This document shows positions 1 through 57,007 of a stretch of 57,007 nucleotides of DNA, one piece after another. The number at the start of each line of letters is the position of its first letter. The stretch's first letter is position 1. Origin of the DNA: an uncultured Pseudomonadales bacterium (GTDB lineage: Bacteria > Pseudomonadota > Alphaproteobacteria > UBA2136 > UBA6156). The stretch is taken from positions 1-57,007 of the forward strand of contig CAZROO010000005.1 in the NCBI GenBank assembly GCA_964601735.1. The letters run 5' to 3'. The translations under genes and the position numbers were made by a program. The notes below the pieces were generated by a model. It searched no databases. It saw only the letters and a list, made by a program, of their open reading frames with translations, and was not told the origin of the DNA.

Positions 1-11
1 TCGCATGTTAA

Positions 12-151
12 CCTCCATGCGGTTTGAGTGATTCGGCCAATGGGCCGTTTGAAGAGTGAAACTCTCGGAAATCAGCCGTTAAGCAGACTCCTTTTAAAAC
101 GTATACAAATTAGTCGTGGGGGCTATATAGGTCGGCAAAGCCGCCTGTCAA
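12..151 (-). promoter_or_regulatory. Sigma70-type promoter, leader and RBS of a gene starting at nt 6 and running off the left edge
   Basis: Minus strand: TTGACA (151-146) then CTATAT/TATATA about 16 nt downstream (130-124); GGAGG (16-12) 5 nt before an ATG at 6-4. Confidence 0.6.
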
Positions 152-183
152 CCTTTTGTATACTATTTTTTTTCTAAAAGGAT

Positions 184-1089
184 TCAACCGCCGCAACGGG
201 GCAGTTCAAAATGGCGGTTTTTCCACACTTTCTCCCAATGACCGTTATGGGTCAAACCGTCCACGATTTCCATTTTGGTACAGGCCAGCCCCCCGGCGGC
301 GTCCATCACCTGCCGGGTCAGGGCGGGAGGAATAACCTCGTCCTTGCTCCCTACTATATGTAATACGGGTATCTGCGCCAGCCGCTGCGGGTATTTATAA
401 GGGCTGATGGCCGTCGGCATGGCCGAAGCCCCGTGCCAGGTATTGGTGGCAGCCGGGTCAATGTTCCCCGCCACGGTAATCACCCCCACCACCTGGGGCA
501 GCCGCTTGGCCACTTCCAGCGCAATGGCGGCCCCCCCACTGTAACCGATCAAAACCGCACGCTTGGCCGACACTTGCGCATCATTCATGCGCGCATAAGA
601 GCTGTTTTGTGCCACCGGAGCGCCACTCAACAGACGGGAAACAGCCATCACGTAACCATCCATCACACGCTCGTCAAAGCGCCCGCTGGTCCAGGTTTCG
701 GCGCTGCACGGCTGGCCCTTAAGCCCCACGTACTGGCAGGGACGCGCCAGGTAAACCACTGAAGCATCAGGCTTATCCGCTTCCGCCAGATAAAGCCCCA
801 CGGGCTTGTCCGGCGTCGGGTTGCCACTGGGCACACTCATAGTGATATACGCATGCCCATCCCCTTCAATGTAAATATGCGCGACATCGTTTTTCCCGCC
901 CCTTTCCGCCATTGTCAGCCACCACGGGCCCGCCTGGATACCCCCTACCCTAAAGCCGCTGTCACCGCGGTTGAAACGGTTATGATTCAAAGCATCAGAA
1001 AGTTCCGGAGCCCCTCCACAGGCCGAAAACATGAGAGGAAAAGCAAACAATGTGAGTATTTTAAAACACACTACCGATGATTTAAGCAT
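184..1089 (-). CDS. Alpha/beta-hydrolase-fold lipoprotein
   Basis: Lipobox-like FSAC; YIEGDG motif, GYSGG nucleophile elbow, GSKDEVIP acid, C-terminal THNGHW His. Confidence 0.85.
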   Translation of the reverse strand: MLKSSVVCFKILTLFAFPLMFSACGGAPELSDALNHNRFNRGDSGFRVGGIQAGPWWLTMAERGGKNDVAHIYIEGDGHAYITMSVPSGNPTPDKPVGLYLAEADKPDASVVYLARPCQYVGLKGQPCSAETWTSGRFDERVMDGYVMAVSRLLSGAPVAQNSSYARMNDAQVSAKRAVLIGYSGGAAIALEVAKRLPQVVGVITVAGNIDPAATNTWHGASAMPTAISPYKYPQRLAQIPVLHIVGSKDEVIPPALTRQVMDAAGGLACTKMEIVDGLTHNGHWEKVWKNRHFELPRCGG

Positions 1090-1183
1090 TGAATTTTTCT
1101 TCCTCTATTGCCTGCACATAAGCGCTTCGCCAGTATGCGCACAAGTTTAAACAACGAACAACAAAACAGGAAAACCCCCACCA

Positions 1184-3667
1184 ATGACCCTCTCATTCCA
1201 CAAGGTGCTGCTTGCTACTACCGCTTTTGTCGCGGTTACTGCAGCCGCCAACGCTGCCACCACCGTCTATTCGGTCGGCCAAACCAGCAGCATCAGCAAC
1301 ACCGGCGCCAGCGATACCGTAGCCGTTTCCGGCGCCACCACCATCTCTGTCACGGGCCTTCCTGCGGTCGCTGTCAGCGGTACGGGTTCTTACACCCTTA
1401 ACACCAGCGCCAGCAGCGTTCTCACCAGCGACGCCACCAGCGGCACGGTCAGCCTCCAGCCCGACAACGGTCTTACCCTGGGCATGACCATCAACAACTC
1501 GGGTTCCATCATCAACACCGCCACCAACGGTTTCGCCATCAGCCTTACCCAGCCCAACGTCGGCGCCGCCGCCGTATCGGCCACCATCAACAACACCGGT
1601 ACTATCAGCGGCTCCATCGCCACCAGCGGTACGCTTAACATGACCAACGCCGGCACCCTTAACGGCAACGTCTTCCTGGGCGGCGCCAGCACCGTCAGCC
1701 AAACCGGCGGCACCATTACCGGCAACATCACCGGCGGCAGCTCGGCCGATACCTACAGCCAAACCGGCGGTACCCTCAATGGCGACGTCAACCTCGGCGC
1801 GGGAGCCAACACCATCAACATGAGCGGCGGCACGGTTTCCGGCACCCTGGGCCTCGGCACGGGCACTGGTGTGGTCAACTACACCGGCGGTACGGTCAAA
1901 GATATCAGCGGTACGGGCAACAGCAGTGTGCTGAACGTTTCCGGCAGCCGGGTCTGGAACCTGACCGGCAACGTGGTCGGCTTCAACACCATCAACATCA
2001 GCAACACCACGGTTAACCTCAACGGTACCCAGGGCACCTTTACCGGCACCGACCACGACATCAACATCGGCACCAATGGCTCGCTGAACGTCACCAGCGC
2101 CACTGCCGGTTTCGGTCTGTTCGGCAACAGCAACATCAACGTCAGCGGCACCCTGGCCCTGACCAACGGCGGGTACATCGTCAACGACTCCGGCTCCACC
2201 GGCACCCTCAACGTCAACAGCGGCGGCTCTCTCTTTATCGACTCGGGCAGTAACCTCAACACCGACAAGCTCGGTAGCCTCGGCAAACTCACCATCGGCG
2301 TGGGCACCTCGCAAACCACGGGCGTCCTCAACGTCACCAATGGCGCTGCAGTGCTCACCGACACCTCGTTGACCATCGCGCTCAACAGCAGCGCGGGCCT
2401 CATCGCCAACGGCACCAGCTACACCATCATCACCGGCAACGCCAGCGACGCTTCCGCCCCCATCCTGACATCTTCGCAGGCGGGCGTGTACAGCTTCGTC
2501 GTCAGTCGCACCTCGGGTGGCAACAACGTCAGCCTTACCATCAACCGCACCGCCACCTCCAACCTGGTCAGCTCCGAATCCGGCAAGGGCGCAGCCAACG
2601 TCATCGACGCCGTCACCACCCCGACCGGCGACCTCAAGACCATCCAAAACACCATCGGCAATCAAACCACTGCCGCTGGTGTCGATAATGTGGTCAACTC
2701 GCTGGCCCCGGCCACCGATACCGGTGTCGGCATGGCCTCGCTCGACATCGGCAACCAGAGCAACAACAACATCAATGCCCGCCTGGCCTCGCTCCGCGGC
2801 AGCGCCCTCACAGGCATCGCAACCGGCGACAAGGTCTCGGCAGGCCACATGTGGTTGCAAGGCTTCGGCAACGTCACCAACCAGGACAACCGCAACGGCG
2901 ACTTCGGCTATAACGCCAATACCGCCGGCGCCACCGCCGGGGTCGACACCGACACCCTCGTCGATGGCATGACCACCGGTATGGCCTTCACCTACGGCGC
3001 CTCCAACGTCAACAGCAAGTCCAGCAACGACGCCCATACCGACATCAACAGCTACATGGGCACGCTGTACGGCTCCAAGGTTCTGGAAGACGGCTACTTC
3101 CTCAACGGTCAACTGGCCTACGCCTACAATACCTTCGACAGCAAGCGTAACGTGGTTGGCTTCAGCAGCAGCACCGACGGCAGCTGGCACGGTAGCCAAT
3201 ACTCCGCCCGCGCCGAAGCTGGCCGCGACTTCAAGTACGAAAACTGGCTGCTGACCCCGCTGGCCAGCGCCCAGTACACCTTGCTCGATCAAAAGAGCTA
3301 TACCGAGTCCGGCCCGGCCGCTCTCACGGTCAACCCGGATAACCTCTCGGCGCTCGACCTCGGTATCGGTGCCGAAGCTGGTTATAACTTCATGACCGAC
3401 AACGGTGGCGCCCTCCGCCCCCGTGCCCGCGCCAAGTTCAACTATCGCGCCGGTGACACCCAAATGCAAACCACCAGCAACTTCGTGGCCGGCGGCACGG
3501 CATTCACCACCAACGGCATCAGCGCCGACCGCGGCTCTGTCGACCTCGGTGCCGGGGTGCTGCTCACCAGCGCCGACGGCGTGGACTTCAGCATCGACTA
3601 CGATGCCGACATCCGCAGCTCGTCCACCGGTCACACCGGCCAGGTCAAGGTCAAGTGGCCGTTCTAA
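1184..3667 (+). CDS. Autotransporter (type Va): G/S/T/N-rich beta-helical passenger plus C-terminal beta-barrel
   Basis: Signal peptide (LLATTAF...AANA), INNxGxI-type repeats, barrel starting near HMWLQGFG, terminal VKVKWPF. Confidence 0.92.
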   Translation: MTLSFHKVLLATTAFVAVTAAANAATTVYSVGQTSSISNTGASDTVAVSGATTISVTGLPAVAVSGTGSYTLNTSASSVLTSDATSGTVSLQPDNGLTLGMTINNSGSIINTATNGFAISLTQPNVGAAAVSATINNTGTISGSIATSGTLNMTNAGTLNGNVFLGGASTVSQTGGTITGNITGGSSADTYSQTGGTLNGDVNLGAGANTINMSGGTVSGTLGLGTGTGVVNYTGGTVKDISGTGNSSVLNVSGSRVWNLTGNVVGFNTINISNTTVNLNGTQGTFTGTDHDINIGTNGSLNVTSATAGFGLFGNSNINVSGTLALTNGGYIVNDSGSTGTLNVNSGGSLFIDSGSNLNTDKLGSLGKLTIGVGTSQTTGVLNVTNGAAVLTDTSLTIALNSSAGLIANGTSYTIITGNASDASAPILTSSQAGVYSFVVSRTSGGNNVSLTINRTATSNLVSSESGKGAANVIDAVTTPTGDLKTIQNTIGNQTTAAGVDNVVNSLAPATDTGVGMASLDIGNQSNNNINARLASLRGSALTGIATGDKVSAGHMWLQGFGNVTNQDNRNGDFGYNANTAGATAGVDTDTLVDGMTTGMAFTYGASNVNSKSSNDAHTDINSYMGTLYGSKVLEDGYFLNGQLAYAYNTFDSKRNVVGFSSSTDGSWHGSQYSARAEAGRDFKYENWLLTPLASAQYTLLDQKSYTESGPAALTVNPDNLSALDLGIGAEAGYNFMTDNGGALRPRARAKFNYRAGDTQMQTTSNFVAGGTAFTTNGISADRGSVDLGAGVLLTSADGVDFSIDYDADIRSSSTGHTGQVKVKWPF

Positions 3668-3681
3668 AAACCACCTGCCCG

Positions 3682-3707
3682 AAAAAGGGCCCTCTGGGGC
3701 CCTTTTT
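3682..3707. terminator. Intrinsic terminator after the autotransporter
   Basis: AAAAAGGGCCC-tctg-GGGCCCTTTTT. Confidence 0.85.
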
Positions 3708-3791
3708 CATGCCCTTGACCTTGTAAAAAGGAAAATCTAGGGTGCCGCCATCGTTTACCCGAACCATCTTGTCCCCGACCGGAGAACCATC

Positions 3792-4001
3792 ATGTTCGAT
3801 TCCCGCTCTGATGAAACCGCGTTTGAACAGACCGTTAAAAATATAGAAACCGACAATGAGCGGGTGAGAAGAAAGTTCGCCACCGCTGCCGCCCGCAACG
3901 GCCTGCTCGATGAACTCTTGAAAGAAAACCCTGCATTAAAAGACCGTCTTGAAAGGAAAATCCAAGCCAAACTGGCAAGCACGGAGAAAAAGGGCGCATA
4001 G
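3792..4001 (+). CDS. Small hypothetical helical protein (69 aa)
   Basis: GGAGA RBS before ATG; CTTGAC-N17-CTAGGG promoter-like element upstream. Confidence 0.6.
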   Translation: MFDSRSDETAFEQTVKNIETDNERVRRKFATAAARNGLLDELLKENPALKDRLERKIQAKLASTEKKGA

Positions 4002-4060
4002 CCCTTTTTCTGTTTAGGGGCTTGGCGTGCCGGAGCTAATAGGGTAAACCCCCAGCCGGT

Positions 4061-4137
4061 CGGGGTGTAGCGCAGCCTGGTAGCGCGCTTCGTTCGGGAC
4101 GAAAAGACCGAAGGTTCGAATCCTTTCACCCCGACCA
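4061..4137 (+). tRNA. tRNA-Pro (anticodon CGG)
   Basis: Cloverleaf: CGGGGTG/CACCCCG acceptor stem, D-arm GCGC-AGCCTGGTA-GCGC, anticodon loop TTCGGGA, GGTTCGAATCC T-arm, encoded CCA. Confidence 0.97.
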
Positions 4138-4138
4138 G

Positions 4139-4167
4139 AATAAAGCCCCCTAAATGGGGGCTTTATT
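4139..4167. terminator. Bidirectional terminator between the tRNA and the asmA-like gene
   Basis: AATAAAGCCCCC-taaat-GGGGGCTTTATT. Confidence 0.9.
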
Positions 4168-4230
4168 CAGATAACACGTCATGCGCAACCCTAAAAAATC
4201 AGGCCCCATAGGGCCCGATTTTAAAGGAGT

Positions 4231-6873
4231 CTACTTCCCTAAGTTCTTCAGCAAATTCCCGACCCCTTTCTGGATCATCTGCTGGGTTTCCGAGGTGTTG
4301 ACGCCCTGCCCGCTCAGCACGCCGCCAACGGCGGTACCGATGTTTCCGGCCTTTTCGCCACCCACGTTCAGCACCTTCAGGCCTTCCTTCACCAGCCGCC
4401 CGCTCAGCTTGTTGATGAACGCCGGGTCAGGCCCGATGGAAGGCGCGCTGAGGCTGCCCTTGATCAGCACCGGCACGGCAATCTGGTTGCTGGCCGCCAC
4501 CTGCGGGGTCAGCGTGTAGTCAATGCTCCACGCCCCGATGTTGATATCACCCGTCCCCACGGCACTGAACGCCCCATCGGTCACCAGGTTAAACTCCTTG
4601 GTTTTGGCGTTACCACCCGCAATGTCGTAGCTTGCCACAAACTTCTGGATTTTCCCCTCGCCGTTGCTGGCCGGGGCATTGCCGTTCAGCAACCGCTCAA
4701 TGTTGCTCATACCGCCAAGCAGGTTGGTGTAGGGTATCTTCCCGCTGGTGGCGTTCACCGCCAGAGTGCCCTTCAAGGCACTGGCCAGCGCCTGGCTGCT
4801 CGCGCCGGTCGAGGTGATGTTCGCATCCACGTTCACCGGCAGCACAACGCCTTTCTGCTGGAGCGTCGGTACAAACTTTTCCACCGGCACGTTCTTCACC
4901 GTCACCACCAGGCTCAATTCGGGCGTGCCGGTATGGGTCAGGCTGCCGTTCACCAGGGCGTTGCCACCCGCCAGCGCGGCACTCATGTTGTTCAGGCTCA
5001 ACTTGCCGGCGGTATTCACCATGTTGCCTTTAAAGGTCGTTATCGGCCAGCGGGCACAGCTCAGGTTGGCCACATCCACGTCAAAGGTGAAAGTCCACTT
5101 CTTCAACGCGCCCAAATCAATCGGCGTGCTGTTGAACGGCGAACCCGTCCCTGCCGCGCCACCACCCTGCGCCGCGGCAGCCTTGGTAGCCGCCGAAGCC
5201 GCCGTGGGCGCGCACGGCCCCAGCGCGGTCAGGTCAAGACGCTTCACGTTCAGGTTGGCCTTCACATCACCCGGTGCATTGCCGCTGGGCGGCGTCATCT
5301 GCGCCATGCCGGTGGCTTCCACCAGGTTGGGCAGGTTCACGCTCAAGTTCCGCAGTTCAATGGTCTTGTCGCCGGCAATGTCGGCTTTCACGGTAAACCG
5401 CGAACTCGGCAGCTGCGTGCTGGCCACGCCAAAGCCGCTGGCGGCAGCCTTCATGTCGTTACCGCTCACGTCAAGGCTGCCGTTCACCAGCGGCACCGGA
5501 CCACCCAGCGTCACAGTAGCTTTCACGTTGGCGCTCAGCAGATTGCCAAGGCTCAGGCTCAGGTCAGGAATATTCCAATCATCCCCACCCTTGAAGCTCG
5601 TTCCCATCGCCAGCGGTTGCGCCGGCAACTCATGGCTCACGCCAAAGGCCTGACCCAGCGCCCGGGCACTGGCCGCGCGCACGTTAACCTGGCCTTCCAT
5701 CTTCGGCGTCTTGCCGGGCCGCGGCGTCACGATCACATTGCCGCCCAGGCTGGCAATGTTGGTCAATTGGGCCGAAATATTGGTGAGCTTGATCACGTTA
5801 TCCCCCGCCAGCGTGGTTTGCAGGCTAAACGGGCTGGCCGGAATACTCGGGTTCGAGGTCCCCGTCCCCAGCGCCGCCAACGCGCGCAGGTTGTTGCCCT
5901 GCACCTGAAGGGTACCCTTGGCGCTCGGCTTGTCGCCGGTCTTCACCGCCAGCTCGCCGCCCGCATTCAGCAGGTCGCCCATCTTCAACGCAAAGGCCGA
6001 AAGGTCAATCTCGTCGCCGCCCAACGCCACATGGCCGGTCAGGCTCAGCGGGGCGCTCGGAACGCCCGCAGGCGCGGTACCCAGCGCCGCCACGTAGGTG
6101 GCGCGCACGTCGGGGCTCTGCACGTTGATGTCACCCCGGTAGCTCTGGCGGTTATCAATTTCGCCCTGGGCGTTCAGGCGCAGGTTGGCCAGCGTCAACG
6201 CCACCTTAATCGGCGCCTTGTCCAGGTTGGTGGCATCCACTTCCACCTTCGATTCCAACGGCTGGTTGTTGATGGTACCCTTCATCGCCAGCGTGGTGTG
6301 CGCCAGGTCATGAGCATCGGTCTGCACGTTCAGGCCACGCACGTTCACATTGCGGCCGGTGGTTTCATCAATGTAGGTGGCATTCAGGTTGGATATATTG
6401 GCCTGGCCTAGCGCCATCTTAAAGCTGCCGTCACGGCCGGAAGATTTGGCCGCGACCTTCGCACCTTCAGCCTCGCTACCCGGCATTTCCCAGTTGGCGG
6501 CACCTTTTTTGGGCTTGTACAAATAAATCGTCGGGTTCTGGAGGCTTACGTTTTCCAGCACCATGCCTTTCCACAACATCGGCACGCTACCCCAACGCAT
6601 TACAATGTCGGTCTTGTCGGCCTCAAACAGCGGCTTGCCACCCTGCGGCCCCACCACGGTCAGCTTACCCGCATGAATTTCAGGGTTGGGGAATAATTTC
6701 ACCGACACCGGCCCCTGCGCCGCCACGTCCACATGGCCGTACTGCTTGGCCAGTTTAATCGCCAGCGGACCAAGGTCTGCATGCTGCAGGTAAACAATCA
6801 ACCCGCCGCCCACAACCACGGTCAGCGCCAACAAGCCAATAACCGTGTAACCCAAACCCTTGACCAAACGCAT
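4231..6873 (-). CDS. asmA: AsmA-family protein (bridge-like lipid transfer fold)
   Basis: N-terminal TM anchor followed by an AsmA-like N-terminus (VSVKLFPNPEI), beta-rich repeats, and an AsmA-like C-terminus (G-x-I-N-I...IDY, VPVLIKGSLSAP). Confidence 0.85.
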   Translation of the reverse strand: MRLVKGLGYTVIGLLALTVVVGGGLIVYLQHADLGPLAIKLAKQYGHVDVAAQGPVSVKLFPNPEIHAGKLTVVGPQGGKPLFEADKTDIVMRWGSVPMLWKGMVLENVSLQNPTIYLYKPKKGAANWEMPGSEAEGAKVAAKSSGRDGSFKMALGQANISNLNATYIDETTGRNVNVRGLNVQTDAHDLAHTTLAMKGTINNQPLESKVEVDATNLDKAPIKVALTLANLRLNAQGEIDNRQSYRGDINVQSPDVRATYVAALGTAPAGVPSAPLSLTGHVALGGDEIDLSAFALKMGDLLNAGGELAVKTGDKPSAKGTLQVQGNNLRALAALGTGTSNPSIPASPFSLQTTLAGDNVIKLTNISAQLTNIASLGGNVIVTPRPGKTPKMEGQVNVRAASARALGQAFGVSHELPAQPLAMGTSFKGGDDWNIPDLSLSLGNLLSANVKATVTLGGPVPLVNGSLDVSGNDMKAAASGFGVASTQLPSSRFTVKADIAGDKTIELRNLSVNLPNLVEATGMAQMTPPSGNAPGDVKANLNVKRLDLTALGPCAPTAASAATKAAAAQGGGAAGTGSPFNSTPIDLGALKKWTFTFDVDVANLSCARWPITTFKGNMVNTAGKLSLNNMSAALAGGNALVNGSLTHTGTPELSLVVTVKNVPVEKFVPTLQQKGVVLPVNVDANITSTGASSQALASALKGTLAVNATSGKIPYTNLLGGMSNIERLLNGNAPASNGEGKIQKFVASYDIAGGNAKTKEFNLVTDGAFSAVGTGDINIGAWSIDYTLTPQVAASNQIAVPVLIKGSLSAPSIGPDPAFINKLSGRLVKEGLKVLNVGGEKAGNIGTAVGGVLSGQGVNTSETQQMIQKGVGNLLKNLGK

Positions 6874-6926
6874 ATGTGTATTCCCTTTTTAAGTAAGCGC
6901 TAGGCTCTCACGCCAACGCCAAATGG

Positions 6927-7859
6927 TCAACGCCGCAAGGCGGCAAAAGCTGTCGGCAAAGGCGCCTCTAAATGGAGAGGCTCGTCCGTCGCCGGCTGCC
7001 TCAGCACCAGCTTCCACGCATGAAGGTACAGCGTATTCGGCGTCTGCAGCGCGCGGGCCGCCTCGCGGGCGTCCGAACCGCCATACTTGTCGTCGCCCAC
7101 CAGCGGCAGGCCAATGTGCGCCATGTGGACGCGAATCTGGTTCATCCGACCGGTCAGCGGCTCGGCTTCAATCAAATGGATGTCCGGGGCAATGCTCTCC
7201 ACTACTTTCCACCGCGTCTGCGCGCTGTCGCCCTGAGGGCTCACCACCGCCATCGGCCCGCGCTTCAATATCGGCGCATCAATCAAGCCTTCTTTACCGG
7301 GCAATTTGCCCATGCACAGCGCCAGATAGGTTTTCTTCACTTCACGGCCCGCAAACTGCGTCATCAGCGCCGCCGCGGTGGTGCGGTTTTTGGCCAGAAC
7401 AATCAGCCCGGTGGTTTCGCGGTCAAGCCGGTGAACCAGTTTCGGCGGCTTATCAGGCCACAGCGCGGTCACAATCCGGTCGAGGCTGCGGGTCTGCCCG
7501 CCACCGGCCTGGGCGGGCAAACCGGCGGGCTTGCTGAATACAAGCAGTTGCTTGTCCTCATACACCAACCCGTCGGTGAACATCTTTTTGTCGGCGTTGG
7601 TGGCCACGTAGTTCTTGCTGTCGCGGCTTTCGGTGCGAGGCCCGCCCGCCAATACGGTTTGCGGCGGCAGCCTCACGGTATCGCCCGCCGCTACGCGCGC
7701 CTCGGCCTTGGCGCGCTTGCCGTTGATGCGCACATCCCCCTTGCGCAGCCACTTCTGAAGCGCCGCATACGGAATCTGCGGCAACACCTTCTTCAGCAAC
7801 CGGTCAAGCCGCTGGCCGTCGTCGGCCTCGCCAATCTTCAGTAACGTCGGCTCAGCCAT
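6927..7859 (-). CDS. rluC: RluA/RluC-family pseudouridine synthase with S4 domain
   Basis: GQRLDR S4 start, KPAG, HRLDRETTG catalytic motif, TGRMNQIRVH, GDDKYG, LYLHA. Confidence 0.93.
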   Translation of the reverse strand: MAEPTLLKIGEADDGQRLDRLLKKVLPQIPYAALQKWLRKGDVRINGKRAKAEARVAAGDTVRLPPQTVLAGGPRTESRDSKNYVATNADKKMFTDGLVYEDKQLLVFSKPAGLPAQAGGGQTRSLDRIVTALWPDKPPKLVHRLDRETTGLIVLAKNRTTAAALMTQFAGREVKKTYLALCMGKLPGKEGLIDAPILKRGPMAVVSPQGDSAQTRWKVVESIAPDIHLIEAEPLTGRMNQIRVHMAHIGLPLVGDDKYGGSDAREAARALQTPNTLYLHAWKLVLRQPATDEPLHLEAPLPTAFAALRR

Positions 7860-8670
7860 GTCGCGTAAGAATCTCCTTCAATCTCGACCACATACCGGTC
7901 GGCTGAGACGCTTCTACCCGCAAACCAGCGCCATCGCCAGCTAAAAAGCCCTTCACATAACTCCAGAATTTCTCATGCTCCAGCATGGGGAAGTGCCCAA
8001 CCCCATGCAGTTCAATGTACCGCGCATCCGGCAAATACCCCGCCAGCTCCCTGCCGCTTTGCGCGCTCACCAGCACGTCGTCGCTGCCATGAATCACCAG
8101 CGCCGGCACGTTCAGCTTGCGTATCCAGCGCTGGCTGCTGAACGCCCCGCCCGCGGTCAGGTGCGCCAGGCTCACCGAGCCCGCCGGCAAATGCGCCGTA
8201 CGCTGCTTGATGAACTCACCATACAAATGCGGGTGATGCGTCACAAACCGCTTGCCGAACAGCACTTTCATCCCCTCGAGAGGCTCATGCTCAATCAGTT
8301 GGTTGAACTCCCAAAACCCCATTTTAATCTTCCCCGGCATGGCGGCCACATCGCGCGTGGTACCCGGCTGCCCGGCGCTGGTGCTCACCAGTATCAGCCG
8401 GTTTACCCGGTCGGGAGACATCTGCACCAGCTCCTGCGCTGCAAACCCGCCCATGCTGTGGCCCAGAATGTCCGCCTGCCAGATGTTATGCAAATCCATG
8501 TAGCGCAGCACTTCCCGCGCATAGGCCTTGGGCGTGAACGGCAACGTCAGCGGCAGCATCTTGCCCACCCCCGGCGGATCGAGCCGCACCACCTCAACAT
8601 CCTTCAACTCGCGCGCGCCCTCAAACAGGTACGCTCCGCTATTCACCCCAGGCAGAATAATCAGCTTCAC
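7852..8670 (-). CDS. Alpha/beta hydrolase
   Basis: GHSMGG elbow, HGSDD acid, GVGHF His. Confidence 0.9.
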   Translation of the reverse strand: MKLIILPGVNSGAYLFEGARELKDVEVVRLDPPGVGKMLPLTLPFTPKAYAREVLRYMDLHNIWQADILGHSMGGFAAQELVQMSPDRVNRLILVSTSAGQPGTTRDVAAMPGKIKMGFWEFNQLIEHEPLEGMKVLFGKRFVTHHPHLYGEFIKQRTAHLPAGSVSLAHLTAGGAFSSQRWIRKLNVPALVIHGSDDVLVSAQSGRELAGYLPDARYIELHGVGHFPMLEHEKFWSYVKGFLAGDGAGLRVEASQPTGMWSRLKEILTRHG

Positions 8671-9998
8671 GAATGCCTCTGCAACCGCAATTTAGTAAAA
8701 TAATCGACACGCTTCCTCATCTCGCGCTCAAACCCACGCTCAACAGGGTTGTACAATACAGGCCTGCTTTTCACCTCCACGGGAAAGTAATTCTGCCCGC
8801 TGAAAGCATCCGGCGCATTGTGGTCATAATCATACCCCGCGCCATGCCCCAGCTCCTTCATCAGCTTGGTCGGCGCGTTCACAATGTGCTTCGGCGGCAC
8901 GGTATGCGCGGTCTCTGCGGCAAGCCGTTTGGCTTCGCCGAACGCCACATAAGTCGCATTGCTCTTCGGCGCCAGCGCCATGTAAATCGCAGCCTCGGCC
9001 AGCGCCAAGTCGCCTTCGGGGCTGCCCAGCATCTGGTACGTATCCCGCGCCGCCACTGCCACCATCAAAGCCTGCGGGTCGGCCAAACCCACATCCTCCA
9101 CCGCCATGCGGATGATCCGCCGCGCGACATAAAGCCCATCCTCACCACCATTGAGCATCCGCGCCAGCCAGTACAGCGCTGCATCCGGGTCGCTGCCGCG
9201 CACACTTTTGTGCAGGGCCGAAATCAAATCGTAGTGCCAGTCCCCGGCCCGGTCGTAATGCGCCGAGCGGGCAGGCAACAACCCGCCCACTCCCGCCGCA
9301 TCCAGCAATCCTTGCGGTTTTTTCGAGGCTACCGCCGCCCCCAACGTCTCGATCAGATTCAGCAGATACCGCGCATCACCATGCGCCATGTCCACCAGCG
9401 CCGCACGCGCGTCGTCGTCCAGCGGCAGCGTGCCAACCACTTCCTCGGCATGATGCAGGATATGCCGCAAGCTCCCCGTATCCAGCGCATCCACCACAAC
9501 CACCTGCGCGCGGCTCAGCAACGCACTGGTCAGGGCAAAACTCGGGTTCTCGGTGGTCGCGCCCAGCAAGGTGAACAACCCACTCTCCACATGCGGCAGC
9601 AACACATCCTGCTGCGCGCGGGTAAAGCGGTGAATCTCATCCAAAAACACCACCGTCCGTCGCCCGGCCCCTTGCCGAACCTTCGCCTCCTCCACCACAT
9701 TCCGCACATCACCCACCCCGGCGGTCACGGCAGAAAGAGGCACAAACTCCGCCTCGAACGCCTGCGCATAAAGCCGCGCCAGCGTCGTCTTGCCGCTACC
9801 GGGCGGCCCCCAAAAAATCAGGCTCTGCGGCACATGAGCCGCCACCAAACGTGTAAGAAGCCCCTCCTCGCCTACCAGCGCGGGCTGGCCCACCACTTCA
9901 CTCAAAGTCTGCGGTCGCAGCCGCTCTGCCAGCGGCGGCAATGGAGCCTCCGAACCCAGCGGCAAATCCGGTTCCGTCGCCGCGGGTTTTTTCTTCAT
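8667..9998 (-). CDS. rarA: Replication-associated recombination protein A (AAA+ ATPase)
   Basis: PLAERLRP, GPPGSGKTT, DEIHRF, GATTENP, ISALHKSVRGSDPDAALYWL. Confidence 0.97.
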   Translation of the reverse strand: MKKKPAATEPDLPLGSEAPLPPLAERLRPQTLSEVVGQPALVGEEGLLTRLVAAHVPQSLIFWGPPGSGKTTLARLYAQAFEAEFVPLSAVTAGVGDVRNVVEEAKVRQGAGRRTVVFLDEIHRFTRAQQDVLLPHVESGLFTLLGATTENPSFALTSALLSRAQVVVVDALDTGSLRHILHHAEEVVGTLPLDDDARAALVDMAHGDARYLLNLIETLGAAVASKKPQGLLDAAGVGGLLPARSAHYDRAGDWHYDLISALHKSVRGSDPDAALYWLARMLNGGEDGLYVARRIIRMAVEDVGLADPQALMVAVAARDTYQMLGSPEGDLALAEAAIYMALAPKSNATYVAFGEAKRLAAETAHTVPPKHIVNAPTKLMKELGHGAGYDYDHNAPDAFSGQNYFPVEVKSRPVLYNPVERGFEREMRKRVDYFTKLRLQRHS

Positions 9999-11467
9999 CG
10001 GCTAATCACCAGCTTCTTCACGCTCGGCCCGCGTTGAAAACGCAACTCCCACGTCCGGTGAACCGCATCAAGCAAACCCTGCACGTCGCCCACGCTTTTC
10101 ACCGGCTGCTTATCAATGTTCATCAGCAAGTCCCCGGCCTGGATATCATACTGCCCCGTATTGCCGGTGCTGGTCACCACCACGCCCTGCGTGTTCAGCG
10201 GCCAGCCCAGCTCGGCATTCAGGCTCGGGCTCAACTGCTCCACCATGCTGCCGGAAAGCGGGGTGTACCCCTTCAGTTTGCGCTGCAAACCGGGGTCGCG
10301 CGGCGGCAGGCTGGTCAGGGCAATGCTCACCGTCTGCTGCGCGCCCCCGCGCCAAATCGTCATCGGCACGTTGCGGCCCAGCTTGTCGGCGGCACTCACC
10401 AGCCGGTCGCCCAGTTGCGCAGGGTCGGCTACCGGCTGGCCGTCAAAACTCAAAATTACGTCACCTACTTTCAGCCCCGAGGTCGCCGCCGGGCTGCCGT
10501 CCACCACGTTCTGCACCAGCACGCCGCGCGCCGGCCCCAGGCCCAACCGCTCGGCCAGCGTTTCGCTTACGCTTTCGCCCTCGGCCCCCAGCCACGGGCG
10601 GCGCACGCTGCCAGTGCTTACCAAATCCTTGGCCGCACGGCTCACCAGGTTGGCAGGAATCGCAAAGCTGATGCCCTGGTTGCCGCCGTTCTTGGTGAAA
10701 ATCGCGGTGTTCACGCCCACCAGCGCACCGCTGCTGTCAATCAACGCGCCGCCGCTGTTGCCGGGGTTGATGGCCGCGTCGGTCTGGATGAACTGCCCGT
10801 ACGGGCTCAGCGCCGCCGCGCTGCGGTTCACCGCGCTCACAATCCCCATGGTGGCGCTCTGGCCGATGCCGTAGGGGTTGCCCAGCGCCAGCACCACATC
10901 GCCCACCTGCATGTTGTCGCTGTTGCCGAACCGAATCGCCGGCAACCGAACCCCGGCAGGCAGCGCCAGCTTCAGCACCGCCAAATCCAAACGCTCGTCG
11001 CCGCGTACCCCGGTCACCTTGAATTCGCGCCCGTCGCCCAGCGCCACGGTCACGTCCACCGCATCCTCAATCACGTGCAGGTTGGTCACCACCACGCCGG
11101 TCGGGTCAATCACCACCCCGCTTCCCAGGCTTTTTTCAATCTTCTCGCGCACCGGCGCATTCTGGCCCTGCAACAGCTTGTCACGCACCGCATCGCTGTA
11201 GCCCTGCTTGCTGGCGGCTACTTTCTTGCTGGTATAAATGCTCACCACGCTTGGCATGGCCGCCCGCACCGCATCATGGAAACTCAACCGCACACCCGCC
11301 CCATCGCGCACCGGCACGGTCTCGGCAAAGCTAACCGGCGATAATAGAATCACTGTCATGCTAACGAAGGTCAGCATCCACGATAAACACGCGCACCCTT
11401 GCGCGCTCAAAATCTTTAATCCTGTTTGGGAGTGTTTTTGCTTCATTCTTATGTTTATCGCCATCAC
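9995..11467 (-). CDS. HtrA/DegP-DegQ periplasmic serine endoprotease with two PDZ domains (real start possibly the ATG at 11377)
   Basis: Catalytic triad TNLHV / DLAVL / QTDAAINPGNSGG; PDZ RPWLG. Confidence 0.95.
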   Translation of the reverse strand: MMAINIRMKQKHSQTGLKILSAQGCACLSWMLTFVSMTVILLSPVSFAETVPVRDGAGVRLSFHDAVRAAMPSVVSIYTSKKVAASKQGYSDAVRDKLLQGQNAPVREKIEKSLGSGVVIDPTGVVVTNLHVIEDAVDVTVALGDGREFKVTGVRGDERLDLAVLKLALPAGVRLPAIRFGNSDNMQVGDVVLALGNPYGIGQSATMGIVSAVNRSAAALSPYGQFIQTDAAINPGNSGGALIDSSGALVGVNTAIFTKNGGNQGISFAIPANLVSRAAKDLVSTGSVRRPWLGAEGESVSETLAERLGLGPARGVLVQNVVDGSPAATSGLKVGDVILSFDGQPVADPAQLGDRLVSAADKLGRNVPMTIWRGGAQQTVSIALTSLPPRDPGLQRKLKGYTPLSGSMVEQLSPSLNAELGWPLNTQGVVVTSTGNTGQYDIQAGDLLMNIDKQPVKSVGDVQGLLDAVHRTWELRFQRGPSVKKLVISR

Positions 11468-11468
11468 T

Positions 11469-12077
11469 CTAAAATCCTAATGCCTTTTTGGCGAGGGGAA
11501 CAGTCACCGCCCGTTTCTCCTCCAAACTCAACCGGTCAAGCTTGGCCACCAGCGTGCGCAACGCCGGCACGCTGCGCTCGGCCCGCGCCAGAATAAAATT
11601 AATAACCTCGGGGCTCAACTCCAGTTGCCGTTCCGCCGCCCATTTGGCCGCCACCTGCGCCAGTTCGTCGTCGCTCGGCGGCAATACTTCCACCGCCTGC
11701 CCGGCGCTCAAGCGGCTGCGCACATCCGGCAGCAATCCTCCCAGTTCCACCACCGGCTGGCGGCTTGCCACAACCAGTGCGCCACTTTTGCCCTGGTTGT
11801 TCAGCCAATGGAACAACTGCTCCTGCCCCACCGCATCCACCTTGTCCAAATCGTCGACAGCCAAAAAATTACCCTCACCAACCCTGGCGCGCCAGATGTT
11901 GAGCAAATGCGTCTTGCCGCTTCCGGCCTCGCCCCACAAACACAAAATCCCGCGCTCGAAATTTTCCAGCAGTTCACGCGCCGCCGCGCTCCCCGCAGTG
12001 GGGAAAAAACTTTCAGCCGATAAATCCTCCCGAAAAGGAAAATTCAAAACCATCTGCGCCATGGCGCCTTTATACAC
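11469..12077 (-). CDS. hdaA: DnaA-regulatory inactivator HdaA-like protein
   Basis: N-terminal QMVLNF clamp-binding motif, GEAGSGKTHLL, DVRSRL, RAERS. Confidence 0.85.
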   Translation of the reverse strand: MYKGAMAQMVLNFPFREDLSAESFFPTAGSAAARELLENFERGILCLWGEAGSGKTHLLNIWRARVGEGNFLAVDDLDKVDAVGQEQLFHWLNNQGKSGALVVASRQPVVELGGLLPDVRSRLSAGQAVEVLPPSDDELAQVAAKWAAERQLELSPEVINFILARAERSVPALRTLVAKLDRLSLEEKRAVTVPLAKKALGF

Positions 12078-12100
12078 GAAGAAACCGCAAAAATCCTAAC

Positions 12101-12706
12101 CTAAAACCTCACTTCAACCGCTCCATCCGCCCCCATCTCCGCAGTGAGTCCCTTGGCATGGAGTTGAGCCGCCAGCGTATCGGCATTGGCGTTGGGCACG
12201 GCCATTTCGGCACCGTCCACGGTAAGACGGGTATAGGTAGCGGCCAGGCCCATCGTTCGCAGCGCCTGCAACACCCGGTCCTGGGCACCGGCGTTACCGG
12301 TCACGCGTACCACGGCCTTGCTGGCCATGTCGGCGTGCGGCGGCTGAATCATCGTCGTCGGGCTGGTCTGTACGGTGGTCGAGGTCATCCCGTCAGCCGG
12401 GTTTGCCGCAGGGTTCGCATCCAGCCCCGTCGGCGACGTCACCAGCGAGGCCGAAGTCACCAGCGCGGTGGTCGCCGAAATGGTCGCGCTCACCGTCGCC
12501 AGCACTTGGTCAATATGGTCGGTGCCGACAGGCGGTGCAGCCGGGTTCACCACCACGGTCGGGGTCACATCCAGGCCCGTTTCCACACCCGCTCCCACCA
12601 CCTCACCGCCGGGCAGCACCGGTGCGACATCTTCGCTCGTCATAGGAATGGGCTGGGCCCAAACAGCGACAGGAATAAAACAGAAACCGACAGCAAAGCG
12701 ACGCAT
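12101..12706 (-). CDS. Exported hypothetical protein: long T/P/V-rich linker plus small C-terminal alpha/beta domain (possible DUF2066 remnant)
   Basis: Signal-peptide-like N-terminus; position between ndk and hdaA. Confidence 0.6.
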   Translation of the reverse strand: MRRFAVGFCFIPVAVWAQPIPMTSEDVAPVLPGGEVVGAGVETGLDVTPTVVVNPAAPPVGTDHIDQVLATVSATISATTALVTSASLVTSPTGLDANPAANPADGMTSTTVQTSPTTMIQPPHADMASKAVVRVTGNAGAQDRVLQALRTMGLAATYTRLTVDGAEMAVPNANADTLAAQLHAKGLTAEMGADGAVEVRF

Positions 12707-12742
12707 AAACTACCTCTCCGCACCACCCTACCCCGCGCAAAA

Positions 12743-12769
12743 AAAGGCGCCAAGTGACTTGGCGCCTTT
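12743..12769 (-). terminator. Terminator after ndk
   Basis: AAAGGCGCCAAG-tga-CTTGGCGCCTTT. Confidence 0.85.
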
Positions 12770-12790
12770 ATCAACAACTGCAGAGAAAAA

Positions 12791-13333
12791 TTAGCCGACC
12801 AGCTCTGCGGCCTTGAAAAACGTAGCAATTTCACGCTTCGCAGCTTGCGGGCTGTCGCTGCCGTGAACCGCGTTGGCGGAAAGGTCGGTGCAAGGCAGCG
12901 CAAAGTCGTAGCGCAGCGTGCCGGGCTCGGCCTTCATCGGGTTGGTGGCACCCATCAGCACACGGTTTTTGATAATCGCATCATCACCTTCCAGCACCAG
13001 CACCACGCACGGGCCGCTGGTCATGAAGCTCACCAGCTCGCCAAAAAACGGGCGAGCCTTGTGCTCGGCGTAAAAAGCCTTGGCCTGCTTGTCGCTGAAG
13101 TGCATCATCTTCATGCCCGCAATCTTGAGGCCGGCATTCTCAAAACGGGCCAGAATACGGCCAATCACATGCTTGCCCACGGCATCGGGCTTGATGATGC
13201 TCAGGGTGCGTTCCTTCGCCTTGGGGGCAGCCTTTACAGCCTTCTTGGCAGGTTTGGCGGCCACCTTCTTGGCGGCAGGTTTGCTAGCCTTTGCAGGCTT
13301 TTTCACAACTTTTTTGACAGGCTTTTTGGCCAT
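12791..13333 (-). CDS. ndk: Nucleoside diphosphate kinase with a 40-aa Lys/Ala/Pro-rich N-terminal extension
   Basis: [36 protein letters not shown] (catalytic His). Confidence 0.97.
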
Positions 13334-13396
13334 GGGGATATCTGCTTCCGTTACAATGGCACGGTTTTTGGCGTTTTAACGTTGAACTGTCAAGGG

Positions 13397-13846
13397 TTAA
13401 GTCGCCTTTTTCCATCCCCGCTCAGTTTGCTGAAAGAAACTCACACTCCACCCCAGCCCTGCCAACATGCCTCGCCGCCTGACGGCGCTCTCGGCCGCCG
13501 CTGCATGGTACACATAAACCAGGCTTTCCGCCGGAATATCAAAAGCCTCCTCGGCCCCGGCCACCAGCACCGCCAACCGCCCTTCCAGGTGTTCCTGCGC
13601 TTGTCCCACCCCGGCCAAAAGCACGGGCTGGCGCACTTCATCACCCTCGCCAACCCGCCCATGCGGCAAAAACCCCGCCCCGGTGGGCCACAAACGCTCG
13701 TCCAACCGGCTCACGGCATTGTCGGCACTCACCAGCAGCACCCGCTTGCCGTCGTTCACCAGCTTGTCGAGAAACCCCGGCAAAAACGCGTCCACATCAG
13801 CGGGCAAATTCCCCGCCAGTTGGTAAAACCGCGCCTCCCCCACCAT
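13397..13846 (-). CDS. holC: DNA polymerase III chi subunit
   Basis: RFYQL, LDERLW, FLPHG, QPVLL, C-terminal GW; downstream of pepA. Confidence 0.85.
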   Translation of the reverse strand: MVGEARFYQLAGNLPADVDAFLPGFLDKLVNDGKRVLLVSADNAVSRLDERLWPTGAGFLPHGRVGEGDEVRQPVLLAGVGQAQEHLEGRLAVLVAGAEEAFDIPAESLVYVYHAAAAESAVRRRGMLAGLGWSVSFFQQTERGWKKAT

Positions 13847-13850
13847 AAAA

Positions 13851-15407
13851 TTAGGCTGCCTTGCGCGGACGCCCGCGTTTGCCGGTGCGAATCACCCTCG
13901 CAGCAGGTGCCGCCTCGGCAAAGTTGGATTCCAGCAGATGCGTCAACATCCGCACGCCCCAGCCGGTCGCGCCGTTCAACTCGCTGTGCGCCCCCGGCAC
14001 GCCCTTTTCGCTGTTGGCAGTCCCGGCAATGTCCAGGTGCGCCCACGAGGTGTTGCCGACGAATTTTTGCAGAAACTCAGCTGCACTCATCGCCCCGCCA
14101 TAACGCGACCCCACCGTATAGGTGTCCGCCACCGCACTCGGTGTCAGATAGCCCTTTTCAATCGGCAAACGCCACAGCCGCTCGCCGGTGTACTCACCCG
14201 CACTCTTAATCAACCGCGCCAGGTGCTCATCGTTGCCGAACAGCCCCGCATAAGCCCCGCCCAAGCTGATCATGCACGCCCCGGTCAGCGTCGCCAGGTT
14301 AATGAGCCGCGCCGGCTCGTGCTTCTCGATGGTGTAGGCAATGGCATCGGCCAGCACCAGCCGCCCTTCGGCATCGGTATTGCCGATCTCCACCATCAAT
14401 CCTTTGTAGCTCTTGTAAATGCTGTCGGTCACAAACGGGATGCCGCTCACCATATTCATCGCCAGCGTCAACACGCCCACCACGTTCACGCGGCTCTTGC
14501 GGCTGGCGATACTCTTCATCGTCCCCAGCACGGCTCCCGCGCCGCTCATATCGAACTTCATCCCCTTCTGCGCACCCGAAAGCTTCAGGTCATACCCGCC
14601 GGTGTCGTAGCATATCCCTTTCCCCACCAGCGCGGTCTTTTCTGCACCTTTGCCCGCGCCGTTATATTCCATCAGCACCAGACGCGGCTGGTTCTCGGGG
14701 CTGGCATTGCAGCCCACCGCCAGAATCAGGTTCAGCCCCAGCTTCTTCATTTCCTTTTCGTCGATGACGGTTACCTTCACGCCCAGCTTTTCCAGCTTCA
14801 ACGCCTCGTCGGCCATGAACTGCGGAGTAGCCACATTGGGTGGCGTGTTGCCGCAGTTGCGGGTCAGGTCAACGCCGCCCAGCATCGATTCCATCAGCTT
14901 TTCACCGGCGGTGAGCTTGTTGGCCGCCGTGCCGCCCACCAATACAGTCAGCTTTTGCAACTTCACCTGCTGATGCGGCTTGATGTTGGTCTTGAAATCC
15001 TCAAACCGGTACAGCGACATCTGCACACCTTCGGCCAACGCACTCCCGGCATCCACCTGCGCGGCAACGTCACCCACATCGCCCAGTGCAATTGTCACCT
15101 CGCGCCAGCCCTGCGCGTCAATCTGCCGTGCAATGGCCATCCCGGCCTTCCACCAGTCGCGGCGCTCCATCGCCTTCAGCTTACCCACGCCGTGCACCAG
15201 CACGTTGTCGCCACCAATCACGGTACGGAAAAATTCCCCCGCCCCGCCGGTAAAGCGCCCGGCACGGAAACTTTTCTTCACAGCGTTTTTGCGCGCCTTG
15301 TTCAAAACCTCGCCGCCACCCAGCAGTTTTTGGCCGTTTTCGGCAAACACCACGATATTTTTCTTCATGGCCAACGGCGTAATACGGCCAAATTTGAGCG
15401 CGAACAT
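13851..15407 (-). CDS. pepA: Leucyl aminopeptidase (M17) with C-terminal AT-hook-like tail
   Basis: LVGKGICYDTGG, MKFDMSGA, NTDAEGRLVLAD, ATLTGA, WAHLDIAG; start set at the ATG after a GGAG RBS. Confidence 0.96.
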   Translation of the reverse strand: MFALKFGRITPLAMKKNIVVFAENGQKLLGGGEVLNKARKNAVKKSFRAGRFTGGAGEFFRTVIGGDNVLVHGVGKLKAMERRDWWKAGMAIARQIDAQGWREVTIALGDVGDVAAQVDAGSALAEGVQMSLYRFEDFKTNIKPHQQVKLQKLTVLVGGTAANKLTAGEKLMESMLGGVDLTRNCGNTPPNVATPQFMADEALKLEKLGVKVTVIDEKEMKKLGLNLILAVGCNASPENQPRLVLMEYNGAGKGAEKTALVGKGICYDTGGYDLKLSGAQKGMKFDMSGAGAVLGTMKSIASRKSRVNVVGVLTLAMNMVSGIPFVTDSIYKSYKGLMVEIGNTDAEGRLVLADAIAYTIEKHEPARLINLATLTGACMISLGGAYAGLFGNDEHLARLIKSAGEYTGERLWRLPIEKGYLTPSAVADTYTVGSRYGGAMSAAEFLQKFVGNTSWAHLDIAGTANSEKGVPGAHSELNGATGWGVRMLTHLLESNFAEAAPAARVIRTGKRGRPRKAA

Positions 15408-15511
15408 GATTTTCTCCACAATTATTGAATAATTATTTTCGTGGGGCATAAAATGCCACACCCTTGCCGCCGGCATCAACCCCTATTAGGGTGCGCCCCA
15501 GAAGAACTTAA

Positions 15512-16600
15512 ATGAAAACGCTGCCCAGATACTTTGCGAGCGAGTTGATTAAACCGACGCTCCTCGCCCTCGCCGTCCTTCTCGGCATCATCTGGCTGCA
15601 ACAATCCATGATGTTCCTCGATTTCGTCATCAACAAGGGCCTCGGCCTCGGCACGTTCCTGCGCCTCACCGTCATGCTGGTGCCGCGCCTTCTCTTAATA
15701 GTGTTGCCGCTCGCGCTGTTCGCGGGTGTTGCCGCCGCCTCGCGCCGCTGGGTCGACGACAATGAGTACCTCATCCTCGCCGCCACCGGCTGGCCGCGCT
15801 GGCGGCTGGCGGTACCCGCCGCCATGTGGGGCCTGCTGGGCGTCGTACTGGCCTACAGTGTAGCCTTCTGGGTGCTGCCCCCCGCCATCACCAGTTTCAA
15901 GGAGCTTCAAAACCGTCTCCGCACCATGGATGGTGAAATCCTGCTTGAAGAAGGCGCCTTCAACCAGTTAGGCGACAACCTGATGGTCTATTTAAAAGAG
16001 CGCGTCACGCCCACCCGCCTCACCGGCCTGCTGGTGCACGATACCCGCGAACCCGCCAAAACCGTCACCTGGTTCGCCAAGGGTGGCGAAGTGGTGATGG
16101 GCCCGGACGGTTTTCCGCGCCTGGTACTCACCGATGGATTACGCCAGGAAAGCGGCAAAAACGGCGTCAACATGCTGCAATTCTCCGCCCATACGCTCGA
16201 CCTCAAGCAGCAGCTCAACCACCCCTCCAATGCCCGCCAGCGCGACATGGAAGAATATTACATCCCCGAACTGCTCAGCCAAATCCGCAACGGCGAATCC
16301 GCGCACGACAGGCAGGACGCCATCACCGAACTCGCCTGCCGCCTTACGTGGCCACTGGCCGCGTTGCCGTTATGCCTGCTCGGCGTCAGCATCATGCTGC
16401 GCCGGGCCGATCGCCGCGCCAACACCACCCGCCGCCTCGCCCTCGCCGGACTCGTCGCCGTGATTTACATCGCCCTGCTGCCGGCAGGGCAAGGGCTGCT
16501 GCAGGGCGGCAACGAAGCCGGCATGGCCCTGCTGGTGCTGTTGCCGCTTATCACAACCACCCTGGCCTTCTGGATGCTGCGGGAGCCGACCTATGTCTAA
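15512..16600 (+). CDS. lptF: LPS export ABC permease LptF
   Basis: Three N-terminal TMs, DNEYLILAATG motif, periplasmic beta-jellyroll, three C-terminal TMs; paired with lptG. Confidence 0.9.
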   Translation: MKTLPRYFASELIKPTLLALAVLLGIIWLQQSMMFLDFVINKGLGLGTFLRLTVMLVPRLLLIVLPLALFAGVAAASRRWVDDNEYLILAATGWPRWRLAVPAAMWGLLGVVLAYSVAFWVLPPAITSFKELQNRLRTMDGEILLEEGAFNQLGDNLMVYLKERVTPTRLTGLLVHDTREPAKTVTWFAKGGEVVMGPDGFPRLVLTDGLRQESGKNGVNMLQFSAHTLDLKQQLNHPSNARQRDMEEYYIPELLSQIRNGESAHDRQDAITELACRLTWPLAALPLCLLGVSIMLRRADRRANTTRRLALAGLVAVIYIALLPAGQGLLQGGNEAGMALLVLLPLITTTLAFWMLREPTYV

Positions 16601-17720
16601 AGCCATCCTCCCCAGCCTGAGCGCCCCGCGCCGCGCCGGCCCCACCATCGGATTCTATCTCGCCCGCCGTTTTGCCTGGACGCTGTTCTTCGTCATGCTC
16701 GGCCTCACCGCGCTTATATACGTCATCGACACGCTTGAAATGCTGCGCCGCCTCGGCAACCACAACATCGGGGCTTCCGTCGCGCTTAAAATGAGCCTGT
16801 TCCGCCTGCCCGACTTGGCGCTGACCCTGCTGCCCTTCGTCGTCCTGCTGGCCACGCTCGCGCTGCTCCGGCAACTTACCCGCAATTCCGAAATCATTAT
16901 CCTCCGCGCCGCAGGCCTGCCTACCTGGCGCCTGCTCAACGGCCCGGTGACGGTCATCCTGCTCACCGGCATGCTGGCGCTGTTCATCGGCAATCCGCTG
17001 GCGGCCACCATGCTCAAGCGGTACGAAAGCTGGCAGGCCGAAAACCTGCCCGGCAGCACCAAGGGGGTGGTCACGGCGGGGGGCACCATCTGGCTCAAGC
17101 AACGGCAGGAAGACCACGATTTCTTCATCACCGCGCGCGAGGCCCAAAGCAATGGCGCCTTACTCAAGGACGGCACCGTCTTCCTCTTCAGCCCCAAGGG
17201 CGATTTCCAGGCCCGACTGGACGCCGATACCATCACGCTGGAACCCGGTCTCTGGCACCTTAACAACACCACGCTGCTGCAACCCAACCAGCCGGTAAAG
17301 CACGAAGATTCCGTCACCATCCCCACCGACCTGACCCCGCAGGTCATCCAGAGCAGCTTCCACCCCGCGGGCACGCTCACCTTATGGGAACTCAACCGCT
17401 TCATCGATATCCTGCGCGAAACCGGCTTCCCCAGTAGCGCGCACGAAATGCAATTCCAGCGCCTGCTCGCCCTGCCCGCGCTGCTCTTCGCCATGTTCTG
17501 GCTGGCGGTGCCGTGGGGCCTGCGCAACGTACGCGGCGGCGGCGTCTGGCAACTGGCGGCAGCGGGCGTCGGCATGGGTTTCGGCTTTTATTTGCTCACC
17601 AACCTGTTCACTACTTTCGGCCTGGCCGGGCGCCTCAACGTGGTGCTGGCCGCCTGGGCCCCGGTGCTGGTGGCGGGCATGGCCGCCGCCGCCCTGCTCC
17701 TCGCCTGGCGCGAAGAATAG
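16593..17720 (+). CDS. lptG: LPS export ABC permease LptG
   Basis: SEIIILRAAG, GTIWLKQ, LAAWAP; overlaps the lptF stop. Confidence 0.9.
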   Translation: MSKAILPSLSAPRRAGPTIGFYLARRFAWTLFFVMLGLTALIYVIDTLEMLRRLGNHNIGASVALKMSLFRLPDLALTLLPFVVLLATLALLRQLTRNSEIIILRAAGLPTWRLLNGPVTVILLTGMLALFIGNPLAATMLKRYESWQAENLPGSTKGVVTAGGTIWLKQRQEDHDFFITAREAQSNGALLKDGTVFLFSPKGDFQARLDADTITLEPGLWHLNNTTLLQPNQPVKHEDSVTIPTDLTPQVIQSSFHPAGTLTLWELNRFIDILRETGFPSSAHEMQFQRLLALPALLFAMFWLAVPWGLRNVRGGGVWQLAAAGVGMGFGFYLLTNLFTTFGLAGRLNVVLAAWAPVLVAGMAAAALLLAWREE

Positions 17721-17795
17721 GGTCAAAGGACAATAGCTCACAGGCAAAAAATTTTATCGCCTGCAATCCTGTCACCCTGTTAGCCTGTAATCCTT
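17718..17795. repeat. Octamer arrays between lptG and lptD
   Basis: Degenerate left arm from the lptG stop (TAGGGTCA-AAGGACAA..CAGGC); right arm GCCTGCAA-TCCTGTCA-CCCTGTTA-GCCTGTAA-TCCTT. Confidence 0.65.
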
Positions 17796-17804
17796 GCTAG
17801 GCGC

Positions 17805-20039
17805 TTGACGCCACCCCATTCCACCATCCATTGTCGGCCCTGGAAAAAGAGCCCGCCCCTGTACCGCATTTTGGCCCTGTTAGCGTTATTCGCCATCCCC
17901 GCGGCCTGGGCCCAAACCACAGCGCCTGTTTCCGGCACCCAAGCCAAGTCTCCCCAACCCTTCGACCTCGACGCCGACACGGTAAGCTACGAAAGCTCAC
18001 CCACCCGCATCGTCGCCCGCGGCAACGTGGTGGTCAGCAGCTCCGACGGCCGCCTGCAAACCCCCGAACTCACCTATTATTCCGATACGGGCCGCGTACT
18101 GGCTTCCGGCGGCGTCACCTATACCAACCCCTCCAACCAGGTACTCACCGCCCAAACGCTCGAACTCACCGACAAATTCCGCCAGGGCGCCGCCGACAAG
18201 CTCACCATGTCGGTGCCGCAACTCGGCCAGATTCTCACCGCCCAAACCGCCACCAAACTCAGCCCCACCGAATATCAATTGAACCACGCCACCTACAGCC
18301 CGTGCCGCACCTGCCCGGGCGAAAGCAAACCCTGGTCGGTCAGCGCCCAAACCGTGACGTACGACACCTCCGAAAGCAAGGTCACCTACCGCAACGCCGT
18401 CTTCAAGGTCAAAGACACCCCCATCATGTACCTGCCCTATTTCAGCAACAGCGTAGGCCCCAAACAACCCAAAAGCGGCCTATTGTTACCAACCGTCGGC
18501 CACTCCTCCAATAAAGGCTTCATGGTCGGCGAACGCTATTACATCTGGAACCCGCGCGAAAACGCCGATTACACCATCGGCGACACCTACATGAGCGCGC
18601 GCGGCCATATGCTTGCCGCCGAGCGCCGCCAGATTACCGACTACACGCAAAGTGAATTCCGCGGCAGCTTCATCAACGACCTCGACCAGAACTCCCGCCC
18701 GCGCGGCGATGTCCAGGGTATCTTCCAGCAGGTGCTCCAGCCCGGCCTGCGTGTCGGTTTCAATGCCGAGCGCGCCAGCGACCGCACCTACCTCAACGAA
18801 TACTTCGGCCGCACCGACCCCTATCTCGCCAGCACGCTCTACGGCGAAAGCGGAGCCGAAGACCACTACTACGCCCTCACCGCCACGCAGTTCCAGAACC
18901 TCAGCAGCACCATGCCCAACGGCAGCGCGTCGCAGGCCACCACCGCGCAAGTGCTGCCGCACCTCCAGCTCGAAAAAACCTTCAGCATGGGCGGCCGTGG
19001 CGACACCCTCAACCTCACCGGCGACTCCATCAACCTCATGCGCACCACCGGCACACGCTACCGCCGCATGATCGGCATGGCCGACTACAATAAGCCACTG
19101 CTGTTTGAAGACGGCAGCAAGCTCAACCTCGACGCCACCCTGCGCGGCGACTATTACAACGTCGATGGCCAAAATGGCCCTGGCTCCCAAAACGGCGATA
19201 CCTTCCGCGCCCTGCCGGAAGCCACCGCGCTCTGGAGCAAGCCCTACGTCTCGCCCGGCGGCTATCATACCATCGCGCCTACCGTCATGGGCGCCCTTTC
19301 GCCACGCGGGGGCAACCCTTCCGGTATCCCGAATGAAGACTCCGTCGGCTACGAACTCGACGCCGCAAACCTGTTCGAGCCCAACCGCTACGCCGGGCTC
19401 GACCGGGTCGAAACCGGCCCGCGCGTGGTCTACGGACTCGACAACCGCTGGGGTGATGCCAGCCACACCGACTGGCGCCTGTTCCTCGGCCAGGGCATCC
19501 GTAAATTCAACGACAACCGACTGCCGACCAACAGCGGCGCCGCCACCGCGGTAACCGACTGGATTGCCGCCGCCGAGGCCAACCCCACCAACTGGCTCAA
19601 TTTCCAAAACCAGCTCCGGCTCGATAATTCCGACCTCACCATCCGCCGCGCCGACACCAGCATGCGCATCGGCGAGTACAACAGAACCCGCCTCATCGTC
19701 ACCCACAGCTATCTCGACAACGGCCCCAACGAACTGAGCCTCGACTTCCAGTTACCCATCAACGACAACTGGTCGTTCCTCTCCCAGGCGCGCGAGGACA
19801 TCGCCAACAATACGCTGCTCGAAGGCACCGCCGGCTTCCGCTTCAGGGCTGACTGCTATCAAGTCGACCTGATGGCCAAGCGCAGCGGATACGAAAGTGC
19901 CGACCTCCACCCCAGTACCGACTACATCGTCAACCTCAAGCTGCTCACCTTCAACACCGGTGACGACAACGGCAACATCGGCGTCCTGCCCGGTGCCACC
20001 GATACCCGCAGCAGCCTCGACACCATGCCAAAACTGTAG
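17805..20039 (+). CDS. lptD: LPS assembly outer-membrane protein LptD
   Basis: LDADTVSY, ATYSPCRTC, IMYLPYF, SDRTYL, NEDS, DRVETGPR, ADCY. Confidence 0.93.
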   Translation: MTPPHSTIHCRPWKKSPPLYRILALLALFAIPAAWAQTTAPVSGTQAKSPQPFDLDADTVSYESSPTRIVARGNVVVSSSDGRLQTPELTYYSDTGRVLASGGVTYTNPSNQVLTAQTLELTDKFRQGAADKLTMSVPQLGQILTAQTATKLSPTEYQLNHATYSPCRTCPGESKPWSVSAQTVTYDTSESKVTYRNAVFKVKDTPIMYLPYFSNSVGPKQPKSGLLLPTVGHSSNKGFMVGERYYIWNPRENADYTIGDTYMSARGHMLAAERRQITDYTQSEFRGSFINDLDQNSRPRGDVQGIFQQVLQPGLRVGFNAERASDRTYLNEYFGRTDPYLASTLYGESGAEDHYYALTATQFQNLSSTMPNGSASQATTAQVLPHLQLEKTFSMGGRGDTLNLTGDSINLMRTTGTRYRRMIGMADYNKPLLFEDGSKLNLDATLRGDYYNVDGQNGPGSQNGDTFRALPEATALWSKPYVSPGGYHTIAPTVMGALSPRGGNPSGIPNEDSVGYELDAANLFEPNRYAGLDRVETGPRVVYGLDNRWGDASHTDWRLFLGQGIRKFNDNRLPTNSGAATAVTDWIAAAEANPTNWLNFQNQLRLDNSDLTIRRADTSMRIGEYNRTRLIVTHSYLDNGPNELSLDFQLPINDNWSFLSQAREDIANNTLLEGTAGFRFRADCYQVDLMAKRSGYESADLHPSTDYIVNLKLLTFNTGDDNGNIGVLPGATDTRSSLDTMPKL

Positions 20040-20053
20040 CCTGGCAGGCAGCA

Positions 20054-20078
20054 AAAAGGCCCCTCAACAGGGCCTTTT
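20054..20078. terminator. Bidirectional terminator
   Basis: AAAAGGCCC...GGGCCTTTT between convergent genes. Confidence 0.8.
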
Positions 20079-20089
20079 CAATATCGAAA

Positions 20090-20587
20090 TCAGGCCAGCA
20101 AACGTTGGCGCAGGTTATGGCACAAGGCATCCAACGTCGGAGCAATGCCACCCTGGTTCCCAAAACAATATTCCACCTGAAGGTTCACTATCGAACCGAT
20201 ATTATCGGCACTGAGCCTGAAATCCCCCCGGTAGCCATACAGCTTTTTACCTTTGGCATACGCATAGCCCACTTCGCAGGCCGTGCCGCTATCAACATCC
20301 GTACCGTCAAGCACCGCTACAACGGCTTGGGATGAATCAATCGCCTCAAAGTTGGTTTTGGCAATCTGCCGGTTCAACGTCTGCCACCGGTTTCGCTGTT
20401 CCGGGCCAAACGGCAAGGCATTTGCTTCTTCAACCGGTTTTTCATCGGTGAGGGTCCAGGGGTCCAGTAAATCCAGGCCTAGTTGACGCAACCGGGGTAA
20501 AAGAACGCCACTGTAGTAGTGGCGCCCGGCTTCACTAAATCCCAGAGGGCTGGCAACATATACTGTAGGCTTTAAAGCTCCGCTCAT
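20090..20587 (-). CDS. Nucleoside 2-deoxyribosyltransferase / N-glycosidase family protein
   Basis: VYVASPLGF, D..VVAVLDGTDVDSGTACEVGYAYAKGK, GDFR, NLQV. Confidence 0.88.
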   Translation of the reverse strand: MSGALKPTVYVASPLGFSEAGRHYYSGVLLPRLRQLGLDLLDPWTLTDEKPVEEANALPFGPEQRNRWQTLNRQIAKTNFEAIDSSQAVVAVLDGTDVDSGTACEVGYAYAKGKKLYGYRGDFRLSADNIGSIVNLQVEYCFGNQGGIAPTLDALCHNLRQRLLA

Positions 20588-20651
20588 CGGCGCTCCTTCA
20601 AAAGAGATGAGATCCCCTTCTCATACTCAATCAAATTGCCTTCCGGCAAGC

Positions 20652-21476
20652 TTAATTCACATCAATGACAAACGGGACAGTCACAACCTGCCCCTTATGC
20701 TTCACCTGCAGAAACAGCTTATGCATGCCACGCACTTGAGGCATCAGTTGAAAATTCAACACCGGCCCGCCGCGGTCATCCGGGCTTTCCGGTTCGGCCC
20801 CGCTCGGGTGCGCATGCATGATGGTCTCCAGGTTCCTGTCAAAACCCGCCAGGTGGGCATAAGACCCCATAATCGGCTCCAGGCTTGTCACCGGCAACCC
20901 ATCGTCGCTGTAGGTGTTCAAAATTGCCAGCGTGCCCTCACCCGCGTGCGGCGGCATCGCCAGGGTCAGGGTAAAACGCATACCGTCACCGCTGCCGGTC
21001 AGCACTTGCTCCTTGCCCAGCGCCGTCGGTTGCGGAACCACCCCACCCAGTTGCAACGGCACAAACTGGTCGTTGTCCTCCTTGGGTTTCACTTCCAGCC
21101 AAAGCTTGTAAGCTGCCCTTTGCGGCGTAAAACCCACCACCCATTCGCCGTCGCTCCGGCCCGGCACGGGGTGGAGGTGATGATAATCGGCCATGCCGCC
21201 ATCAATCGCAAACAGGTGCATCGGCTCGTCGTGGATAATCTCCACGTCCGCCGGACGTAATGGGCGGCCATATTTATCCTTTAATACCAGCGTCAGGCTC
21301 ACCGGCCTGCCGGGCACCAGCTCGCCGCCGTTGCTCACCGTGGCCCGCACCGTCGGACTGGCCGCCATACTCATCCCGGTCATACCCACCATGCCATGAC
21401 CGCCATCAGCCCATACCGCCAGCGGAGCCACCGGCAGCACAAGGCCCAGCGCTCCCAACATCCATAACCCACGCAT
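20652..21476 (-). CDS. Exported protein with duplicated His-motif domain (putative Cu/heavy-metal binding)
   Basis: Signal peptide, H/M-rich linker, two similar halves HDEPMHL..YHHLHP and MGSYAHL..IMHAHP. Confidence 0.7.
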   Translation of the reverse strand: MRGLWMLGALGLVLPVAPLAVWADGGHGMVGMTGMSMAASPTVRATVSNGGELVPGRPVSLTLVLKDKYGRPLRPADVEIIHDEPMHLFAIDGGMADYHHLHPVPGRSDGEWVVGFTPQRAAYKLWLEVKPKEDNDQFVPLQLGGVVPQPTALGKEQVLTGSGDGMRFTLTLAMPPHAGEGTLAILNTYSDDGLPVTSLEPIMGSYAHLAGFDRNLETIMHAHPSGAEPESPDDRGGPVLNFQLMPQVRGMHKLFLQVKHKGQVVTVPFVIDVN

Positions 21477-21492
21477 GGCGGCACCCTTCCTG

Positions 21493-21819
21493 TTAAAAAC
21501 TGCTGGTCGATATCAGAATTACCTGCTCGCCGGCCTTTACCAGCGGCAAGTGGCGGCGAATTTCCTCGTCCACGTAATCCTCGTCCAGCCGCTGGTGCGA
21601 ATCCGGCCGCAACCGCACCACGTTGCGCTGCAACTGGTCAATGTAGGCGTGCAAGTCGGTATTTTCGGCCTGTAACTGCTGTACCTGAACAGTCAGATGC
21701 TTCCACGTCACCACCCCGCGCTCGCCGTTAATCAGTTGCAACGTGGTGTACAGCAGCAGCAACCCCGCCGAAATCGGCAGCAGCAGCCTGTACATCCGGG
21801 GGGTGAAGCGAATCCGCAC
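21493..21819 (-). CDS. ftsB: Septum formation initiator FtsB/DivIC
   Basis: TM, then NGERG, coiled coil, LDEDYVDEEIR..L..GE. Confidence 0.85.
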   Translation of the reverse strand: MRIRFTPRMYRLLLPISAGLLLLYTTLQLINGERGVVTWKHLTVQVQQLQAENTDLHAYIDQLQRNVVRLRPDSHQRLDEDYVDEEIRRHLPLVKAGEQVILISTSSF

Positions 21820-22671
21820 CTACAGTCCTTTCCGCCAGGCATCAAGGTCTTTGAGAGGCGTCAGCAATGCTTCCAGCTCATCCAGCGGCACCTGGGTTTC
21901 CTTGTCGCTAATCGCTTTGCTGGGGTCAGGATGGGTCTCGATGAACAACCCGGCCACCCCCACCGCCACGGCGGCCCGCAGCAGCGGCGGCAGGTCGGCA
22001 CGATTGCCGCTGCTGGCGCCACCGGCCCCGCTGGGTTTCATCACGCTGTGGGTGGCATCGAACACCACCGGGTAGCCGCTCCCGGCCATTACCGGAAAAC
22101 CACGAAAATCCACCACCAGGTTATGGTAGCCGAAGGTCACCCCGCGCTCGGTCAGAATCACGTTGTCGGTGCCCGCACTGGCAATCTTGGCGGCGGCGGG
22201 CAACATGTCCTCGGGGGCCATGAACTGCCCCTTTTTCAGGTTCACGGCTTTACTGGCCCCCTTCACCGCGGTGCCGCAGGCCAGCAACAGGTCGGTCTGG
22301 CGGGCCAGAAAGGCCGGGATCTGCACCACATCCACCACCTCGGCCACCGGCCCCACCTGGGCCAGGTCATGAACATCGGTAACCACAGGTAACCCCATGT
22401 TTTTACGAATTTCTTCCAGCAATTTCAGGCCTTCGTCCAGCCCCATGCCCCGGCCACCGCCCAAACTGGTCCGGTTTGCTTTATCAAAGCTACCTTTGTA
22501 CACCACGCCCCAGCCAAGCTTGCGACCAAGTTGCGACACCTTTTCAGCGGTCCGTAGCGTAATGTCCCGGCCCTCCAGGGCACAGGTTCCGGCCATGAGG
22601 CTTATAGGCAAATTATTGGAAAAAATGACTTTTTCAATCTTATCGCCACCAATAGTCACCGTCTTCTGCAT
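21820..22671 (-). CDS. kdsA: KDO-8-phosphate synthase
   Basis: KGSFDKANRTS, TDVH, QIPAFLARQTDLL, KKGQF, ERG, FDATHSV, FIETHPDP; start set at MQKTVTIGG. Confidence 0.97.
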   Translation of the reverse strand: MQKTVTIGGDKIEKVIFSNNLPISLMAGTCALEGRDITLRTAEKVSQLGRKLGWGVVYKGSFDKANRTSLGGGRGMGLDEGLKLLEEIRKNMGLPVVTDVHDLAQVGPVAEVVDVVQIPAFLARQTDLLLACGTAVKGASKAVNLKKGQFMAPEDMLPAAAKIASAGTDNVILTERGVTFGYHNLVVDFRGFPVMAGSGYPVVFDATHSVMKPSGAGGASSGNRADLPPLLRAAVAVGVAGLFIETHPDPSKAISDKETQVPLDELEALLTPLKDLDAWRKGL

Positions 22672-22695
22672 AGCCCCGAAATTAACCTCAAACCC

Positions 22696-22723
22696 CTTGA
22701 AATACCACCCCACCAACCCATTT
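22696..22723 (+). promoter_or_regulatory. Sigma32 (RpoH)-like promoter 1
   Basis: CTTGAA-N15-CCCATTT. Confidence 0.55.
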
Positions 22724-22759
22724 TTAAAGCAAGTCACCGCCATTCATAGGAGTTTAAAA

Positions 22760-23380
22760 ATGGCCATCGACCAATCTACAATCTCTTTAAGTGCCGACGC
22801 CCAAACCAAAAAGGCGGCATATGGCGAAATCTACTGCTCCACTCAAGGTACCTGCCCCAACGGCTGGCAAATCAAGCTCGCCGAAAACTATCCGCTGGCT
22901 CAATCCACCACCTCTCCCTCGGCAGATACTCTCACTGCCCAGGAAAAAGTGCCGGACATGCAGGCGGTGGCACCGGTTCCCGAAGCGGAACTGAAGCACA
23001 ACGGCGAACGCTCCGGTATTCACGGCACGGCAATAATCGCCGCAGTCACCGGGCAGCACATTGCCGACCCCTCACCGCAAATGAGGGCCGCGCACCGTAA
23101 GGCCCGGCTCAACACGCTTCGCAAAAAGCACGTCGCCGCCAAGCCTCACCACCACGAGCACCATCACCAGGTGGTCACCCGAGCCAACGGCCACCACAAA
23201 CGGAACGCCAAAGCAGCCCACCACTACCGGACTGCCAAGGCTCTACCTTCCCACCATAAAACACTCCAGGTCGCCATACCGGCACCCGAGCGCATGGTAG
23301 AAACGGCACCGCCGCCACGAGATCCCTTCCGTGAATTCCTCATGGCCTGTGCCCGCTTCGCCAGAGCGATCCGCACCTAA
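22760..23380 (+). CDS. Orphan protein with His/Lys/Arg-rich segment (206 aa)
   Basis: AGGAG RBS before the ATG at 22760, own terminator; the longer ORF start overlaps kdsA and was rejected. Confidence 0.7.
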   Translation: MAIDQSTISLSADAQTKKAAYGEIYCSTQGTCPNGWQIKLAENYPLAQSTTSPSADTLTAQEKVPDMQAVAPVPEAELKHNGERSGIHGTAIIAAVTGQHIADPSPQMRAAHRKARLNTLRKKHVAAKPHHHEHHHQVVTRANGHHKRNAKAAHHYRTAKALPSHHKTLQVAIPAPERMVETAPPPRDPFREFLMACARFARAIRT

Positions 23381-23396
23381 TCTTCGTCATAAACTT

Positions 23397-23417
23397 GGCC
23401 CTTCCTCTGGAAGGGCC
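23397..23417 (+). terminator. Intrinsic terminator
   Basis: GGCCCTTCC-tct-GGAAGGGCC followed by ATTTT. Confidence 0.8.
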
Positions 23418-23431
23418 ATTTTCTTTACCGC

Positions 23432-23459
23432 CTTGAAAATCAGCCATTTCGCCCCATAT
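23432..23459 (+). promoter_or_regulatory. Sigma32 (RpoH)-like promoter 2
   Basis: CTTGAA-N14-CCCCATAT, a full match to the classical sigma32 consensus. Confidence 0.7.
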
Positions 23460-23511
23460 TTAAGTTAAACCCGTGCCATCCGGCACATCCCTTTTTTGAT
23501 ATGAGGTCCAC

Positions 23512-23973
23512 ATGCCCCATGAATTCTCCCACCACGCTTTCGAGGACGCCGCCCGCGCTTTCCCATCGGAAAACCCAATGGAAGAAGCCCTGCCGGCAAT
23601 CGACGAGCAAGGTGACTTCACCGAGCCAAGCCCGGAGTTCAAACCTCACCTCCCCCACATCTACTGGGCCGGAGAGGTACGTCGGCACCAGCCGCCCAAA
23701 CCCGTCAGCAATTACCGGTCGCAAAACGAGCGGGCACTGGATGATTTGGCCTTCGGCTATCTTCCACCCATCCGCCGCAAGGCCGAAGTCTATTCCGACG
23801 ACTGGCTCAAAGCGGAAAACCAGCGGCAATACGAGCTGATGAGGGCGCCCGTTGCGCCTCCATCATCAGCTCCGCCGCCGGTTTCAGCACCTCCGAGGAA
23901 AAGAAGCTTCCTCGAATGGTTCCGCCAAAGGTGCTGGCTCGCGGTCATCTGCACCGCCCTCCGGTTCACTTGA
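23512..23973 (+). CDS. Orphan Pro-rich protein (153 aa)
   Basis: ORF between its own promoter and terminator; host-like codon usage. Confidence 0.65.
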   Translation: MPHEFSHHAFEDAARAFPSENPMEEALPAIDEQGDFTEPSPEFKPHLPHIYWAGEVRRHQPPKPVSNYRSQNERALDDLAFGYLPPIRRKAEVYSDDWLKAENQRQYELMRAPVAPPSSAPPPVSAPPRKRSFLEWFRQRCWLAVICTALRFT

Positions 23974-23983
23974 ACCTACCGAT

Positions 23984-24015
23984 AAAACCCCCGGCCAAAA
24001 GCCGGGGGGTTTTTT
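23984..24015 (+). terminator. Intrinsic terminator
   Basis: AAAACCCCCGGC-caaaa-GCCGGGGGGTTTTTT. Confidence 0.85.
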
Positions 24016-24024
24016 ATTTACAGC

Positions 24025-24053
24025 CTTGAAAAAGCCTCCATCCTGGCCCATCT
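24025..24053 (+). promoter_or_regulatory. Sigma32 (RpoH)-like promoter 3
   Basis: CTTGAA-N16-CCCATCT. Confidence 0.55.
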
Positions 24054-24101
24054 CTCAAAAGAACCCGCGCTCGCCGCACCTCACGTTTAAGGAACCTTAC
24101 C

Positions 24102-24302
24102 ATGACCCATTCCACAACTGAGCCTTTCGATTTTACCGCAGACATGGCGGCCATCGTCGAAAAGCAAATCAAACCGGTACGCAAACCGCCTGTCAGCATT
24201 TACGCTGAGCGAAACATCATTTCCTCGGCGGCAAATGATAAAGTCACCCGCCCACTCTGTTTCCAGACAGGTTTGGCCCTGCATCCCGAAATTTGGGAAT
24301 AA
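24102..24302 (+). CDS. Small orphan protein (66 aa)
   Basis: AAGGA RBS, own promoter and terminator. Confidence 0.6.
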   Translation: MTHSTTEPFDFTADMAAIVEKQIKPVRKPPVSIYAERNIISSAANDKVTRPLCFQTGLALHPEIWE

Positions 24303-24309
24303 CCAAACG

Positions 24310-24343
24310 AAAGCCCCCGGTTGCATAAGCAACCGGGGGCTTT
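24310..24343. terminator. Bidirectional terminator
   Basis: AAAGCCCCCGGTTGC-ataa-GCAACCGGGGGCTTT (15 bp stem). Confidence 0.9.
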
Positions 24344-24346
24344 TTC

Positions 24347-24589
24347 TTATTGCTGGACCGTAGCCGCAGGCGGCGGAATCCTGCACTCCTCAGCATTCCG
24401 GCCATGTTCCCACTCGCAGTCAGAAGGAAGAGTGGTAACAGCCCTTTTATAGTAAGGGTCGTCCACCCTCGCCGAGGGCGCCACGGCTTCCCGCAGACGG
24501 CTGCTGAAATCGGAAGCGCAACCCGCTATCGAAACCCCCAGCAAAACCAGAACACTAAAACGAACAATCCATCGCACGAAAATCTCCAT
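24347..24589 (-). CDS. Small lipoprotein (80 aa)
   Basis: Hydrophobic signal with IAGC lipobox; two C-terminal Cys. Confidence 0.7.
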   Translation of the reverse strand: MEIFVRWIVRFSVLVLLGVSIAGCASDFSSRLREAVAPSARVDDPYYKRAVTTLPSDCEWEHGRNAEECRIPPPAATVQQ

Positions 24590-24657
24590 GCCGTAAAAAG
24601 GGCCAAAACCTACTTTCTAAATAGGCCATCCCAGGCCCAAATCAAGGGCCATCCAAC

Positions 24658-25260
24658 CTATTTAGCGTGGAGTTCCTTCAGTTTCGCATCCCGCCCGCAG
24701 CCCTGGCGGTACGCTGCATACTGCAGCGGATTCTTCAGGTAATATTCCTGGTGGTACTCCTCGGCAGGCCAGAACCTGGCCGCGGGCAACACCTCGGTCA
24801 CAACCTTTACCGGCTTGCCCAGCTTGGCGCTTAAGGTTTTTGCCAGCACCAGCTTGCTGGCCTCGGCATCCTTGCGCTCCTGCGCGTTGGCCACAAAAAT
24901 CGCGCTGCGGTACTGCGTGCCCTTGTCGCAAAACTGCCCGGCCGCATCCATCGGGTCGATGTTGCTCCAGAAAATTTCCACCAGCCGCGGATAACTCACC
25001 ACGGCAGGATCGTAGGTCACCTGAATCGCCTCGAAATGCCCGGTGTTGCCTGCGCTCACCTGCTCATAGGTCGGATTGTCCACATGCCCGCCGGTAAACC
25101 CCACCGTGGTTTTCTTCACACCCTGCTGGTGGTCGAATTCACTCTGCATGCACCAAAAGCACCCACCCGCAAAAGTGGCGGTCTTCAAACTCGCAGCCAT
25201 CGCCTTCCCTCCCGTCAAAACCATCCCCACCACTAAAATAGCCTTCAGCCAAACCTTCAT
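24658..25260 (-). CDS. msrA: Periplasmic peptide methionine sulfoxide reductase MsrA
   Basis: Signal peptide; FAGGCFWC, GQFCDKGTQYRSAIF, AEEYHQEYY, GCGRD. Confidence 0.96.
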   Translation of the reverse strand: MKVWLKAILVVGMVLTGGKAMAASLKTATFAGGCFWCMQSEFDHQQGVKKTTVGFTGGHVDNPTYEQVSAGNTGHFEAIQVTYDPAVVSYPRLVEIFWSNIDPMDAAGQFCDKGTQYRSAIFVANAQERKDAEASKLVLAKTLSAKLGKPVKVVTEVLPAARFWPAEEYHQEYYLKNPLQYAAYRQGCGRDAKLKELHAK

Positions 25261-25290
25261 CTTCTCATCCTTTCCGCCAGGCCGTCCTCG

Positions 25291-26013
25291 TTACTCGCCA
25301 ACCGCCCGTGCCGTAGTCTGGAACTCACCCTGCAAAAAATCAACGAGCATTCGTCGCGCACCAAGCTTCTTTTCCCCCGCCATGCGCTGAACAAAAAAGC
25401 CAGTCAAACCCAACGCCGCCCGGCAGTCAGCGGCAGCTTCCGCCACCGGCCCGCCCCAAATCTGCGGCAATACCAGCAACCGGCCAACATACGGCGCACC
25501 AGCCACAACACTCACTGCCCGGCCCGTCACCGGGCTCACATAGGCCAGCGGCGCCCGCTCGGCGCAGGGTACCGGGTCGTCCGCCAGCGGCAAGCCGTAC
25601 CCGGCCGCCGCCAAAAAATTCCTCTCAAACCGCGCCACATCAGCCCAACCCGTAGCGCCTGCCAACAAGCCCTGGACATCCTCCCACACCATCGGATACC
25701 CATGTTCCTCCGGCAAAAGCTGACCCAGCAGCTCGGCCAGATAACTTCCCACCGCCCCGGCCCTGCGGCTGCCAAGCGCCCACGCGGCACGGGAAAACAC
25801 CGGCTCAATCGCCAAACTGCCCAACTGGCTGTCCAGCCGCCGGTAATGCTTATAGGCCACCTCGTCCATCGGTAGCAGCCGCAAGCGGCTGGCGCCTTTC
25901 TTGATAAGCCCCTTCACCAACCCGCGCTCGCGGCAGAACAGGTGCACCAGCGCGCCACCCTCGGCAAAGGGCTTAACCGTTAAAACTAAAGCGTGACCTT
26001 CGGAGGCACTCAC
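25291..26013 (-). CDS. recO: DNA repair protein RecO
   Basis: N-terminal OB fold (GLVKG), LPEEHGYP, LAYVSPVTGRAVS, LTGFF; follows era. Confidence 0.92.
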   Translation of the reverse strand: MSASEGHALVLTVKPFAEGGALVHLFCRERGLVKGLIKKGASRLRLLPMDEVAYKHYRRLDSQLGSLAIEPVFSRAAWALGSRRAGAVGSYLAELLGQLLPEEHGYPMVWEDVQGLLAGATGWADVARFERNFLAAAGYGLPLADDPVPCAERAPLAYVSPVTGRAVSVVAGAPYVGRLLVLPQIWGGPVAEAAADCRAALGLTGFFVQRMAGEKKLGARRMLVDFLQGEFQTTARAVGE

Positions 26014-26072
26014 CCACCCAGCTTTAGCCCTCTATATCCGGAATTCAACCAATCTGCCCGCAATCAGGCCAG

Positions 26073-26954
26073 CTAGTGTGTCACACCCAGGGCTTGAAGC
26101 AAATCGGCCCGCCCGGCCCACTTCTCATCCACTTCCACATGCAGTTCCAGCCGCACGCCCCGGCCCAAAATCTTCTGCATTTCCATCCGCGCCCGGGTGC
26201 CAATCTCCTTGAGCATCGCGCCGCCCTTGCCCAGCACAATGCCCTTGTGCCCGTCGCGCGCCACCAGAATGGTCTGCCGCACCAGCATCGGGCCTTCGGT
26301 CTCGGTCACCTCGGTAATCGAGTCTGGCACCACCGCAACACCATACGGTACCTCCTCGTGCAACTGGCGCATCGCCTGTTCACGCGTAAGCTCGGCCAGG
26401 CGCAGCGGCAGCGGCATATCGGTCACCTGCGCGTCGGGGAACAGCCACGGCCCCTCCGGCACCAACCGCAACAACTCCTTCATCAGCCCGTCCAGCGTCT
26501 TGGAATCATGCACGCTTACCGGCACCACCGCGTCAAATAGCTCACCCACGCTAGCCAACACCGGTAACAACGTTTTCTTGTCCTTGACCAGATCCACCTT
26601 GGTCAGCACCAGCACTTTCTTGCCGCCGACACCTTTTCCCAGCTTCTCGAAATCCGGTAGATGCTTCCGCGCCGCATCCACCAGAAAGCACACCACATCG
26701 GCTTCGGCCATCGCGCCGCGCGCCTGCTGAACCAGCAAGCGGTTCAGCCCATCGGCACCGTCGCTCAAGCCCGGCGTGTCCATAAAAATCAGTTGCGTCT
26801 CGTCACGCACCAAAATCCCGCGTACGGTCACCCGCGTAGTGTTGGCCTTGGGCGAAACAATACCCACCTTCTCGCCCACCAGCGCGTTCATCAAACTGCT
26901 TTTGCCGGCGTTGGGCGCACCGGCCAGCGCAATCAATCCACACTTACTAGCCAT
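26073..26954 (-). CDS. era: GTPase Era
   Basis: GAPNAGKSS, TTR, DTPG, TKVD, HEEVPY, KH domain GIVLGKGG. Confidence 0.97.
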   Translation of the reverse strand: MASKCGLIALAGAPNAGKSSLMNALVGEKVGIVSPKANTTRVTVRGILVRDETQLIFMDTPGLSDGADGLNRLLVQQARGAMAEADVVCFLVDAARKHLPDFEKLGKGVGGKKVLVLTKVDLVKDKKTLLPVLASVGELFDAVVPVSVHDSKTLDGLMKELLRLVPEGPWLFPDAQVTDMPLPLRLAELTREQAMRQLHEEVPYGVAVVPDSITEVTETEGPMLVRQTILVARDGHKGIVLGKGGAMLKEIGTRARMEMQKILGRGVRLELHVEVDEKWAGRADLLQALGVTH

Positions 26955-27558
26955 TCAATTTCTCCAGCAACAGGGCTGCCGCCGCCAGCTCCGCGCTCTT
27001 CTTGCTGTTGCCTACACCCTCGGCGCTCACGCTGCCCGCACTCACCCGCACGCTGAACAACTTGCTGTGCTCAGGCCCCTCGGCGCCAATCATCTCGTAC
27101 ACCGGCAGCGGTTTTTTCTGGCCTTGCAACAGCTCCTGCAACGCGGTCTTGGCGTCCTTCACATCAGCGCCATCCAGCAGCGGATGCCAATAGCGCACCA
27201 CCACCTCGCGCGCGGCCTCCCAGCCGCCATCCAGGTAAATCGCTCCCAGCAGACTTTCCACCGCATCGCTCAAAATACCGGAAGTCAGCGGCGTTTTCCT
27301 GTCCTTCACCACTGCCCCTTCAAGCTCCCACTGGGCAGCCACTTTCAGCAAGGTTTCCTCGCGAACCAGGGCCGCGAGGCGGCGCCCCATCTCACCTTCG
27401 TCGGCCTGCGGAAAATGCCTGTACAGCATTTCAGCCACCACCAGCCCCAGCACCCGATCGCCCAAAAATTCCAACCGCTGGTAATGCGTGCCCGAGGCGC
27501 TGGAGTGCGTCAGCGCCTGCACCCGTAAAGCCGGATCTTTGAAAACGTAGTTAATCAT
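26947..27558 (-). CDS. rnc: Ribonuclease III
   Basis: YQRLEFLGDRVL signature, DAVESLLGAIYLDGG, dsRBD DAKTALQE; the ATG overlaps the lepB stop (ATGATTAA). Confidence 0.96.
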   Translation of the reverse strand: MINYVFKDPALRVQALTHSSASGTHYQRLEFLGDRVLGLVVAEMLYRHFPQADEGEMGRRLAALVREETLLKVAAQWELEGAVVKDRKTPLTSGILSDAVESLLGAIYLDGGWEAAREVVVRYWHPLLDGADVKDAKTALQELLQGQKKPLPVYEMIGAEGPEHSKLFSVRVSAGSVSAEGVGNSKKSAELAAAALLLEKLNG

Positions 27559-28291
27559 TCGCGTGATAGCGGAGGTTATTACCGATGCGCTCAAGCCGCG
27601 GTTTCCAGTTCTTGTCCCAACTCCAAAAGATGAATTCCGCCCGGCCCATCAAATCCTCGCGTGGCACATAGCCCCAGCCTGGCACGTTCCAGTAGCGGCT
27701 GTCGCGGCTGTTGTCGCGGTTGTCGCCCATCATCACAAACATGTCCGGCGGCACGGTGGTTTCGGCCACGCTGTCACCCTCGCCCGGCATAACAATAATG
27801 TCATGGTGCCCACCCTCCGGCAGGTGTTCCTGTTTCTTGGTCGAAATCACCACCTGCCCGTCCGGCAGCGTCAACGCGTACGGCTGAGGGTCGGTCTGCT
27901 GCAAGGCTTTGCCATTGATGAAGAGCGTCTTGGTCGGACCGTCGTAACGGATTTTATCCCCCGGCAAACCCACCAACCGCTTAATCAGCAGGGTATCGCC
28001 AAGGCCAAAAAAGCTTCCCGGCAGGCCGGTGTCCTTGCGTTTGAACACAATCACGTCGCCGCGCTCGGGGTTGCGCTGCCAAAAAAACCAGTTCGTCAAT
28101 GGCAGGCGGTTGCCGTAGGCAAACTTGGTCACCAGCAAAAAGTCACCCACCAGCAGGGTATCCACCATGCTGCTGCTCGGAATCTTGAACGGCTCAACAA
28201 TAAACCCGCGAATGCAAAAGAACGCCAAAAACGCCGCAACCGCCAGCGTTTTCAAAAATTTGTAGGTCTCAATCGCCATCGTTTGCAGCAT
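27551..28291 (-). CDS. lepB: Signal peptidase I
   Basis: FKIPSSSM (Ser), IKRLVGLPGD (Lys), MGDNRDNSRDSRY. Confidence 0.97.
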   Translation of the reverse strand: MLQTMAIETYKFLKTLAVAAFLAFFCIRGFIVEPFKIPSSSMVDTLLVGDFLLVTKFAYGNRLPLTNWFFWQRNPERGDVIVFKRKDTGLPGSFFGLGDTLLIKRLVGLPGDKIRYDGPTKTLFINGKALQQTDPQPYALTLPDGQVVISTKKQEHLPEGGHHDIIVMPGEGDSVAETTVPPDMFVMMGDNRDNSRDSRYWNVPGWGYVPREDLMGRAEFIFWSWDKNWKPRLERIGNNLRYHAND

Positions 28292-28316
28292 CGTCTTGTC
28301 CTTTTATTCTTCTGCA

Positions 28317-28655
28317 CTAACCATTAATTATCACAAACGCAACCGCAATGCCCGCGTCATCGCTCACGCTGGCTTCAATATCTTCAATACCCTGCACGGT
28401 AATCCGCGGCCGCCCATGCTCGTCGTGGCCCACCTGAATGTCATGAAAACCATAGCGCTCGCCAATCCCCGTTCCCAGCGCCTTGGCGGCGGCCTCCTTC
28501 AAAGCCCAACGCTTGGCCAACTTCTCCGCCGTCCATTTTTTTTCACCGGCGCGCTCACCGCGTGTCAGCAGACGTTCCTCAAACTGTTTCTTGTTCTTCA
28601 GCCACACCAGCTTGATACGCTCCACCGAGCACACATCCACGCCAACCCCCCTCAT
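28317..28655 (-). CDS. acpS: Holo-[acyl-carrier-protein] synthase
   Basis: GVGVD, AKRWALKEAAAKALGTG, SVSDD..AVAFV. Confidence 0.93.
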   Translation of the reverse strand: MRGVGVDVCSVERIKLVWLKNKKQFEERLLTRGERAGEKKWTAEKLAKRWALKEAAAKALGTGIGERYGFHDIQVGHDEHGRPRITVQGIEDIEASVSDDAGIAVAFVIING

Positions 28656-29257
28656 TGCCAGTGCCCGTGTTGCTCAGCCCAGCGCTTGGCACGGCGCGCG
28701 GTATAGGCCTGCATGGCCCTCAGCACCAGCCAGTAAAATATCGCGGCGTTAATAAAACCCAGAATCGCCGCGCCCGTCAGCGTCGGCAAAAACACCAGCT
28801 TCACCAGCGGCCACAGGTGGGCCAGTAATTTATGCCATGTCAGCCCCTCTAAAATGGTCAGCACCTTTACGTGATGAAGTCCCAGCACGCGCTGGCCCAG
28901 TTCGTAACTGCTCCACCACATCAGGGGGAACGTCCAAGGGTTGCCGACGAAGGCCCCGGCCAACCCGGCCAAAATGCTCGCCCCGGCCAGCCAGCACGTC
29001 AATATAATGGCCAGGTTATGAAACCCTAAAAACGGCGTCCAGCTTACCCATACGCCAATCGCCACCCCCAGCGCCACGCGGTGAGGGTTGTCGGCCAGAC
29101 GAAGCACCTGCAACACCATGTAGCGGAAGAACGCCCGCCAGCCCATACTCGGCCATAACACCTCAATGCCGTGGGCCCGCCAGCCTTTGCGCCTGGTTTT
29201 ATGTACCCCACGCCGCCGCCGTACACGTTTCCGGAAGAACTGGCTTAAATTCATCAC
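28652..29257 (-). CDS. DUF2062-family membrane protein
   Basis: DNPHRVALGVAIGVWVSWTPFLGFH, FVGNPWTFP; usual position between spoT and acpS. Confidence 0.85.
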   Translation of the reverse strand: MMNLSQFFRKRVRRRRGVHKTRRKGWRAHGIEVLWPSMGWRAFFRYMVLQVLRLADNPHRVALGVAIGVWVSWTPFLGFHNLAIILTCWLAGASILAGLAGAFVGNPWTFPLMWWSSYELGQRVLGLHHVKVLTILEGLTWHKLLAHLWPLVKLVFLPTLTGAAILGFINAAIFYWLVLRAMQAYTARRAKRWAEQHGHWQ

Positions 29258-29359
29258 AACTATCTAACTCAAAAATTCCAAAATTGTAACCGCTGCGCCT
29301 TAAGCCTGGAGAGCAATCGCCGGGCGGGATGGATTTTTTATTTTCTCCGGCGCCTGGGC

Positions 29360-31570
29360 TTAAGTCCAGGCGTAAATCTTCTCCACCCTCAAAACGCTTT
29401 TCAGGCCCGATAAGTGCTGAATCAGCTTGTCCAGGTGGTTTCGGTTCCTAATCTCCATCTCGCAGCGCACGCTCATCGCGTCCACGGTGCGGTGCTCGCT
29501 GGCAATGTAAATGATATTTGCATCCTGTCCGGCAATCGCAGTGGTCAGGCTGGCCAGCGCCCCGGCCTCGTTTTTAACGTGAAAACGTATGCGGCAGACG
29601 AACTGCCGGAACTTGCCTTCCTCCGCCGCCTTGCTCCAACTCACCGGCAACCAGCGGTCAGGCTGGTCCACCAGCGGCTCCAGGTTTTTGCAGGTGCGGA
29701 TGTGAACCGTCAGCCCCCGCCCGGTGGTGATAATCCCCACCACGTCCTCGCCGGGCAACGGGCTGCAACACTTGGCATAGTGTACGGCCAACCCCGACGT
29801 CACGCCTTCCAGCACCACGCCTTCGCCGCTAACCAGCGCGCCGCGCGGGGCACCTTCCTCGGTCGGCGGCTTGGCGCCGATTTTCCGGTTCGGCTTCTTC
29901 AGTGCTTCCTCGGCGGCAGCCAGAGGAAACAGCAATTCGTGAATTTGCCGCGGAAACAACCGCCCCTGCCCAACGGCCTCGAACACATCCTCCACCTTGT
30001 GGCACGGCACCGGAATCCGCTTCAGCAGTTTTTGAATATCCGCTTCCGTCCAGCGCCAGCCGTCGCGCTTGGCCGCCTTGTCCAGAATATCGCGGCCGAT
30101 ACGTATCTGCTCGACGCTCTCCTGCCCACGCAAAAAGCGGTTGATGGCCGCCCGCGCCCGCGGGCTCACCGCAATCTCGCGCCAGCCCGGATTCGGGTTC
30201 TGGTTGGGGCTGGTGATGATTTCCACCATATCGCCGTTTTCCAGTTGGCGGCGCAGCGGCACCATCGCACCGTTCACCTTGGCGCTTACAGTGTGATTGC
30301 CCACGTTACTATGCACGGCATAGGCAAAATCCAGTGGCGTGGCCCCGCGCGGCAGCTGAATCAAATCACCCATGGGCGTAAACGCAAACACGTTTTCGCT
30401 AAACAGTTCCAGCTTGGCGTTCTCGTAAAACTCCTCCGGGTCGTCCACACCCTGCAACTGCTCCATCATGTTGCGTAGCCAGCGGTAAGGACTGCTGCGC
30501 GGCTCCAGCGGGTCGGGCGCCAGCTTCACCTTGCCACCCGGCGCGGGCTTGTACAGCCAGTGCGCGGCCAGGCCGTTCTCGGCAACCTCGTGCATTTCCC
30601 GGGTTCTGATTTGAACCTCCATCCGGCTGCCGAACGGCCCCAGCACGCTGGTGTGCAAACTCTGGTAGCCGTTGGGCTTGGGCGCAGAAATATAATCCTT
30701 GAACCGCCCCGGCACGGCCTTGAAGCGGTCGTGCAGCAACCCCAGCACCTCGTAGCAGGCACGCCTGTCGTCCACCACAATCCGGTAGGCTACAATGTCG
30801 GTCAATTGGTCAAAGGCCAGGCTCTTGCGCACCATCTTCTGGTAAATGCTGTACACCGTCTTTTCCCGCCCGGTCACTTCGGCATCTATGTCCGCCTTCT
30901 TCAGTTCATCCTTCAGCGCTTCAATCACGCGCTGCATCAGGTCGTCCTGCTCGCGCCATTCTTTCATGCGCGTTTCAATCAGCTTGTATTCCTCCGGCTC
31001 CAGTACCGCAAAAGCGAGGTCTTCCAGTTCGGCCTTCACCACGTGCAAACCAATGCGGTCGGCCAGCGGCGCATAAATATCCATCGTCTCGCGGGCGGTT
31101 TTTCTCTGGCTTTCGGGCTTTTTGGCCCCGAGGGTCCGCATGTTGTGCAACCGGTCGGCCAGCTTGATGAGCAACACCCGAATGTCCTTACTCATCGCCA
31201 GCAACAGCTTGCGGAAGTTCTCCGCCTGCTCGATGCTCTTGTCCTCAAAGCTGACGCGTGAAAGCTTGGTCACGCCCTCGGTCAGTTCGGCCACCTCATG
31301 GCCAAAAATCTTCTCCAGTTCATCGTAAGTGGAAAGCGTGTCTTCCAGCGTATCGTGCAGCAGGCCTACCGCAATGCTGCTGTCATCCAGCTTCATGTCG
31401 GCCAGCACCTCGGCCACCGCCAATGGGTGGTTCAAATAAGGCTCGCCGCTGGCCCGCTTCTGGTTGCCGTGGGCTTTCATCGAATAAACATAGGCACGGT
31501 TAATCAGGCCAATGTCGGCCTTCGGGTTATATCCACGGATTTTCTCAATCAAGGCATACTGACGAAGCAT
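29360..31570 (-). CDS. spoT: Bifunctional (p)ppGpp synthetase/hydrolase (Rsh/SpoT)
   Basis: RASGEPY..HP, LHDTLEDT (HD), KLADRLHN, KPNGYQSLHT, TGS (FTP.GD), HYAKCC, ACT; start set at MLRQY. Confidence 0.97.
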   Translation of the reverse strand: MLRQYALIEKIRGYNPKADIGLINRAYVYSMKAHGNQKRASGEPYLNHPLAVAEVLADMKLDDSSIAVGLLHDTLEDTLSTYDELEKIFGHEVAELTEGVTKLSRVSFEDKSIEQAENFRKLLLAMSKDIRVLLIKLADRLHNMRTLGAKKPESQRKTARETMDIYAPLADRIGLHVVKAELEDLAFAVLEPEEYKLIETRMKEWREQDDLMQRVIEALKDELKKADIDAEVTGREKTVYSIYQKMVRKSLAFDQLTDIVAYRIVVDDRRACYEVLGLLHDRFKAVPGRFKDYISAPKPNGYQSLHTSVLGPFGSRMEVQIRTREMHEVAENGLAAHWLYKPAPGGKVKLAPDPLEPRSSPYRWLRNMMEQLQGVDDPEEFYENAKLELFSENVFAFTPMGDLIQLPRGATPLDFAYAVHSNVGNHTVSAKVNGAMVPLRRQLENGDMVEIITSPNQNPNPGWREIAVSPRARAAINRFLRGQESVEQIRIGRDILDKAAKRDGWRWTEADIQKLLKRIPVPCHKVEDVFEAVGQGRLFPRQIHELLFPLAAAEEALKKPNRKIGAKPPTEEGAPRGALVSGEGVVLEGVTSGLAVHYAKCCSPLPGEDVVGIITTGRGLTVHIRTCKNLEPLVDQPDRWLPVSWSKAAEEGKFRQFVCRIRFHVKNEAGALASLTTAIAGQDANIIYIASEHRTVDAMSVRCEMEIRNRNHLDKLIQHLSGLKSVLRVEKIYAWT

Positions 31571-31821
31571 CCTTGCAGTATGCCACAAAAAAACGCCCCC
31601 CACACTGCCAGAGCGTCACCGTTCGGCTCGCCGACGTGTCGATTTTACCCCCTCAACTCCCTCCCCGACCATATTGTATACAACAAACGGGGCCACTAGC
31701 CCAAAATCGCGTTCCAGCCCCGTGTTTTTCAATCATTTATAATCAAAACAATAACTTAACACCCTTGCCAATCCAACCCCAGCGCGCTACTTATTTAGGC
31801 AGTTAGGGGGTTCTAAAGTAA

Positions 31822-32346
31822 ATGCCGGCTCGTAAGCGTGCGTATCAACAGGGTAATTTGGACGGTCTCTGCGGCCTGTACGCGATTACCAATGCCTTCC
31901 GCCGCACCGCCGATCTGCCCCAGTCCGAGGCCAAAAAGCTTTTCCACTACATGGTCAGGGCCCACAAGGACGAAATTCCGTCCTACATGCGCCACGGCAC
32001 CACCAGCGGCGAGCTGATGCCCTTCCTCAAGTCCGCCCGCGACTGGGTCAAGCGCAACCACAACATCAAAATAAGCTGGGAATACCGCGGAAAAGACGAA
32101 ATCCGCAGCGTCAGTTCGCTGCAAAAAATCGTCGCCCGGCACCTCCGCAAGCGCCGCGGCACGGTCATCGCGGGCAGCAGCTTCCACTGGACGGTCGTCC
32201 ACCAGCGCCAGGACAACCTCTGGTTCGTCGATGATTCCGACGGCTACGAATTCTGGTACACCACCAGCAAAAAGTGGGCCCACAAGCCGCCCCTGCTCAT
32301 CGACCGCCCAACCCTGATGGGCTTCTTCCTCGAACGCGAAAACTAG
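31822..32346 (+). CDS. Putative papain-fold cysteine peptidase (C39/Josephin-like motif order)
   Basis: QQGNLDGLCGLYAITNA ... FHWTVV ... WFVDDSDG gives a Q/C/H/D arrangement. Confidence 0.65.
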   Translation: MPARKRAYQQGNLDGLCGLYAITNAFRRTADLPQSEAKKLFHYMVRAHKDEIPSYMRHGTTSGELMPFLKSARDWVKRNHNIKISWEYRGKDEIRSVSSLQKIVARHLRKRRGTVIAGSSFHWTVVHQRQDNLWFVDDSDGYEFWYTTSKKWAHKPPLLIDRPTLMGFFLEREN

Positions 32347-32438
32347 GCTACCACCTTGCCAACGCCCCCACAGGGGCGTATTTTTGCGCCCAACTTTAAA
32401 TCTTGCGCTTTTTTCCACCTCTTTTCAAGGATACCGCC

Positions 32439-32795
32439 ATGTTACAAAAGCCTCGGCGTTTCTGCGCGTGTTTCTGCAAGGTCGGCAACCTCACCGGGCT
32501 GGCTATCGCTTTCTTGGGCGGTTTGCTCTGGGGCATGTTCTTCGCCAGTATTTTCTTGCCGTTCCTCGACGCCTGCAAACTCGGCAGTTTGGTTGGCAGC
32601 GGTAATGCCTTATTAGGCTGGCTGCCTTATACGCTTTATCGCACATGGGCCGAAATCCGCCCAAAGCCGCCACCCTTGCAGGTCACCTACCAGCCGGTTT
32701 ACCCCGACCCCACTATCCACGACATGACCAACATCGTGTTCTTTCCAACCAAACATGACATAAGCCGCCGCGATTTCCCCTCCTCCGCCGCATAG
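32439..32795 (+). CDS. Hypothetical membrane protein (~118 aa, two TM)
   Basis: AAGGA RBS before MLQK; two hydrophobic stretches. Confidence 0.6.
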   Translation: MLQKPRRFCACFCKVGNLTGLAIAFLGGLLWGMFFASIFLPFLDACKLGSLVGSGNALLGWLPYTLYRTWAEIRPKPPPLQVTYQPVYPDPTIHDMTNIVFFPTKHDISRRDFPSSAA

Positions 32796-32801
32796 GCAAA
32801 A

Positions 32802-32827
32802 GAAAGCCGCCCTTCGGGGCGGCTTTC
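32802..32827. terminator. Bidirectional terminator
   Basis: GAAAGCCGCCC-TTCG-GGGCGGCTTTC. Confidence 0.9.
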
Positions 32828-32840
32828 ACATTTGAGAATA

Positions 32841-33311
32841 TTAGAAATTCTCGCCTTCGGTCGGCGGGGTAAAGTCCTCACCACCTTCACCGGGCATGTC
32901 GGTGGTAAAGTCGATGCTTTCCCCGGCGTCGCCTTCAAAGGCCTCGCCATCTTCGCTCATTTCCATGGCACCGGCAGTGCTGTCGAACACCACGTCGTTA
33001 ATCGCGGCGGCGGTGGCATTGTTGGGCATTTCAATTTCACCCTGGGCGGCAATGGCCAGCAGGCTTTCATCTTCGGCAGAGAGGTCGTCGGTGCGGTTCA
33101 CGCCGTGGGCGATGTGCGCACGCAGGCTGTCCAGTTCAACCTTCTGGTCGGCAATCTCGCGCAAAGCCACAACAGGGTTTTTGTCGTTATCGCGTTCAAC
33201 AGCGATGGTACTGCCGCTGGCAATGTCGCGGGCACGCTGGGCAGCCAAAAGCACCAGTTCGTAACGGTTGGGAACGACTTCAATGCAATCTTCGACGGTG
33301 ACACGGGCCAT
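32841..33311 (-). CDS. rpoZ: RNA polymerase omega subunit with acidic tail
   Basis: [35 protein letters not shown]. Confidence 0.97.
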
Positions 33312-33373
33312 ATTGCGCTATTTCTCCACTTATCCTGCCCATTTAGGGTCTATTCCTCACCCTGTCAAGCGAG

Positions 33374-33447
33374 CAGGCGTCAGGAACCGGGTAACAGGTT
33401 ACAGGCTTAGCATTCCTGATATCTGTTTCCTGCCTCCTGTTACCTAG
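33374..33447. repeat. Inverted pair of degenerate heptamer arrays
   Basis: CAGGCGT-CAGGAAC-CGGGTAA-CAGGTTA-CAGGCTT opposite TTCCTGA-TATCTGT-TTCCTGC-CTCCTGT-TACCTAG; the last unit contains the stop codon at 33444-33446. Confidence 0.7.
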
Positions 33448-33908
33448 GAATTATTCACGCGAAGCGTGAATAATTCCCCCCAGCTCCCCTGAACCGCCCG
33501 CAGCGCCCCAATCAACACCACCGCTCCACGCGGCACCACCACTAAACCCGGCAAAACCGCCAGAATCGCCTCCACCATCAACCCCAGAACCGGGTTAAAA
33601 CCTTCCTTGTCGCCCTCAATCCCCACCCGCAGGCGCCCGGTGGCCTCCTTGGGCATGAACAGCACGTCAGCCCCGGCCTCGCGCACAATCGCCGCAATCC
33701 CGGGCGGCGGCACCGTGCCGGGCGCCAGCCGAACCGCCACCACCCGGTCGCAAAGCTTGGCCGCCTCTTTCAGCGCGCCAAGTTCGGCCGCCGTCGGCGC
33801 GGCAGAAACAAACCCCATCGCCCAACTGGTATCTGCTGTTTGCCCAGGCCAATTAGCCAGAACATCCGCCAGTTGATTCCGCGTCAGCGCAACAACAGCC
33901 TCAGCCAT
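33444..33908 (-). CDS. Degenerate pantoate-beta-alanine ligase (PanC)-like N-terminal domain lacking catalytic motifs
   Basis: MGFV...A.KLCDRVVAV, EAGADVLFMP and ILAVLPG track the PanC Rossmann domain; HxGH and the C-terminal domain are missing. Confidence 0.6.
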   Translation of the reverse strand: MAEAVVALTRNQLADVLANWPGQTADTSWAMGFVSAAPTAAELGALKEAAKLCDRVVAVRLAPGTVPPPGIAAIVREAGADVLFMPKEATGRLRVGIEGDKEGFNPVLGLMVEAILAVLPGLVVVPRGAVVLIGALRAVQGSWGELFTLRVNNS

Positions 33909-34025
33909 TAAAAGCCCCCAGGGCCAAAGGCCCCTTCATACAGCCATGCGAAGCATTCCTTTTTGGGCGAGCCCGCAGCGATTGGGGTTGGGGTCCCAAT
34001 CGCAAGAATGGCAGCGAGTCCACCC

Positions 34026-34063
34026 CCCTCTGAGCCTCTGACCCTCTCACCCTCTTATCCTTT
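34026..34063. repeat. Octamer tandem array across the smpB stop codon
   Basis: CCCTCTGA-GCCTCTGA-CCCTCTCA-CCCTCTTA-TCCTTT. Confidence 0.75.
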
Positions 34064-34549
34064 ACGTTTTCCGCCCTTGAAAATCCGGGCCACCTCTCGT
34101 TCAGACTCCCGCTTCTTGATGGTCTCACGCTTGTCCACGGTCTTCTTGCCCTTCCCAATCGCCAGCACCACCTTGGCAAAACCCTTCTTCCACACCAGCA
34201 TGGTCGGTACAATCGTCAGGCCCTGCTGCTCACGCGCCGCCCGCAGCTTCTTCAATTCGCTCTTGTGCAGCAAAATCTTCCGGCTCCGCCGCTCGTCATA
34301 GGGCTCGCCAAACCCGCCGCCCACCGGCTGCCCGGCATGCTTGTAGGGGGCGATATGCGCCCCGATAAGCCACAACTCCCCGCGGGAGAAACTCGCATAA
34401 GCCTCGTTCACCGTCGCACCGCCGTCACGGATGCTCTTGATCTCCGCCCCGGTCAGCACCAGCCCGCCCTCGTAAAACTCCAGTAACTCGTAATTGAACC
34501 GTGCCCGCCGGTTCTCGGTAATTACGTTGTCGCCACGTTTCTTTGCCAT
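34055..34549 (-). CDS. smpB: SsrA-binding protein
   Basis: NRRARFNYE, GLVLTGAEIKS, RSRKILLHK, GKGKKTVDKRETIK. Confidence 0.97.
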   Translation of the reverse strand: MAKKRGDNVITENRRARFNYELLEFYEGGLVLTGAEIKSIRDGGATVNEAYASFSRGELWLIGAHIAPYKHAGQPVGGGFGEPYDERRSRKILLHKSELKKLRAAREQQGLTIVPTMLVWKKGFAKVVLAIGKGKKTVDKRETIKKRESEREVARIFKGGKRKG

Positions 34550-34552
34550 AAT

Positions 34553-37500
34553 TTAGGCTTGTAACACGTCAGCGGCGGCGGCTTCCACCAGCTTTTCAAG
34601 CTCCTTCACCACCCACGCCACCACCTTCAACTGCGCATCCCCGGCAGGAATCGGCTTGTGCCAAACGAGAGCCTGCCCGTCCTTCTCCTGCCGCACCTGC
34701 AGCACGCCCGCGTTGTTGATGATATACGTCATCAGCTGCGGCGCCGCAGCAAACACGCCCTTGTGGAAAGCCACCACCACCCCGCGCTCGCCCACTTCCA
34801 GGCGCGAAATGTTCAGCGCCGCAGCCCGGTTACGCAACTCCATCACGTCCAGCAACCGCTCCACCTCGGCGGGCACGGTCCCAAACCGGTCGGCCAGCTC
34901 GCGGCGGAAGCCATCAATATCCTCCTTACCCTGCAGCCCGGCCAGCCGCCGGTACAGCTGCAACCGCACCGCCGCATCGCCCACATAATTGTCGGGAATC
35001 AGATATGTCACCCCCACCTTCAACGAAACATTGGGCCTTTCACTCTCTTCTTCCCTCTGACCCTCTGACCCTCTCATCCTCTGAGCCTTCCGGGAGGCGA
35101 CAGCCTCTCGGAGCATCTTGGCATAAAGCTCAAACCCGATATCCCGGATATGCCCGCTCTGCTGCTTGCCCAGCAAATTGCCGAAGCCACGCAAATCCAT
35201 ATCGTAACTGGCGAGCGTAAACCCGGCGCCCAACCCTTCCAGCCGCTGCAGAATCTCCAGCCGCTTGGCCGCATCCGCGCCCACGTGCGGCGGGAGGATG
35301 AAATACGCAAACGCCCGCGCCGTGCTCCGCCCCACACGCCCGCGCAACTGATACAACTGGCTCAACCCAAACCGGTCAGCCCGATACACAATCAGCGTAT
35401 TCGCCTTCGGCACGTCCAGCCCGCTCTCGATAATCGTGGTCGCCAGCAGCACATCCATCTCACCGGCATAAAAGTCGACCATAACTTTTTCCAGATCACC
35501 TTCCGCCATCTGGCCGTGCGCCACACCCAGCCGCGCCTCTGGCACCAGCGTGTTGATATCATTCTCCAGCTCGCTCAAATCCTCAATGTGCGGCGCCACC
35601 ACATACACCTGCCCGCCACGCCCCAGCTCGCGCCGAATAGCCTCCCGCAGCGTCACGTTGTCCCACGCCAGCACATGGGTCTGCACCGCACGCCTGTCCA
35701 CCGGCGGCGTCGCAATCAGGCTCAACTGGCGCACGCCGCCCACCGCCATCTGCAACGTGCGTGGAATCGGCGTCGCCGTCAGCGTCAAAACATCGCAACC
35801 GGCCTTTTTCTCCTTCAGCCTCTCCTTGTGCGCAACACCAAAGCGCTGCTCTTCGTCCACCACAATCATGCCGAGTTTCTTGAACTTCACATCACTCGAA
35901 AGCAGCGCATGCGTCCCCACCACAATGTCAATCTCGCCGCTCTCCAGGCCGGCCTTCACGCGCCGCGCTTCCGCCGCACCAACAAGCCTGCTCAACCCGC
36001 CCACTTGCATGGGAAAGCCACTAAACCGGTTGCGGAATACATCCAAATGCTGCCGCGCCAGTAACGTCGTCGGGCACACAATCGCCACCTGCCGCCCGGC
36101 TGCCGCCACCAAAAACGCCGCCCGCAACGCCACCTCGGTTTTGCCGAAACCCACGTCGCCCACAACCAACCTGTCCATCGGCGTGCCCAGCGCCAAATCC
36201 GCTTCCACCTCTTCCATCACCTGCTGCTGGTCGTCGGTCAGGTCAAACGGAAAACCCGCGCAAAACTCGTCATAAAGCCCATCAGCCCGGGCAACCGGAG
36301 GCCGCTGTACCAACTCACGCTCGGCGGCAATCGCCATCAAGCCATCGGCCATCTCCAGCAGGTCAACGCGGACTTTCTCCTTCCGCGCCTCCCAGCCGCC
36401 CGTCCCCAAACGGTCAAGCGTCACATTCTCCGCCTCACCGCCTTTGTACCGGCTCAGCACATCCAGGTTCGCCACCGGCACCAGCAACCGGTCATCGCCC
36501 GCATAAACCAGCCGCAGAAAATCCTGCTTCGTGCCACTACCCATATCCAGCGTAACCAGCCCGGCAAACTTCCCAATCCCGTGCTGTTCATGCACTACAA
36601 AATCGCCGTCATGAAGCTCACTGAAATGCGCAATAATCTCCTCCGGCGTCCGCCGTTTGCGCCGCCGCGCCCCACCCACCTTGCGGCCAAAAACATCCCC
36701 CTCGGCCACAATCATTTTCTTGTTGAGGCTATCCACCCACCCCGCCGCAAAAGGCGCAACCGCAGGCAGGATAATAGGGTGAGAAGATGAGAAGGCACGA
36801 GGAGTCAACGCTTCCGCTAACGTAATATCCTTCCTCTTATCCTCTAACCCTCTCAACCTCTCATCCTCGCCCGCAAGGGCGCGCATCAGTTGCTCCAGCG
36901 CGGGCTCGGTCGCGGCGGTCAGCACAACGCTCCAGCCATCCGCCAATCGCCGTCCAACTTCCTTCCCCGCCGCCTGCGCCGCTTCATGCCGGTTCCCGCG
37001 CGTCGCCAGCACCCAGCCGTGCTCACGCAACTGCGCATCGCCCACGCCCTTGTCGGCAAATCGGCTCACCACCAGTTGCGCAAATTTGCCCAAGCCGCCT
37101 TTCAGTTCCGAAGCCCCCACGCACAACGCCTGCGGCTCCACCGCCCGCAAAGCGGCAGACTCTCCCCGCGCCGCATGCGCTTCGCGTACGCTCTCTTCCC
37201 ACAGGTCGGCCAGCTCACCCAAACTGTCGGGCACTATAATAAGAGAATCATCCGGCAACAGGTCGGCAAACGCGGGCAGCGCCTCCTCATAAAACAGCGG
37301 CAATAACTGCGCGGCATAAGGCGGCATCTGCCCGGCGCTCACCATCGCATAGGCTTCGTCGTCGGTGGCCTCGGCGCCAAACGCCTCACGGTACTGGCGG
37401 CGGAAAACCTCCATCCGGCCGTCATCCAGCACCGCCTCGCGCACCGGCGCAATCCGCCACACCTTGGCCCCGGCACCCGGCGTGCTGGTCTGCGTCGCCG

Positions 37501-38095
37501 GGTCAAACGGGCGGATGCTCTCGATCTCATCGTCAAACCACTCTACCCGCAACGGGTATTCGCTGGCGGCGGGCCACACGTCCAGCACGCCGCCGCGTCG
37601 GGCAAACTGCCCCATCGCATCCACCTGCACCCTCGGCTCATAGCCTAGCGCCACCAGTTTTTCGGCCACCGCCTCCGGCGCCACCACCATATCAACCGCC
37701 AGATGCAAGGCGCTGGTACCCACCACCGGCGGCAACCGAACCCCCAGCGCCGCCACACTCGTCACAATAAGCAGCGAATCCTTGCTACCACCGATAATTG
37801 ATAGCTGATTACTGATGACCAATCTCTGCGCCGCCACTTCGGCGTTCGGCCCCAACCGGTCATAAGGCTGCACGTCCCACGCCGGAAACTCCACCACCTC
37901 ACGCTCCGGCAGCAACGCCCGCAAGCCCTCGGTCACGTCGTCCACCATGCCGGGCTCGGGGCACACCACCACCAGCGTTTTGGCCTTAACCTGGGTCTTT
38001 ACCAAAAAGGCAAGATACGGCCATGCCGCTGCGGGCACATTCCCCACCGCCACACGTCGCTCACTTGCCAAAGGTTTTAAAAAATCAACGGCCAT
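34553..38095 (-). CDS. mfd: Transcription-repair coupling factor with repeat-derived in-frame inserts
   Basis: FPAWDVQPYD, RGGVLDVWP, VVHEQHGIG, GDVGFGKTEVA, DEEQRFGV, LYQLRGRVGRS, TRCF domain. Confidence 0.97.
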   Translation of the reverse strand: MAVDFLKPLASERRVAVGNVPAAAWPYLAFLVKTQVKAKTLVVVCPEPGMVDDVTEGLRALLPEREVVEFPAWDVQPYDRLGPNAEVAAQRLVISNQLSIIGGSKDSLLIVTSVAALGVRLPPVVGTSALHLAVDMVVAPEAVAEKLVALGYEPRVQVDAMGQFARRGGVLDVWPAASEYPLRVEWFDDEIESIRPFDPATQTSTPGAGAKVWRIAPVREAVLDDGRMEVFRRQYREAFGAEATDDEAYAMVSAGQMPPYAAQLLPLFYEEALPAFADLLPDDSLIIVPDSLGELADLWEESVREAHAARGESAALRAVEPQALCVGASELKGGLGKFAQLVVSRFADKGVGDAQLREHGWVLATRGNRHEAAQAAGKEVGRRLADGWSVVLTAATEPALEQLMRALAGEDERLRGLEDKRKDITLAEALTPRAFSSSHPIILPAVAPFAAGWVDSLNKKMIVAEGDVFGRKVGGARRRKRRTPEEIIAHFSELHDGDFVVHEQHGIGKFAGLVTLDMGSGTKQDFLRLVYAGDDRLLVPVANLDVLSRYKGGEAENVTLDRLGTGGWEARKEKVRVDLLEMADGLMAIAAERELVQRPPVARADGLYDEFCAGFPFDLTDDQQQVMEEVEADLALGTPMDRLVVGDVGFGKTEVALRAAFLVAAAGRQVAIVCPTTLLARQHLDVFRNRFSGFPMQVGGLSRLVGAAEARRVKAGLESGEIDIVVGTHALLSSDVKFKKLGMIVVDEEQRFGVAHKERLKEKKAGCDVLTLTATPIPRTLQMAVGGVRQLSLIATPPVDRRAVQTHVLAWDNVTLREAIRRELGRGGQVYVVAPHIEDLSELENDINTLVPEARLGVAHGQMAEGDLEKVMVDFYAGEMDVLLATTIIESGLDVPKANTLIVYRADRFGLSQLYQLRGRVGRSTARAFAYFILPPHVGADAAKRLEILQRLEGLGAGFTLASYDMDLRGFGNLLGKQQSGHIRDIGFELYAKMLREAVASRKAQRMRGSEGQREEESERPNVSLKVGVTYLIPDNYVGDAAVRLQLYRRLAGLQGKEDIDGFRRELADRFGTVPAEVERLLDVMELRNRAAALNISRLEVGERGVVVAFHKGVFAAAPQLMTYIINNAGVLQVRQEKDGQALVWHKPIPAGDAQLKVVAWVVKELEKLVEAAAADVLQA
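35053..35090. repeat. Octamer array in-frame within mfd (encodes KAQRMRGSEGQR)
   Basis: CCCTCTGA-CCCTCTGA-CCCTCTCA-TCCTCTGA-GCCTTC. Confidence 0.75.
36768..36868. repeat. Inverted pair of octamer arrays in-frame within mfd
   Basis: Coding strand GAGGATGA-GAGGTTGA-GAGGGTTA-GAGGATAA-GAGGAAGG, loop, then CCTCGTGC-CTTCTCAT-CTTCTCAC-CCTATTAT-CCT; encodes EDERLRGLEDKRK...PRAFSSSHP. Confidence 0.7.
37791..37818. repeat. Heptamer array in-frame within mfd (encodes VISNQLSIIG)
   Basis: Coding strand TCATCAG-TAATCAG-CTATCAA-TTATCGG; AT-rich compared with the flanks. Confidence 0.6.
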
Positions 38096-38099
38096 AAAT

Positions 38100-38369
38100 T
38101 TACTTGGTCTTGAACAGCTTGATAATCAATTGATATTCATCCGGCGCGGGCAGGTTATCCACCAGCCACGCCATCAAATCATTCTCGCCGTTCAGCAGAA
38201 AATCCCGAACCGCCAATAACTGGCCGGCGTCCATCTCCTCGGTTTTGGGCAATAATCGGCGGCATAGCGTATCCAGTTCCAGTGTACCCCGGTAACTCAA
38301 CCGGTATTTCACTTCGCGCAAAAGGGCCTGCCGCTCCTCGATTTTTTCGGGTAAGCTCTGCGCATTCAT
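38100..38369 (-). CDS. sdhE: Succinate dehydrogenase FAD assembly factor SdhE/Sdh5
   Basis: YRLSYRGTLELD..., ENDLMAW; AGGAG RBS before MNAQ; between recG and mfd. Confidence 0.88.
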   Translation of the reverse strand: MNAQSLPEKIEERQALLREVKYRLSYRGTLELDTLCRRLLPKTEEMDAGQLLAVRDFLLNGENDLMAWLVDNLPAPDEYQLIIKLFKTK

Positions 38370-40497
38370 GGCCAGCACTCCTACCCCATCCAGCGCCCCG
38401 GTCAAGCCCGTTCACACGCTCCTCGCGCCTTATCCGCGCCTTGGTGGCATGAATCCCGCCGTCCACGAAAAACTCGTCGAGCTCTGCGGCCCGCGCTGGC
38501 TCGATCTTCTCCTCCACCTCCCCCGCAGCCTGCTCGACCGCTCTCAAACCCCCACTGTCGCCAGCGCCGAACTCTATAAAGAGAGCAACCAACGCGTCAC
38601 CCTCCAGCTCACCGTCGTCAAACGCCCGCCACTCCCGCGCCAAAACTTTAAGGGCAAAAATAAACGGCCCGTCGCCATCGAACTAAAGGATGAGACAGGC
38701 CCCCTCCGCGCCATCTTCTTCAACCCGCATGCATGGCTCGAGCGCGCCTTCCCCGTCGGCGGCGAAGTGATTATTTCCGGCAAACTCGAGGCCGACAACA
38801 AGGGCAAAAAAATCATCCACCCGGACGTTTTCTCTGTGAACAAAAACAGTAACCTGAGCGCCGTCGCCCGCATCGTGCCGCTCTACCCCGCCACCGCAGG
38901 GCTGCCGCAGGGCTGGATAAACCGCGCCATCCTCGTCGCGCAGGACGAACTCAAAAAATCAGCCCCTTTCCTCAACCTGCTGCCACCCGCACTGCATAAT
39001 TTCCCAACCCTCACCGAAGCCTTCATCGCCGCCCACAATCCGGTGGTGAATGAAGACATCCTCCCCACCACGCTCCCGCGCCGCACCCTCGGCTTCCACG
39101 AACTCCTCGCTTCCCAGGTCGCCATCCGCCTGGCCCGGGCCGACATGATGCGCCATCCCGGCATCCCCCACGGCAACAGCCTCATGCTCACCGGCAAACT
39201 GCTCGCCGCGCTGCCCTGGCCGCTCACCGCCGGCCAGCGCCAGGCCTACGAAGACATCAAAGCCGACCTCGAAACCCCACGCCCGATGCTCCGCCTCCTG
39301 CAAGGCGACGTCGGCGCGGGCAAAACCATCGTCGCCCTTCTCTCGCTGCTGCACGTCATCGAAAACGGCCATCAGGGCGTGCTCATGGCTCCCACCGAAA
39401 TCCTCGCCAACCAGCACTATGCCACCGCGCAAAAACTGCTCGCGCCGCTCGGCGTTACCGTCGGCCTGCTCACGGGCCGCATGACCGCCGCGCAAAAAAA
39501 ATCCCTCAAAGCCAAAATCCGCAGCGGCTTCGTCAACCTGCTCATCGGCACCCACGCGCTGGTGCAGGACGACGTCGTGTTCGACAAACTCGGCCTCGTC
39601 GTCATCGACGAACAGCACCGCTTCGGCGTCCGCCAGCGCTTGGCGCTATCCGAAAACCAATCCCTCCCGCCCGACGTATTATTAATGACCGCCACCCCTA
39701 TCCCGCGCACCCTCGCGCTCACGGTCTACGGCGACATGGACATCTCACTCATCAAATCCAAACCGCCGGGCCGCAAGCCCATCAAAACCGTCGCCAAACC
39801 CATCGAAAGCGTCGGCGACATCGCCCGCGGCCTGCAACGCATCCTCAATGCCGGCAACCAGGTCTACTGGGTCTGCCCGCTCATCGACGAAAACGAAGAA
39901 TCCGATTTGGCCGCCGCAACCAGCCGCGCCACAGCCCTGCAAAAAATCTACGGCAACAAAGTCGCGCTGATGCACGGCGGCATGAAGGCGCAGGAAAAAG
40001 ACGGCGTAATGACCGCCTTCAAAAACGGCGAAACCAGAATCCTCGTCAGCACCGTCGTCATCGAAGTCGGTATCGACGTCCCCAACGCCTCGGTCATGGT
40101 TATCGACCACGCCGAACGCTTCGGCCTTAGCCAACTTCACCAGTTGCGAGGCCGCGTCGGGCGCGGCGCGGCAGAGAGCAGTTGTATCCTGCTCTACCAA
40201 TCCCCGCTGGCCCCCTACGCGCAAGAGCGCCTCAACGCGCTCCGCCAATCCGAAGACGGATTCTTCCTCGCCGAAGAAGACCTCCGCCTGCGCGGCCCCG
40301 GCGAAATGCTCGGCACCAAACAGAGCGGCGAAGTCGCCACCCGCGTCGCCGACCTCTTTTACCACCGCGACCTCATCCCGCTGGCCCGCGACCATGCCGA
40401 CAAGCTGCTGGCCGATCCCACCCAGCGCCGCGCCCTCCAATTCCTGCTCGACATGTTCAACCACTCCAGCACCATCCCGCTCCTCCGCAGCGGCTGA
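38368..40497 (+). CDS. recG: ATP-dependent DNA helicase RecG
   Basis: DLLLHLP, LQGDVGAGKT, DEQHRFGV, MTATPIPRTL, AERFGLSQLHQLRGRVGRG, LRGPGE. Confidence 0.97.
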   Translation: MASTPTPSSAPVKPVHTLLAPYPRLGGMNPAVHEKLVELCGPRWLDLLLHLPRSLLDRSQTPTVASAELYKESNQRVTLQLTVVKRPPLPRQNFKGKNKRPVAIELKDETGPLRAIFFNPHAWLERAFPVGGEVIISGKLEADNKGKKIIHPDVFSVNKNSNLSAVARIVPLYPATAGLPQGWINRAILVAQDELKKSAPFLNLLPPALHNFPTLTEAFIAAHNPVVNEDILPTTLPRRTLGFHELLASQVAIRLARADMMRHPGIPHGNSLMLTGKLLAALPWPLTAGQRQAYEDIKADLETPRPMLRLLQGDVGAGKTIVALLSLLHVIENGHQGVLMAPTEILANQHYATAQKLLAPLGVTVGLLTGRMTAAQKKSLKAKIRSGFVNLLIGTHALVQDDVVFDKLGLVVIDEQHRFGVRQRLALSENQSLPPDVLLMTATPIPRTLALTVYGDMDISLIKSKPPGRKPIKTVAKPIESVGDIARGLQRILNAGNQVYWVCPLIDENEESDLAAATSRATALQKIYGNKVALMHGGMKAQEKDGVMTAFKNGETRILVSTVVIEVGIDVPNASVMVIDHAERFGLSQLHQLRGRVGRGAAESSCILLYQSPLAPYAQERLNALRQSEDGFFLAEEDLRLRGPGEMLGTKQSGEVATRVADLFYHRDLIPLARDHADKLLADPTQRRALQFLLDMFNHSSTIPLLRSG

Positions 40498-40510
40498 TTT
40501 CCTGAACGGC

Positions 40511-40536
40511 AGAAGGCCCCGTTCCCGGGGCCTTCT
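40511..40536. terminator. Bidirectional terminator
   Basis: AGAAGGCCCCG-ttcc-CGGGGCCTTCT. Confidence 0.85.
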
Positions 40537-40540
40537 CCAT

Positions 40541-40753
40541 TTATTCGCTTCGCTGAAAGTCCTGGCCGATGGCGGCAAAAGTGCGCCCCGCATTCACAAA
40601 CAAGGCGCCCCAGAACATCCACGGGAGCGCCATCAAATGGCCGAAGCCACTACCGTCGATAGACCTCATCGGCAGCTTCACCGGCTTGGGCCGTAAGCCG
40701 TTGAGGCGTTGCCTGCTGCTGAAAGGAATTACTTCGCCTGTTTCGTTCGTCAT
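40541..40753 (-). CDS. Small hypothetical protein (~70 aa)
   Basis: GGAG RBS before MTNETGEVIPF; flanked by terminators. Confidence 0.5.
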   Translation of the reverse strand: MTNETGEVIPFSSRQRLNGLRPKPVKLPMRSIDGSGFGHLMALPWMFWGALFVNAGRTFAAIGQDFQRSE

Positions 40754-40849
40754 GGCTACTCCAAGGGTTGAGCATGGTAAAAGGAAGGGTTCCAGATGCC
40801 TCATCGTGAAGCACAACCCCGCAAACACCTACCCCTCTGCAACAAAAAA

Positions 40850-40866
40850 GGGCCACCAAGTGGCCC
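40850..40866 (-). terminator. Terminator after ssb
   Basis: GGGCCAC-caa-GTGGCCC preceded by an A-run (T-run on the minus strand). Confidence 0.7.
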
Positions 40867-40883
40867 CGTAAAATCCCGTTCAA

Positions 40884-41348
40884 CTAAAACGGAATCTCGT
40901 CATCAAAAGGCGCGTCCTCGCTAATCTTCTTCGGCGTGCCCTTCGGCGCGGGGTTGCCAAAGCCGCTGTCGCCGCTACGTTGGTCAAAGTTGGAAGAATC
41001 CCCACCACCCTGGCGGCTACCCAGCATGGTCATGTTGTCCACGACGATCTCGGTGGTATAGCGCTCCTGGTTGTCCTTGTCGGTCCACTTGCGGGTTTGC
41101 AGGCGGCCTTCAAAGTAGGCGCTGCTGCCTTTCTTCAAATATTTTTCGGCAATTTCGGCCAGCTTGCCGTAAATAACGATGCGGTGCCACTCGGTCTTTT
41201 CCTCGCGCTGGCCGCTGTCCTTGTTGAACCAGCTGTCGGTGGTCGCCACGTTCAGGTTGGCAACCTTGTTGCCGTTCTGCAGCGCGCGCACCTCGGGGTC
41301 GCGCCCCAGGTTACCGATGATAATTACTTTGTTGACGCTCCCCGCCAT
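40884..41348 (-). CDS. ssb: Single-stranded DNA-binding protein
   Basis: [34 protein letters not shown], terminal DDEIPF. Confidence 0.98.
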
Positions 41349-41437
41349 AATAATCCCTCTCTGTTAATTGCGTTGCACCCTAGCCCAATTACATTGTATA
41401 CCCAAGTACCTTAACGTGCGCCGCAGAGGAGACTCCT

Positions 41438-41698
41438 ATGGCCATCGATGAACCTTCTTTTTTCTACAATCTCCACTGCTGGGAGCCTTGCATTCTTCCC
41501 GGCAAAGCCCCACCCCCCGACCCCGTTATTGAGTCCTACGCCGACCAGCCCACAGCTATCCAAAACCTTCGCACTAAAAATGCAATTAAGGATGAATACG
41601 AGGATTATTACATCTCCACGCCAACAGGAAAGTTCCTCTGGATTAACAAAGAAGGCTCTCTCATCGAGAGCGAAAAGCCCTTCGCCAAACCAGCCTGA
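41438..41698 (+). CDS. Orphan AT-richer protein (86 aa) between ssb and uvrA
   Basis: AGGAG RBS, own terminator. Confidence 0.65.
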   Translation: MAIDEPSFFYNLHCWEPCILPGKAPPPDPVIESYADQPTAIQNLRTKNAIKDEYEDYYISTPTGKFLWINKEGSLIESEKPFAKPA

Positions 41699-41705
41699 TA
41701 TCAAT

Positions 41706-41737
41706 TATACCCCGCCTGTCCAGCACGGCGGGGTATA
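41706..41737 (+). terminator. Terminator 32 nt upstream of the uvrA start
   Basis: TATACCCCGCC-N10-GGCGGGGTATA then GTTTTTT. Confidence 0.75.
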
Positions 41738-41769
41738 GTTTTTTAACCCTTTTCATGGCATAAGCAGCC

Positions 41770-44811
<3,042 letters not shown>

Positions 44812-44895
44812 CGAAATCCCCGTCACGGGGTTCGTATGCTCTTTACGATCAGACAAACTATGGAACGCCAGTATACACCTAACTCACTGTATACC

Positions 44896-44923
44896 TTGAC
44901 ATATTTTTCGCGCCCACCACAAT
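44896..44923 (+). promoter_or_regulatory. Sigma70-like promoter
   Basis: TTGACA-N16-CACAAT. Confidence 0.5.
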
Positions 44924-44978
44924 ACATATGAGCAACCTTGCTCAATCTCCATATTCCTTTTTGCTTGGAGGAATTCCA

Positions 44979-45503
44979 ATGATTAAAAATATCTTTAGTT
45001 TTGTCGTCGCCGCAGTCGCCGTCGCGTTCATTTCTGCATTGCCGTCACAAACTAGCGCACAAACCACTTATCGGACTAAGGCCGGTTATGCCGATGGCCC
45101 TGTGTATGTCGGCCGCCCTGCGACACCCGACAGCCCTGCATCCATCGACCGGACGCCCGCCAAGTTTGGTATCGCCCCCAACGGCCGGTTAGAGGTGTGC
45201 TGGACCCATTACAACCAGTGCATCACCTTCAGCCACCTCAACGCTCGCCACACCGGCGGTGTCGGTACCTGTAGCGGTGAGCACGATGGATTGCAGGCTC
45301 TGACCACAAATGCCTTCAGTGCTAATGGCCAGAATCGCGGCTACATCGAAGCAGGCTTCCAGGACTGCCAGCGCGGTCTCGGCTACTGGCAGGGCCAATT
45401 ATGCATTTCCACCACCGAGCCGATTTCGGGAAGATGGGACCAATGCGGTTTCGTCGTTGAAGTCGACCGCCGCTACAACGACACCAACTACGACGGTGAT
45501 TGA
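44979..45503 (+). CDS. Exported orphan protein with six Cys (174 aa)
   Basis: GGAGG RBS before MIKNIF; Sec signal peptide; own promoter and terminator. Confidence 0.75.
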   Translation: MIKNIFSFVVAAVAVAFISALPSQTSAQTTYRTKAGYADGPVYVGRPATPDSPASIDRTPAKFGIAPNGRLEVCWTHYNQCITFSHLNARHTGGVGTCSGEHDGLQALTTNAFSANGQNRGYIEAGFQDCQRGLGYWQGQLCISTTEPISGRWDQCGFVVEVDRRYNDTNYDGD

Positions 45504-45527
45504 TACAGCGTCGCGCCACTACTAACG

Positions 45528-45557
45528 AATAAAGGCCACCGAAAGGTGGCCTTTATT
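45528..45557. terminator. Bidirectional terminator
   Basis: AATAAAGGCCACC-GAAA-GGTGGCCTTTATT. Confidence 0.92.
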
Positions 45558-45567
45558 TTTAAAAAAC

Positions 45568-46086
45568 CTATTCAGCCGGGTCATGCACCTCAGTGCCAAG
45601 GTGCAACGCCTTCCCGTCATAGCATAAAAACCGCACCGTCCGCCCGCCATCCGGCCGCGTCAGCACCTTAATCTGCTGATGCTTCGCGCTCAGCTCCGGG
45701 CAATCGCGCTTGCCCTCGCCCCACAGCTTTTTCAGAATGTCATTGTTCTGCTGCACAATCTGCTTTTGCGCCGCAGTCACATTCACCAGGTTCACGTTCT
45801 GGAATTGCTGTACCTGGTCGCTCACGCCCGCACTCTTGGCGTTGGCGTCGTCCACCTTCTTCTGCATGGCCATGTTCTGGCGTTGCAGGTCGCGCATGTC
45901 GCTGCGCAGCTGCAAAATCTGCTGCTGTAATTTGTCCATCATCTGGTCGGTGCGCATCTGCTGGGTACTGGGCGTGCTGGTGGGAATCCCCGCCGCATTA
46001 GCCGCCTCCGGGCTCATGGTTTGCGCCAACGCCGTTCCCGCCAACGCCGCAAACACAACACCCAAGGCCACCGTTTTTATTTTCAT
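45568..46086 (-). CDS. Exported coiled-coil hypothetical protein
   Basis: Signal peptide (GTALA), Q/M-rich heptads, small C-terminal domain with two Cys. Confidence 0.75.
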   Translation of the reverse strand: MKIKTVALGVVFAALAGTALAQTMSPEAANAAGIPTSTPSTQQMRTDQMMDKLQQQILQLRSDMRDLQRQNMAMQKKVDDANAKSAGVSDQVQQFQNVNLVNVTAAQKQIVQQNNDILKKLWGEGKRDCPELSAKHQQIKVLTRPDGGRTVRFLCYDGKALHLGTEVHDPAE

Positions 46087-46103
46087 GCCCCCAGCCTAAC
46101 AAA

Positions 46104-46127
46104 AAACGGGGGCCTTAACCCCCGTTT
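46104..46127 (-). terminator. Terminator after the SOD gene
   Basis: AAACGGGGG-ccttaa-CCCCCGTTT, preceded by an A-run. Confidence 0.7.
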
Positions 46128-46146
46128 GCCTACGTTTAAGCCATGT

Positions 46147-46764
46147 TTAAAGCTTGAAGCGCGGGCTCGCCTTCCCATCCAAACAAGCCTGCGTGCGTTC
46201 TTCCACCACGTCCCAGTTCACGTTGTTCACAAACGCCTCAATGTACTTGCCCCGCTCAGTCACGGCGTAGTCAATGAGGAACGCATGCTCCCACACGTCC
46301 ATGCTCAGCAGAATTTCATACCCAGGCATATGCCCATCGTTATGCAGTTCAATGAAGTGGTTGTTCACATCACCGGTGATGGGGTCCAGGTAAACAATCG
46401 CATGCCCCACGCCGCGCGTACCGCCGCAGGCCTTGAAGTCCGCCAGCCAGGCATCATAGCTCCCGTACTTCTCCGCCACTTTTTTCTTGAAGTCCGCAGC
46501 CTTGTTGTCCACGCCCGCCTTCAGGTTGGCAAAGTAGTAATCGTGAACCAGCATGCCGCACATCTCAAACGCCTGACGACGACGACGGTCGGCATAAAGC
46601 GGCGTACCGCCCTCACCTTTCTCGCGCATGTCGGCCAACTGCTTAATCAACGTGTTGGTCTGCGTCACGTAGCCTTCATAAAGCTTCCAGTGTTCGTCGA
46701 TCTGCTTGTCGGAAATCCCCACCAGCCCCTTGGGCTTGAATTCAATACGCGCTTTATACTCCAT
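46147..46764 (-). CDS. sod: Fe/Mn superoxide dismutase (divergent LYxGYV type)
   Basis: EHWKLYEGYV, LVHDYYF, MDVWEHAFLIDY metal ligands; AAGGAG RBS before MEYK. Confidence 0.92.
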   Translation of the reverse strand: MEYKARIEFKPKGLVGISDKQIDEHWKLYEGYVTQTNTLIKQLADMREKGEGGTPLYADRRRRQAFEMCGMLVHDYYFANLKAGVDNKAADFKKKVAEKYGSYDAWLADFKACGGTRGVGHAIVYLDPITGDVNNHFIELHNDGHMPGYEILLSMDVWEHAFLIDYAVTERGKYIEAFVNNVNWDVVEERTQACLDGKASPRFKL

Positions 46765-46835
46765 AGTGTTTCTCCTTTTCTGAATAGTCGAAGAATACGC
46801 CCACCCGCATAAAAAAACCACCCTTCGGTGGCTTA

Positions 46836-47948
46836 TTACATTTTAAACTGCTTCGCCAGCTTCAACCGCTGACCCGCATAATTCGACCCAATCCCGCTCC
46901 CATAAAGCGCATCAGGTTCCCCACTGAGATGCTCATAAATAAACCGCCCAATCCGCTGCCCATCCTTCAATACGCACGGCACGTCATGCGCGCGTACTTC
47001 CAGCACGGCAGGCGTCCCGTGGAATTTCCCCTCGGTCATGCCCCAACCGGGGTCGAAAAACCCGGCATAGTGCACGCGCAATTCGCCAATGCGCGTATCA
47101 TACGCCACCATCTCGGCCGAATACCCCGGCGGCACGCAAAGGTGCTCACGCGAAACGAAAATATAGAATTCCTCAGGGTACAAAATCAGCGGCGCGCAAT
47201 CACTGGCGGTAATCGGCTCCCAAAAACGCCGCCACGGATAGTTCGCGATCTTGGCCAGATCAATCGGCTGGGTATGCCGCTTGGCGCGGTAGCCGATAAT
47301 GGGATTTTCCCCCGCACCATCATCCTTGCGCGTCAAATCGATGCTCACCCAAAGCCCTTCGCGCATGTGCGCCACTTCGTCCGGCTCGCGCAACCCGAAC
47401 AGCAACGGGTTCTTTTCATGCAATGCCATCAAGTCCACATCGCTCACGCGCACGTCGCCGTTGCGCAGCCGCAGCTGCGTCAGCTTGTCGCCCATCCGCG
47501 CCATAATCGGGAAGGTCAGCGGCGAAATCTCCAAATACAGCGGTCCCTCATACCCCTCGGCCACGGTGTCGTAGATGCTGGTATCATCGGTCAGAACGCG
47601 CACAAAAATATCCAGCCGCCCGGTACTGCTCTTGGGGCTGCATGTCCCCTGCACGCCCTTCGGCAACTTCAAGCCTTCCTGCAACGGAACCAGATAAACC
47701 GCGCCACGCTCAAACAATTGCGGCTTGGTCAAATCCATCTCACCCATCACCAGGTCGGCAATGCGCTCACTCACCGTGCCGCGCGGCCCCGGCAACATGC
47801 TGGCCTGAATCCTGTACGCCTTCGCCCCCAACCGCAAATCAATGCTGGCAGGCTGAATCTGCCCCTTCTCCACCGGCGTGGAGGCGGAAATGCCGCCCGA
47901 CCCAATCAGGCCCTTCAGTTCCGCATCAACCAGTACACCGGTTTTCAT
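46836..47948 (-). CDS. dcd: 2'-deoxycytidine 5'-triphosphate deaminase (two-domain alphaproteobacterial type)
   Basis: QIQPASIDLRLG, PKSSTGRLDIF, LEISP, ELRVHYAGFFDPG, AVLEVR, GSNY..Q.LKLAK. Confidence 0.93.
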   Translation of the reverse strand: MKTGVLVDAELKGLIGSGGISASTPVEKGQIQPASIDLRLGAKAYRIQASMLPGPRGTVSERIADLVMGEMDLTKPQLFERGAVYLVPLQEGLKLPKGVQGTCSPKSSTGRLDIFVRVLTDDTSIYDTVAEGYEGPLYLEISPLTFPIMARMGDKLTQLRLRNGDVRVSDVDLMALHEKNPLLFGLREPDEVAHMREGLWVSIDLTRKDDGAGENPIIGYRAKRHTQPIDLAKIANYPWRRFWEPITASDCAPLILYPEEFYIFVSREHLCVPPGYSAEMVAYDTRIGELRVHYAGFFDPGWGMTEGKFHGTPAVLEVRAHDVPCVLKDGQRIGRFIYEHLSGEPDALYGSGIGSNYAGQRLKLAKQFKM

Positions 47949-47969
47949 ATTCCCCCCAACCACCAGTCG

Positions 47970-48893
47970 CTAACCGTTAGCCGCTTTTTTCCGGTAGTAC
48001 TCCTCCAGGGCAAGCAACGTGCTGCTGCTCACAAAAATGCTCGAGTACGTCCCCAGCATCACGCCAATCAGCATCACGCGGGCAAAATCGTGAATCGCCT
48101 CGCCGCCGGAAAAGAACAGCACGGTCAGCACCAGCAGCACGCTGCCGCCGGTCATAATCGTCCGGCCCAGCGTCTGGTTGACCGACATATTAATCAGTTC
48201 CTTCAGCGGCATCGCCGGGTAGCGGCTGCGGTTTTCGCGGATACGGTCAAAAATCACGATGGTCTCGTTCAGCGAGTACCCAATCAGGGTCAGAATCGCC
48301 GCCAGCACCGTCAGCGTAATCTCGGTACGCAGCAGCACCATAATGCCGATGGTCAGAATCACGTCGTGGCAAAGCGACAGAATCGCCCCGATGCCGAACC
48401 GCATTTCAAACCGCGACCACAGATAAATCAGAATCGCCAGCACACTCAGCAGCATGGCTTCCAGGCCTTTGGTCTGGAGTTCCTTCCCCACCTGCGGGCC
48501 CACAAACTCCACCCGGCGAAGTTCGGCGCCACCAGCCGCAGCCTTCAGCGAATCCACAATATTCTGCTCGGCACTGGCAGGCTGCACCTTCGGGTCATTA
48601 CCGGGCAACCGAATCAAAAACTCGTTCGGCGCCCCAAATTCCTGGAACGTCCCACCCACAAAGCCCAGCTTCTCCACCGCCTCGCGCACCTCGTGCACGG
48701 TCAGGGGCCGGGCGGTCTGCACTTCCACCAGCTTGCCGCCCACAAAGTCGATGCCGTAATTAAGGCCCTGCACACCCAGCAGCCCAAACACCAGCAGCAC
48801 CATCGCAATGCTGCTCCAAATCCAGAAAGGCCGCCACGCCATAAAGTTGAAAGTCGGCAGCTTCTCAAAAGGTTTAATCGGTAAAATCGCCAT
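47970..48893 (-). CDS. secF: Protein translocase subunit SecF
   Basis: GIDFVGG, EFVGPQVG, HDVILT, GYSLNETIVIFDRIREN, QTLGRT. Confidence 0.97.
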   Translation of the reverse strand: MAILPIKPFEKLPTFNFMAWRPFWIWSSIAMVLLVFGLLGVQGLNYGIDFVGGKLVEVQTARPLTVHEVREAVEKLGFVGGTFQEFGAPNEFLIRLPGNDPKVQPASAEQNIVDSLKAAAGGAELRRVEFVGPQVGKELQTKGLEAMLLSVLAILIYLWSRFEMRFGIGAILSLCHDVILTIGIMVLLRTEITLTVLAAILTLIGYSLNETIVIFDRIRENRSRYPAMPLKELINMSVNQTLGRTIMTGGSVLLVLTVLFFSGGEAIHDFARVMLIGVMLGTYSSIFVSSSTLLALEEYYRKKAANG

Positions 48894-48917
48894 GTCAGAA
48901 CTCCTTAAATCGCCACG

Positions 48918-50483
48918 TTAAATAGGCAGGTTGCTGGGCCGCGCCCACTTAATCCACGCCAGGCAAATCCAGCGCGTCAGCGTTACACTTGTAAACAAAC
49001 TGGCCGAAAGCCCGATAATCAGCGCCACGCTAAAGCCCTTGATCGGCCCGGTACCAACAAGGAACAGCGCCACCGCCGCCACCAGCGTGGTCACGTGGCC
49101 GTCCAGAATAATGCTGAACGCCCGTTCAAACCCGCGCATCAGCGCCGCCAAAGGGCGAAGCCCGTGTTTCACTTCCTCGCGGATACGCTCAAAAATCAGC
49201 ACATTGGCATCCACCGCCATGCCCAGCGTCAACACAATCCCGGCCATACCCGGCAGCGTCAGGGTAAAACCGAACAACGTCATCGCCGCCACCAGCAGCA
49301 GCAGGTTCACCACCAGCGCCAGGTCGGCAATCGCGCCAAACAGGCCATAGAACAACACCATGAACAGCAACACAGCCCCCGTCCCCACCACAATCGCGGT
49401 CTGGCCGGCAGCCACACTATCAGCACCCAGAGTCGGGCCCACGGTACGCTCTTCAACCACGCTCACGCTGGCGGGCAACGCCCCGGCGTTTAAAATGGCA
49501 GCCAGATCCTGCGCTTCCTGCTGGGTGAAGTGGCCGCTAATCTGCGCCCGCCCGCCCAGAATCGGCTCACGGAAAACCGGCGCGCTCACCACTTTACCGT
49601 CCAGCACAATGGCAAAACGCTTGCCCACGTTTTTGGTTGAAATATCCGCAAAAATCCGCGTCCCCCGGCTGTCGAAAGCGATATCCACCGCGCTGCCGCC
49701 ATACTGGTCGTAGCTGGCGCCCGCGCTGGTCAGCAAATCACCCGTCAACGCCGGGCGACGGTCAACAACCAGCGGACGCTGCCCCACCACCTTGCCGGTG
49801 TCGTCGGTCACGTCTTCGTTGAGCTTTAGCTTGTCGCCAATCACCGGCGCGCCGTTGTCGGCGTTTTCGTCCACCAGGTGGAAGGTCAACTGCGCCGTCC
49901 GTCCAATCGCGGCCTTGGCCCGCGCCACATCCTTCACACCGGGAAGCTCCACAATCACGCGCCGGTCGCCCTGCTGCTGAATCATCGGCTCGGCCACGCC
50001 AAATTCGTCCACGCGCCCGCGCAGCACCTGCAACGTCTGCGCCACCGCGCGCTTCTGCATTTCTTCCTTGCGCACGTCGGTAAAGCTCAGCGTCGTCACG
50101 CCGTTGGCGGTTTGGGCCTGAATCCCATCCCGCGCCAGATTATCCAGAATCTTCTTCGCCGCAGCCGGGTCACGCAGTTGAACCGTCACGCCATCAGCAG
50201 TGGCGTGCAAGCCAGTGTAGCCAACCTGCGCCTCATGCGCCTGGGCGCGGAAATCATCAGTAAGGTTGTCATACGCACGCTGCCACACGTCCTTCAAATT
50301 CACTTCCAGCACCAGGTGGGCACCGCCCTGCAAGTCCAGCCCCAAACTCATGGCATTATGCGGAAGGAAAGACGGCAGTTTCTCCCGCGCCGCAGGAGAA
50401 AGCGCATTCGGCAAACTGATAATGAACGCGGCACTAATCAGCACCACCACCAAAATGCGCAGCGGCAACGAAATCTGGGGCAT
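48918..50483 (-). CDS. secD: Protein translocase subunit SecD
   Basis: LGLDLQGG, RVDEFGVAEP, IVLDGKVVSAP, GPTLGADS, AVDANVLIFERIREE. Confidence 0.97.
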   Translation of the reverse strand: MPQISLPLRILVVVLISAAFIISLPNALSPAAREKLPSFLPHNAMSLGLDLQGGAHLVLEVNLKDVWQRAYDNLTDDFRAQAHEAQVGYTGLHATADGVTVQLRDPAAAKKILDNLARDGIQAQTANGVTTLSFTDVRKEEMQKRAVAQTLQVLRGRVDEFGVAEPMIQQQGDRRVIVELPGVKDVARAKAAIGRTAQLTFHLVDENADNGAPVIGDKLKLNEDVTDDTGKVVGQRPLVVDRRPALTGDLLTSAGASYDQYGGSAVDIAFDSRGTRIFADISTKNVGKRFAIVLDGKVVSAPVFREPILGGRAQISGHFTQQEAQDLAAILNAGALPASVSVVEERTVGPTLGADSVAAGQTAIVVGTGAVLLFMVLFYGLFGAIADLALVVNLLLLVAAMTLFGFTLTLPGMAGIVLTLGMAVDANVLIFERIREEVKHGLRPLAALMRGFERAFSIILDGHVTTLVAAVALFLVGTGPIKGFSVALIIGLSASLFTSVTLTRWICLAWIKWARPSNLPI

Positions 50484-50831
50484 CTACTTCACTCCCGCCA
50501 GCTTGGCTTCATCAACGGTCAGCTTGCGCTCCACCGCACGCCGCGCCAGCACCAGCTCGCTGTCCCCGGCCCGCACGCGCACAAATTTGTCATCCACTTT
50601 GGTCACCACGCCAATCACGCCACCGCTGGTTTCCACTACATCGCCCTTGGCCAACGCCTTCAACATCTCGGCCTGCGCCTTGGCGGCCTGGCTTTGCGGA
50701 CGAATCACCAACACATAAAACACCACAACAATCAAAATCAGCGGCGCATAGCTAAAAATCATCGCAGGCAACCCGGTCTGCGCATCGGCACTGGTGGTGG
50801 CCGCTTGGGCCCAGGCATTCTCAATAAACAT
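50484..50831 (-). CDS. yajC: Preprotein translocase subunit YajC
   Basis: FYVLVIRPQ, LAKGDVVETSGG; precedes secD. Confidence 0.93.
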   Translation of the reverse strand: MFIENAWAQAATTSADAQTGLPAMIFSYAPLILIVVVFYVLVIRPQSQAAKAQAEMLKALAKGDVVETSGGVIGVVTKVDDKFVRVRAGDSELVLARRAVERKLTVDEAKLAGVK

Positions 50832-50990
50832 AGTCTTCAGTCCTTGTTCCAAGCCGCACCCTAATTAAGCATTCCATAATTGTCTACAGCCTCGCCAGCC
50901 ACAAAAGCACTTGAAAAGACCTCTCTCCCGCCCTAATAAAAGGGAGTCAACCCTTTGCGTTTCTTCTCGGCAAATCAAGGAACCCCCTCG

Positions 50991-51383
50991 ATGCCATTCA
51001 TCCAAAGCCTTATGGCCGATGTCGAAAACCTTACACTCATCGAAGCGCTGCGCTTCGTGAAGAGCCACCACGTCTCGCACTTGAATGCCAAGCAAACAGA
51101 GGTAAAACTCAACTCCACCTGGCCAGTCGAAAAAAAGCAGGAAGTTCTAAAACTGCTTGAAAAAAACACGGTCAACGTCAAGCTGCAGCATATCGACACC
51201 TCACCAGAGGGCCGACTAAACATGCAATTGCTTATTCCGGCTCCCCCGGATGAAGTTCAGCAAGCCATCAGCTACATCTGCAAGCATACCAAAACCGCCC
51301 GTGTTTTCGAGCGTGGTACGGCCCATATCCGCACACGCCCAAAAGGCGAACCTCGACAAAAATATGCTACAGCGAACGCTTAG
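50991..51383 (+). CDS. Hypothetical protein (~130 aa; possible ACT/ferredoxin-like fold)
   Basis: AAGGA RBS, CTTGAA promoter-like element at 50910, own terminator. Confidence 0.6.
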   Translation: MPFIQSLMADVENLTLIEALRFVKSHHVSHLNAKQTEVKLNSTWPVEKKQEVLKLLEKNTVNVKLQHIDTSPEGRLNMQLLIPAPPDEVQQAISYICKHTKTARVFERGTAHIRTRPKGEPRQKYATANA

Positions 51384-51395
51384 CTCGCACAGCAA

Positions 51396-51423
51396 AAAAG
51401 GGCGGCCACCAGGCCGCCCTTTT
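51396..51423. terminator. Bidirectional terminator
   Basis: AAAAGGGCGGCC-acca-GGCCGCCCTTTT. Confidence 0.88.
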
Positions 51424-51424
51424 C

Positions 51425-51772
51425 TTATGCCGCTATCAGGCGATTCAACGCCGCTTTCACCGCGTCGATGTCATGCACCCGGCTTACATTTGTATCCGTG
51501 TGCAAGCCGTGTTTACGGAGAGAGCCTTCATCGCCGGTCCACAGTAGAACCGGCAAGTTCGACTGCCAACCCCGCCGTATCTCGCGCCACAGGTCGGCAA
51601 CGGTTCCGTCCTGGTAAGTCTCGCTCGCCACGACAAAATCGTAGCGCTCGGCCCGAACCGCCTGCATGGTAGTGTGCACCTTGCCGCAGTCCTTTACCGC
51701 ATGCTCATTGCGCAGGGCCTTCTTAAGCTCCCAGCGCACCTTCCAGTCACCCAGTGCAATCAGAATCCGCAT
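51425..51772 (-). CDS. Stand-alone receiver-like (pseudo-receiver) domain
   Basis: MRILIALGD...RYDFVVAS...DLWREIR...LPVLLWT follows the REC topology; the phospho-Asp and conserved Lys are absent. Confidence 0.7.
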   Translation of the reverse strand: MRILIALGDWKVRWELKKALRNEHAVKDCGKVHTTMQAVRAERYDFVVASETYQDGTVADLWREIRRGWQSNLPVLLWTGDEGSLRKHGLHTDTNVSRVHDIDAVKAALNRLIAA

Positions 51773-51876
51773 AGCGGAACTCCCTATGAAATGTTTCGAT
51801 ACATCCTTACGAGGCCCATATAGGACAAAAAAGCACGGTTTCAAATAAAAAATGGGGTACCCCCTACCCCCGCTGG

Positions 51877-51949
51877 CCCACGTTGGCCCGGCGCACCAGA
51901 TCAAAAAGAAGAAGTCACCCGTAAAATCGCCGGGACAATGACGGGGCTA
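51877..51949 (+). repeat. Partial inverted copy of the structured element at 55340-55529
   Basis: Two blocks (17/18 and 21/22 identical) in the same order and with similar spacing as on the minus strand of 55451-55520. Confidence 0.75.
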
Positions 51950-52034
51950 TGGTTAGGCTACTCGGCTTTCTCCCAGCGACCTTACCTTGACCCCAAGCAG
52001 AATACACGTCCATCTCCGCTGCATGAAAGAGCGC

Positions 52035-52345
52035 CCCCGGCGCAGGCCGGGGTCTTGTCCGGGTAAATCGCTATAACACCGCCTATCCCCGGAAAATCGC
52101 AGCCACACAAATCCAATAAAAACGGCAGCCGCAAAATCCGCGATTTATCCGGGGTCTTATCCAGACAAGCCGCCATAAACACTGCCGTCATGCCACCCCC
52201 TTAGGGGGTAGGCATCCACGGGGGCGTGGTTATGGCAGAGCACCAACAAAGTCCTCCGTCATGCCCGCGCAGGCGGGCGCATCCAGGGGCTAAGCTCACA
52301 GGCCTAAATACTCACCGCCTCATCCTGACGCAGACCGGGATCCAC
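52035..52345 (+). repeat. Cluster of four REP-like palindromes
   Basis: CCCCGGC-GCAG-GCCGGGG (52035); GTCATGCC..AGGCATCCAC (52187); GTCATGCCCGC-GCAG-GCGGGCGCATCCAG (52258); CTCATCCTGAC-GCAG-ACCGGGATCCAC (52319). Confidence 0.7.
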
Positions 52346-52361
52346 CAGGTAACAGGTTTAC

Positions 52362-53912
52362 CTACTGCGAAGCCAGCAGCGTCATCGGGTCAACCGCCTG
52401 CGCCTGGCGGCGTAGCGCAAAATACAGCTGCGGCTTGTCCACGTTGCCGGTGGCACCACTCAGAGCAATCACCTGGCCCTTCTTGATCTCGTCGCCCTTG
52501 CTCACCAGCAGTTGGGTATTGTGGGCATAGGCGCTGAACAGGCCGTTGGCATGGCGGATAATCACCAGGCTACCATAGGTTTTCAGCCCGCTACCCGCGT
52601 ACAGAACGGTGCCGTTGTCGGTCGCCACCACCGGCGTGTTGGGCGGCACGGCAATATTAATGCCTTCCTGCTTCACGCCGCCGCCCTGGTTGCCGAACTT
52701 GCGAATCACCTGCCCGTGCACCGGCCACGCCAGCCCCTTGCTGCGGGCGGCCACCGGGTCGATCTTGCCCTTGTTGAAGGCGGCCTTCACCTCATCCACC
52801 GCGGTCTTGGCGGGCACGGGGTTCGCTTCGGCGGTTTCATCCTCCTCATGAGGCACCACCCGGGCAGACGCAGACGAGGCACTGGCAGAACCAGCTTCGG
52901 CGGTCTTCACCTGTTCATGCACCGGAACCTTCACCACCATGCCGCTCTTCAATTGCTGCGGCTGGCTGAAATTATTGGCGGTCATCACGTCCAACACGCT
53001 GGCGCCGTACGCATGTGCAATACGGTAAACCGTCTCGCCCTTCTTCACCGTGTGGTTCATCACCTTCACATCGTTGGCAGCGGGTTGGGCCGGGGCCTGC
53101 TTCTTCGGCCCGGCGGCGGGCTCGATACTGGCCATTTTTTCTTCAGCCGCGTCAGCGGCGGCCAACTCAACAGGCTTCACCACCTCGGCCTTGGTCTCGG
53201 CAGGGGCCATCGAACCCGTAGAACCACTCACCGGCGGCAGCAATTTGGGCGTTTGAACCAAAGGTGCACTGTTTTGTGCCAGTTGCGCATCATTTTGAAC
53301 CGTTTGCACACCGTTTTGCGATGCTGGAACGACACCCAAACGACGGTTGAGCGCCACCTGCGCATCACTCGGCGCGCCCGCCACCTTGGTGCCCGAGGGA
53401 ATCTCCAGGTTCTTGCCCACTACCAAATCGGCAGTGCTATCCATATGATTTGCTTTAAGAATTGCGTCCGGCGTGGTGTCATAGCGCCGCGCCAGGCGGT
53501 ACACGGTTTCGCCCGGCTGCACCACGTGCATCACAACCCCTTGAGAAACATCATGATTTTTACTCCAATCCTGCACCAGGCTCTGTTTTTCGGGTATCGA
53601 TGCCGCCGCCTTGGTCGGCTTGCTGGAGGGCCCAGATGCAGGGCTAATGCTTTGTAAATCCTCTTCTTTTACGCTAGATGGAGCGGTCTGGGCAGCAGGC
53701 TGGCTCACCGCCATGCTCCCCTCGCCGGCCTTGGCGCTCACCTCACGGGTAAGCGAAAAATGGCTGTTTTGCTGGGGTTCTTCACCAATACCCAGCACCT
53801 TGTTGCTATTCTGATAGCCGCTCACCACCGGCGCGGGCGTGGTCTGCGCGCACCCCACCAACATAAACATAACCCCGTAAATTATTGCTTTGTTGTGTAT
53901 TTTTTGCATCAT
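52362..53912 (-). CDS. nlpD: NlpD-like lipoprotein: two LysM domains plus M23 domain
   Basis: LVGC lipobox; HVVQPGETVY and HTVKKGETVY LysM; WPVHG..., EGINI, SAYAHN, QLYFALR (M23 lacking the Zn ligands, as in amidase activators). Confidence 0.9.
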   Translation of the reverse strand: MMQKIHNKAIIYGVMFMLVGCAQTTPAPVVSGYQNSNKVLGIGEEPQQNSHFSLTREVSAKAGEGSMAVSQPAAQTAPSSVKEEDLQSISPASGPSSKPTKAAASIPEKQSLVQDWSKNHDVSQGVVMHVVQPGETVYRLARRYDTTPDAILKANHMDSTADLVVGKNLEIPSGTKVAGAPSDAQVALNRRLGVVPASQNGVQTVQNDAQLAQNSAPLVQTPKLLPPVSGSTGSMAPAETKAEVVKPVELAAADAAEEKMASIEPAAGPKKQAPAQPAANDVKVMNHTVKKGETVYRIAHAYGASVLDVMTANNFSQPQQLKSGMVVKVPVHEQVKTAEAGSASASSASARVVPHEEDETAEANPVPAKTAVDEVKAAFNKGKIDPVAARSKGLAWPVHGQVIRKFGNQGGGVKQEGINIAVPPNTPVVATDNGTVLYAGSGLKTYGSLVIIRHANGLFSAYAHNTQLLVSKGDEIKKGQVIALSGATGNVDKPQLYFALRRQAQAVDPMTLLASQ

Positions 53913-53921
53913 ATCTCCCTC

Positions 53922-54509
53922 CTAAGATGCGTACTGCCACAGGTATTTGATGAGAATGAAAAACAGCAGCAAACCCAGCGAAATCGACATGGTCAACGCC
54001 GCCAAGTTACGTTCAATCCACTCCTTAAAGCGTGGCCCACCCCGCCATAAAAGCCAAGAAATAAGCCAAAAACGGGCACCCCGCGCAATCAGCGTTGCCA
54101 TTAAAAAGGCGGGCAGCTGGGCCCCCAACACACCGCTACCGATGGCCACCGCCTTGAACGGCAGCGGCGAGAACCCGGCAGTGGCGACAACCGCCACATC
54201 GTACCCCTGATACCAGGTTTTAAGGGCATAAAAAAAGCTCTCAAATCCATAACTTGCAGCAATCGGCTCAATGAAAATCCGGGCCACCAGATTACCCAGG
54301 ATATAGCCGCCAAGCGCACCCGCCACGCTGCCCAGCGTGGCCACCAGGGCGTAGCGGAAAGCCCTGTCCGGGTTGATGAGAGACATCGGCACCAGCAGCG
54401 ATTCAGCGGCTGCGGGGGCAAAGGCGGACTCGGCCATCGACATGAAAAACAAGGCATTTTCTGCCTGCGGTTGCTGGGCGTAGCCCGCCATGCGGTCTTT
54501 AAGAGTCAT
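53922..54509 (-). CDS. YqaA/DedA-family membrane protein
   Basis: SMAESAFAP...LLVPM, TLGSVAG, GFSPLPFK, ARGARF; start set at MTLKDR. Confidence 0.9.
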   Translation of the reverse strand: MTLKDRMAGYAQQPQAENALFFMSMAESAFAPAAAESLLVPMSLINPDRAFRYALVATLGSVAGALGGYILGNLVARIFIEPIAASYGFESFFYALKTWYQGYDVAVVATAGFSPLPFKAVAIGSGVLGAQLPAFLMATLIARGARFWLISWLLWRGGPRFKEWIERNLAALTMSISLGLLLFFILIKYLWQYAS

Positions 54510-54728
54510 ACGATGGGCAGTATACCATTGGAATTTACAAGGCCCACCACGGGCCAGGACAAAGCGTGCGGAAGTGATGCAGCACTGTCGCAGTATTGTC
54601 GGTCCGGCGTGCACGGCTGTCGGTTTTACTCCCGTAAATGTGCGCAACCGGCGCGAAAGTGTCGCAGCCTTGTCATTTTATGAAAAAAATGCGCCGGAGA
54701 GAGCCCGGCGCGGTCGCGATGGTTGGGT

Positions 54729-55214
54729 TTACACTGGTAGAGAAGACAACTTTGGCACCTTGTGCTCGGCGATGATCATGTCTGCCGACCAGGGCTGCCC
54801 CCAGACGTTCATTCCACCGGGTGTGAAGCGGGTACACCGGATGTTCTTCACCAGAACCTGGCGAGGCTGACCGGGAGTGTGAAGCACCAGGCCGCGCAGC
54901 CCACCTCCGTCGATGGGATCAGCCGGTGGGCATTCCAGCCACGAGAGCATGGGAGGATATTCCCGGCCCTCCATTGACAGTGGCGTATGCAACTTGAACC
55001 AGTGAATGGGCCTGCCATCCTTTTCGGTTTTTTCCTCTTGAACAAAGTGGGGACTGCCACGGAGCCGCAAGAGCTGAGCCTGGTGTTCATCCACCGTACA
55101 CCCGCGCCAGACCAGGTGGCTGGGAACAGCGGAAGTTAAGGACGTCGGCAGGTTGTACATGCAGACATTGAAAGCCGCGCCGAGGGTGCGGCGGAACGAT
55201 TCAGCGAAGTCCAT
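54729..55214 (-). CDS. YecM-like VOC-family protein
   Basis: HLVWR..., DGRPIHWFKLHTPL..., WLECPP resembles the YecM GRPI.LFKL..PL...ELP.P pattern. Confidence 0.6.
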   Translation of the reverse strand: MDFAESFRRTLGAAFNVCMYNLPTSLTSAVPSHLVWRGCTVDEHQAQLLRLRGSPHFVQEEKTEKDGRPIHWFKLHTPLSMEGREYPPMLSWLECPPADPIDGGGLRGLVLHTPGQPRQVLVKNIRCTRFTPGGMNVWGQPWSADMIIAEHKVPKLSSLPV

Positions 55215-55339
55215 AAGGAATCCTTGGGGTAAGAGCGGTGATTGGAAAAAGGGAGAAGTAGTTCACGCCTGTATAACGCCGCACCGTTTTTAACGGAACC
55301 CCCTCGCCCAACAACCGGGCCAAAAAGAGGGCCGCTATT

Positions 55340-55529
55340 TCCGCCTGCCCCCACGTTGGCCCGTACCCACCGAAGCGGGTGGGGGAGCCCAAGTGAACGC
55401 AAGGCCGGCGTCGGGGTTATACGGGCGGCATGGGCACCATTCGCAAGTCGTAACCCCGTCATTGTCCCGGCGGGCAACGGCATTGATCTCCCCTGTTTCC
55501 GGGCGCCGGGCCAACGCGGGGCAGGCGGA
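55340..55529 (-). ncRNA. Rod-shaped structured RNA candidate, 6S RNA-like
   Basis: 22-bp closing stem with G.U pair, internal stems GGGGAG/CTCCCC, GCCGG/CCGGC and CGGGGTTA/TAACCCCG, central internal loop, cUUCGg side hairpin on the minus strand. Confidence 0.55.
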
Positions 55530-55576
55530 GGTTTTTTCATACGTATTACCTAAATAAAGAACCGCCTGTTAACAAA

Positions 55577-55602
55577 GAAAACCGGCCTTGCGGCCGGTTT
55601 TC
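55577..55602 (-). terminator. Terminator after pal
   Basis: GAAAACCGGCC-GCAA-GGCCGGTTTTC (minus strand). Confidence 0.88.
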
Positions 55603-55615
55603 CAAATCTGCAGAA

Positions 55616-56128
55616 CTATTGCAGCACGAGCACGCCGCGGCGGTTCTTGCCCCAGCAGGCTTCGTTGTGTTCGTCGCAGGTCGGACGTTCCTTACCGTAG
55701 CTCACGGTGTTGAACTGGCCGGCGTCCATGCCCAGGCCCACCAGGTAGCGCTTCACGCTCACGGCGCGGCGGTCGCCCAGGGCCAAGTTGTATTCGCGGG
55801 TGCCGCGTTCGTCGGCGTGGCCTTCGATCGTCACGCCCTTGACGCCGTTATCCTTGGCGAAGGAAGCGAATTTTTGCAGGGTGCCTTGGGCATCACCGCG
55901 GATATCGGACTTATCGTAGTCGAAGTAGACGATGTTGAGGCCGCTGGAAGCAAACTTGCTCTTGACGTCTTCGGAGTTGGCGCCGGCGCCGTTGGCGTAT
56001 TCGCCGCTGCCGTACTTGCTGCCCTTGGCAACCGGGGCAACGTTCAAATCGGGGCTCTTGAGGCAGGAGCAGGCGGACAGAGCCGCAACAACCGCAACGA
56101 GGCCGGCCTTGGTGATGAGTTTGTTCAT
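55616..56128 (-). CDS. pal: Peptidoglycan-associated lipoprotein Pal (OmpA-like)
   Basis: LSAC lipobox; VYFDYDKS, EGHADERGTREYNLALGDRRA, VSYGKERP, KNRR. Confidence 0.95.
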   Translation of the reverse strand: MNKLITKAGLVAVVAALSACSCLKSPDLNVAPVAKGSKYGSGEYANGAGANSEDVKSKFASSGLNIVYFDYDKSDIRGDAQGTLQKFASFAKDNGVKGVTIEGHADERGTREYNLALGDRRAVSVKRYLVGLGMDAGQFNTVSYGKERPTCDEHNEACWGKNRRGVLVLQ

Positions 56129-56444
56129 GGGTACATACCTTCTGTTGTCTAATTTCGTCTGCCTTAAGGGCCTACAACCCGCCACGGGAACGGGTCTGAG
56201 CGCACCATAAGCACCACCGGCACGCTTGGCAAGGGTCTAAACACCCGCCTTTATGTGTTTTTTTCAAACGTGCATACCGGTTATGCAAGGGGCTGTGACA
56301 ATGTTGCCAAATGAAAGCTTGGTGTAAGCGAATAATGAGCCTGGGCGGCGTTTACAGGTTGTTTACGCGCGGCAACAGCTTCGGGTACAGCACCTTTACA
56401 GTGCTACCCTTAAACTGGTCTTATCAACAGAAAGGAACATGGCC

Positions 56445-56699
56445 ATGCAAAGGGTGGTAAAGAATGGAGTGATTTTGGCCATTGTCGCCGGGATCCTGGG
56501 CTTGGCGGCCTGCGGTGAAACCCAAAGCGACCGGGCGCTAAGTGGCGCCGGGATTGGTGCCGGTGTTGGTGCGCTGGGCGCCGCGGCACTGGGCGGTAAT
56601 GCACTGAGTGGTGCCGCGCTGGGCGGCATTGTGGGCGCCGGGACGGGCGCGCTGACCAGCCCGCGCGATATTGATTTGGGCGCACCGTGGTGGAGATAG
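56445..56699 (+). CDS. Small glycine-zipper lipoprotein
   Basis: LAAC lipobox; DRALSGAGIGAG..., LGAPWW; AAGGA RBS. Confidence 0.85.
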   Translation: MQRVVKNGVILAIVAGILGLAACGETQSDRALSGAGIGAGVGALGAAALGGNALSGAALGGIVGAGTGALTSPRDIDLGAPWWR

Positions 56700-56805
56700 G
56701 CTAACAGGGTCACAGGATAACAGGGTTACGGAAAAAGGGGGGCAGGAAAACCGCCTTTTCAGGCGGCTTTTCCTTCCTGTCACCTGTGACCCTGTTATCC
56801 TTTAA
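56697..56805. repeat. Octamer arrays flanking a terminator hairpin between convergent genes
   Basis: TAGGCTAA-CAGGGTCA-CAGGATAA-CAGGGTTA, inner GGAAAACCGCCT-tttc-AGGCGGCTTTTCC, then CCTGTCA-CCTGTGA-CCCTGTTA-TCCTTT. Confidence 0.75.
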
Positions 56806-57007
56806 GCCGTTTACTGCAGGCGCTCCAGTACTGGGGCCACTTCTGGGTTCCAGTTTTGCCTGCGGCCTTGTCGGCCCTCCACCGGCGGCCACATTCCTTT
56901 ATGCGGTTGGTATTGGCCTTTTGCGCCATGCTCATCGGCCGCTTGGCCCTTTTATGGTGTAACGGCCCGTGGCGCGCCGGTGAATGCGCCGTGGGCCCGG
57001 CGGCCGG
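56795..57007 (-). CDS. Partial (5'-truncated by window edge) hypothetical protein with a C-terminal two-Cys helical domain
   Basis: Open frame from the edge ending RIKECGRRWRADKAAGKTGTQKWPQYWSACSKRLKG*; a PsiF-like C..W...KW..W..C pattern seen in alphaproteobacterial exported proteins. Confidence 0.7.
   Translation of the reverse strand, partial: PAAGPTAHSPARHGPLHHKRAKRPMSMAQKANTNRIKECGRRWRADKAAGKTGTQKWPQYWSACSKRLKG

What the first reader, a model, noticed from the sequence alone, without database searches (positions are those of the whole stretch)
13214..13333. Ndk fused to a histone H1-like Lys/Ala/Pro tail
The first 40 residues ([40 protein letters not shown], 16 Lys) precede the normal [10 protein letters not shown] start, and no ATG lies near the core start. 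PAKK/AAKP repeats are the hallmark of H1-like DNA-binding tails (HlpA/Hc2/AlgP-type; established knowledge). An oligomeric Ndk would display 4-6 such tails, possibly tethering (d)NTP supply to the nucleoid or acting as a condensing protein (inference).
Basis: partly seen in the sequence, partly recalled or inferred. Interest (0 to 1): 0.65.

Follow-up and report, generated by a model that had tools for sequence, protein, structure and literature searches.

The report
Ndk with lysine-rich disordered N-terminal tail
A housekeeping nucleotide kinase (Ndk) in a small group of uncultured soil and wastewater alphaproteobacteria has gained a real, conserved, 30-41-residue positively charged floppy tail of the kind that sticks proteins to DNA, RNA or polyphosphate. 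The combination is unusual for this enzyme, the type of tail is well known, and what it binds is untested.

Summary
Residues 1-40 (13214..13333) are K16 A12 P5 V5 with no acidic residue, joined directly to a complete NDK domain.

The tail is translated:
- Five orthologues carry it (30-41 aa).
- All tail indels are multiples of 3, while upstream indels are not.
- Tail dN/dS is 0.06-0.5.
- One orthologue has no alternative start codon before the catalytic core.
- Four independent assemblies reproduce it.

AlphaFold2 predicts the tail as disordered. The five tailed proteins form one clade (200/200 bootstraps). The other Ndks examined (117 of the 120 listed database hits and 159 fetched loci) start M-x-x-E-R-T at the core.

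The most likely function is a non-specific polyanion tether that places a dimeric or tetrameric Ndk (2-4 tails) on the nucleoid. Published KPAA/PAKKA tails also bind RNA and polyphosphate granules, so the target is open. The condensing and dNTP-channelling ideas are untested.

Context: the neighbouring PepA carries a C-terminal AT-hook tail that is shared across a much wider alphaproteobacterial clade. This suggests DNA-binding tails on oligomeric housekeeping enzymes in this group.

Verdict: a new variant of a known kind, of moderate interest.

The parts
12791..13333 (-). Complete ndk coding sequence (180 aa plus stop codon)
   Evidence: ORF list. Pfam NDK and NCBIfam NF001908 both score above their cutoffs. 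The identical protein is found on 17 public contigs.
13214..13333 (-). Lys/Ala/Pro-rich N-terminal tail, residues 1-40 (K16 A12 P5 V5, net charge +16, no D/E), predicted disordered
   Evidence: Composition. AF2 gives pLDDT 47-57 and no secondary structure. The tail is conserved as a 30-41 aa segment in P0001, P0002, P0003 and L091. All tail indels are multiples of 3. dN/dS is 0.06-0.5.
12794..13213 (-). Canonical Ndk catalytic core, residues 41-180. Beta-1 ([10 protein letters not shown]) starts immediately after the tail, and the catalytic His lies in NAVHGSD.
   Evidence: Pfam model positions 1-134 of 135 are matched. The core aligns with solved Ndks from residue 39-41 onward. AF2 core pLDDT is about 90. 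Catalytic and nucleotide-binding columns are invariant in the alignment.
13331..13333 (-). Start codon ATG (Met-Ala), conserved in all five tailed orthologues
   Evidence: DNA alignments A2 and A3. In L091 this is the only canonical start codon before residue 42.
13345..13349 (-). Shine-Dalgarno-like GGAAG, 11 nt upstream of the ATG (GGAAG or GGAG in the orthologues, 6-11 nt upstream)
   Evidence: Read directly from the sequence. Conserved block in alignments A2 and A3.
13388..13393 (-). Conserved TTGACA box, 3 nt after the holC stop codon. It may be a -35 element or a regulator site; no matching -10 element was found.
   Evidence: Invariant CTTGACA in the tailed loci. The promoter scan found no full sigma-70 match.
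13854..13919 (-). Context, not part of ndk: C-terminal extension of the neighbouring PepA, ending in the AT-hook-like motif KRGRPRKAA
   Evidence: Pfam AT_hook scores 16.8 bits (cutoff 17.4), E=0.0056. The extension is conserved in L001 and absent from 28 other syntenic PepAs. It is present with 1-3 hooks across a wider clade.

Best explanation
The gene encodes a catalytically standard nucleoside diphosphate kinase. In one narrow lineage of uncultured Alphaproteobacteria it acquired an in-frame, translated, intrinsically disordered polycationic N-terminal extension of 30-41 residues (about +10 to +17 charge). The extension is maintained by selection on composition (Lys/Ala/Pro, no acidic residues) rather than on exact sequence.

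Shown: the tail is real, translated, conserved and predicted disordered, it is restricted to a single clade, and the core is intact.

Inferred: the tail acts as a non-sequence-specific electrostatic tether for a cellular polyanion. Because Ndk is a dimer or tetramer, the assembly would be multivalent (2-4 tails). It would therefore concentrate on that polyanion, most likely nucleoid DNA, and place NTP/dNTP regeneration there without changing the kinase chemistry. Bridging or condensation of DNA by the multivalent particle is a possible secondary effect.
For: Translation and selection:
- Five orthologues keep a K/A/P tail despite 20-45% amino-acid divergence within it.
- All tail indels are 3, 6 or 39 nt, whereas indels upstream of the ATG are 1, 2 and 11 nt.
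- In the well-aligned pairs, synonymous changes outnumber non-synonymous ones in the tail: 8 to 2 for window vs P0001 and 15.5 to 9.5 for window vs P0002. That gives omega 0.06-0.12, against 0.03-0.05 in the core.
- No acidic residue occurs in any of the five tails, although Lys-to-Glu is a single transition.
- L091 has no ATG, GTG or TTG between Met1 and residue 42, so its core can only be made together with the tail.
- A Shine-Dalgarno-like motif is conserved upstream of the ATG.
- Four independent assemblies reproduce the tail.

Disorder: AF2 gives pLDDT 47-57 and no secondary structure for residues 1-40, and about 90 for the core.

Single origin: the tailed proteins are monophyletic in 200/200 bootstraps. 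The sister sequence P0004 is untailed and sits in a syntenic locus.

Polyanion binding:
- The composition matches KPAA/PAKKA tails shown experimentally to bind DNA. Examples are PhaM (PMC3556143), M. smegmatis Ku together with the HU/Hlp examples it cites (PMC3553676), and actinobacterial TopA (PMC7398561).
- Lysine-rich low-complexity regions (LCRs) are enriched in DNA-binding proteins of prokaryotes (PMC6821194).

DNA as the target:
- The adjacent PepA carries a DNA-specific AT-hook tail in this lineage and its wider clade.
- ndk lies between holC (DNA polymerase III chi subunit) and hda.
Against: - There is no binding, localisation, proteomic or transcript evidence. No RNA run holds the locus.
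- The tail is short compared with AlgP and PhaF (150+ aa), has few exact repeats, and matches no curated family.
- KPAA-type tails also bind polyphosphate granules and RNA (PMC9239181, PMC12818456), so DNA is not singled out.
- The proteome encoded in the window is generally basic (median pI 8.8). The basic Ndk core (pI about 9, against 5.2-6.3 in untailed relatives) is therefore not specific evidence.
- Low-complexity expansions can persist with little function.
- The distribution is very narrow (five sequences).
- The holC-ndk adjacency is shared with untailed Ndks, so it says nothing specific about the tail.
Confidence: 0.55

Rival explanations
1. RNA or ribosome tether. The tail binds mRNA or rRNA, as the KPAA region of P. 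aeruginosa PhaF does, and so places GTP/NTP regeneration at sites of transcription and translation.
For: The disordered KPAA C-terminal domain of PhaF binds specific transcripts directly and activates their translation, and AlgP co-purifies with RNA-binding proteins (PMC12818456). Lysine-rich LCRs also occur in ribosomal proteins (PMC6821194). The tail's composition and predicted disorder are the same as for the DNA hypothesis.
Against: Nothing in the locus points to RNA. The neighbouring tailed enzyme, PepA, carries an AT-hook, which is a DNA minor-groove motif. The tail has only four KP[AV]x motifs, against 22 KPAA repeats in PhaF.
Confidence: 0.15
2. Polyphosphate-granule tether. The tail docks Ndk onto polyP granules, as the KPAA domain does for AlgP, and so couples nucleotide pools to the phosphate store.
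For: AlgP localises to polyP granules and needs its KPAA C-terminal domain to space them. Ndk has been linked genetically to polyP levels in P. aeruginosa (PMC9239181). The tail is a strong polycation (+16).
Against: No ppk, ppx or granule genes lie near ndk in the window. Whether this organism makes polyP granules is unknown. Purely electrostatic binding would not distinguish polyP from nucleic acid.
Confidence: 0.1
3. Little or no specific ligand. The tail is a lineage-specific low-complexity expansion (codon-repeat slippage after Met-Ala) that is tolerated or only mildly useful, for example for solubility or for expression through an A-rich 5' coding region, in a proteome that is already basic.
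For: There is a weak 12-nt periodicity. Tail length varies from 30 to 41 aa among close relatives. Tail GC3 (0.60) is lower and its AAA codon share higher than in the core. The tail evolves 3-10 times faster than the core. The window proteome is generally basic. The distribution is very narrow.
Against: dN/dS is well below 1 in the unambiguous pairs. Acidic residues are completely excluded and about 35-40% Lys is kept in four of the five tails (27% in the shorter L091 tail), across lineages whose cores differ at dS 0.6-1.6. The tail persists in every known member of the clade. No RNA structure that would point to a purely mRNA-level role was found (z=0.18).
Confidence: 0.12
4. Anionic-membrane association. 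The tail holds Ndk at the inner membrane through phosphatidylglycerol or cardiolipin, similar in outcome to membrane-bound forms of Ndk/NME.
For: The polycationic tail could bind acidic lipids (inference). From my own knowledge, some eukaryotic NME isoforms use N-terminal or basic surface elements for membrane binding. NME3 (1zs6) appears among the solved homologues with an N-terminal extension.
Against: The tail has no amphipathic or hydrophobic element: it contains no F, W, L or I (apart from Met1, Val is the only hydrophobic residue), and no helix is predicted. K/A/P tails of this type have been characterised on nucleic-acid or granule binders, not on membrane binders.
Confidence: 0.04
5. 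Annotation artefact. Translation really starts downstream, so the mature Ndk lacks all or most of the tail.
For: GTG codons exist at positions 10 and 24 in the window sequence. There is no experimental evidence for the N-terminus.
Against: The internal GTGs are not conserved in position, they lie inside the tail, and they are absent from L091. Frame-preserving indels and omega below 1 hold across the whole tail. The Shine-Dalgarno-like motif sits in front of ATG 13333, not in front of the GTGs. The first canonical start codon after codon 24 is GTG52, inside the core after the KPD motif, so a start there would remove beta-1 and the conserved Lys.
Confidence: 0.03
6. Host-directed effector. Ndk is secreted, and the Lys-rich tail acts as a nuclear-localisation or cell-penetrating signal in a eukaryotic or prey cell.
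For: From my own knowledge, several pathogens secrete Ndk. KKxxKK motifs resemble classical nuclear-localisation signals. The basic proteome and the approximately 1.3-Mb contigs of relatives hint at a possibly host-associated lifestyle.
Against: The tail has no signal peptide or known secretion motif (no hydrophobic core). This is the only ndk seen at the locus and it has a housekeeping context. The samples are soil, rhizosphere and wastewater, with no host information.
Confidence: 0.01

Closest known systems
AlgP and PhaF KPAA-repeat C-terminal domains (Pseudomonas)
   Same: Lys/Ala/Pro-rich, free of acidic residues, predicted disordered, with a 4-residue K-P-A/V-x periodicity. They act as polyanion-binding tethers that position another activity or structure (PMC9239181, PMC12818456).
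   Different: Those domains are 150-195 aa with 9-30 repeats, sit at the C-terminus, and are attached to scaffold or regulator domains. This tail is 30-41 aa with four K-P motifs, sits at the N-terminus, and is attached to a metabolic enzyme. No sequence-family match was found.
PAKKA-type tails of HU/Hlp (Deinococcus N-terminal; Mycobacterium and Streptomyces C-terminal), M. smegmatis Ku and actinobacterial TopA
   Same: The composition is the same and the length is similar (Deinococcus HU and Ku tails are tens of residues). They were acquired in a lineage-specific way, evolve rapidly, and modulate or add non-specific DNA binding and DNA bridging (PMC3553676, PMC7398561).
   Different: All of these host proteins already bind DNA through their folded domains. 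Ndk is a nucleotide kinase with no established requirement for DNA binding. The lineage here is Alphaproteobacteria, not Actinobacteria or Deinococcus.
PhaM of Ralstonia eutropha (PAKKA C-terminus tethering PHB granules to the nucleoid)
   Same: A short Lys-rich tail is used to attach a non-DNA function to the nucleoid (PMC3556143). This is the closest analogue for the proposed mechanism.
   Different: PhaM is a granule-associated activator or scaffold, not a housekeeping enzyme, and its tail is C-terminal.
Canonical proteobacterial Ndk (for example Halomonas sp. 593 3VGS/3VGU, P. aeruginosa 6AES, E. coli 2HUR)
   Same: The core aligns over its whole length, with E=1.8e-53 to the Halomonas protein. 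The short C-terminus is typical of dimeric and tetrameric Ndks (PMC7554756). Catalytic residues are conserved.
   Different: The solved and typical Ndks start at M-A-x-E-R-T, and none has the 40-aa tail. This subclade also has a 3-residue insertion (LPCTDLS) just before the catalytic His, which it shares with its untailed relatives.
PepA with a C-terminal AT-hook tail (same locus and a wider alphaproteobacterial clade)
   Same: This is another oligomeric housekeeping enzyme in the same genome that carries a short basic tail of DNA-binding type.
   Different: The motif chemistry differs (an Arg-Gly-Arg-Pro AT-hook rather than Lys/Ala/Pro), it sits at the C-terminus, and it is phylogenetically much older and more widespread than the Ndk tail.

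Membership tests
Nucleoside diphosphate kinase (Pfam PF00334 / NCBIfam NF001908) | Full-length match to the NDK domain model above the curated cutoff | tested here: met
   Pfam: 183.9 bits (cutoff 27), model positions 1-134 of 135. NF001908: 197.7 bits (cutoff 155).
Nucleoside diphosphate kinase (Pfam PF00334 / NCBIfam NF001908) | Conserved catalytic His (NAVHGSD) and nucleotide-binding residues (the K of KPD, Y, R, T, R, N) | tested here: met
   Columns K48, Y88, R124, T130, R141, N154 and H157 are invariant in alignment A1.
Nucleoside diphosphate kinase (Pfam PF00334 / NCBIfam NF001908) | Ferredoxin-like alpha/beta fold | tested here: met
   The AF2 model gives core pLDDT of about 90 with the expected beta-alpha-beta-beta-alpha-beta order. 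The core has E=1.8e-53 to solved Ndk 3VGS.
Nucleoside diphosphate kinase (Pfam PF00334 / NCBIfam NF001908) | Kinase activity and oligomeric state | not testable with these tools
   A dimer or tetramer is inferred from the short C-terminus and the closest solved homologues (PMC7554756).
Bacterial histone H1-like Lys/Ala/Pro repeat tails (AlgP/PhaF KPAA, HU/Ku/PhaM PAKKA) | Composition dominated by Lys, Ala and Pro, with no acidic residues | tested here: met
   K 40%, A 30%, P 12.5% and D+E 0 in the window tail, with similar values in all five orthologues.
Bacterial histone H1-like Lys/Ala/Pro repeat tails (AlgP/PhaF KPAA, HU/Ku/PhaM PAKKA) | Tandem short repeats (KPAA or PAKKA units, many copies) | tested here: inconclusive
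   There are four K-P-[AV]-x motifs, only one of them an exact KPAA. Tandem Repeats Finder detects only a 12-nt period of 3.3 copies with 67% matches.
Bacterial histone H1-like Lys/Ala/Pro repeat tails (AlgP/PhaF KPAA, HU/Ku/PhaM PAKKA) | Intrinsic disorder of the free tail | tested here: met
   AF2 gives pLDDT 47-57 and no helix or strand for residues 1-40. This is a prediction only.
Bacterial histone H1-like Lys/Ala/Pro repeat tails (AlgP/PhaF KPAA, HU/Ku/PhaM PAKKA) | Detectable sequence homology to a described H1-like family | tested here: not met
   The tail gives no Pfam or NCBIfam hit even at E<=10. The representative search with residues 1-62 found no K/A/P-rich relative. Low complexity makes homology hard to define, so the tail is best treated as a convergent class, not a family.
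Bacterial histone H1-like Lys/Ala/Pro repeat tails (AlgP/PhaF KPAA, HU/Ku/PhaM PAKKA) | Non-specific binding to DNA or another polyanion that depends on the lysines | not testable with these tools
   This needs gel-shift and localisation assays with and without the tail.
AT-hook (Pfam PF02178), tested on the PepA neighbour only | R-G-R-P core flanked by basic residues | tested here: inconclusive
   The motif KRGRPRKAA scores 16.8 bits, just under the 17.4 cutoff (E=0.0056). It is conserved and multiplied in relatives. The Ndk tail itself contains no GRP motif.

The most novel reading that the evidence does not exclude
In this alphaproteobacterial group, oligomeric housekeeping enzymes double as nucleoid-associated proteins. 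Hexameric PepA would carry 6-18 AT-hooks. In the window's sub-lineage, dimeric or tetrameric Ndk would carry 2-4 H1-like tails. Together they would form multivalent DNA-bridging particles, a form of enzyme-based chromatin. The tailed Ndk would also place (d)NTP regeneration physically on the chromosome beside the replisome, in line with its position between holC and hda.
Probability: 0.12. Interest if true: 0.75.

Novelty: new variant of a known kind. Interest (0 to 1): 0.45.

Why it matters
Lys/Ala/Pro tails have been described on proteins that already handle nucleic acids (HU, Ku, TopA) or on granule scaffolds (AlgP, PhaF, PhaM). A metabolic nucleotide kinase that carries one would be a natural example of enzyme localisation achieved with a minimal disordered tether.

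It gives a directly testable case for the old idea that NTP/dNTP synthesis is spatially coupled to the nucleoid or replisome. Together with the AT-hook PepA, it suggests that a poorly known alphaproteobacterial clade recruits abundant oligomeric enzymes to DNA.

If the tail instead binds RNA or polyphosphate, it extends the recently broadened repertoire of KPAA-type tails. If it does nothing measurable, it is a well-documented case of a low-complexity extension kept under purifying selection.

Tried and rejected
1. A database search with residues 1-65 was meant to survey tailed Ndks. Only 387 candidates were scored and all matched the core, so it was uninformative; the low-complexity tail contributed no candidates.
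2. An exhaustive phmmer search of residues 1-62 against 1.84 billion representatives gave one hit, a eukaryotic multi-NDK protein that matches the core only. Clustering at 50% identity can hide tailed members behind untailed representatives, so this is only weak evidence of absence.
3. Many tblastn matches in the genome and metagenome scans seemed to reach into the tail (query residues 3-31). On inspection all were spurious, apart from L091: they were upstream non-coding DNA or the end of an upstream sucD-like gene.
4. The tail alone matched nothing in Pfam or NCBIfam. The full-length protein gave one very weak hit (E=2.5), through its tail, to the long adenylate-kinase model PRK13808. This is a lead I could not verify.
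5. No RNA sequencing run holds the locus, so there is no transcript or start-site evidence.
6. Comparing the upstream DNA with the nearest untailed relative (L171) was meant to decide between an in-frame insertion and recruitment of the 5' region. It failed because the upstream gene differs and the DNA is not alignable.
7. The sigma-70 promoter scan found nothing, and the 5' RNA fold showed no structure beyond shuffled controls.
8. I first read the basic pI of the tailed cores as co-evolution with the tail. I set this aside because the whole window proteome is basic.
The third succeeded.

Full report
**Observation.**
The feature is on the minus strand. The ORF at 12791..13333 encodes 180 aa. 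Residues 1-40 (13214..13333) read [40 protein letters not shown]. They contain 16 Lys, 12 Ala, 5 Pro and 5 Val, with no Asp or Glu.
- Residue 41 begins [10 protein letters not shown]. Pfam NDK matches residues 41-177 to model positions 1-134 of 135 (E=1.6e-54).
- The NCBIfam equivalog NF001908 scores above its curated cutoff.
- With a background Lys frequency of 4.9% in the window's genes, 16 Lys in 40 residues has P=2e-11, or 3e-7 after correcting for all positions.
- No other ORF in any frame of the 57-kb window has such a segment.

**Is the tail translated?**
Several independent lines say yes.
1. Three database proteins (P0001, P0002, P0003, 181 aa each) and one metagenome locus (L091, 170 aa) are Ndk orthologues whose cores are 89-97% identical to this one. 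All carry a K/A/P tail of 30-41 residues.
2. In DNA alignments, every indel inside the tail is a multiple of three (3, 6 and 39 nt). Indels upstream of the ATG are 1, 2 and 11 nt.
3. Nei-Gojobori counts show more synonymous than non-synonymous change in the tail for the well-aligned pairs.
   - Window vs P0001 gives 8 synonymous to 2 non-synonymous changes (omega 0.06).
   - Window vs P0002 gives 15.5 to 9.5 (omega 0.12).
   - Tail omega rises to 0.16-0.54 in the more divergent, harder-to-align pairs.
   - Core omega is 0.03-0.09 across all pairs.
4. Not one acidic residue occurs in any of the five tails.
5. The candidate internal starts (GTG10 and GTG24 in the window) lie within the tail and are not conserved in position. 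L091 has no ATG, GTG or TTG at all between Met1 and residue 42, which is already past the KPD motif.
6. A GGAAG or GGAG motif sits 6-11 nt upstream of the conserved ATG-GCC start.
7. Contigs assembled independently from a 2020 wastewater run, a 2024 soil run and two 2025 rhizosphere runs carry the region with no indel in the tail. Other organisms' Ndk fragments in the same runs diverge exactly at the core boundary.

No transcript or peptide data exist.

**Distribution.**
The tail is confined to one small clade.
- Of the 120 best Ndk hits, only the top three are tailed. The rest are 138-152 aa, plus one 172-aa sequence whose extension is not Lys-rich.
- None of 80 loci from GTDB species representatives has a tail, and none of the 79 other metagenome loci does. 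Apparent tblastn extensions into the tail were upstream non-coding DNA or a sucD-like gene end.
- An exhaustive phmmer search with residues 1-62 against 1.84 billion representatives found no other tailed Ndk. Clustering at 50% identity limits this test.
- On a neighbour-joining tree of cores, the five tailed proteins are monophyletic in 200/200 bootstraps. Their sister is the untailed P0004 (78% identity), whose locus is syntenic downstream (ndk, unknown gene, hda, htrA, rarA).

A single recent gain is the simplest reading. The 13-codon length difference in L091 and a weak 12-nt period suggest growth and shrinkage by repeat slippage.

**Structure.**
AlphaFold2 predicts residues 1-40 with pLDDT 47-57 and no secondary structure. 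The core has pLDDT of about 90, and beta-1 starts at residue 41.

The closest solved proteins are Halomonas Ndk (3VGS dimer, 3VGU tetramer), followed by Ndks from P. aeruginosa, Burkholderia, Acinetobacter, Myxococcus and E. coli. Those whose assembly the review tabulates or describes (all but the Burkholderia entry) are tetramers. None has an N-terminal tail (PMC7554756). The short C-terminus of this protein also fits the dimer/tetramer class.

**What the tail most likely does.**
The composition is that of the KPAA/PAKKA class of H1-like low-complexity tails. These are documented as follows:
- They add or modulate non-specific DNA binding and DNA bridging in HU/Hlp, M. smegmatis Ku and actinobacterial TopA (PMC3553676, PMC7398561).
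- They tether PHB granules to the nucleoid through PhaM (PMC3556143).
- They localise AlgP to polyphosphate granules (PMC9239181).
- They make P. aeruginosa PhaF an RNA-binding activator of translation (PMC12818456).

Lysine-rich low-complexity regions are statistically associated with DNA-binding proteins in prokaryotes (PMC6821194).

The best-supported mechanism is therefore an electrostatic, sequence-independent polyanion tether, made multivalent by Ndk oligomerisation. I favour DNA as the target for a contextual reason described in the next section. RNA, polyphosphate, a near-neutral expansion, membrane binding, a mis-called start and a secreted effector are ranked as rivals. The sequence alone cannot separate DNA, RNA and polyP.

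**Context.**
ndk lies between holC (DNA polymerase III chi subunit) and a gene of unknown function followed by hda, within the order pepA-holC-ndk. Where an M17 aminopeptidase gene could be found upstream of ndk in the fetched loci, it was on the same strand, including many loci with untailed Ndks. The adjacency is therefore not specific to the tail.

More telling is that the PepA next door ends in a roughly 20-residue extension, ...RVIRTGKRGRPRKAA, with an AT-hook-like motif.
- Pfam AT_hook scores 16.8 bits against a 17.4 cutoff.
- The extension is conserved in the P0003 lineage and absent from 28 other syntenic alphaproteobacterial PepAs.
- A PepA search showed that a broad set of uncultured alphaproteobacterial PepAs (47-73% identity, 517-567 aa) carries C-terminal extensions. 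Of the 25 whose sequences I read, 24 have one to three such hooks. More distant PepAs stop at the canonical end.
- Several of those hook-bearing PepAs appear to sit on the same long contigs as untailed Ndks, judging from matching contig lengths in the two hit tables.

From this I conclude that AT-hook PepA is an old trait of the clade and the Ndk tail is a recent addition in one sub-lineage. From my own knowledge, E. coli PepA is a DNA-binding hexamer used in Xer recombination and carAB repression, so a DNA-binding tail on PepA is functionally plausible. Two oligomeric housekeeping enzymes with DNA-type basic tails in one operon-sized region is the main reason I rank DNA first.

**Caveats.**
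- The proteome encoded in the window is basic overall (median pI 8.8; 31 of 50 ORFs above pI 8). The basic pI of the tailed Ndk cores (about 9, against 5.2-6.3 in untailed relatives) may reflect a proteome-wide trend.
- The tail matches no curated family and should be treated as a convergent compositional class, not a homologous domain.
- I found no paper describing an Ndk with such a tail. That absence covers only the held library.

**Comparison and novelty.**
As an enzyme, this is an ordinary member of the Ndk family, and all testable defining features are met. As a tail, it meets the compositional and disorder criteria of H1-like K/A/P tails. It is short, weakly repetitive and without detectable homology, and its binding is untested.

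The combination is, as far as these searches show, undescribed. Known hosts of such tails are DNA-binding proteins or granule scaffolds. I rate it a new variant of a known kind.

**Verdict.**
- Observation: confirmed.
- Interpretation: partly supported. The fusion is real and H1-like in composition, while the nucleoid tether and condensation roles are plausible but unproven, and the expected tail number is lower than proposed.
- Interest: 0.45.
- Most novel reading not excluded: enzyme-based chromatin with nucleoid-localised (d)NTP regeneration. I give it a probability of about 0.12, with interest 0.75 if true.

Noticed in passing
window 13854..13919 (-), C-terminus of PepA (CDS 13851..15407 or 15479); also L001 7927..9489 and proteins P0219-P0265: PepA (M17 leucyl aminopeptidase) ends in a roughly 20-aa extension with an AT-hook-like motif, KRGRPRKAA. 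The extension is conserved in the sister lineage. In a broad clade of uncultured Alphaproteobacteria it expands to 1-3 AT-hooks (20-70 aa). It is absent from more distant PepAs and from 28 other syntenic loci. I found no literature on this.
   Followed up: partly
whole window (about 50 ORFs): The encoded proteome is unusually basic for a 60% GC genome: the median pI of crude gene calls is 8.8. This includes normally acidic cytosolic proteins such as UvrA (pI 9.0), RecG (9.5) and PepA (9.5).
   Followed up: partly
window 1..54000: GC skew on the + strand is strongly and uniformly negative (about -0.1 to -0.29 per 2-kb bin), and most genes lie on the minus strand. The magnitude is large for a bacterium.
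   Followed up: no
window 12854..12874 (-), Ndk residues 154-160 region; alignment A1: This Ndk subclade, tailed and untailed members alike, has a 3-residue insertion with a Cys ([16 protein letters not shown], against [13 protein letters not shown] in Halomonas) just before the catalytic His. There is a second Cys in SGPCVV. A redox-sensitive pair is conceivable.
   Followed up: no
window 13388..13393 (-) and 13361..13370 (-): CTTGACA and CAAAA(A/C)CCG blocks are conserved in the holC-ndk spacer of all the tailed loci, but there is no recognisable -10 hexamer. They may be a non-canonical promoter or a regulator site.
   Followed up: partly
window 12101..12706 (-); L001 10621..11424: A gene of unknown function lies between ndk and hda. 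It has a signal-peptide-like N-terminus, a highly variable Ala/Pro/Thr/Val-rich middle (201 vs 267 aa in the sister lineage) and a conserved C-terminal block of about 70 aa. It has no Pfam or NCBIfam match.
   Followed up: no
Ndk residues 3-58 (tail plus start of core) vs NCBIfam NF010381 (PRK13808, adenylate kinase, 335-position model): There is a very weak match (E=2.5) of the full-length Ndk, through its tail, to positions 246-302 of an unusually long adenylate-kinase model. This hints that some adenylate kinases carry a K/A/P-rich C-terminal extension, which would be a possible parallel case. I could not verify it.
   Followed up: no
window 1184..3667 (+) and 4061..4137 (+): An 827-aa autotransporter-type outer-membrane protein (TIGR01414 beta-barrel domain) lies here, followed by a tRNA-Pro(CGG), the only RNA gene found in the window.
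   Followed up: no

Follow-up and report, generated by a model that had tools for sequence, protein, structure and literature searches.

The M17 leucyl aminopeptidase PepA (XerB, CarP), a housekeeping enzyme, moonlights as a DNA-binding protein in E. coli and Vibrio, where it forms DNA-wrapping hexamers and takes part in Xer/cer recombination, repression of carAB, and the regulation of nhaB and of genes globally (PMC2655662, PMC13492116, PMC9674212). In V. cholerae, 178 PepA sites were found by ChIP-seq (PMC9674212). The N-terminal M17 domain of E. coli PepA binds DNA (PMC2655662, PMC13492116), with R164 crucial for binding (PMC13492116), and a C-terminal groove is used as well. The E. coli protein stops where its M17 fold stops. 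For some 30 years its way of binding DNA has been obscure, since it lacks a recognisable DNA-binding motif. An AT-hook is defined by a GRP core set between basic residues and binds the DNA minor groove; WhiB7 is the bacterial example for which structures exist, and short single AT-hooks have low affinity by themselves (PMC11354804).

The pepA gene considered here lies on the minus strand at 13851..15407 of the window (the whole stretch of 57,007 nucleotides that was analysed), encodes 518 residues plus stop from ATG 15407, and was identified from its M17 Pfam domains and its PDB homologues (8pz0, 3h8e, 1gyt). The minus-strand ORF stays open in the 5' direction to TTG 15479 (ORF 13851..15479, 542 aa; residue numbers below follow this ORF unless stated otherwise). 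ATG 15407 (MFALKF..., 518 aa) is the likely true start, since homologues begin there and pLDDT is below 50 for ORF residues 1-22; the N-terminal consensus MFxL in an alignment of 28 homologues supports this assignment, and a GGAG sits six nt 5' of the ATG. Like PepA of E. coli and V. cholerae, the protein consists of an N-terminal domain (Peptidase_M17_N, PF02789, E 1.6e-13; residues 43-164, 14988..15353, minus strand) and a catalytic domain (Peptidase_M17, PF00883, E 1.7e-101; residues 205-512, 13944..14867, minus strand), and its best solved structural relative is 8pz0 (E 3.9e-81). Residues K287, D292, K299, D310, D369, E371 and R373, invariant in the 28-sequence alignment, align with the catalytic and metal-binding residues K270, D275, K282, D293, D352, E354 and R356 of the E. 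coli enzyme (1gyt).

The gene order is shared with E. coli and V. cholerae as well (lptG-lptF<>pepA-holC). The pepA stop is followed after 4 nt, both in the window and in the related locus L081, by the start of holC (13397..13846, minus strand; Pfam DNA_pol3_chi), which encodes the chi subunit of DNA polymerase III. In the divergent direction lie lptF (15512..16600, plus strand) and then lptG and lptD (Pfam LptF_LptG, LptD). This lptF<>pepA-holC order is intact in the window and in L081, L082 and L222-L224, and pepA followed by holC is kept in relatives. By its position the window gene is orthologous to E. coli pepA, and together with both M17 domains and the conserved catalytic residues this supports the name PepA given in the initial annotation. 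With catalytic residues and synteny both intact, the protein is an enzyme to which a hook was added. Genes for Xer, carAB or the PepA partners ArgR, ArcA, PyrH and IHF were not seen among the 25 annotated genes, out of some 51, of the window; the one RNA gene that Rfam and tRNA searches found there is a tRNA-Pro, with no rRNA.

In contrast to E. coli PepA, the window protein continues beyond the M17 fold. Its final 25 residues (S518-A542, 13854-13928) are an extension, because the M17 Pfam domain ends at residue 512 and solved PepA structures align only up to residue 518. The ORF ends in GWGVRMLTHLLESNFAEAAPAARVIRTGKRGRPRKAA, with the TAA stop at 13853-13851; the interval 13851-13900 covers this stop and the final 15-16 codons (RVIRTGKRGRPRKAA). 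After the last predicted helix comes a neutral, Ala/Pro-rich linker (SNFAEAAPAARVIRTG, 13881..13928, minus strand; residues 518-533), the sequence of which varies among relatives with no conservation. It leads into the core K-R-G-R-P-R-K (13860..13880, minus strand; residues 534-540, or 510-516 in the 518-aa numbering), and two alanines and the TAA stop close the gene (13851..13859, minus strand). The AT-hook that had been proposed for the PepA C-terminus can thus be read directly at 13860-13880; the earlier quotation of the protein end omitted ESNF between ...THLL and AEAAP, which is trivial.

The core also agrees with the claim that the hook is canonical, as its G-R-P is preceded by R and has K/R on both flanks. 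Pfam AT_hook (PF02178) is the sole family matching the window tail, at 17.1 bits (E 0.0047), 0.3 bits under the gathering cut-off of 17.4, and relatives' tails score 17.4 bits (two hooks) and 22.8 bits (three hooks). Over the whole protein the sole matches are the M17 domains and the AT_hook motif, with no homology to the H-NS, Lsr2, MvaT or MucR families. AlphaFold2 places the last helix at residues 509-519 and no secondary structure beyond it, with pLDDT below 50 for residues 525-542, and the tail is therefore predicted to be intrinsically disordered.

Could such a tail have no function, being either neutral low-complexity sequence added to the end of the protein or an error of annotation or assembly in G+C-rich DNA? 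CGN, GGN and CCN codons are frequent at about 60% G+C, and the opposite strand also reads RGRPR, in a spurious ORF (13861..14103, plus strand). Based on the amino-acid composition of 51 window genes (rough gene call, 16,509 aa), however, RGRP is expected 0.29 times and KRGRPRK 4e-5 times in the window proteins, and one of each is observed; the hook is not due to chance. The 4-nt spacing to holC, found in the window and in L081 alike, also speaks against this explanation, as does the presence of the tail in independent assemblies (P0001, 10 member sequences).

Conservation speaks against it too. The initial annotation had named a lack of the tail in relatives as part of what would refute its reading, and strong conservation is what we find. 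One to three hooks are present in about 55 of the 120 PepA proteins nearest to that of the window, at identities as low as 39%, and in a rough neighbour-joining tree these proteins form one main clade. The relatives mostly carry two or three hooks, the window PepA one. Their terminal hook has the consensus KRGRGRPRKxA, with KRGRGRPRK identical in 29 of 53, and is preceded by a proximal hook, K[KR]RGRPA[KR], lying a median of 20 residues N-terminal to it. The distance from the end of the protein core to the first GRP has a median of 16 residues among the PepA homologues. In the 28-sequence alignment G536 and R537 never vary, with conservation of 90% or more at R535 and P538. At the DNA level the hook codons vary synonymously in 7 loci with the amino acids unchanged, while the flanking residues drift; judged from these comparisons, the hook is under clade-wide purifying selection. 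In GTDB, where the clade was located with a single-protein query and a clade-specific DNA pattern, all eight species with the clade-specific core signature are tailed (8/8, all of them MAGs), one with the degenerate core GTPGRPAAK. As a negative control, none of 80 ordinary alphaproteobacterial and other PepAs among the matches listed from a profile search of GTDB loci (≤46% identity) has the tail. This pattern of conservation in effect refutes the artefact or neutral reading, to which we give next to no weight.

When the hook is followed outside PepA, DNA-directed proteins prevail. Among the GTDB matches listed for the exact nine-residue motif KRGRGRPRK, 57 of 120 loci encode WhiB7-like proteins, the commonest carriers, and the others include RpoD, integrases, DnaA, HTH proteins and one PepA; among these matches, the motif is thus mainly found across bacteria on proteins of DNA transactions and not on enzymes. 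Actinobacterial WhiB7 resembles the clade PepA in carrying the motif at the extreme C-terminus, usually with an ...AA end (a terminal Ala follows the hook in 51 of the 57 WhiB7-like proteins), behind a folded domain with no DNA-reading capacity of its own, and structures of its AT-hook with DNA exist (PMC11354804). In contrast to PepA, WhiB7 is a small Fe-S WhiB-like transcription factor bound to sigma A, with one hook per molecule, neither an enzyme nor homologous to PepA.

A second comparison is with the eukaryotic HMGA proteins. The terminal nine residues of the clade, KRGRGRPRK, match the first hook of HMGA1. HMGA1 and HMGA2 likewise have GRP cores between basic flanks, and their disordered chains carry 2-3 hooks at a spacing of roughly 20 residues (PMC11354804). 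They are, however, eukaryotic proteins of about 100 residues that are wholly disordered, possess an acidic tail and lack a catalytic domain, and the likeness is at the level of the motif only.

The occurrence of hooks was also assessed with a profile of the tail only, searched against 1.84 billion representatives; the best 150 matches were taken and 93 shorter ones scanned with Pfam. The latter include linker histones, NifU_N, HTH, zf-PARP, Ppx-GppA, resolvase and DksA proteins. The best 150 are many-hook proteins, and two-hook PepAs were consequently outranked; within these 150 matches, the search shows that fusions of enzymes with hooks are present elsewhere but rare.

The tail might instead bind another polyanion or partner (structured RNA, polyphosphate, an anionic membrane lipid or a protein), or act as a C-terminal signal for degradation or localisation. 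[quoted passage not shown] The poly-Arg tails found on side branches of PepA are not groove-specific. In addition, a terminal Ala is strongly favoured after the hook (39 of 55 hook-bearing PepAs), recalling C-terminal degrons of the Ala-Ala type, a link that we draw ourselves. Selection, though, maintains the exact R-G-R-P core including its Gly and Pro, beyond mere positive charge, and the same nine residues are found on WhiB7, an established minor-groove binder. We therefore regard a partner other than DNA, or a degradation or localisation signal, as unlikely.

Our data are more in line with a role on DNA. Poly-Arg or basic C-terminal tails on other PepA branches (P0057, P0069, P0071, P0095) suggest that a cationic C-terminus has been selected repeatedly. 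On balance, and with some reserve, we consider that the tail probably serves as a multivalent minor-groove anchor that reinforces an architectural role of PepA on DNA. One uncultured alphaproteobacterial clade has equipped a catalytically intact M17 PepA with a short disordered tail ending in a hook. M17 enzymes are hexamers; if, as this homology predicts, the window PepA is a homohexamer too, it would expose 6 hooks, and its relatives 12-18, with about 16 residues of linker, spanning some 50 Å, behind each. The proposed contact is with the minor groove of A/T tracts, a rare kind of sequence in these loci of 52-62% G+C, and insertion of the hooks there could lead to multivalent attachment of the hexamer to DNA with high avidity. 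The hooks would thereby add to, or take over from, the weak and motif-less DNA binding and wrapping that PepA uses for recombination and transcription control in E. coli and Vibrio. That the window PepA binds DNA, prefers A/T tracts and has biological targets is what we infer, and the tail suggests that a DNA role of PepA may be hard-wired in this clade.

The sequence around R164 differs: the E. coli stretch PTR164RELT is matched by TAANKLT in the window PepA, placing Ala at R164, a tentative match in a gapped alignment of the linker. The E. coli mode of DNA binding can therefore not simply be assumed.

As to where such an anchor might act, a 20-mer of 95% A+T (AAAATAATTATTCAATAATT, 15420..15439, minus strand) lies just 5' of the pepA start, and six related loci likewise have 20-mers of 70-95% A+T between -35 and -10 relative to pepA. 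Since A+T-rich 5' leaders are generic, this is weak evidence; we retained the patch at 15420-15439 solely as a speculative candidate target of the hook, and set aside autoregulation through it.

The apparent lack of R164 fits a more general function, in which PepA would be an abundant hexamer parked on A/T-rich DNA as a nucleoid tether or nucleoid-associated protein (compaction, silencing, localisation), outside specific recombination or transcription complexes and as part of a wider habit of basic tails on oligomeric enzymes. The 6-18 hooks per predicted hexamer would suit this function, and two neighbouring enzymes have tails of their own. The tail of Ndk some 0.5 kb from that of PepA, pointed out in the initial annotation, is real: ndk (12791..13333, minus strand) encodes an N-terminal K/A/P-rich tail of 40 residues (~13214-13333), histone-H1-like in character and present in L081 as well, and the Pfam NDK domain starts only at residue 41. 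In sister genomes (L225, L226, L228, L229, L230) an M42 peptidase adjoining pepA has a K/A/P/T-rich N-terminal tail. The composition of the Ndk and M42 tails resembles that of the histone-H1-like K/A/P tails of AlgP, Hc1 and actinobacterial HU. Such tails are of a sequence class other than the AT-hook, and the PepA tail does not belong to it.

Several observations speak against so general a function. Only 3 of the 120 nearest homologues of Ndk have its tail, and these come from immediate relatives of the window (the tail is common only to the window, L081 and P0121-P0123), while Ndk of other genomes with hook-bearing PepA lacks it; we accordingly rejected the idea that the Ndk tail and the hook of PepA evolved together. 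No second RGRP protein was found among the 51 window genes and about 105 genes of six related loci, and on this sample of about 150 genes we rejected the idea that the lineage adds AT-hooks throughout its proteome. A GRPR in the interior of AcpS (28317..28655) seems to be a chance match. Moreover, the bacterial carriers of the same hook are mostly sequence- or site-directed DNA proteins among the matches listed. A general nucleoid tether thus seems rather unlikely to us. The earlier proposal that the lineage recruits metabolic oligomers as nucleoid proteins is thus only weakly supported: the M42 tail of the sister genomes speaks for it, and the narrow distribution of the Ndk tail and the lack of a second RGRP protein in the genes sampled speak against it.

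Minor-groove reading of A/T-rich DNA combined with oligomerisation is known from CarD of Myxococcus xanthus and from H-NS, Lsr2 and MvaT, which use R-G-R-type motifs and gain avidity by oligomerising (PMC8156234, PMC4466236, PMC8476142), much as we propose for PepA. In contrast to PepA, the silencers H-NS, Lsr2 and MvaT have a non-canonical Q/RGR motif within a folded domain, CarD has its hooks after an RNA-polymerase-binding domain, and none of the four is a metabolic enzyme. The most far-reaching version would make PepA, with 6-18 hooks, a major protein of chromosome architecture, an enzyme-cored bacterial HMGA that bridges or wraps rare A/T tracts and perhaps silences A/T-rich foreign DNA, with Ndk and the M42 peptidase independently drawn to the nucleoid by their basic tails; we consider this quite improbable. 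If true, it would point to nucleoid proteins being built from oligomeric enzymes in a lineage-specific manner.

Searches of the literature for AT-hooks together with PepA, aminopeptidases, moonlighting enzymes or Alphaproteobacteria gave nothing relevant, those for AT-hooks in nucleoid-associated proteins returned the known AT-hook-like silencers alone, and neither a tail nor an AT-hook figures in a review on M17 enzymes of bacteria from 2025. Few bacterial proteins have canonical AT-hooks, WhiB7, sigma factors, integrases and DnaA being the main ones, and with a hook-bearing PepA they would come to include a metabolic enzyme. Deletion of the tail or mutation of RGRP offers an experimental handle that should separate the DNA function of PepA from its peptidase function. 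A clade with a textbook minor-groove motif on PepA, under clear purifying selection, constitutes independent evolutionary evidence, and suggests that the nucleic-acid role of PepA reaches far outside the Gammaproteobacteria and is important enough for evolution to have strengthened it.

The pepA open reading frame (13851..15479, minus strand; 542 aa, C-terminus ...GWGVRMLTHLLESNFAEAAPAARVIRTGKRGRPRKAA) closes with a TAA stop at 13853-13851. The true start is probably the ATG at 15407 (MFALKF..., 518 aa), as homologues start there, a GGAG lies six nt upstream and residues 1-22 of the longer frame, whose numbering is used here, have a pLDDT below 50. Pfam assigns residues 43-164 to the peptidase M17 N-terminal domain and residues 205-512 to the catalytic domain (E 1.7e-101). 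A 28-sequence alignment shows no variation at the metal-ligand and catalytic residues, which correspond to E. coli K270, D275, K282, D293, D352, E354, and R356. The match to E. coli pepA extends to the gene surroundings, with divergent lptF-lptG(-lptD) upstream and holC beginning 4 nt past the pepA stop. Relatives keep this neighborhood, often with an M42 peptidase gene between pepA and holC; in the window this gene is missing and holC follows pepA directly. The product is a true PepA orthologue and is probably active. Positions 1..54000 hold an ordinary set of chromosomal housekeeping genes (autotransporter, tRNA-Pro 4061-4137, asmA, rarA, degP, hda, lptFGD, ftsB, kdsA, msrA, recO, era, rnc, lepB, acpS), with a steadily negative GC skew (-0.10 to -0.29) and most genes on the minus strand.

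Solved PepA structures (8pz0, 3h8e, 1gyt, and others) align no further than residue 518, which makes the final 25 residues (13854-13928) an appendage. In the AlphaFold2 model (mean pLDDT 83, pTM 0.86) the fold closes with a helix at residues 509-519, and residues 525-542 are unstructured (pLDDT <50). The initial annotation placed an AT-hook after the M17 end, and the core K-R-G-R-P-R-K is indeed found at 13860-13880 (minus strand); four residues (ESNF) missed in that quotation are immaterial. AT-hooks are defined by a GRP core with K/R flanks (PMC11354804), the arrangement seen in this tail. Pfam AT_hook is the sole match to the isolated tail, at 17.1 bits against a cut-off of 17.4, and relatives' tails score 17.4 bits with two hooks and 22.8 bits with three. 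The composition of 51 roughly called window genes gives a chance expectation of 0.29 for RGRP and 4e-5 for KRGRPRK; one of each was observed. An antisense ORF (13861..14103, plus strand, 80 aa) reads M-R-G-R-P-R-L over the hook-coding DNA, a likeness due to CGN, GGN, and CCN codons being nearly self-complementary; it is contained entirely within pepA and is spurious.

The central finding is that the tail is conserved across a clade of uncultured alphaproteobacterial relatives. Among the best 120 PepA homologues in a collection of 5.8 billion proteins, about 55 carry one to three RGRP cores in a C-terminal tail, and the remainder stop at the M17 fold. In a neighbor-joining tree of the core domain the carriers form a single contiguous block of 53 leaves, with three others outside it (P0106, P0075, P0070). 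The tails of this block comprise 16 with a single hook, 30 with two, and six with three, plus one that bears just RRGRKRR. In 29 of the 53 the terminal hook reads KRGRGRPRK, and the proximal hook follows the pattern K[KR]RGRPA[KR], with a median of 20 residues between cores and 16 from the fold end to the first core. A one-hook subgroup consists of the window PepA and its three nearest relatives (P0001-P0003, 66-100% identity). In a comparison of seven loci, all differences among the hook codons are synonymous (AAA/AAG, CGC/CGT/CGG, GGG/GGA/GGC/GGT, CCG/CCA), and the residues beside the hook vary freely. A clade-specific core signature, searched as a DNA pattern, occurs in only eight species among 185,579 GTDB representatives, all metagenome-assembled genomes labeled Alphaproteobacteria or Proteobacteria bacterium (two species names are evidently wrong); all eight have the tail, one with a degenerate core (GTPGRPAAK). 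The tail is absent from 80 PepAs of Rhizobiales, Rhodospirillales, Pelagibacterales, Sneathiella, Pseudomonas, and other groups. The refuting condition named in the initial annotation, that relatives do not conserve the tail, therefore fails. Poly-Arg or other basic C-terminal tails on side branches (P0057, P0069, P0071, P0095) suggest that selection has favored a cationic PepA C-terminus on more than one occasion.

Scanning GTDB genomes for DNA encoding KRGRGRPRK gave at least 120 matches, and every match listed is in-frame within an ORF. The commonest carriers among those listed are 57 small actinobacterial proteins of ~95-125 aa (within loci L106-L221, e.g., L108 7309..7680), which read ...VWGGEVFVDG..KRGRGRPRK..AA and fall in the Pfam WhiB family. 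They are of the WhiB7 type, for which a C-terminal AT-hook is experimentally established (PMC11354804). Other carriers listed include RpoD N-termini, tyrosine integrases, DnaA, NYN/OST-HTH, WYL, and HTH proteins, and Pfam on the pooled loci returned sigma-70 (6 members), phage integrase (4), DnaA, NYN/OST-HTH, and WYL. One PepA (L211) is listed, and M17 is the only primarily metabolic-enzyme family among these matches. That the usual carriers of the hook act on DNA supports a DNA function for the PepA tail. Canonical AT-hooks also lie close to the N-terminus in long ORFs of Verrucomicrobia and Akkermansia (L151, L172, and L177) and in shorter ones of Burkholderiales (L107, L139, and L141); an Ala ending a few residues past the hook occurs in 51 of the 57 WhiB7-type proteins and 39 of 55 PepA tails. 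When 1.84 billion representatives were searched with a profile of the tail, 1,465 matched (E up to 0.001), headed by many-hook proteins. Among the 93 shorter matches Pfam identified linker histones and HTH proteins, together with a few non-chromatin families (NifU_N, three members; Ppx-GppA; DUF892). One Ppx/GppA phosphatase in this set bears several hooks, and three proteins of 650-960 aa (P0242, P0246, P0248) have an IscU/NifU-like start, judged by eye, followed by 8-11 AT-hook repeats. These are further hooks fused to non-chromatin proteins; fusions of hooks to enzymes are uncommon, though other cases exist.

In V. cholerae, PepA is bound at 178 sites and acts as a repressor of nhaB (PMC9674212, PMC13492116). 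For the hook-bearing clade we infer hexamer formation, DNA binding, and targets alike. The 6 to 18 flexible hooks of a hexamer would insert into the minor groove of A/T tracts and hold the particle there, conferring affinity and a degree of sequence preference in loci with 52-62% G+C. As isolated AT-hooks bind weakly, and flanks and multivalency matter (PMC11354804), hexameric display would be a sensible design. E. coli PepA relies crucially on R164 for DNA binding (PMC13492116), whereas the window PepA has Ala at the aligned position, a tentative match because the alignment of this linker region is gapped; the hooks may substitute for, rather than add to, E. coli-type contacts. AT-hooks can also bind RNA (PMC11354804). 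Directly upstream of the pepA start lies a 95% A+T 20-mer (15420-15439, minus strand). With its counterparts in the -35..-10 regions of pepA in L081, L082, and L222-L224, these 20-mers have 85-95% A+T (70% in L211), in loci of 57-62% G+C. Such 20-mers could be candidate hook targets for autoregulation or ordinary A+T-rich leaders, and are not distinctive.

The proposal that this lineage recruits metabolic oligomers as nucleoid proteins finds only partial support. The Ndk tail on which it also drew is real: Ndk (12791..13333, minus strand) has a 40-residue K/A/P-rich, histone-H1-like extension ahead of the NDK domain, shared with the closest relative (L081, 8075..8620). However, among the 120 nearest homologues of Ndk it occurs in three alone (P0121-P0123, 181 aa); the others have 138-172 aa, with no K/A/P extension at those of their N-termini that were examined, and Ndk from other hook-PepA genomes (138-149 aa) has no tail. 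Thus the PepA hook is old and extends across the clade, whereas the Ndk tail is recent and narrow. No second AT-hook was found among ~150 genes of the window and six related loci. The M42 peptidase adjoining pepA has a basic, K/A/P/T-rich N-terminal extension of 15-35 residues in five or more sister genomes (L225, directly after pepA; L226, L228, L229, L230), and the L082 peptidase (7646..8719) also begins with one; an example is MATKIKAKPAAKTTVKASAKTPAKEAKK. Basic tails on three oligomeric enzymes of a single small neighborhood may hint at a lineage strategy. Between ndk and an hda-like gene (11469..12077) lies a gene for a 201-aa protein (12101..12706, minus strand) with no Pfam match, a signal-peptide-like N-terminus, and an Ala/Thr/Pro-rich middle; its position is kept in the closest relative (L081 8644..9498, 284 aa).

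Full-text searches found nothing relevant joining the AT-hook with PepA, leucyl aminopeptidase, aminopeptidase, moonlighting enzymes, or Alphaproteobacteria, and for nucleoid-associated proteins returned known AT-hook-like silencers only; neither tail nor AT-hook is mentioned in a review from 2025 on bacterial M17 enzymes. Source annotations of hook-bearing PepAs read plainly "leucyl aminopeptidase," and domain databases may flag the motif automatically. Judged from its sequence, a known DNA-binding moonlighting enzyme has gained a known DNA-binding motif. The hook-bearing PepA is chiefly of value as evolutionary support for the DNA role of PepA, and it also offers an experimental handle on that role.

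Follow-up and report, generated by a model that had tools for sequence, protein, structure and literature searches.

STRR of heterocystous cyanobacteria are built from the units CCCCA(A/G)T (STRR1), TT(G/T)GTCA (STRR2) and CAACAGT (STRR3). REPs lie in 3' UTRs, often a few nucleotides from the stop codon, and can stabilise mRNA or stall ribosomes (PMC12306157), while RPEs sit in frame in Rickettsia genes and add a hydrophilic peptide to a surface or linker region that tolerates it (PMC10969869). Here we describe short repeats that resemble each of these systems in part. They were found in a 57,007-nt stretch of DNA (hereafter the window) whose best protein matches are alphaproteobacterial MAGs and which holds the lptF-lptG-lptD and rpoZ-spoT synteny. 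Our scans confirmed that this short interspersed repeat family is real and non-random.

Unit and architecture of the repeats

Degenerate 7/8-mer tandem arrays had been proposed in the first-pass annotation of this DNA and are indeed present. A relaxed scan of the window identified 10 arrays at 7 loci with the unit CCT(C/G)TNAN (0.6 in shuffles), and a strict scan that required at least 3 units per array identified 8 of them, where 50 Markov shuffles averaged 0.2. TRF also returned period-8 arrays at 34026, 35053, 36832, 41786 and 56698. Each copy is made of 3-6 tandem units, spaced by 8 nt at six of the seven window loci and by 7 nt at element B alone. The loci, their adjoining features and one further pair just outside the window are:

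17718..17800, no strand assigned: element A, fills the lptG-lptD spacer
33374..33446, no strand assigned: element B, inverted pair of ~7-nt units, from the stop of a 154-aa ORF to the rpoZ start
33447..33477, no strand assigned: perfect 14-bp palindrome, 100% complementary, adjoining element B
33909..34054, - strand: ~145-nt insertion, from the smpB stop to the next start codon
34027..34066, - strand: array C, 5 units, purine-rich on the smpB sense strand
35047..35089, - strand: array D, single array in frame in the mfd CDS
36763..36872, no strand assigned: element E, 110-nt inverted pair in frame in the mfd CDS
41786..41843, + strand: array F, 5-7 units, pyrimidine-rich on the uvrA sense strand
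56698..56806, no strand assigned: element G, fills the gap between two convergent stop codons
L246:13709-13810, just outside the window: pair H, 102 nt, in frame in a proline-rich secreted 480-aa ORF

The CCT core recurs in phase at 8 loci. The information content of the unit is 1.4-2.0 bits at positions 1-3, 5 and 7 and 0.1-0.35 bits at positions 6 and 8; neighbouring units vary at positions 6 and 8 and almost never at the six fixed positions, which are conserved alike in coding, non-coding, sense and antisense arrays. T-N-A occurs on both strands of the unit and, at period 8, samples all three frames, so an ORF entering an array stops at most 3 units in; among 205 arrays, the T-N-A that ended the ORF belonged to unit 1 in 14 cases, to unit 2 in 15 and to unit 3 in 11.

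About half of the loci are inverted pairs of 70-110 nt, with the purine arm 5' every time. Inverted pairs had been proposed in the first-pass annotation, and of the four in the window three form long imperfect hairpins (z = -5.6 to -8), as does pair H (z = -3.8); the purine arm at lptG is weak and element A gives only z = -2.1. A single arm repeats its units in direct tandem order and has no internal dyad symmetry, and in all three single arrays the purine strand lies on the G-rich strand.

In the DNA outside arrays, the 7-mer shows neither over-representation (11 observed on the + strand and 8 on the - strand, against 21.8 and 11.1 expected) nor any excess strand skew. We identified no transposase, reverse transcriptase or RAYT among the ~55 ORFs of the window, no master sequence in the ~65 kb of the genome examined for arrays, no clean target-site duplication at smpB and no Rfam family for the arrays. 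A 19-mer common to three arms had only 4 unrelated matches in a metagenome collection from which the window organism is absent.

Arrays after stop codons and inside genes

Five stop-codon contacts had been listed in the first-pass annotation (lptG, the 154-aa ORF, smpB, a Gly-zipper ORF and the last ORF of the window). All five are in the sequence, and wherever a flank faces the 3' end of a gene (5 of 5 cases) the gap is zero, which makes a targeted or constrained placement right after stops real. Anchoring at stops is not general, however, since 3 of the 7 window loci lie elsewhere, and the earlier list had missed the single array (35047-35089) and the pair (36763-36872) in mfd.

At lptG, the stop TAG (17718-17720) is directly followed by GGTCAAAGG. 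In element A the purine arm (17720-17746) is weak and is separated by an A/T-rich spacer from a pyrimidine arm of 5 units (17760-17800), which stops just short of a conserved CTTGACGCC (-35-like) motif. The 154-aa ORF ends on the - strand with TAG (33446-33444) and then GTAACAGG; element B again has its purine arm first and, together with the adjoining palindrome, folds with z = -6.25. This palindrome is made from the last codons of the ORF, whose C-terminus reads RVNNS-stop; that of relatives reads RLVD-stop or RMLA.., a difference from which we take the 3' half to be derived. The earlier label of this ORF, 'panC-like', was not borne out by Pfam, which gave no match even at E <= 5.

Array C forms the 5' end (- strand) of the ~145-nt insertion after smpB. 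Its outermost, degenerate unit overlaps the final two smpB codons and the TAA stop, and smpB ends in AAAGGATAA followed by GAGGGT. The last ORF (- strand) ends in AAAGGATAA followed by CAGGGT, a common ending that had already been pointed out. Judged from its translation this ORF is probably genuine, and a Pfam search of it gave no match. The non-array part of the smpB insertion has no second copy in any sequence searched, and two CCCCAA(C/T) heptamers lie near 33980-33995.

Element G begins at the Gly-zipper ORF, whose stop TAG (56697-56699) is followed by GCTAACAGGG, and has three parts: the purine arm spans 56698-56729, a terminator-like hairpin ~56741-56777 and the pyrimidine arm 56776-56806. 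Over their outer 19 nt the two arms are 95% complementary, and the folds of the element have z = -5.8 and -7.95. The enclosed terminator of the first-pass annotation corresponds to an A-run/CCGCC-loop-GGCGG/T-run hairpin between the arms, which at the level of consensus looks like a bidirectional intrinsic terminator.

Within mfd, array D encodes Mfd residues 1003-1017 (..AQRMRGSEGQREE..) in the D6-D7 linker, hardly changes the net length compared to homologues (alignment A1) and has a pLDDT of 41-54 in an AF2 model. Element E encodes residues 408-445 (GEDERLRGLEDKRK..AFSSSHPIIL) with the purine arm first on the coding strand, brings a net gain of ~13 aa to a variable linker, folds with z = -5.58 and has a modelled pLDDT of 58-65 against 78-84 in its flanks. 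The Mfd linkers that hold arrays were already purine-rich. Pair H is read in the same frame as element E and the two encode similar peptides, GEDERxxGxEDKR (GEDERGKGSEDKR in H and GEDERLRGLEDKR in E). Array F lies directly 5' of uvrA Met25, and UvrA homology to solved structures begins at query residues 21-24 (PDB alignment); array F may be either an N-terminal extension of UvrA or its 5' UTR.

Conservation in the population, empty sites in relatives and counterparts in other phyla

Relatives provided array-free versions of two sites. In L236, whose SmpB is 90% identical and of equal length, the smpB site reads ...AAGGGGTAG C ATGGCC..., that is TAG-C-ATG, with 1 nt between stop and start where the window has 145 nt; in L002 and in a P0002 contig smpB and the next gene overlap. 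In L225 (LptG 78% identical) the LptG C-terminus and stop position are the same and are followed by an unrelated 54-nt spacer. We found no arrays in 23 kb of the syntenic relative L002 or in 21 kb of L225. Alignment to relatives had been suggested for dating the insertions, and the empty smpB site dates one of them. The array copies are derived, while next to them the stop codons (at lptG and smpB) and C-termini are ancestral, the arrays having neither created nor moved these stops. As the orthologous genes of relatives do without arrays, the arrays are not needed for the termination of those genes. Comparison of the filled and empty smpB sites revealed no clean duplication, the flanks having diverged (10% at the protein level).

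In a population sample of ~30 contigs the arrays are fixed and SNP-poor. Every covering contig has the same sequence at arrays A, C, D and E (10 contigs for A, 9 for C and 6 for D), with no copy-number variation in the 6-10 contigs available for each. Intergenic arrays have 2 SNPs and one 2-unit indel in 240 nt, against a SNP density of 0.0337 in intergenic DNA elsewhere and 0.0105 in coding sequence. The one population SNP of element B, at 33422, falls on a degenerate unit position; the non-array part of the smpB insertion has 6 variable sites. The indel removes 16 nt (2 units) from the left arm of element G, the long form being present in 4 contigs and the window and the short form in 5 contigs. 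After their gain the arrays appear constrained, and, if our reading is right, the empty smpB site and this constraint on 6 of 8 unit positions make the old question of the function and spread of STRR- and REP-like repeats testable in a new lineage. One contig ends inside an array and two others near array or palindrome positions, and arrays may break short-read assemblies.

Similar array pairs occur across many phyla with units that differ in sequence, and they are purine-first by 26:2; generic hairpins at the same loci gave 151:108. These pairs lie in divergent, tandem and convergent gene contexts (4, 7 and 4, respectively). Near-perfect arrays make up most of the 119 genome matches, and in viral contigs the pattern was present at 35 loci, while three permuted versions of it, used as controls, matched 22, 16 and 25. 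The fixed purine-first architecture, here and across phyla, is a prediction that any mechanism must meet. The 152 single arrays of other phyla favour neither orientation relative to their neighbouring genes (62 vs 51). Given this, the in-frame copies in mfd and another ORF and the opposite sense at the uvrA 5' end, strict polarity to translation termination finds no support as a property of the arrays in their own right. A purine-first inverted pair reads purine-first from both sides, so a polarity toward upstream genes is automatic.

Origin and role of the arrays and comparison with known systems

We give somewhat better than an even chance to the reading that this lineage-specific family consists of REP/RPE/STRR-like short interspersed hairpin repeats which become established at sites able to accept an insertion. 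An activity recognising the 7-nt core would spread or build the repeats, and these would persist only at tolerant sites, which may be the position right after a stop in tightly packed operons, both flanks of an existing terminator, or in-frame positions in disordered protein linkers (Mfd and the proline-rich secreted ORF). Stop contact and purine-first polarity would then be by-products of tight spacing and of the fixed purine-to-pyrimidine pair architecture. Insertion into very tight gene gaps partly explains the stop-adjacent placement, and a dedicated translation-termination signal is not needed. Since the arrays are SNP-poor and conserve 6 of 8 positions, they probably either bind some factor or work as RNA hairpins by analogy with post-stop REPs, and they may affect the RNA, for instance by protecting 3' ends or by stalling ribosomes as REPs do. 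A classical copy-and-paste MITE finds no support, because the spacers and other non-array parts of the elements are unrelated to one another and the degenerate positions of the arms resemble each other no more than by chance.

Several observations sit uneasily with the settling of repeats at tolerant sites. Counting against it, neither a mobilising enzyme nor a clean target-site duplication nor a master sequence was found in the sequence covered here. The arrays at lptG-lptD and in the Mfd linkers look like sequence replacement with little net length change, which a simple insertion model does not predict, and lack of space forces a zero gap at smpB only, the lptG relative having a 54-nt spacer. 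Low array SNP density points to function, and a purely selfish reading leaves it unexplained; nor does the favoured explanation account for the 6/8 conservation or the 26:2 purine-first bias. A general rule that is decidedly unlikely on present data would address that bias: arrays of 7-8-nt units in many phyla would form inverted pairs in which, on either strand, the G/purine-rich arm nearly always lies 5' of the dyad, an arrangement that would imply dedicated writing or reading machinery. Candidates might be the addition of one unit after another to 3' ends at a central break or hairpin, or a ring- or filament-forming protein with a step of 8 nt. If true, the rule would count against transposition or slippage as the source of the arrays.

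It is unlikely, in our judgement, that a purine array after the stop was itself selected as an RNA element, as the first-pass annotation proposed, whether single or as the 5' arm of a hairpin. Such an element would make terminating ribosomes pause or stall, shield the 3' end of the mRNA or serve as a protein-binding site. The zero gap at all five flanks facing gene 3' ends favours this proposal, as do the ~4 times slower evolution of intergenic arrays relative to other intergenic DNA and the stalling of ribosomes by REPs at most 15 nt from the stop (PMC12306157). At element G, moreover, the arms lie outside a canonical terminator; if transcripts end there, each convergent mRNA would keep only its own purine arm, as a single-stranded array. 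The proposal does not fit the in-frame arrays in mfd and the 480-aa ORF, the pyrimidine sense at the uvrA 5' end, the array-free smpB and lptG orthologues or the loss of 2 of ~4 units from the element G purine arm in half of the population contigs. Neither the unbiased single arrays of other phyla nor the spread of pairs over all three gene contexts would be expected from it.

Still less likely is a DNA-level role, in which a nucleoid-associated, recombination or end-protection protein would read the 7-bp core at 8-bp spacing and pairs would point to their centre, as Chi and KOPS point toward a break or dif. Equal conservation of six positions in every sequence context and the population constraint both suit DNA binding, and purine-first pairing means that the G-rich 3'-ended strand runs to the centre (26:2 across phyla), with the purine strand lying on the G-rich strand in 3/3 single arrays. 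Yet the 7-mer is scarce outside arrays, in contrast to Chi or KOPS, successive sites 8 bp apart fall on different helix faces, no candidate protein was found among the window ORFs and unit sequences differ in other phyla. We consider it very improbable that the arrays arose by microsatellite-like slippage in place, as contingency or simple-sequence loci without dispersal or function. C/T-rich octamer repeats are generic, as the viral contigs illustrate, near-perfect arrays dominate the genome matches, a whole-unit indel of 16 nt segregates at element G and the Mfd linkers were purine-rich beforehand. Slippage followed by neutral decay would nevertheless distribute changes evenly rather than almost only at positions 6 and 8, and slippage does not readily yield one core in phase at 8 loci, 145 nt inserted at smpB, constant copy number at A, C, D and E or in-frame arrays in housekeeping genes.

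For annotation, the arrays lengthen or cap ORFs at T-N-A positions and add peptides to proteins such as Mfd.

Among known systems, MITEs are defined by terminal inverted repeats and an internal sequence shared by descent from a parent IS, a combination that was not seen here, and the 7-mer lacks the single-copy over-representation and replication skew of Chi and KOPS. The resemblance to STRR noted in the first-pass annotation is supported at the level of repeat type: both are dispersed arrays of a few 7-8-nt units, mostly intergenic, with some present in both orientations and able to pair. The unit here is mostly 8 nt, however, with no tandem heptanucleotide at 6 of 7 loci; CCT(C/G)TNAN is unrelated to the STRR1-3 units, two unit positions vary freely, copies also occur in frame in genes, and the host is an alphaproteobacterium rather than a heterocystous cyanobacterium. 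Like REPs, BIMEs and REPINs, the repeats are short, dispersed, often arranged as hairpin-forming inverted doublets (B, E, G and H), and fixed and conserved within the species. Each arm is a tandem array instead of a 20-40-nt imperfect palindrome, though, copies are defined by the unit and not by a common sequence, the ~55 window ORFs include no RAYT gene (Y1 transposase), and 3-4 loci are intragenic (D, E and H) or at a gene 5' end rather than extragenic. With RPEs and intragenic MITEs they share ~100-nt palindromic elements in frame in unrelated genes of an alphaproteobacterium (E and H), encoding similar peptides (GEDERLRGLEDKR and GEDERGKGSEDKR). This likeness concerns architecture; the arms here have an 8-nt periodicity, the internal sequences are unrelated between copies, and the genome is of free-living type, with 60% G+C and full LPS transport and repair gene sets. 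If our reading is true, one repeat family joins the tandem units of STRR, the post-stop hairpins of REPs and the in-frame insertion of RPEs, and an uncultured free-living alphaproteobacterium is the host of these combined traits.

An octamer repeat family in a housekeeping region

Read at the coordinates listed below, the repeated unit has the consensus CCT(C/G)TNAN on its pyrimidine strand and occurs in tandem. In 30 interior units the information content is 1.4-2.0 bits at positions 1-3, 5 and 7, 0.9 bits at position 4 (C or G) and 0.1-0.35 bits at positions 6 and 8. A strict scan of the window (5 or more of the 6 fixed positions, three or more units, spacing 7-9) returned 8 arrays, compared with 0.2 on average in shuffles; a relaxed scan returned 10 against 0.6, and TRF independently called five period-8 arrays. 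The arrays are thus real and non-random, and the shuffles rule out chance or base composition as their source. The loci listed in the first-pass annotation are all present, but it missed the two within mfd (D and E).

Elements A-G of tandem 8-nt units (7-nt at B) in the window; a pair has inverted purine-rich and pyrimidine-rich arms, a single has one arm
A, 17718-17800: pair, in the spacer between lptG and lptD
B, 33374-33446: pair of 7-mers, between a 154-aa ORF and rpoZ
C, 34027-34066: single, at the stop of smpB
D, 35047-35089: single, within mfd
E, 36763-36872: pair, within mfd
F, 41786-41843: single, at the 5' end of uvrA
G, 56698-56806: pair enclosing a terminator-like hairpin, between convergent genes

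The window has a G+C content of 58-63% over 57 kb and is a housekeeping region of an uncultured alphaproteobacterium, with genes that include lptF-lptG-lptD, rpoZ-spoT, smpB, mfd, recG, ssb, uvrA and secDF. Alphaproteobacterial MAGs supply the best hits for Mfd and LptG, and the Mfd of contig P0002 is 69% identical to that of the window. GC skew is strongly negative, between -0.10 and -0.29, along nearly all of positions 1-57007 regardless of gene strand, and the + strand is C-rich across the entire window. Other repeats are also found here. An autotransporter gene (1184-3667) harbors many imperfect internal repeats of 27-45 nt (repeat-scan families D1 and D4-D8) which bear no relation to the octamer arrays. 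Two inverted segments of ~100 nt at 51873-51949 and 55451-55524, separated by 3.5 kb, have two well-conserved blocks in common (CGTTGGCCCGGCGC and CGCCGGGACAATGACGGGG) and flank an M23/LysM peptidase gene and its neighbours.

We did not identify a transposase, reverse transcriptase or RAYT gene nearby among the window genes, and the non-array parts of the elements had no other copy in the sequences gathered. An Rfam search of the entire window at the gathering threshold, and of 33300-34120 at E <= 1, returned only a tRNA, which argues against a known RNA family. Because the degenerate unit positions agree between arms at chance level, recent copying of the arms from a single master is rejected. 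A MITE with conserved ends was likewise rejected: a 19-mer common to three arms gave only 4 unrelated matches in a metagenome collection, although this collection lacks the window organism and the result therefore says little on copy number. A Chi- or KOPS-type motif is also disfavoured, as the 7-mer shows no enrichment outside arrays (observed 11 and 8; expected 21.8 and 11.1). A search pattern made of four exact units matched over 119 genome loci spread across many phyla, most of the matches being near-perfect octamer repeats, and 35 loci in viral contigs against 22, 16 and 25 for three permuted controls. Such controls are nearly as frequent, which makes C/T-rich octamer repeats a generic feature and the common core a consequence of the search pattern, not a unit conserved across phyla.

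Stop codons, pair orientation and folding

The first-pass annotation described arrays at or across the stop codons of five genes (lptG, a panC-like gene, smpB, a glycine-zipper lipoprotein gene and the last ORF), and all five contacts are present as written, as is the AAAGGATAA(G/C)AGGGT ending at smpB and at the last ORF. This last ORF has no Pfam match even at E <= 5; from our own reading of its translation, it is probably a genuine PsiF-like coding sequence. In the relative L236 (a Logan contig of the SRR31923983 lineage, with an SmpB of equal length and 90% identity) the smpB site reads ...AAG GGG TAG C ATG GCC..., that is, stop, 1 nt and next start. The window smpB has the same C-terminus (..RKG*), followed by 145 nt starting with array C and then the ATG, and in two more distant relatives smpB overlaps the next gene. 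The smpB site offered no other room for an insertion. The LptG of L225 (GCA_036261915.1; 78% identical) ends in ..LAWREE, identical to the window, with the stop at the same place, and is followed by an unrelated 54-nt spacer and then by CTTGACGCC, a conserved motif; in the window, the distance from stop to CTTGACGCC is taken up exactly by 80 nt of array sequence. Given that relatives keep the same smpB and lptG stops, the arrays adjoin native stops and did not produce them. The suggestion that arrays are anchored at stops thus survives only in part: the contacts are real, but the stops are native, and arrays D and E lie in frame within mfd.

The smpB insertion also contains a hairpin at 33975-34000 (GCGATTGGGG...CCCCAATCGC) with two tandem CCCCAA(C/T) heptamers, which match the cyanobacterial STRR1 unit.

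The unit itself supplies stops. T-N-A is fixed on both unit strands and 8 equals 2 modulo 3, so that three successive units offer a potential stop in every frame. Among 205 arrays from all loci gathered, ORFs (100 codons or longer) that terminate within an array do so at +1, +9 and +17 on the purine strand (14, 15 and 11 cases); on the pyrimidine strand the offsets are +4, +12 and +20. In each case this is the first T-N-A met in frame. Roughly 25 ORFs per strand, read from the offset list, terminate shortly before these arrays, with nearly equal numbers on the two strands.

The strict polarity relative to termination that had been proposed is not supported as a property of its own. All four pairs in the window are purine-arm-first, as is a fifth pair, H, and a purine-first inverted pair reads purine-first on either strand, so a gene entering from either side meets the purine arm. 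Of the three single arrays, C and D are purine-rich on the sense strand of their genes (smpB and mfd), and F is pyrimidine-rich on that of uvrA. UvrA is homologous to solved structures from residues 21-24 onwards, and native N-termini precede that point by 1-3 residues, so array F is either an N-terminal extension or 5' UTR. Among genome loci L005-L123 from many phyla, inverted pairs of 7-8-nt arrays are purine-first in 26 of 28 cases, and in 16 of 16 under a stricter unit-specific test, against 151:108 for generic perfect hairpins in the same loci; single arrays elsewhere are unbiased relative to neighbouring genes. The pairs are not bidirectional terminators in general, as they have no upstream A-run or downstream T-run on average and their gene contexts are mixed. 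The purine-first bias may perhaps arise from template switching, from addition to 3' ends at a break in the centre, or because exposed C-rich RNA is avoided (Rho loading).

Folding gives long but imperfect hairpins for pairs B, E and G (z = -6.25, -5.58 and -5.8/-7.95); A folds weakly (z = -2.1), and the single array C has no structure (z = -0.44). The outer 19 nt of the G arms are 95% complementary, and between the arms lies an A-run/CCGCC...GGCGG/T-run hairpin resembling a bidirectional terminator, in keeping with the earlier description of this site. Beside B, a perfect 14-bp palindrome (33447-33477; GGAATTATTCACGC TTC GCGTGAATAATTCC) is composed of the final codons of the 154-aa ORF. The 3' half of the palindrome alters the C-terminus (RVNNS* vs RLVD* and RMLA.. 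in relatives), which gives it the look of a foldback-type copy templated by the coding sequence of the ORF itself.

Population variation and in-frame copies

Comparison with relatives, which had been proposed for dating the insertions, shows that the L236 smpB site is empty and that no arrays occur in the syntenic regions of L002 (23 kb) and L225 (21 kb). Within the species, we compared ~30 contigs that are 97-99.4% identical, originate from JGI and SRA samples (a dozen or more), and span three window stretches (about 10.9-38.4 kb and 46-57 kb). Elements A, C, D and E are identical in all contigs that cover them. The density of segregating sites amounts to 0.0105 for coding DNA and 0.0337 for intergenic DNA outside the arrays; at the latter rate ~8 SNPs would be expected in the 240 nt of intergenic arrays, where 2 SNPs and one indel event were found (p ~0.01 by our own Poisson estimate). 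The 123 nt of arrays in or beside coding sequence have 0 variants, the SNP in B falls on a degenerate unit position, and the smpB insertion outside its array has 6 variable sites in 118 nt. The sole length change is a 16-nt (two-unit) indel between AACAGGGT direct repeats in the G purine arm, with the long allele in 4 contigs and the window and the short allele in 5 contigs. These data indicate that the arrays are fixed, appear to be under constraint, and slip only occasionally by whole units.

A 12-nt indel also segregates at the lptD 3' end (20038-20049; contigs L229 and L233). Contigs L001, L236 and L242, from this species and the 90% relative, end in or beside array C, array D and the palindrome with B, which suggests that the repeats break short-read assemblies and hints that the 90% relative may have arrays at D and B.

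D and E are translated in frame as part of Mfd. In an 11-sequence alignment they occupy its two variable interdomain linkers, with a net length change of about +13 residues for E and almost none for D. An AF2 model of mediocre quality (mean pLDDT 71) gives 58-65 over E, 41-54 over D and ~80 in the flanks, pointing weakly to low-confidence linkers. Exact-protein look-ups reached ~8 kb past the right end of the window, and population contigs extending in this direction place pair H (L246:13709-13810; fold z = -3.8) ~3.5 kb beyond that end, in frame within a 480-aa proline-rich secreted ORF. The purine arms of H and E are ~85% identical over 46 nt and use the same frame; H encodes GEDERGKGSEDKR, a peptide close to the GEDERLRGLEDKR that E adds to Mfd.

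Interpretation and known repeat classes

We lean modestly towards reading the arrays as lineage-specific short interspersed hairpin repeats of the REP/RPE/STRR kind, with an 8-nt unit. Such repeats would have been acquired since the lineage parted from its nearest sampled relatives and kept only where insertion was tolerated, namely in protein linkers, on either side of a terminator and, in tight operons, immediately behind a stop, making stop contact and polarity by-products. A dedicated post-stop RNA element would accommodate the five real contacts, but the lack of arrays at smpB and lptG in relatives and the in-frame copies in mfd count against it and we think it unlikely. Population constraint together with conservation at 6 of 8 unit positions indicates that the arrays are probably read or bound by something; that they are DNA-level binding arrays seems to us quite doubtful, and the 7-mer is not enriched outside them. 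Plain slippage products are the least probable explanation: the two-unit indel in G is a change of this type, but slippage is only occasional and the arrays are otherwise fixed.

Under the preferred reading of tolerated interspersed repeats, the most plausible secondary function would be a REP-like RNA role beside stops, for which REPs next to stops provide an RNA-level precedent (PMC12306157). The intragenic copies D, E and H, translated in frame, behave like the Rickettsia palindromic elements (PMC10969869).

Follow-up and report, generated by a model that had tools for sequence, protein, structure and literature searches.

A total of four small genes were found between kdsA and msrA in a 1.95-kb stretch of the window, which is the whole stretch of DNA analysed here (57,007 nucleotides). 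The host is an uncultured alphaproteobacterium with a wide distribution in soil, rhizosphere and wastewater. DNA runs from these habitats yielded short, near-identical contigs only, and no RNA run was found to contain the region. Three of the genes form tandem units on the plus strand and the fourth forms a convergent unit on the minus strand, each unit holding a single gene (Table 1). A unit consists of a promoter of a shared class, a leader of 30-46 nt with a Shine-Dalgarno sequence, a lineage-restricted small gene and a strong intrinsic terminator. The preliminary description of this DNA had proposed four separate promoter-gene-terminator units, and a promoter, an open reading frame and a terminator composed of a hairpin and a T-run were located for each of them. 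Alphaproteobacteria bacterium SMAG_U6923 is the closest named genome (Dcd is 87% identical), while a RecO profile search returned UBA6156 only. One contig (L174) reaches about 470 nt past the window.

Table 1. Positions of the promoters, genes, leader and terminators discussed in the text
Feature	Position	Strand	Description
P1	22696..22723	+	CTTGAA-N15-CCCATTT, CCC immediately 5'; predicted start ~22729-22731
ORF1	22760..23380	+	206 aa, pI 9.9, His-/Ala-rich (HHHEHHH), AGGAG Shine-Dalgarno
ORF1 terminator	23396..23425	+	Hairpin (23396-23418) TGGCCCTTCC-TCT-GGAAGGGCCA then TTTTCTTT
P2	23432..23459	+	CTTGAA-N14-CCCCATAT; predicted start ~23465-23467
ORF2 leader	23460..23511	+	Hairpin GTGCC-ATCC-GGCAC, U6 tract, GAGG Shine-Dalgarno
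ORF2	23512..23973	+	153 aa, Pro-rich, C-terminal hydrophobic helix
ORF2 terminator	23988..24017	+	Hairpin (23988-24008) CCCCCGGC-CAAAA-GCCGGGGG then GTTTTTTATTT
P3	24025..24053	+	CTTGAA-N16-CCCATCT; predicted start ~24059-24061
ORF3	24102..24302	+	66 aa, hydrophilic
Bidirectional terminator	24309..24344	.	Common to convergent ORF3/ORF4; 15-16 bp stem, 10 G-C pairs
ORF4	24347..24589	-	Small lipoprotein, lipobox SIAG|C, two further Cys
P4	24619..24646	-	CTTGAT-N15-CCTATTT; predicted start ~24611-24613
msrA	24658..25260	-	Exported peptide methionine sulfoxide reductase, signal peptide; context only
orf115	51425..51772	-	115-aa orphan, AGGGAG Shine-Dalgarno, own terminator, downstream of P5
P5	51818..51845	-	TTTGAA-N15-CCTATAT, 46 nt 5' of an ATG

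The preliminary description had pointed out that msrA is adjacent, but this gene is not part of the unit. It lies 30 nt after recO with no promoter motif upstream and seems to close an acpS-lepB-rnc-era-recO-msrA run; assigned to the neighbouring lepB-rnc-era-recO operon, msrA does not speak for a stress island. P4 begins 12 nt past the msrA stop codon, and at the other end of the stretch P1 is only 22 nt from the ATG of kdsA (22674, minus strand). A sigma-32-like candidate promoter for kdsA located inside ORF1 (CTTGAG-N17-CCATAT, minus strand, ~22847-22819) was rejected, because clade B does not retain its TTG and other clade A strains have unrelated sequence here.

The four genes had been called orphans, and zero to five relatives were indeed all that each returned from billions of proteins. 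None of ORF1-ORF4 belongs to a Pfam, NCBIfam, PHROG or PADLOC family, nothing credible was obtained for the orphan proteins in a PDB sequence search and no paralogy was detected among them. Five homologue clusters, all metagenomic, were found for ORF1 and two protein clusters for ORF2, and both genes lacked relatives in metagenome_contigs, GTDB representatives and viral contigs. A word-index search with ORF3 returned only itself, and a 58%-identical copy is present on contig L168 (clade B). ORF4 has two relatives among 1.84 billion representatives. All four open reading frames are coding, with dN/dS values of 0.24-0.38 (ORF1), 0.37 (ORF2), 0.51 (ORF3) and 0.52 (ORF4) that reflect weak purifying selection, compared with 0.05-0.10 in the neighbouring genes.

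ORF1 lacks both a signal peptide and a transmembrane segment. The conserved core of ORF2 is PHIYWAGEVRRHQxPKPVSxYRSQNERALDD, and in clade B this protein is 200 aa long and its hydrophobic tail is extended; it may be anchored in the membrane through its C-terminal helix. The AlphaFold2 models of ORF1 and ORF2 (pLDDT 53 and 58, pTM 0.18 for both) were too poor for a fold search. The true start of ORF4, a periplasmic lipoprotein, is probably the GTG at 24577 (76 aa) and not the ATG at 24589, because the relatives and a GGAG Shine-Dalgarno sequence point to the former. Taken as a group, the four proteins are fast-evolving and hydrophilic and are predicted to be mostly disordered, and roles as stress-protective accessory proteins would be a guess.

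The non-coding parts of the units were also compared between strains. The stem of the ORF2 terminator is kept in full in L168 (21/21), and the bidirectional terminator is 86% conserved in clade B and has the same architecture in clade C. A different hairpin (CCCCGGG..CCCGGGG and a T-run) occupies the position of the ORF1 terminator in clade B. The ORF2 leader is 87-88% conserved, which is above its coding sequence, and an ACCCGYGC..GCAC element was observed to be common to the P2 and P3 leaders, where its distance from the -10 box is equal. Z-scores of the leader hairpins are weak (-1.6 to -2.3). RNA thermometers and heat-shock operators (ROSE, fourU, CIRCE/HrcA) were considered and rejected; an Rfam scan of 22600-24700 gave no match above noise and the noise was terminator-driven only, while no repeat resembling the CIRCE inverted repeat TTAGCACTC-N9-GAGTGCTAA is visible in the sequence.

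The coding content of the units varies between strains. The 5' 270 nt of ORF1 are mosaic, and clade C carries an unrelated 64-aa ORF under a P3-type promoter and the same terminator. These two features, together with a cassette design that resembles phage morons (insulated small-gene units with their own promoter and terminator, whose gene content turns over between strains) and a P22-like prophage (terminase, portal, capsid) directly after recO in the distant relative UBA6156, would suit moron-like cassettes left by a prophage or mobile element downstream of recO. We consider such an origin very improbable. Unlike morons, the units have no phage context and no credible phage or viral homologue: no relative was found in 2.9 million viral contigs, and the sole PHROG match, of ORF4 to phrog_18333 (E 0.027), is not credible. 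Integrase, repeat or tRNA boundaries are lacking and the neighbours are core genes, the GC content of the four-gene stretch equals that of its surroundings, and the gene arrangement is stable across three clades of related metagenome contigs. Furthermore, the promoters belong to one conserved chromosomal class, which also occurs at an unrelated locus (P5).

This class can be written as (C)TTGA(A/T)-N15-16-(C/T)C(C/T)ATNT. The four motifs listed in the preliminary description are present where it had placed them. The -35 element is CTTGAA(A) in P1-P3, as in sigma-32 promoters, CTTGAT in P4 and TTTGAA in P5. The -10 elements are CCCATTT (P1), CCCCATAT (P2), CCCATCT (P3), CCTATTT (P4) and CCTATAT (P5), and they agree with the two sigma-32 forms, CCCCATNT (enterobacterial type) and CCTATNT (alphaproteobacterial type). 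Counted from the -35 hexamer to the 7-mer -10 box, the spacers of P1-P5 are 15, 15, 16, 15 and 15 nt, within the 15-16 nt of sigma-32 promoters, and all copies from clades B and C have a spacer of 15 nt. The distance from the end of the -10 box to the ORF start as first called is 37 nt for P1, 53 nt for P2, 49 nt for P3 and 30 nt for P4.

The window contains four matches to the strict pattern CTTGAA-N13-17-CCCAT, where shuffled sequence would give 0.21, and three of these matches fall within the four-gene stretch. For the generalised pattern TTGAW-N14-17-YCYATNT, five matches were found against 0.31 expected, and only three in 733 kb of unrelated loci (GC 0.52-0.68); set against shuffles and unrelated genomic DNA of similar GC, the motif is about 20 times commoner in the window. 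With one mismatch permitted, only two more sites appeared in the window, neither of them 5' of a gene. All five full matches (P1-P5) are intergenic, correctly oriented and located 30-53 nt 5' of start codons. Chance matches, with the real promoters elsewhere, might be suspected of patterns so short and degenerate, and the fourth strict match (46153), which is antisense inside sod, is clearly non-functional. This reading conflicts with the enrichment and the perfect positional fit of P1-P5, and it is effectively refuted because of the way in which conservation is confined to the boxes.

In six between-clade promoter comparisons, 11-13 of the 13 positions of the -35 and -10 boxes were identical per comparison (74/78 in total), on related metagenome contigs whose synonymous sites are about 44% diverged and whose flanking housekeeping genes have a dS of 0.55-0.82. 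The spacers of P3 and P4 are scrambled and only 50-60% identical between clades. As an example, P3 reads CTTGAA-N15-CCCATAT in clade B and CTTGAA-N15-CCCATCT in clade C with 8/16 spacer positions identical, and P4 reads CTTGAT-N15-TCTATTT in clade B and GTTGAT-N15-CCCATTT in clade C with 8-9/15 spacer bases kept. P2 is identical at 26/28 positions in both L082 and L168, and P1 at 27/28 positions in the clade B contig L082; two confounders of P1 conservation are the divergent 5' region of kdsA and recombination at the 5' end of ORF1. That three diverged clades retain the boxes shows that P1-P4 are functional promoters of one class.

The best reading, to which we assign a probability of about one half, is that P1-P5 are recognized by a sigma factor of the RpoH (sigma-32) type. 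As the preliminary description had claimed, the motifs closely match the published sigma-32 consensus. The -35 box of E. coli sigma-32 is CTTGAA, and a dnaKp1-type scaffold (CCCCCTTGAA-N14-CCCCATTT) has been used for the structure of the open complex (PMC10216364). P1 (CCCCTTGAA-N15-CCCATTT) agrees with the form CCCCTTGAA-N14-CCCCATTT of this scaffold at all consensus positions except one C (PMC10216364). P1-P4 also fit the S. meliloti RpoH1 consensus, CTTGAA-N15-16-CCTATAT (PMC4843759).

The accompanying caveat that RpoD promoters are similar was well placed, as the RpoD and RpoH motifs of alphaproteobacteria overlap. It is possible, though we do not think it probable, that the motifs are near-consensus RpoD/SigA promoters and that the small genes are strongly and constitutively expressed with no stress link. 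The RpoD consensus of R. etli, cTTGAc-N16-cnATAA, is only one or two bases from RpoH motifs (PMC4167512), and alphaproteobacterial RpoH predictions are often false: for S. meliloti, the majority of those made from the motif only are suspected to be false positives, the RpoD motif being similar (PMC3616915). P1 and P2 also contain acceptable sigma-70 -10 hexamers (CATTTT and CATATT), and P2 scores 9/12 as a sigma-70 promoter (TTGAAA-16-CATATT, scanned with the E. coli sigma-70 pattern). P4 can be read as CTTGAT-N16-CTATTT; its -10 box varies among clades (CCTATTT, TCTATTT, CCCATTT), the upstream C being lost in clade B (TCTATTT), and lies just as near to CTATAT, the RpoD consensus. The class shares with alphaproteobacterial RpoD/SigA promoters (cTTGAc-N16-17-CTATAT or cnATAA) a CTTG -35 element, an AT-containing -10 element and a similar spacing, and P4 fits both almost equally.

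Several features set the class apart from RpoD promoters. The -35 element is always TTGAA/T and never TTGAC, and conserved C residues lie 5' of the -10 element. The sigma-70 -12 position is C and not T in P1-P3 of all clades, and P4 of clade C (CCCATTT) has this C as well, an unusual feature for a sigma-70 -10 box. In addition, the motif precedes neither the tRNA nor any of the ~45 conserved genes in the 57-kb window, although the promoters assigned to these genes are candidates only. Housekeeping candidates carry TTGAC or TTGG -35 and CTA-type -10 elements. Other plausible promoters of the window, a small and unverified contrast set, differ from the class: CTTGACC-N16-CTAGGGT at 3714, CTTGGG-N17-CTAGGGT 5' of ssb, CTTGACA-N17-ACAATA 5' of hyp191 and CTTGGC..GTAAAC 5' of the tRNA-Pro gene. 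The window shows no enrichment of the housekeeping pattern CTTG-N18-20-CTWNNNT, and hence no formal RpoD model could be built.

Two RpoH paralogues, with motifs that overlap and regulons that differ, are present in many alphaproteobacteria (PMC3441632, PMC4843759), and RpoH and SigA promoters have been found to overlap, with 26 cases in R. etli (PMC4167512). Another RpoH-like alternative sigma factor (such as an RpoH2/RpoHII paralogue for oxidative, stationary-phase or general stress), or RpoH and RpoD together, might read these promoters, and the targets, which are periplasmic, membrane-associated or uncharacterised proteins and not chaperones, would agree with this. The -35 boxes argue the other way, as S. 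meliloti RpoH2 prefers CTTGCC (PMC4843759) and all sites here have TTGAA/T, and we regard this alternative as unlikely.

Under the RpoH assignment, the RpoH holoenzyme would recognize the CTTGAA -35 and CCCATNT -10 boxes and transcription would start about 6-8 nt 3' of the -10 box, at ~22730, 23466 and 24060 on the plus strand and ~24612 and, for P5, ~51810 on the minus strand. A rise of RpoH under heat, unfolded protein or oxidative stress would switch the genes on together. P5 and orf115 make up a fifth unit of the same design. The same 115 aa of orf115 were called by gene callers on six independent contigs, and family searches with this protein gave nothing credible. The preliminary description had envisaged a confined stress island; this part of it does not stand, as P5 is a fifth copy of the motif 27 kb away and precedes another orphan, which points to a dispersed regulon rather than a single island. 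All five targets are orphans and none is a chaperone, unlike a sample from a classical heat-shock regulon; groESL, dnaKJ, clpB and rpoH are absent from the window.

A further reading, which we put forward as doubtful, is that this RpoH-like promoter class is largely dedicated to young, fast-evolving orphans, organised as conserved promoter-terminator 'slots' in which coding sequences are swapped or arise anew. It is suggested because ORF1 is recombinant between strains and because clade C keeps the promoter and terminator around P3 but has no recognisable counterpart of ORF3. If correct, it would amount to a regulatory scaffold that recruits new genes into a stress regulon. If RpoH dependence is true, the five defined, conserved promoters and the five uncharacterised proteins offer an entry to the stress response of this organism and a clean case of regulatory elements whose conservation greatly exceeds that of the genes under their control. 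The analysis also illustrates that, for an organism known from metagenomes only, a regulon class can be defined by combining a two-box motif with comparison of related strains; it leaves knowledge of sigma-32 promoters themselves unchanged.

Among known systems, the E. coli dnaK P1 and groE promoters resemble the class in CTTGAA with C residues 5' of it, in the CCCCATNT -10 element and in spacing; they differ in that the targets here are orphan small proteins and not chaperones or proteases, that the host is an alphaproteobacterium and that RpoH dependence is predicted only. The S. meliloti RpoH1 promoters have an identical -35 box and the same 15-16 nt spacing, and P4 and P5 share their CCTATNT form of the -10 element (PMC4843759), whereas P1-P3 carry the enterobacterial-type CCCAT in place of CCTAT. 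The RpoHI and RpoHII regulons of Rhodobacter sphaeroides likewise hold many genes (dozens) of unknown function (PMC3441632), as the putative regulon described here, known from sequence alone, would. Unlike in both the S. meliloti and R. sphaeroides systems, the units of the present locus are packed single genes, each insulated by a terminator.

Judged from the sequence, four, in fact five, conserved sigma-32-like promoters each drive a terminator-insulated, fast-evolving orphan gene. The four motifs of the preliminary description were all found in the sequence before ORF1-ORF4, the orphan genes between kdsA and msrA (P1-P4), and a fifth, P5, precedes orf115 about 27 kb away. The strict motif pattern was observed four times in 57 kb vs 0.21 expected and the generalised pattern TTGAW-N14-17-YCYATNT five times in the window vs 0.31; across 733 kb of unrelated genomic loci with comparable GC content, the latter turned up only three times. 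Permitting one mismatch adds just two sites in the window, neither before a gene. P1-P4 end 30-53 nt upstream of start codons, each gene has a Shine-Dalgarno sequence, and small orphan genes are the sole targets of this promoter class within the window, the motif being found before none of about 45 conserved genes.

Promoters, terminators and related sites in the window
Feature	Sequence	Position	Strand	Remarks
P1	CTTGAA-N15-CCCATTT	22696	+	Clade B identical in both boxes; spacer 14/15 kept; covered in clades A, B
P2	CTTGAA-N14-CCCCATAT	23432	+	Boxes CTTGAA / CCCATAT, clade B identical in both; spacer 13/15 kept; covered in clades A, B
P3	CTTGAA-N16-CCCATCT	24025	+	B CTTGAA / CCCATAT; C CTTGAA / CCCATCT; spacer rewritten, length changed
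P4	CTTGAT-N15-CCTATTT	24646-24619	-	B CTTGAT / TCTATTT; C GTTGAT / CCCATTT; spacer 8-9/15 kept
P5	TTTGAA-N15-CCTATAT	51845-51818	-	46 nt upstream of ATG
orf115		51772-51425	-	115 aa; AGGGAG Shine-Dalgarno sequence; own terminator
ORF1 terminator		23396-23418		Hairpin + T-run
ORF2 terminator		23988-24008		Hairpin + T-run
Bidirectional terminator		24309-24344		15-16 bp stem
Leader element	ACCCGYGC-N-GCAC	23469-23486; 24063-24079		ORF2 and ORF3 leaders
One-mismatch copy	CTTGAC-N17-TCCATCT	51986-52015	+	
Candidate promoter	CTTGACC-N16-CTAGGGT (CTTGRS-N17-CTAGGGT type)	3714-3743	+	Before unannotated 68-aa ORF upstream of tRNA-Pro
Candidate promoter	CTTGGG-N17-CTAGGGT (near-identical CTTGRS-N17-CTAGGGT site)	41406-41377	-	Before ssb
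Candidate promoter	CTTGACA-N17-ACAATA (CCTTGACA-N17-ACAATA)	44894-44927		Before hyp191
Candidate promoter	CTTGGC..GTAAAC			Before tRNA-Pro

The same arrangement was observed in three diverged clades: A (the window with L081, L163-L167, L170 and L171), B (L082, L168 and L172) and C (L173). The window and clade B have diverged at about 44% of synonymous sites, yet the boxes are nearly invariant, with 74/78 box positions conserved in total over six between-clade comparisons. The conservation of P1 is less informative because kdsA, in divergent orientation, starts 22 nt away and because clades have exchanged the ORF1 5' end next to P1. It is this comparison of related strains that establishes P1-P4 as functional promoters of one class.

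The gap between the kdsA and ORF1 ATG codons is 85 nt (22675-22760) and is mostly occupied by P1. No recognisable kdsA promoter was found; the promoter has to overlap P1 or the 5' end of ORF1, which implies overlapping divergent transcription of ORF1 and this essential LPS gene. The ORF2 leader is 87-88% conserved, above the ORF2 coding sequence. It shares with the ORF3 leader a small hairpin element that begins exactly 10 nt past the -10 box and precedes a U-tract and then the Shine-Dalgarno sequence; the pattern, which was picked post hoc, occurs twice in the window, both times in these leaders, vs 0.53 expected. The two leaders may have a cis-regulatory element in common or stem from duplication of a promoter-leader module. 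The one-mismatch copy, located in the 457 nt that separate orf115 from an M23 peptidase gene, is directed at no annotated gene; it could be the promoter of an sRNA or antisense transcript, or have arisen by chance.

All four genes have a strong hairpin plus T-run behind them, in line with the terminators described for each. In clade B a different hairpin substitutes for the ORF1 terminator at the same place, which supports terminator function downstream of ORF1. The orf115 protein, for which no known family was found, was called identically by gene callers on six independent contigs. Since P5 lies outside the kdsA-msrA region the promoter class is dispersed, and the term island in the proposed heat or protein-damage reading is too strong. 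The inclusion of adjacent msrA was rejected: it encodes an exported enzyme, lies 30 nt after recO without the motif, and appears to be the closing gene of the lepB-rnc-era-recO operon.

The orphan status of the four genes stands, as family-library searches gave no credible match for any of them. Relatives amount to five protein clusters for ORF1, two clusters for ORF2 and two proteins for ORF4 in 1.84 billion representatives; a word-index search with ORF3 returned only ORF3 itself. ORF1 is encoded by no GTDB representative genome and, like ORF2, by no viral contig searched. In comparison with clade B (L082, L168, L172), dN/dS is 0.24-0.52 for the ORFs and 0.05-0.10 (dS 0.55-0.82) for their neighbours lepB, rnc, era, recO and msrA. 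The ORFs are thus coding, with protein evolution five to eight times faster than in these neighbours. ORF1 encodes a His-rich, basic protein (pI 9.9) and ORF2 a Pro-rich one carrying a hydrophobic helix at the C-terminus. ORF4 has a predicted lipoprotein signal (SIAG|C), and its probable start, judged from relatives and a GGAG Shine-Dalgarno sequence, is GTG 24577. AlphaFold2 models of ORF1 and ORF2 were poor (pLDDT 53 and 58, respectively; pTM 0.18 for both), consistent with largely disordered ORF1 and ORF2 proteins. The more interesting angle is that promoter/terminator "slots" are kept while coding content turns over.

Over the 5' third of ORF1 (22740-23020) the window differs from clade A contigs L081, L163 and L164 at >110 positions, compared with <1% elsewhere, and resembles clade B (aa 1-100 84% identical, dS 0.38; aa 101-206 48%, dS 1.1). 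This mosaic allele points to recombination between strain groups within ORF1. On L173, a 64-aa ORF (372-566, - strand) without detectable similarity to ORF3 (24102-24302) in any frame lies between conserved P3 and the conserved bidirectional terminator, and the flanking ORF2 and ORF4 are still 46-49% identical to the window. The clade C counterpart of ORF3 has either been replaced or diverged past recognition.

The gene content reads like an alphaproteobacterial chromosome. The orphan genes are flanked by degP, an hda-like gene, ndk, pepA, lptF, lptG, lptD, ftsB and kdsA on one side and by acpS, lepB, rnc, era, recO and msrA on the other, beyond which lie spoT, smpB, mfd, recG, ssb, uvrA, sod, long-form dcd, secF, secD and yajC. 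The nearest named genome is Alphaproteobacteria bacterium SMAG_U6923 (87% Dcd identity); Proteobacteria bacterium UBA6156 is far more remote (Era identity 54%). Metagenomes from wastewater, soil, rhizosphere and sludge contain near-identical DNA, and window DNA was found in no RNA run. In UBA6156 (L083 / L187, 8.7-14.5 kb) a P22-like prophage (large terminase, portal, capsid) directly downstream of recO takes the position of msrA and the orphan genes, and the site after recO seems variable. From 1 to 54 kb the GC skew has a strongly negative value (about -0.2), turning positive past about 54.3 kb (switch at about 54200-54600); nearly all genes ahead of this point lie on the minus strand. A replication origin near 54-55.6 kb would fit this pattern, although no DnaA-box cluster was found. 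Small unannotated ORFs occur in long intergenic regions (41438-41698, 3794-4000 and 50955-51383, all +), with no Pfam match where tested; the first, of 86 aa between ssb and uvrA, starts MAID as ORF1 does and is otherwise dissimilar. In the kdsA-ftsB run, a 274-aa secreted protein (20652-21476, -) with no Pfam or NCBIfam family, whose N-terminal stretch (GGHGMVGMTGMSM) is rich in Met and His, may be a periplasmic protein that binds metal (copper?).

We consider RpoH-type control of the P1-P5 class an even proposition (probability about 0.5), and a heat-shock reading plausible on the motifs. Reading by plain RpoD is rather unlikely. The preliminary description had rightly cautioned that RpoD and RpoH motifs are alike, an overlap notorious in alphaproteobacteria (PMC3616915, PMC4167512): an S. 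meliloti start-site study itself regards many of its 614 motif-only RpoH predictions as likely false positives (PMC3616915), R. etli has 26 RpoH/SigA overlaps (PMC4167512), and hexamers that sigma-70 could use are present in P1 and P2. However, the conserved genes lack the motif, the other candidate promoters of the window look different from P1-P5, and C in place of the sigma-70 T(-12) is retained in P1-P3 in all clades and also arises in P4 of clade C. Among those other candidates, the 3714-3743 and 41406-41377 sites may represent the lineage's housekeeping type, and the site ending 3 nt upstream of the ATG of hyp191 (191-aa hypothetical gene, 44928) points to a leaderless mRNA or an incorrectly called start. 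Less probable still is control by another sigma factor, RpoH-like or dual. Searches for an RNA thermometer, a CIRCE operator, and phage or defence families found none. Orphan targets are not surprising in themselves because RpoH regulons defined by experiment normally include a large share of genes of unknown function (PMC3441632). Returning to RpoH-type control, the noted likeness to its consensus was borne out: the boxes agree very well both with E. coli sigma-32, with its -35 box CTTGAA and dnaKp1-type scaffold CCCCCTTGAA-N14-CCCCATTT (PMC10216364), and with the S. meliloti RpoH1 consensus CTTGAA-N15-16-CCTATAT (PMC4843759).

Follow-up and report, generated by a model that had tools for sequence, protein, structure and literature searches.

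The window, as the whole 57,007-nt stretch of DNA analysed here is called, contains two related intergenic sequences, copy A and element B. These are probably members of a small, lineage-specific, low-copy intergenic repeat family of the REP/BIME/MITE kind, and not a dedicated pair of a small RNA (sRNA) and its target. Their likeness would reflect common descent of repeated DNA that was spread and reshuffled by recombination or by a transposition-like process. Any units that are transcribed would, by analogy with REP/BIME, ERIC and MITE-type elements, have at most the role of a hairpin or terminator at the 3' end, affecting termination or 3'-end stability. The family is undescribed, no Rfam, plasmid-database or genome-collection match having been found. 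The window itself is ordinary alphaproteobacterial chromosome (lptFGD, relA/spoT, mfd, recG, uvrA, ssb, smpB, era, rnc, lepB, secDF) from an uncultured alphaproteobacterium found in wastewater, soil and the rhizosphere, and the nearest named relatives of its Pal protein are from alphaproteobacterial MAGs at ∼68–70% identity. The genes around the two elements all lie on the minus strand in the order pal (OmpA domain), element B, ORF161, the gene for a VTT-domain protein, nlpD (LysM + M23), a spacer, a 115-aa receiver-like ORF, yajC and secDF. A Pal relative at 74% identity is encoded in an ordinary tol-pal context without element B. Coordinates are collected in Table 1.

An earlier note on this DNA had described two short blocks of copy A as inverted matches to element B, and both blocks are present with the scores and spacers it gave. 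By direct reading, positions 51877–51894 agree with the reverse complement of 55503–55520 at 17/18 and positions 51928–51949 with that of 55451–55472 at 21/22. A repeat search of the window returned the inverted pairs 51928–51949/55451–55472 (22 nt, 95% complementary) and 51873–51894/55503–55524 (22 nt, 91% complementary). The blocks are separated by 33 nt in copy A (51895–51927) and 30 nt in element B (55473–55502), the two spacers being unrelated in sequence. Copy A had been matched to the 5' half of the element at 55340–55529; this is correct if the element is read on its minus strand, while on the plus strand the matching part is the 3' half. The description of copy A as a truncated paralogue was well founded, as this stretch is a true homologue, partial and inverted, of one arm in the hairpin at 55.4 kb.

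The agreement is far above what chance would give. The 19-mer CCCCGTCATTGTCCCGGCG, common to A and B, occurs twice in 57 kb against 0.02 occurrences expected from shuffles, and the whole 77-nt collinear match has E=0.001 when BLASTN is run against the 57-kb window. If the two were simply GC-rich intergenic sequences that happened to look alike, the weakness of motif 2 on its own would fit (3 matches at ≤3 mismatches in the window versus 0.68 expected), but the second block is collinear with the first at a similar spacing and there are more copies, ∼85% identical to copy A over 73–82 nt. Nor is the motif common in general. Exact scans for the 19-mer found four loci in genome contigs (596 Gb) and seven in metagenome contigs, all of them isolated matches of 19–21 nt in unrelated taxa, and for this reason they are taken as chance matches. 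That these scans yield nothing else is explained by the poor sampling of the lineage, neither collection including the organism. A chance origin of the A/B match, to which we give next to no credence, is refuted by the 19-mer statistics and by the other copies.

Table 1. Positions of copy A, element B and neighbouring features in the window.
Feature	Positions	Strand	Sequence	Remarks
Copy A, solo alpha unit	51855-51959	minus sense	TAGCCCCGTCATTGTCCCGGCG-33 nt-GCGCCGGGCCAACGTGGGCCAGCGGGGG	nhmmer profile hit and family alignment
Motif 1	51928-51949		CGCCGGGACAATGACGGGGCTA (plus strand)	21/22 to reverse complement of 55451-55472
Motif 2	51873-51894		CTGGCCCACGTTGGCCCGGCGC (plus strand)	20/22 to reverse complement of 55503-55524
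Intrinsic-terminator-like hairpin	51844-51870	-	GGGGTAGGGGGTACCCC then ATTTTTTATT	directly downstream of copy A
Promoter-like block of receiver-like gene	51817-51844	-	TTGAAA-16 nt-TATATG	putative, from sequence and L023 alignment
Receiver-like orphan gene, 115 aa, hypervariable allele	51425-51772	-		ORF call, relatives, Pfam
Rest of nlpD-to-receiver-like spacer	51960-52361	-		mosaic of low-copy dispersed modules, including REP-like hairpins
Example spacer modules	52015-52055, 52075-52158, 52184-52241, 52249-52301	-		multi-copy in metagenome contigs
Element B	55340-55530			190-nt imperfect hairpin; inverted dimer of beta unit (reverse complement, 55326-55423) and alpha unit (55441-55543)
Left closing arm of element B	55340-55361		TCCGCCTGCCCCCACGTTGGCC	
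Right closing arm of element B	55509-55529		GGCCAACGCGGGGCAGGCGGA	segment between arms inverted in sister strains
T6 run after closing stem	55532-55537	+		A-run on minus strand
Terminator hairpin of pal	55580-55595	-		between pal and element B

The two alleles of element B, each with two arms, were aligned with copy A (five units; the second allele is described below), and the alignment defines a unit of ∼100 nt with common landmarks, TA[A/G]CCCCG ... GGCCAACG[Y]GGG..CAG.CGG, after which there is usually a T-run. The units fall into two subtypes, alpha with GTCATTGTCCCGGCG and beta with GACGCCGGCCTTGCG. Element B consists of a reverse-complemented beta unit followed by an alpha unit, and this head-to-head dimer therefore folds as one long hairpin. 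Copy A is a solo alpha unit and so matches only one arm of B. The nhmmer profile of the five units returned copy A, itself a training member, at 51959→51855 with E=4.7e-21. Neither this profile nor BLAST found more units in the 57-kb window, which fits a family of a handful of members, and the profile found none in the related contigs used for comparison. As a side observation, GGCGCAAGGCCACCGCGGGGCAAATGG at L007:219–250, upstream of an isocitrate dehydrogenase gene past the right end of the window, weakly resembles the hairpin arm (nhmmer E=0.02) and is perhaps the decayed remnant of a family member.

Other copies were found when Logan contigs of eight metagenomes were aligned to the nlpD-to-receiver-like spacer, and they are known over the matched part plus flanks of 30 nt. 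X1, X2, X4 and X6 each have the unit 51877–51949/58 on two extra contigs with unrelated flanks (10–11 mismatches and 2–4 gaps), and the inner 42 nt of copy A (51924–51965) on one or two further contigs. These copies are ∼85% identical to copy A, closer than element B at ∼71%, and their differences are concentrated in the inter-motif spacer. At the outer end they read ...CCAACGTGG/GTAGGCGGGGGT then TTGGTTTTTT, which is nearer to the closing arm of B, GGGGCAGGCGGAGGTTTTTT, with its T-run than to copy A's own end. A 35-nt copy of B's outer arm with the T-run was seen at another locus in the metagenome contigs, and some copies have only motif 1, attached to unrelated sequence. The copy number is low, at ∼5 detectable units or fragments of at least 80% identity. 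Many dispersed copies had been named as the sign of an ordinary repeat, and what is found is a mild form of this: two further full units and one or two fragments per genome, with other modules around them.

The remainder of the spacer is built in a similar way. Its modules are multi-copy, appear in other join orders at other loci and reach depths of up to 5–7 times that of the host contig. In X12 the depth of the contigs with other modules, which measure 10.5, 6.0 and 5.7 kb, is 12.8–14.6 compared with 13–13.9 for the host contigs, and with this equal depth they evidently belong to the same genome. Tandem Repeats Finder reported no array in the spacer, and no transposase, RAYT, recombinase or reverse transcriptase was found in the 57-kb window. 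Directly after the nlpD stop codon there is a 44-nt indel, 52302–52345, present in the window and in L022 and replaced by ∼14 nt in L005 and L006; this region is also seen as alternative short contigs in metagenomes.

Several copies thus stand at unrelated loci of the same genome, and units are found in both orientations and in a mosaic with other modules of changing order, both features being those of dispersed repeats. The comparison is closest with REP/BIME elements of enterobacteria and RIME elements of rhizobia. Like these, the family is extragenic and GC-rich, has more than one subtype, occurs singly or as inverted pairs, and shares a single spacer with different modules whose order varies, downstream of genes and beside terminators. 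REP, BIME and MITE elements are known to adjoin terminators and to fold as long RNA hairpins (PMC3184786), and REP elements were among the transcribed ‘sRNA candidates’ in an alphaproteobacterium (PMC2873474), so that such elements can be taken wrongly for sRNA genes. Unlike REP elements, which are palindromes of 20–40 nt, the unit here is ∼100 nt and not itself palindromic, it is present in ∼5 copies rather than the hundreds of classical REPs, it has no sequence similarity to described families, and the 57-kb window has no RAYT gene. The low number and the absence of a transposase, RAYT or recombinase from the 57 kb count against the repeat reading. The patchy occurrence of copy A, which is absent from the L023 lineage, supports it.

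Element B shares other features with MITEs such as Correia/NEMIS, ERIC and RUP elements, being intergenic and 190 bp in size, with near-perfect terminal inverted repeats of 21–22 bp, one long stable hairpin and no transposase. MITEs are described as long stem-loops that carry terminators or promoters (PMC3184786, PMC10969869). Unlike a MITE, B has no target-site duplication (its flanks are ...GCTATT on the left and GGTTTT on the right), which also speaks against the repeat reading. Across 12 metagenome runs B had no second full-length copy with ≥80% identity and no parent IS is known, and between strains it is the interior of B that is flipped and not the whole element. Distant-mode searches of the plasmid database with B and with the spacer gave no match, and the ORFs overlapping B have no Pfam match.

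Copy A lies at the distal end of the nlpD-to-receiver-like spacer (∼510–590 nt), far from nlpD. On the minus strand it runs into a terminator-like stem, 51870→51854, followed by T6 (ATTTTTT), and this stem is lengthened by substitution in the sister strains. Beyond it, ∼45 nt before the ATG of the receiver-like gene, is the TTGAAA-16 nt-TATATG block. The consensus promoter scan did not call this block, hence we infer a promoter here from its sequence and position. L023, whose receiver-like protein is 83% identical, lacks copy A, and homology with it begins at the T-run and promoter-like block. A strain with a 95%-identical Pal has a patatin-like gene after nlpD, with no receiver-like gene called. 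With a terminator and a promoter-like block downstream of it, copy A stands outside the leader of the receiver-like gene and forms the far end of the nlpD 3' region. Its assignment to the minus-strand leader of a ‘pseudo-receiver’ gene is thus not supported. The scan gave no promoter-like site upstream of copy A either, and Rfam gave no family at its locus at E≤10, only sub-threshold noise driven by the terminator. The predicted fold of copy A is no more stable than those of shuffled sequences (z=+0.39, and +0.52 over a larger region), so the self-complementarity of the solo unit is no greater than chance.

The name pseudo-receiver is itself weakly supported: the Pfam Response_reg match is sub-threshold, the AlphaFold model has a pLDDT of 66 and Foldseek against the PDB found nothing significant. 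The residue expected to be the phospho-acceptor is S, G or C across three alleles. The gene is a hot spot of divergence (window 51425–51850), L022 having 71–87% nucleotide and 74% amino acid identity there and 99–100% in the flanks. Between it and a 142-aa plus-strand ORF is a strong bidirectional terminator hairpin at 51380–51434 (AAAAAAGGGCGGCC...GGCCGCCCTTTTCTT), which accounts for several sub-threshold Rfam sRNA hits (STnc320, ctRNA_p42d, MicX). The gene name yecM, given previously to ORF161 (54729–55214), is not supported; the ORF has no well-supported Pfam family and YecM is matched at E=0.29 over 23 residues. In a collection of 5.8 billion proteins ORF161 has one distant relative, at 64% identity, and ORF161 and the receiver-like protein have one or two relatives each.

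Sister-strain contigs were obtained from four JGI samples and two Logan runs (L005–L009, L012). The sister strain is ∼99.5% identical to the window across 51400–55330, and copy A and its spacer are essentially identical. An unusual conservation of the copy-A spacer was considered and rejected, the strains being ∼99.5% identical everywhere save a few hot spots. Element B differs. Its arms are collinear in the sister strain, but between GTTGGCC and GGCCAAC a stretch of ∼145 nt runs inverted with respect to its surroundings (window 55362–55508; L006:1170–1320), the interior being 84.6% identical to that of the window when inverted versus 72% when collinear. The inverted allele was also present in independent assemblies X6, X9, X10, X11, X13 and X14 and the window allele in X1–X4; a rhizosphere metagenome, X6, contained both alleles together. 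Among 66 predicted base pairs three show compensatory changes between the alleles, seven are changed on one side and none is broken. The sister allele folds with z=−7.6 and −9.5 on its two strands, and in both alleles the strand carrying motif 1 folds 5–10 kcal/mol better than its complement. As pairing is kept in both alleles, the hairpin would be under some structural constraint, at the RNA or the DNA level. Motif 1 (19–22 nt) is identical in copy A and both B alleles despite the 15% divergence of the latter, which hints at a constraint on the motif. Both the invariance of motif 1 and the maintained pairing are points against a simple repeat. The unusual point of the locus is that genomes which are otherwise 99.5% identical have the hairpin interior in either orientation, in the form of two alleles with 85% identity and intact pairing.

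Adjacent to the hairpin, the sister strain has an insertion (L006:750–1140, near window 55545–55615) of about two additional tandem modules that separate pal from element B, each made of a remnant of the pal 3' end and a terminator. The modules are of two alternating pal-end allele types, ending ...CTCCAATAA and ...CTGCAATAG. This suggests that the pal terminator has been a site of recurrent recombination or duplication.

The flipped interior bears on the proposal of a trans-antisense pair, in which RNA from B would pair with a copy-A transcript and regulate the receiver-like gene or the nlpD operon. In the window strain the same-strand DNA of the two loci is indeed complementary over 22 + 22 nt. 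The proposed duplex between a non-coding RNA and an mRNA presupposed a hairpin RNA made from the minus strand, but it is on the plus strand that the hairpin has its sole terminator-like U-run. The directions supported by terminators, plus at B and minus at A, give RNAs of the same sense. Copy A, moreover, is upstream of the terminator and of the gene's own promoter-like block and not in its leader. The relative orientation of A and B reverses between strains that are 99.5% identical, so that no pairing is conserved. Motif 2 of B is GTGCAAGGCC in the sister allele and GCGCCGGGCC in the window with copy A unchanged, and thus the supposed partners do not co-vary. An antisense pair is therefore highly improbable.

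The two copies had also been remarked on as inverted repeats on either side of the nlpD block. This holds for the window strain; in the sister strain, where B has its motif-bearing interior flipped, the motifs of A and B are direct repeats. The remark raises the possibility of a recombination substrate, either A and B as inverted repeats that invert the 3.5-kb block of nlpD, the VTT-domain gene and ORF161, or B as an invertible switch of the site-specific kind, to which A would be a related site. The locus is a hot spot of rearrangement, with the tandem pal 3'-end remnants adjoining B in the sister strain, and the interior of B does occur in nature in both orientations, bounded by inverted arms of 21–22 bp. 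This resembles invertons such as fimS and hin, where short inverted repeats enclose a segment found in both orientations. Unlike an inverton, however, the two orientations of B are different alleles with 85% identity and not one flipped sequence, the ∼145-bp segment is self-complementary, the scan gave no promoter-like site inside B, and no recombinase gene is encoded in the 57 kb. For the block between A and B, the homology amounts to only 2 × 22 nt. Every contig spanning the block was collinear, no A-to-B joint was among the joints reported for the contigs of four runs, and the inversion of the 52–55.4 kb block that had been suggested was seen in none of the contigs examined; minor flipped forms of B are beyond what contigs can show. 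Taken together, a recombination substrate of either kind is very unlikely.

A more speculative variant would make B a self-inverting hairpin, the arms of its closing stem (GTTGGCC...GGCCAAC) acting as the recombination sites. Each flip would set whether CCCCGUCAUUGUCCCGGCG is sense or antisense in a transcript ending at the fixed U-run, giving a heritable switch between ‘paralogue’ and ‘antisense regulator’ for the few transcripts that bear a unit, that of copy A included. We regard this as highly improbable. If the two orientations did reflect recurrent arm-mediated inversion, the locus would offer a small natural case of rearrangement mediated by a hairpin.

Element B had been called 6S-like. 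It shares with 6S RNA (RF00013) a length of ∼190 nt, a long closing stem, the form of an irregular rod and a U-run on the plus strand. The predicted fold is stable, −115.7 kcal/mol for the plus strand (z=−5.1) and −105.9 kcal/mol for the minus strand (z=−3.3), and after the closing arms of 21–22 bp the plus strand reads GG and T6. In contrast to 6S RNA, both the minimum-energy and the centroid structure are a continuous irregular hairpin with small internal loops only and no large central bubble. Rfam gave no family for B, 6S included, at the gathering score or, with lax filters, at E≤10 on stretches of 6 kb and 271 nt, and the sister allele had no match at E≤10. An identity of B as 6S RNA finds no support in the covariance model (E≤10, either strand, both alleles) or in the predicted fold. 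The inversion of the interior relative to the U-run in a 99.5%-identical strain is in addition difficult to square with a conserved gene for a housekeeping RNA, for which, with its fixed terminator, tolerance of a flipped interior would not be expected. With no 6S match at copy A either, ‘6S-like’ is therefore a resemblance of shape alone.

A family of paralogous sRNAs is a further reading of the same data. The unit and its downstream U-run would be the 3' part of an sRNA or a 3'-UTR-derived sRNA, copy A being processed from the 3' UTR of the nlpD operon and B being a larger relative. The invariant CCCCGUCAUUGUCCCGGCG would be a putative seed or protein-binding site, and regulation of any target would depend on the CCCCGUCAUUGUCCC motif. 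A T-run follows the sense strand at A, at B and at no fewer than two other copies, and the identity of motif 1 amid allelic divergence and the better folding of the motif-1 strand of B both point in the same direction. Against this, copy A has no promoter-like site upstream and a fold like that of shuffled sequence, there is no Rfam match, some copies consist of motif 1 joined to unrelated sequence, and in the sister strain the T-run no longer follows the motif-bearing strand of B. An sRNA family is accordingly unlikely, and membership of a low-copy repeat family remains the preferred explanation. In unsampled lineages caution is needed, as a stable hairpin with a U-run and a nearby partial inverted copy mimics an sRNA gene and its target.

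One other repeat cluster in the window deserves mention. At 56698–56813, downstream of a Gly-zipper gene, there are direct and inverted repeats of TAACAGGGT[C/T]AC, with 28-nt arms that are 79% complementary and 56 nt apart, and the cluster overlaps a sub-threshold RsmY-like Rfam hit (19 bits).
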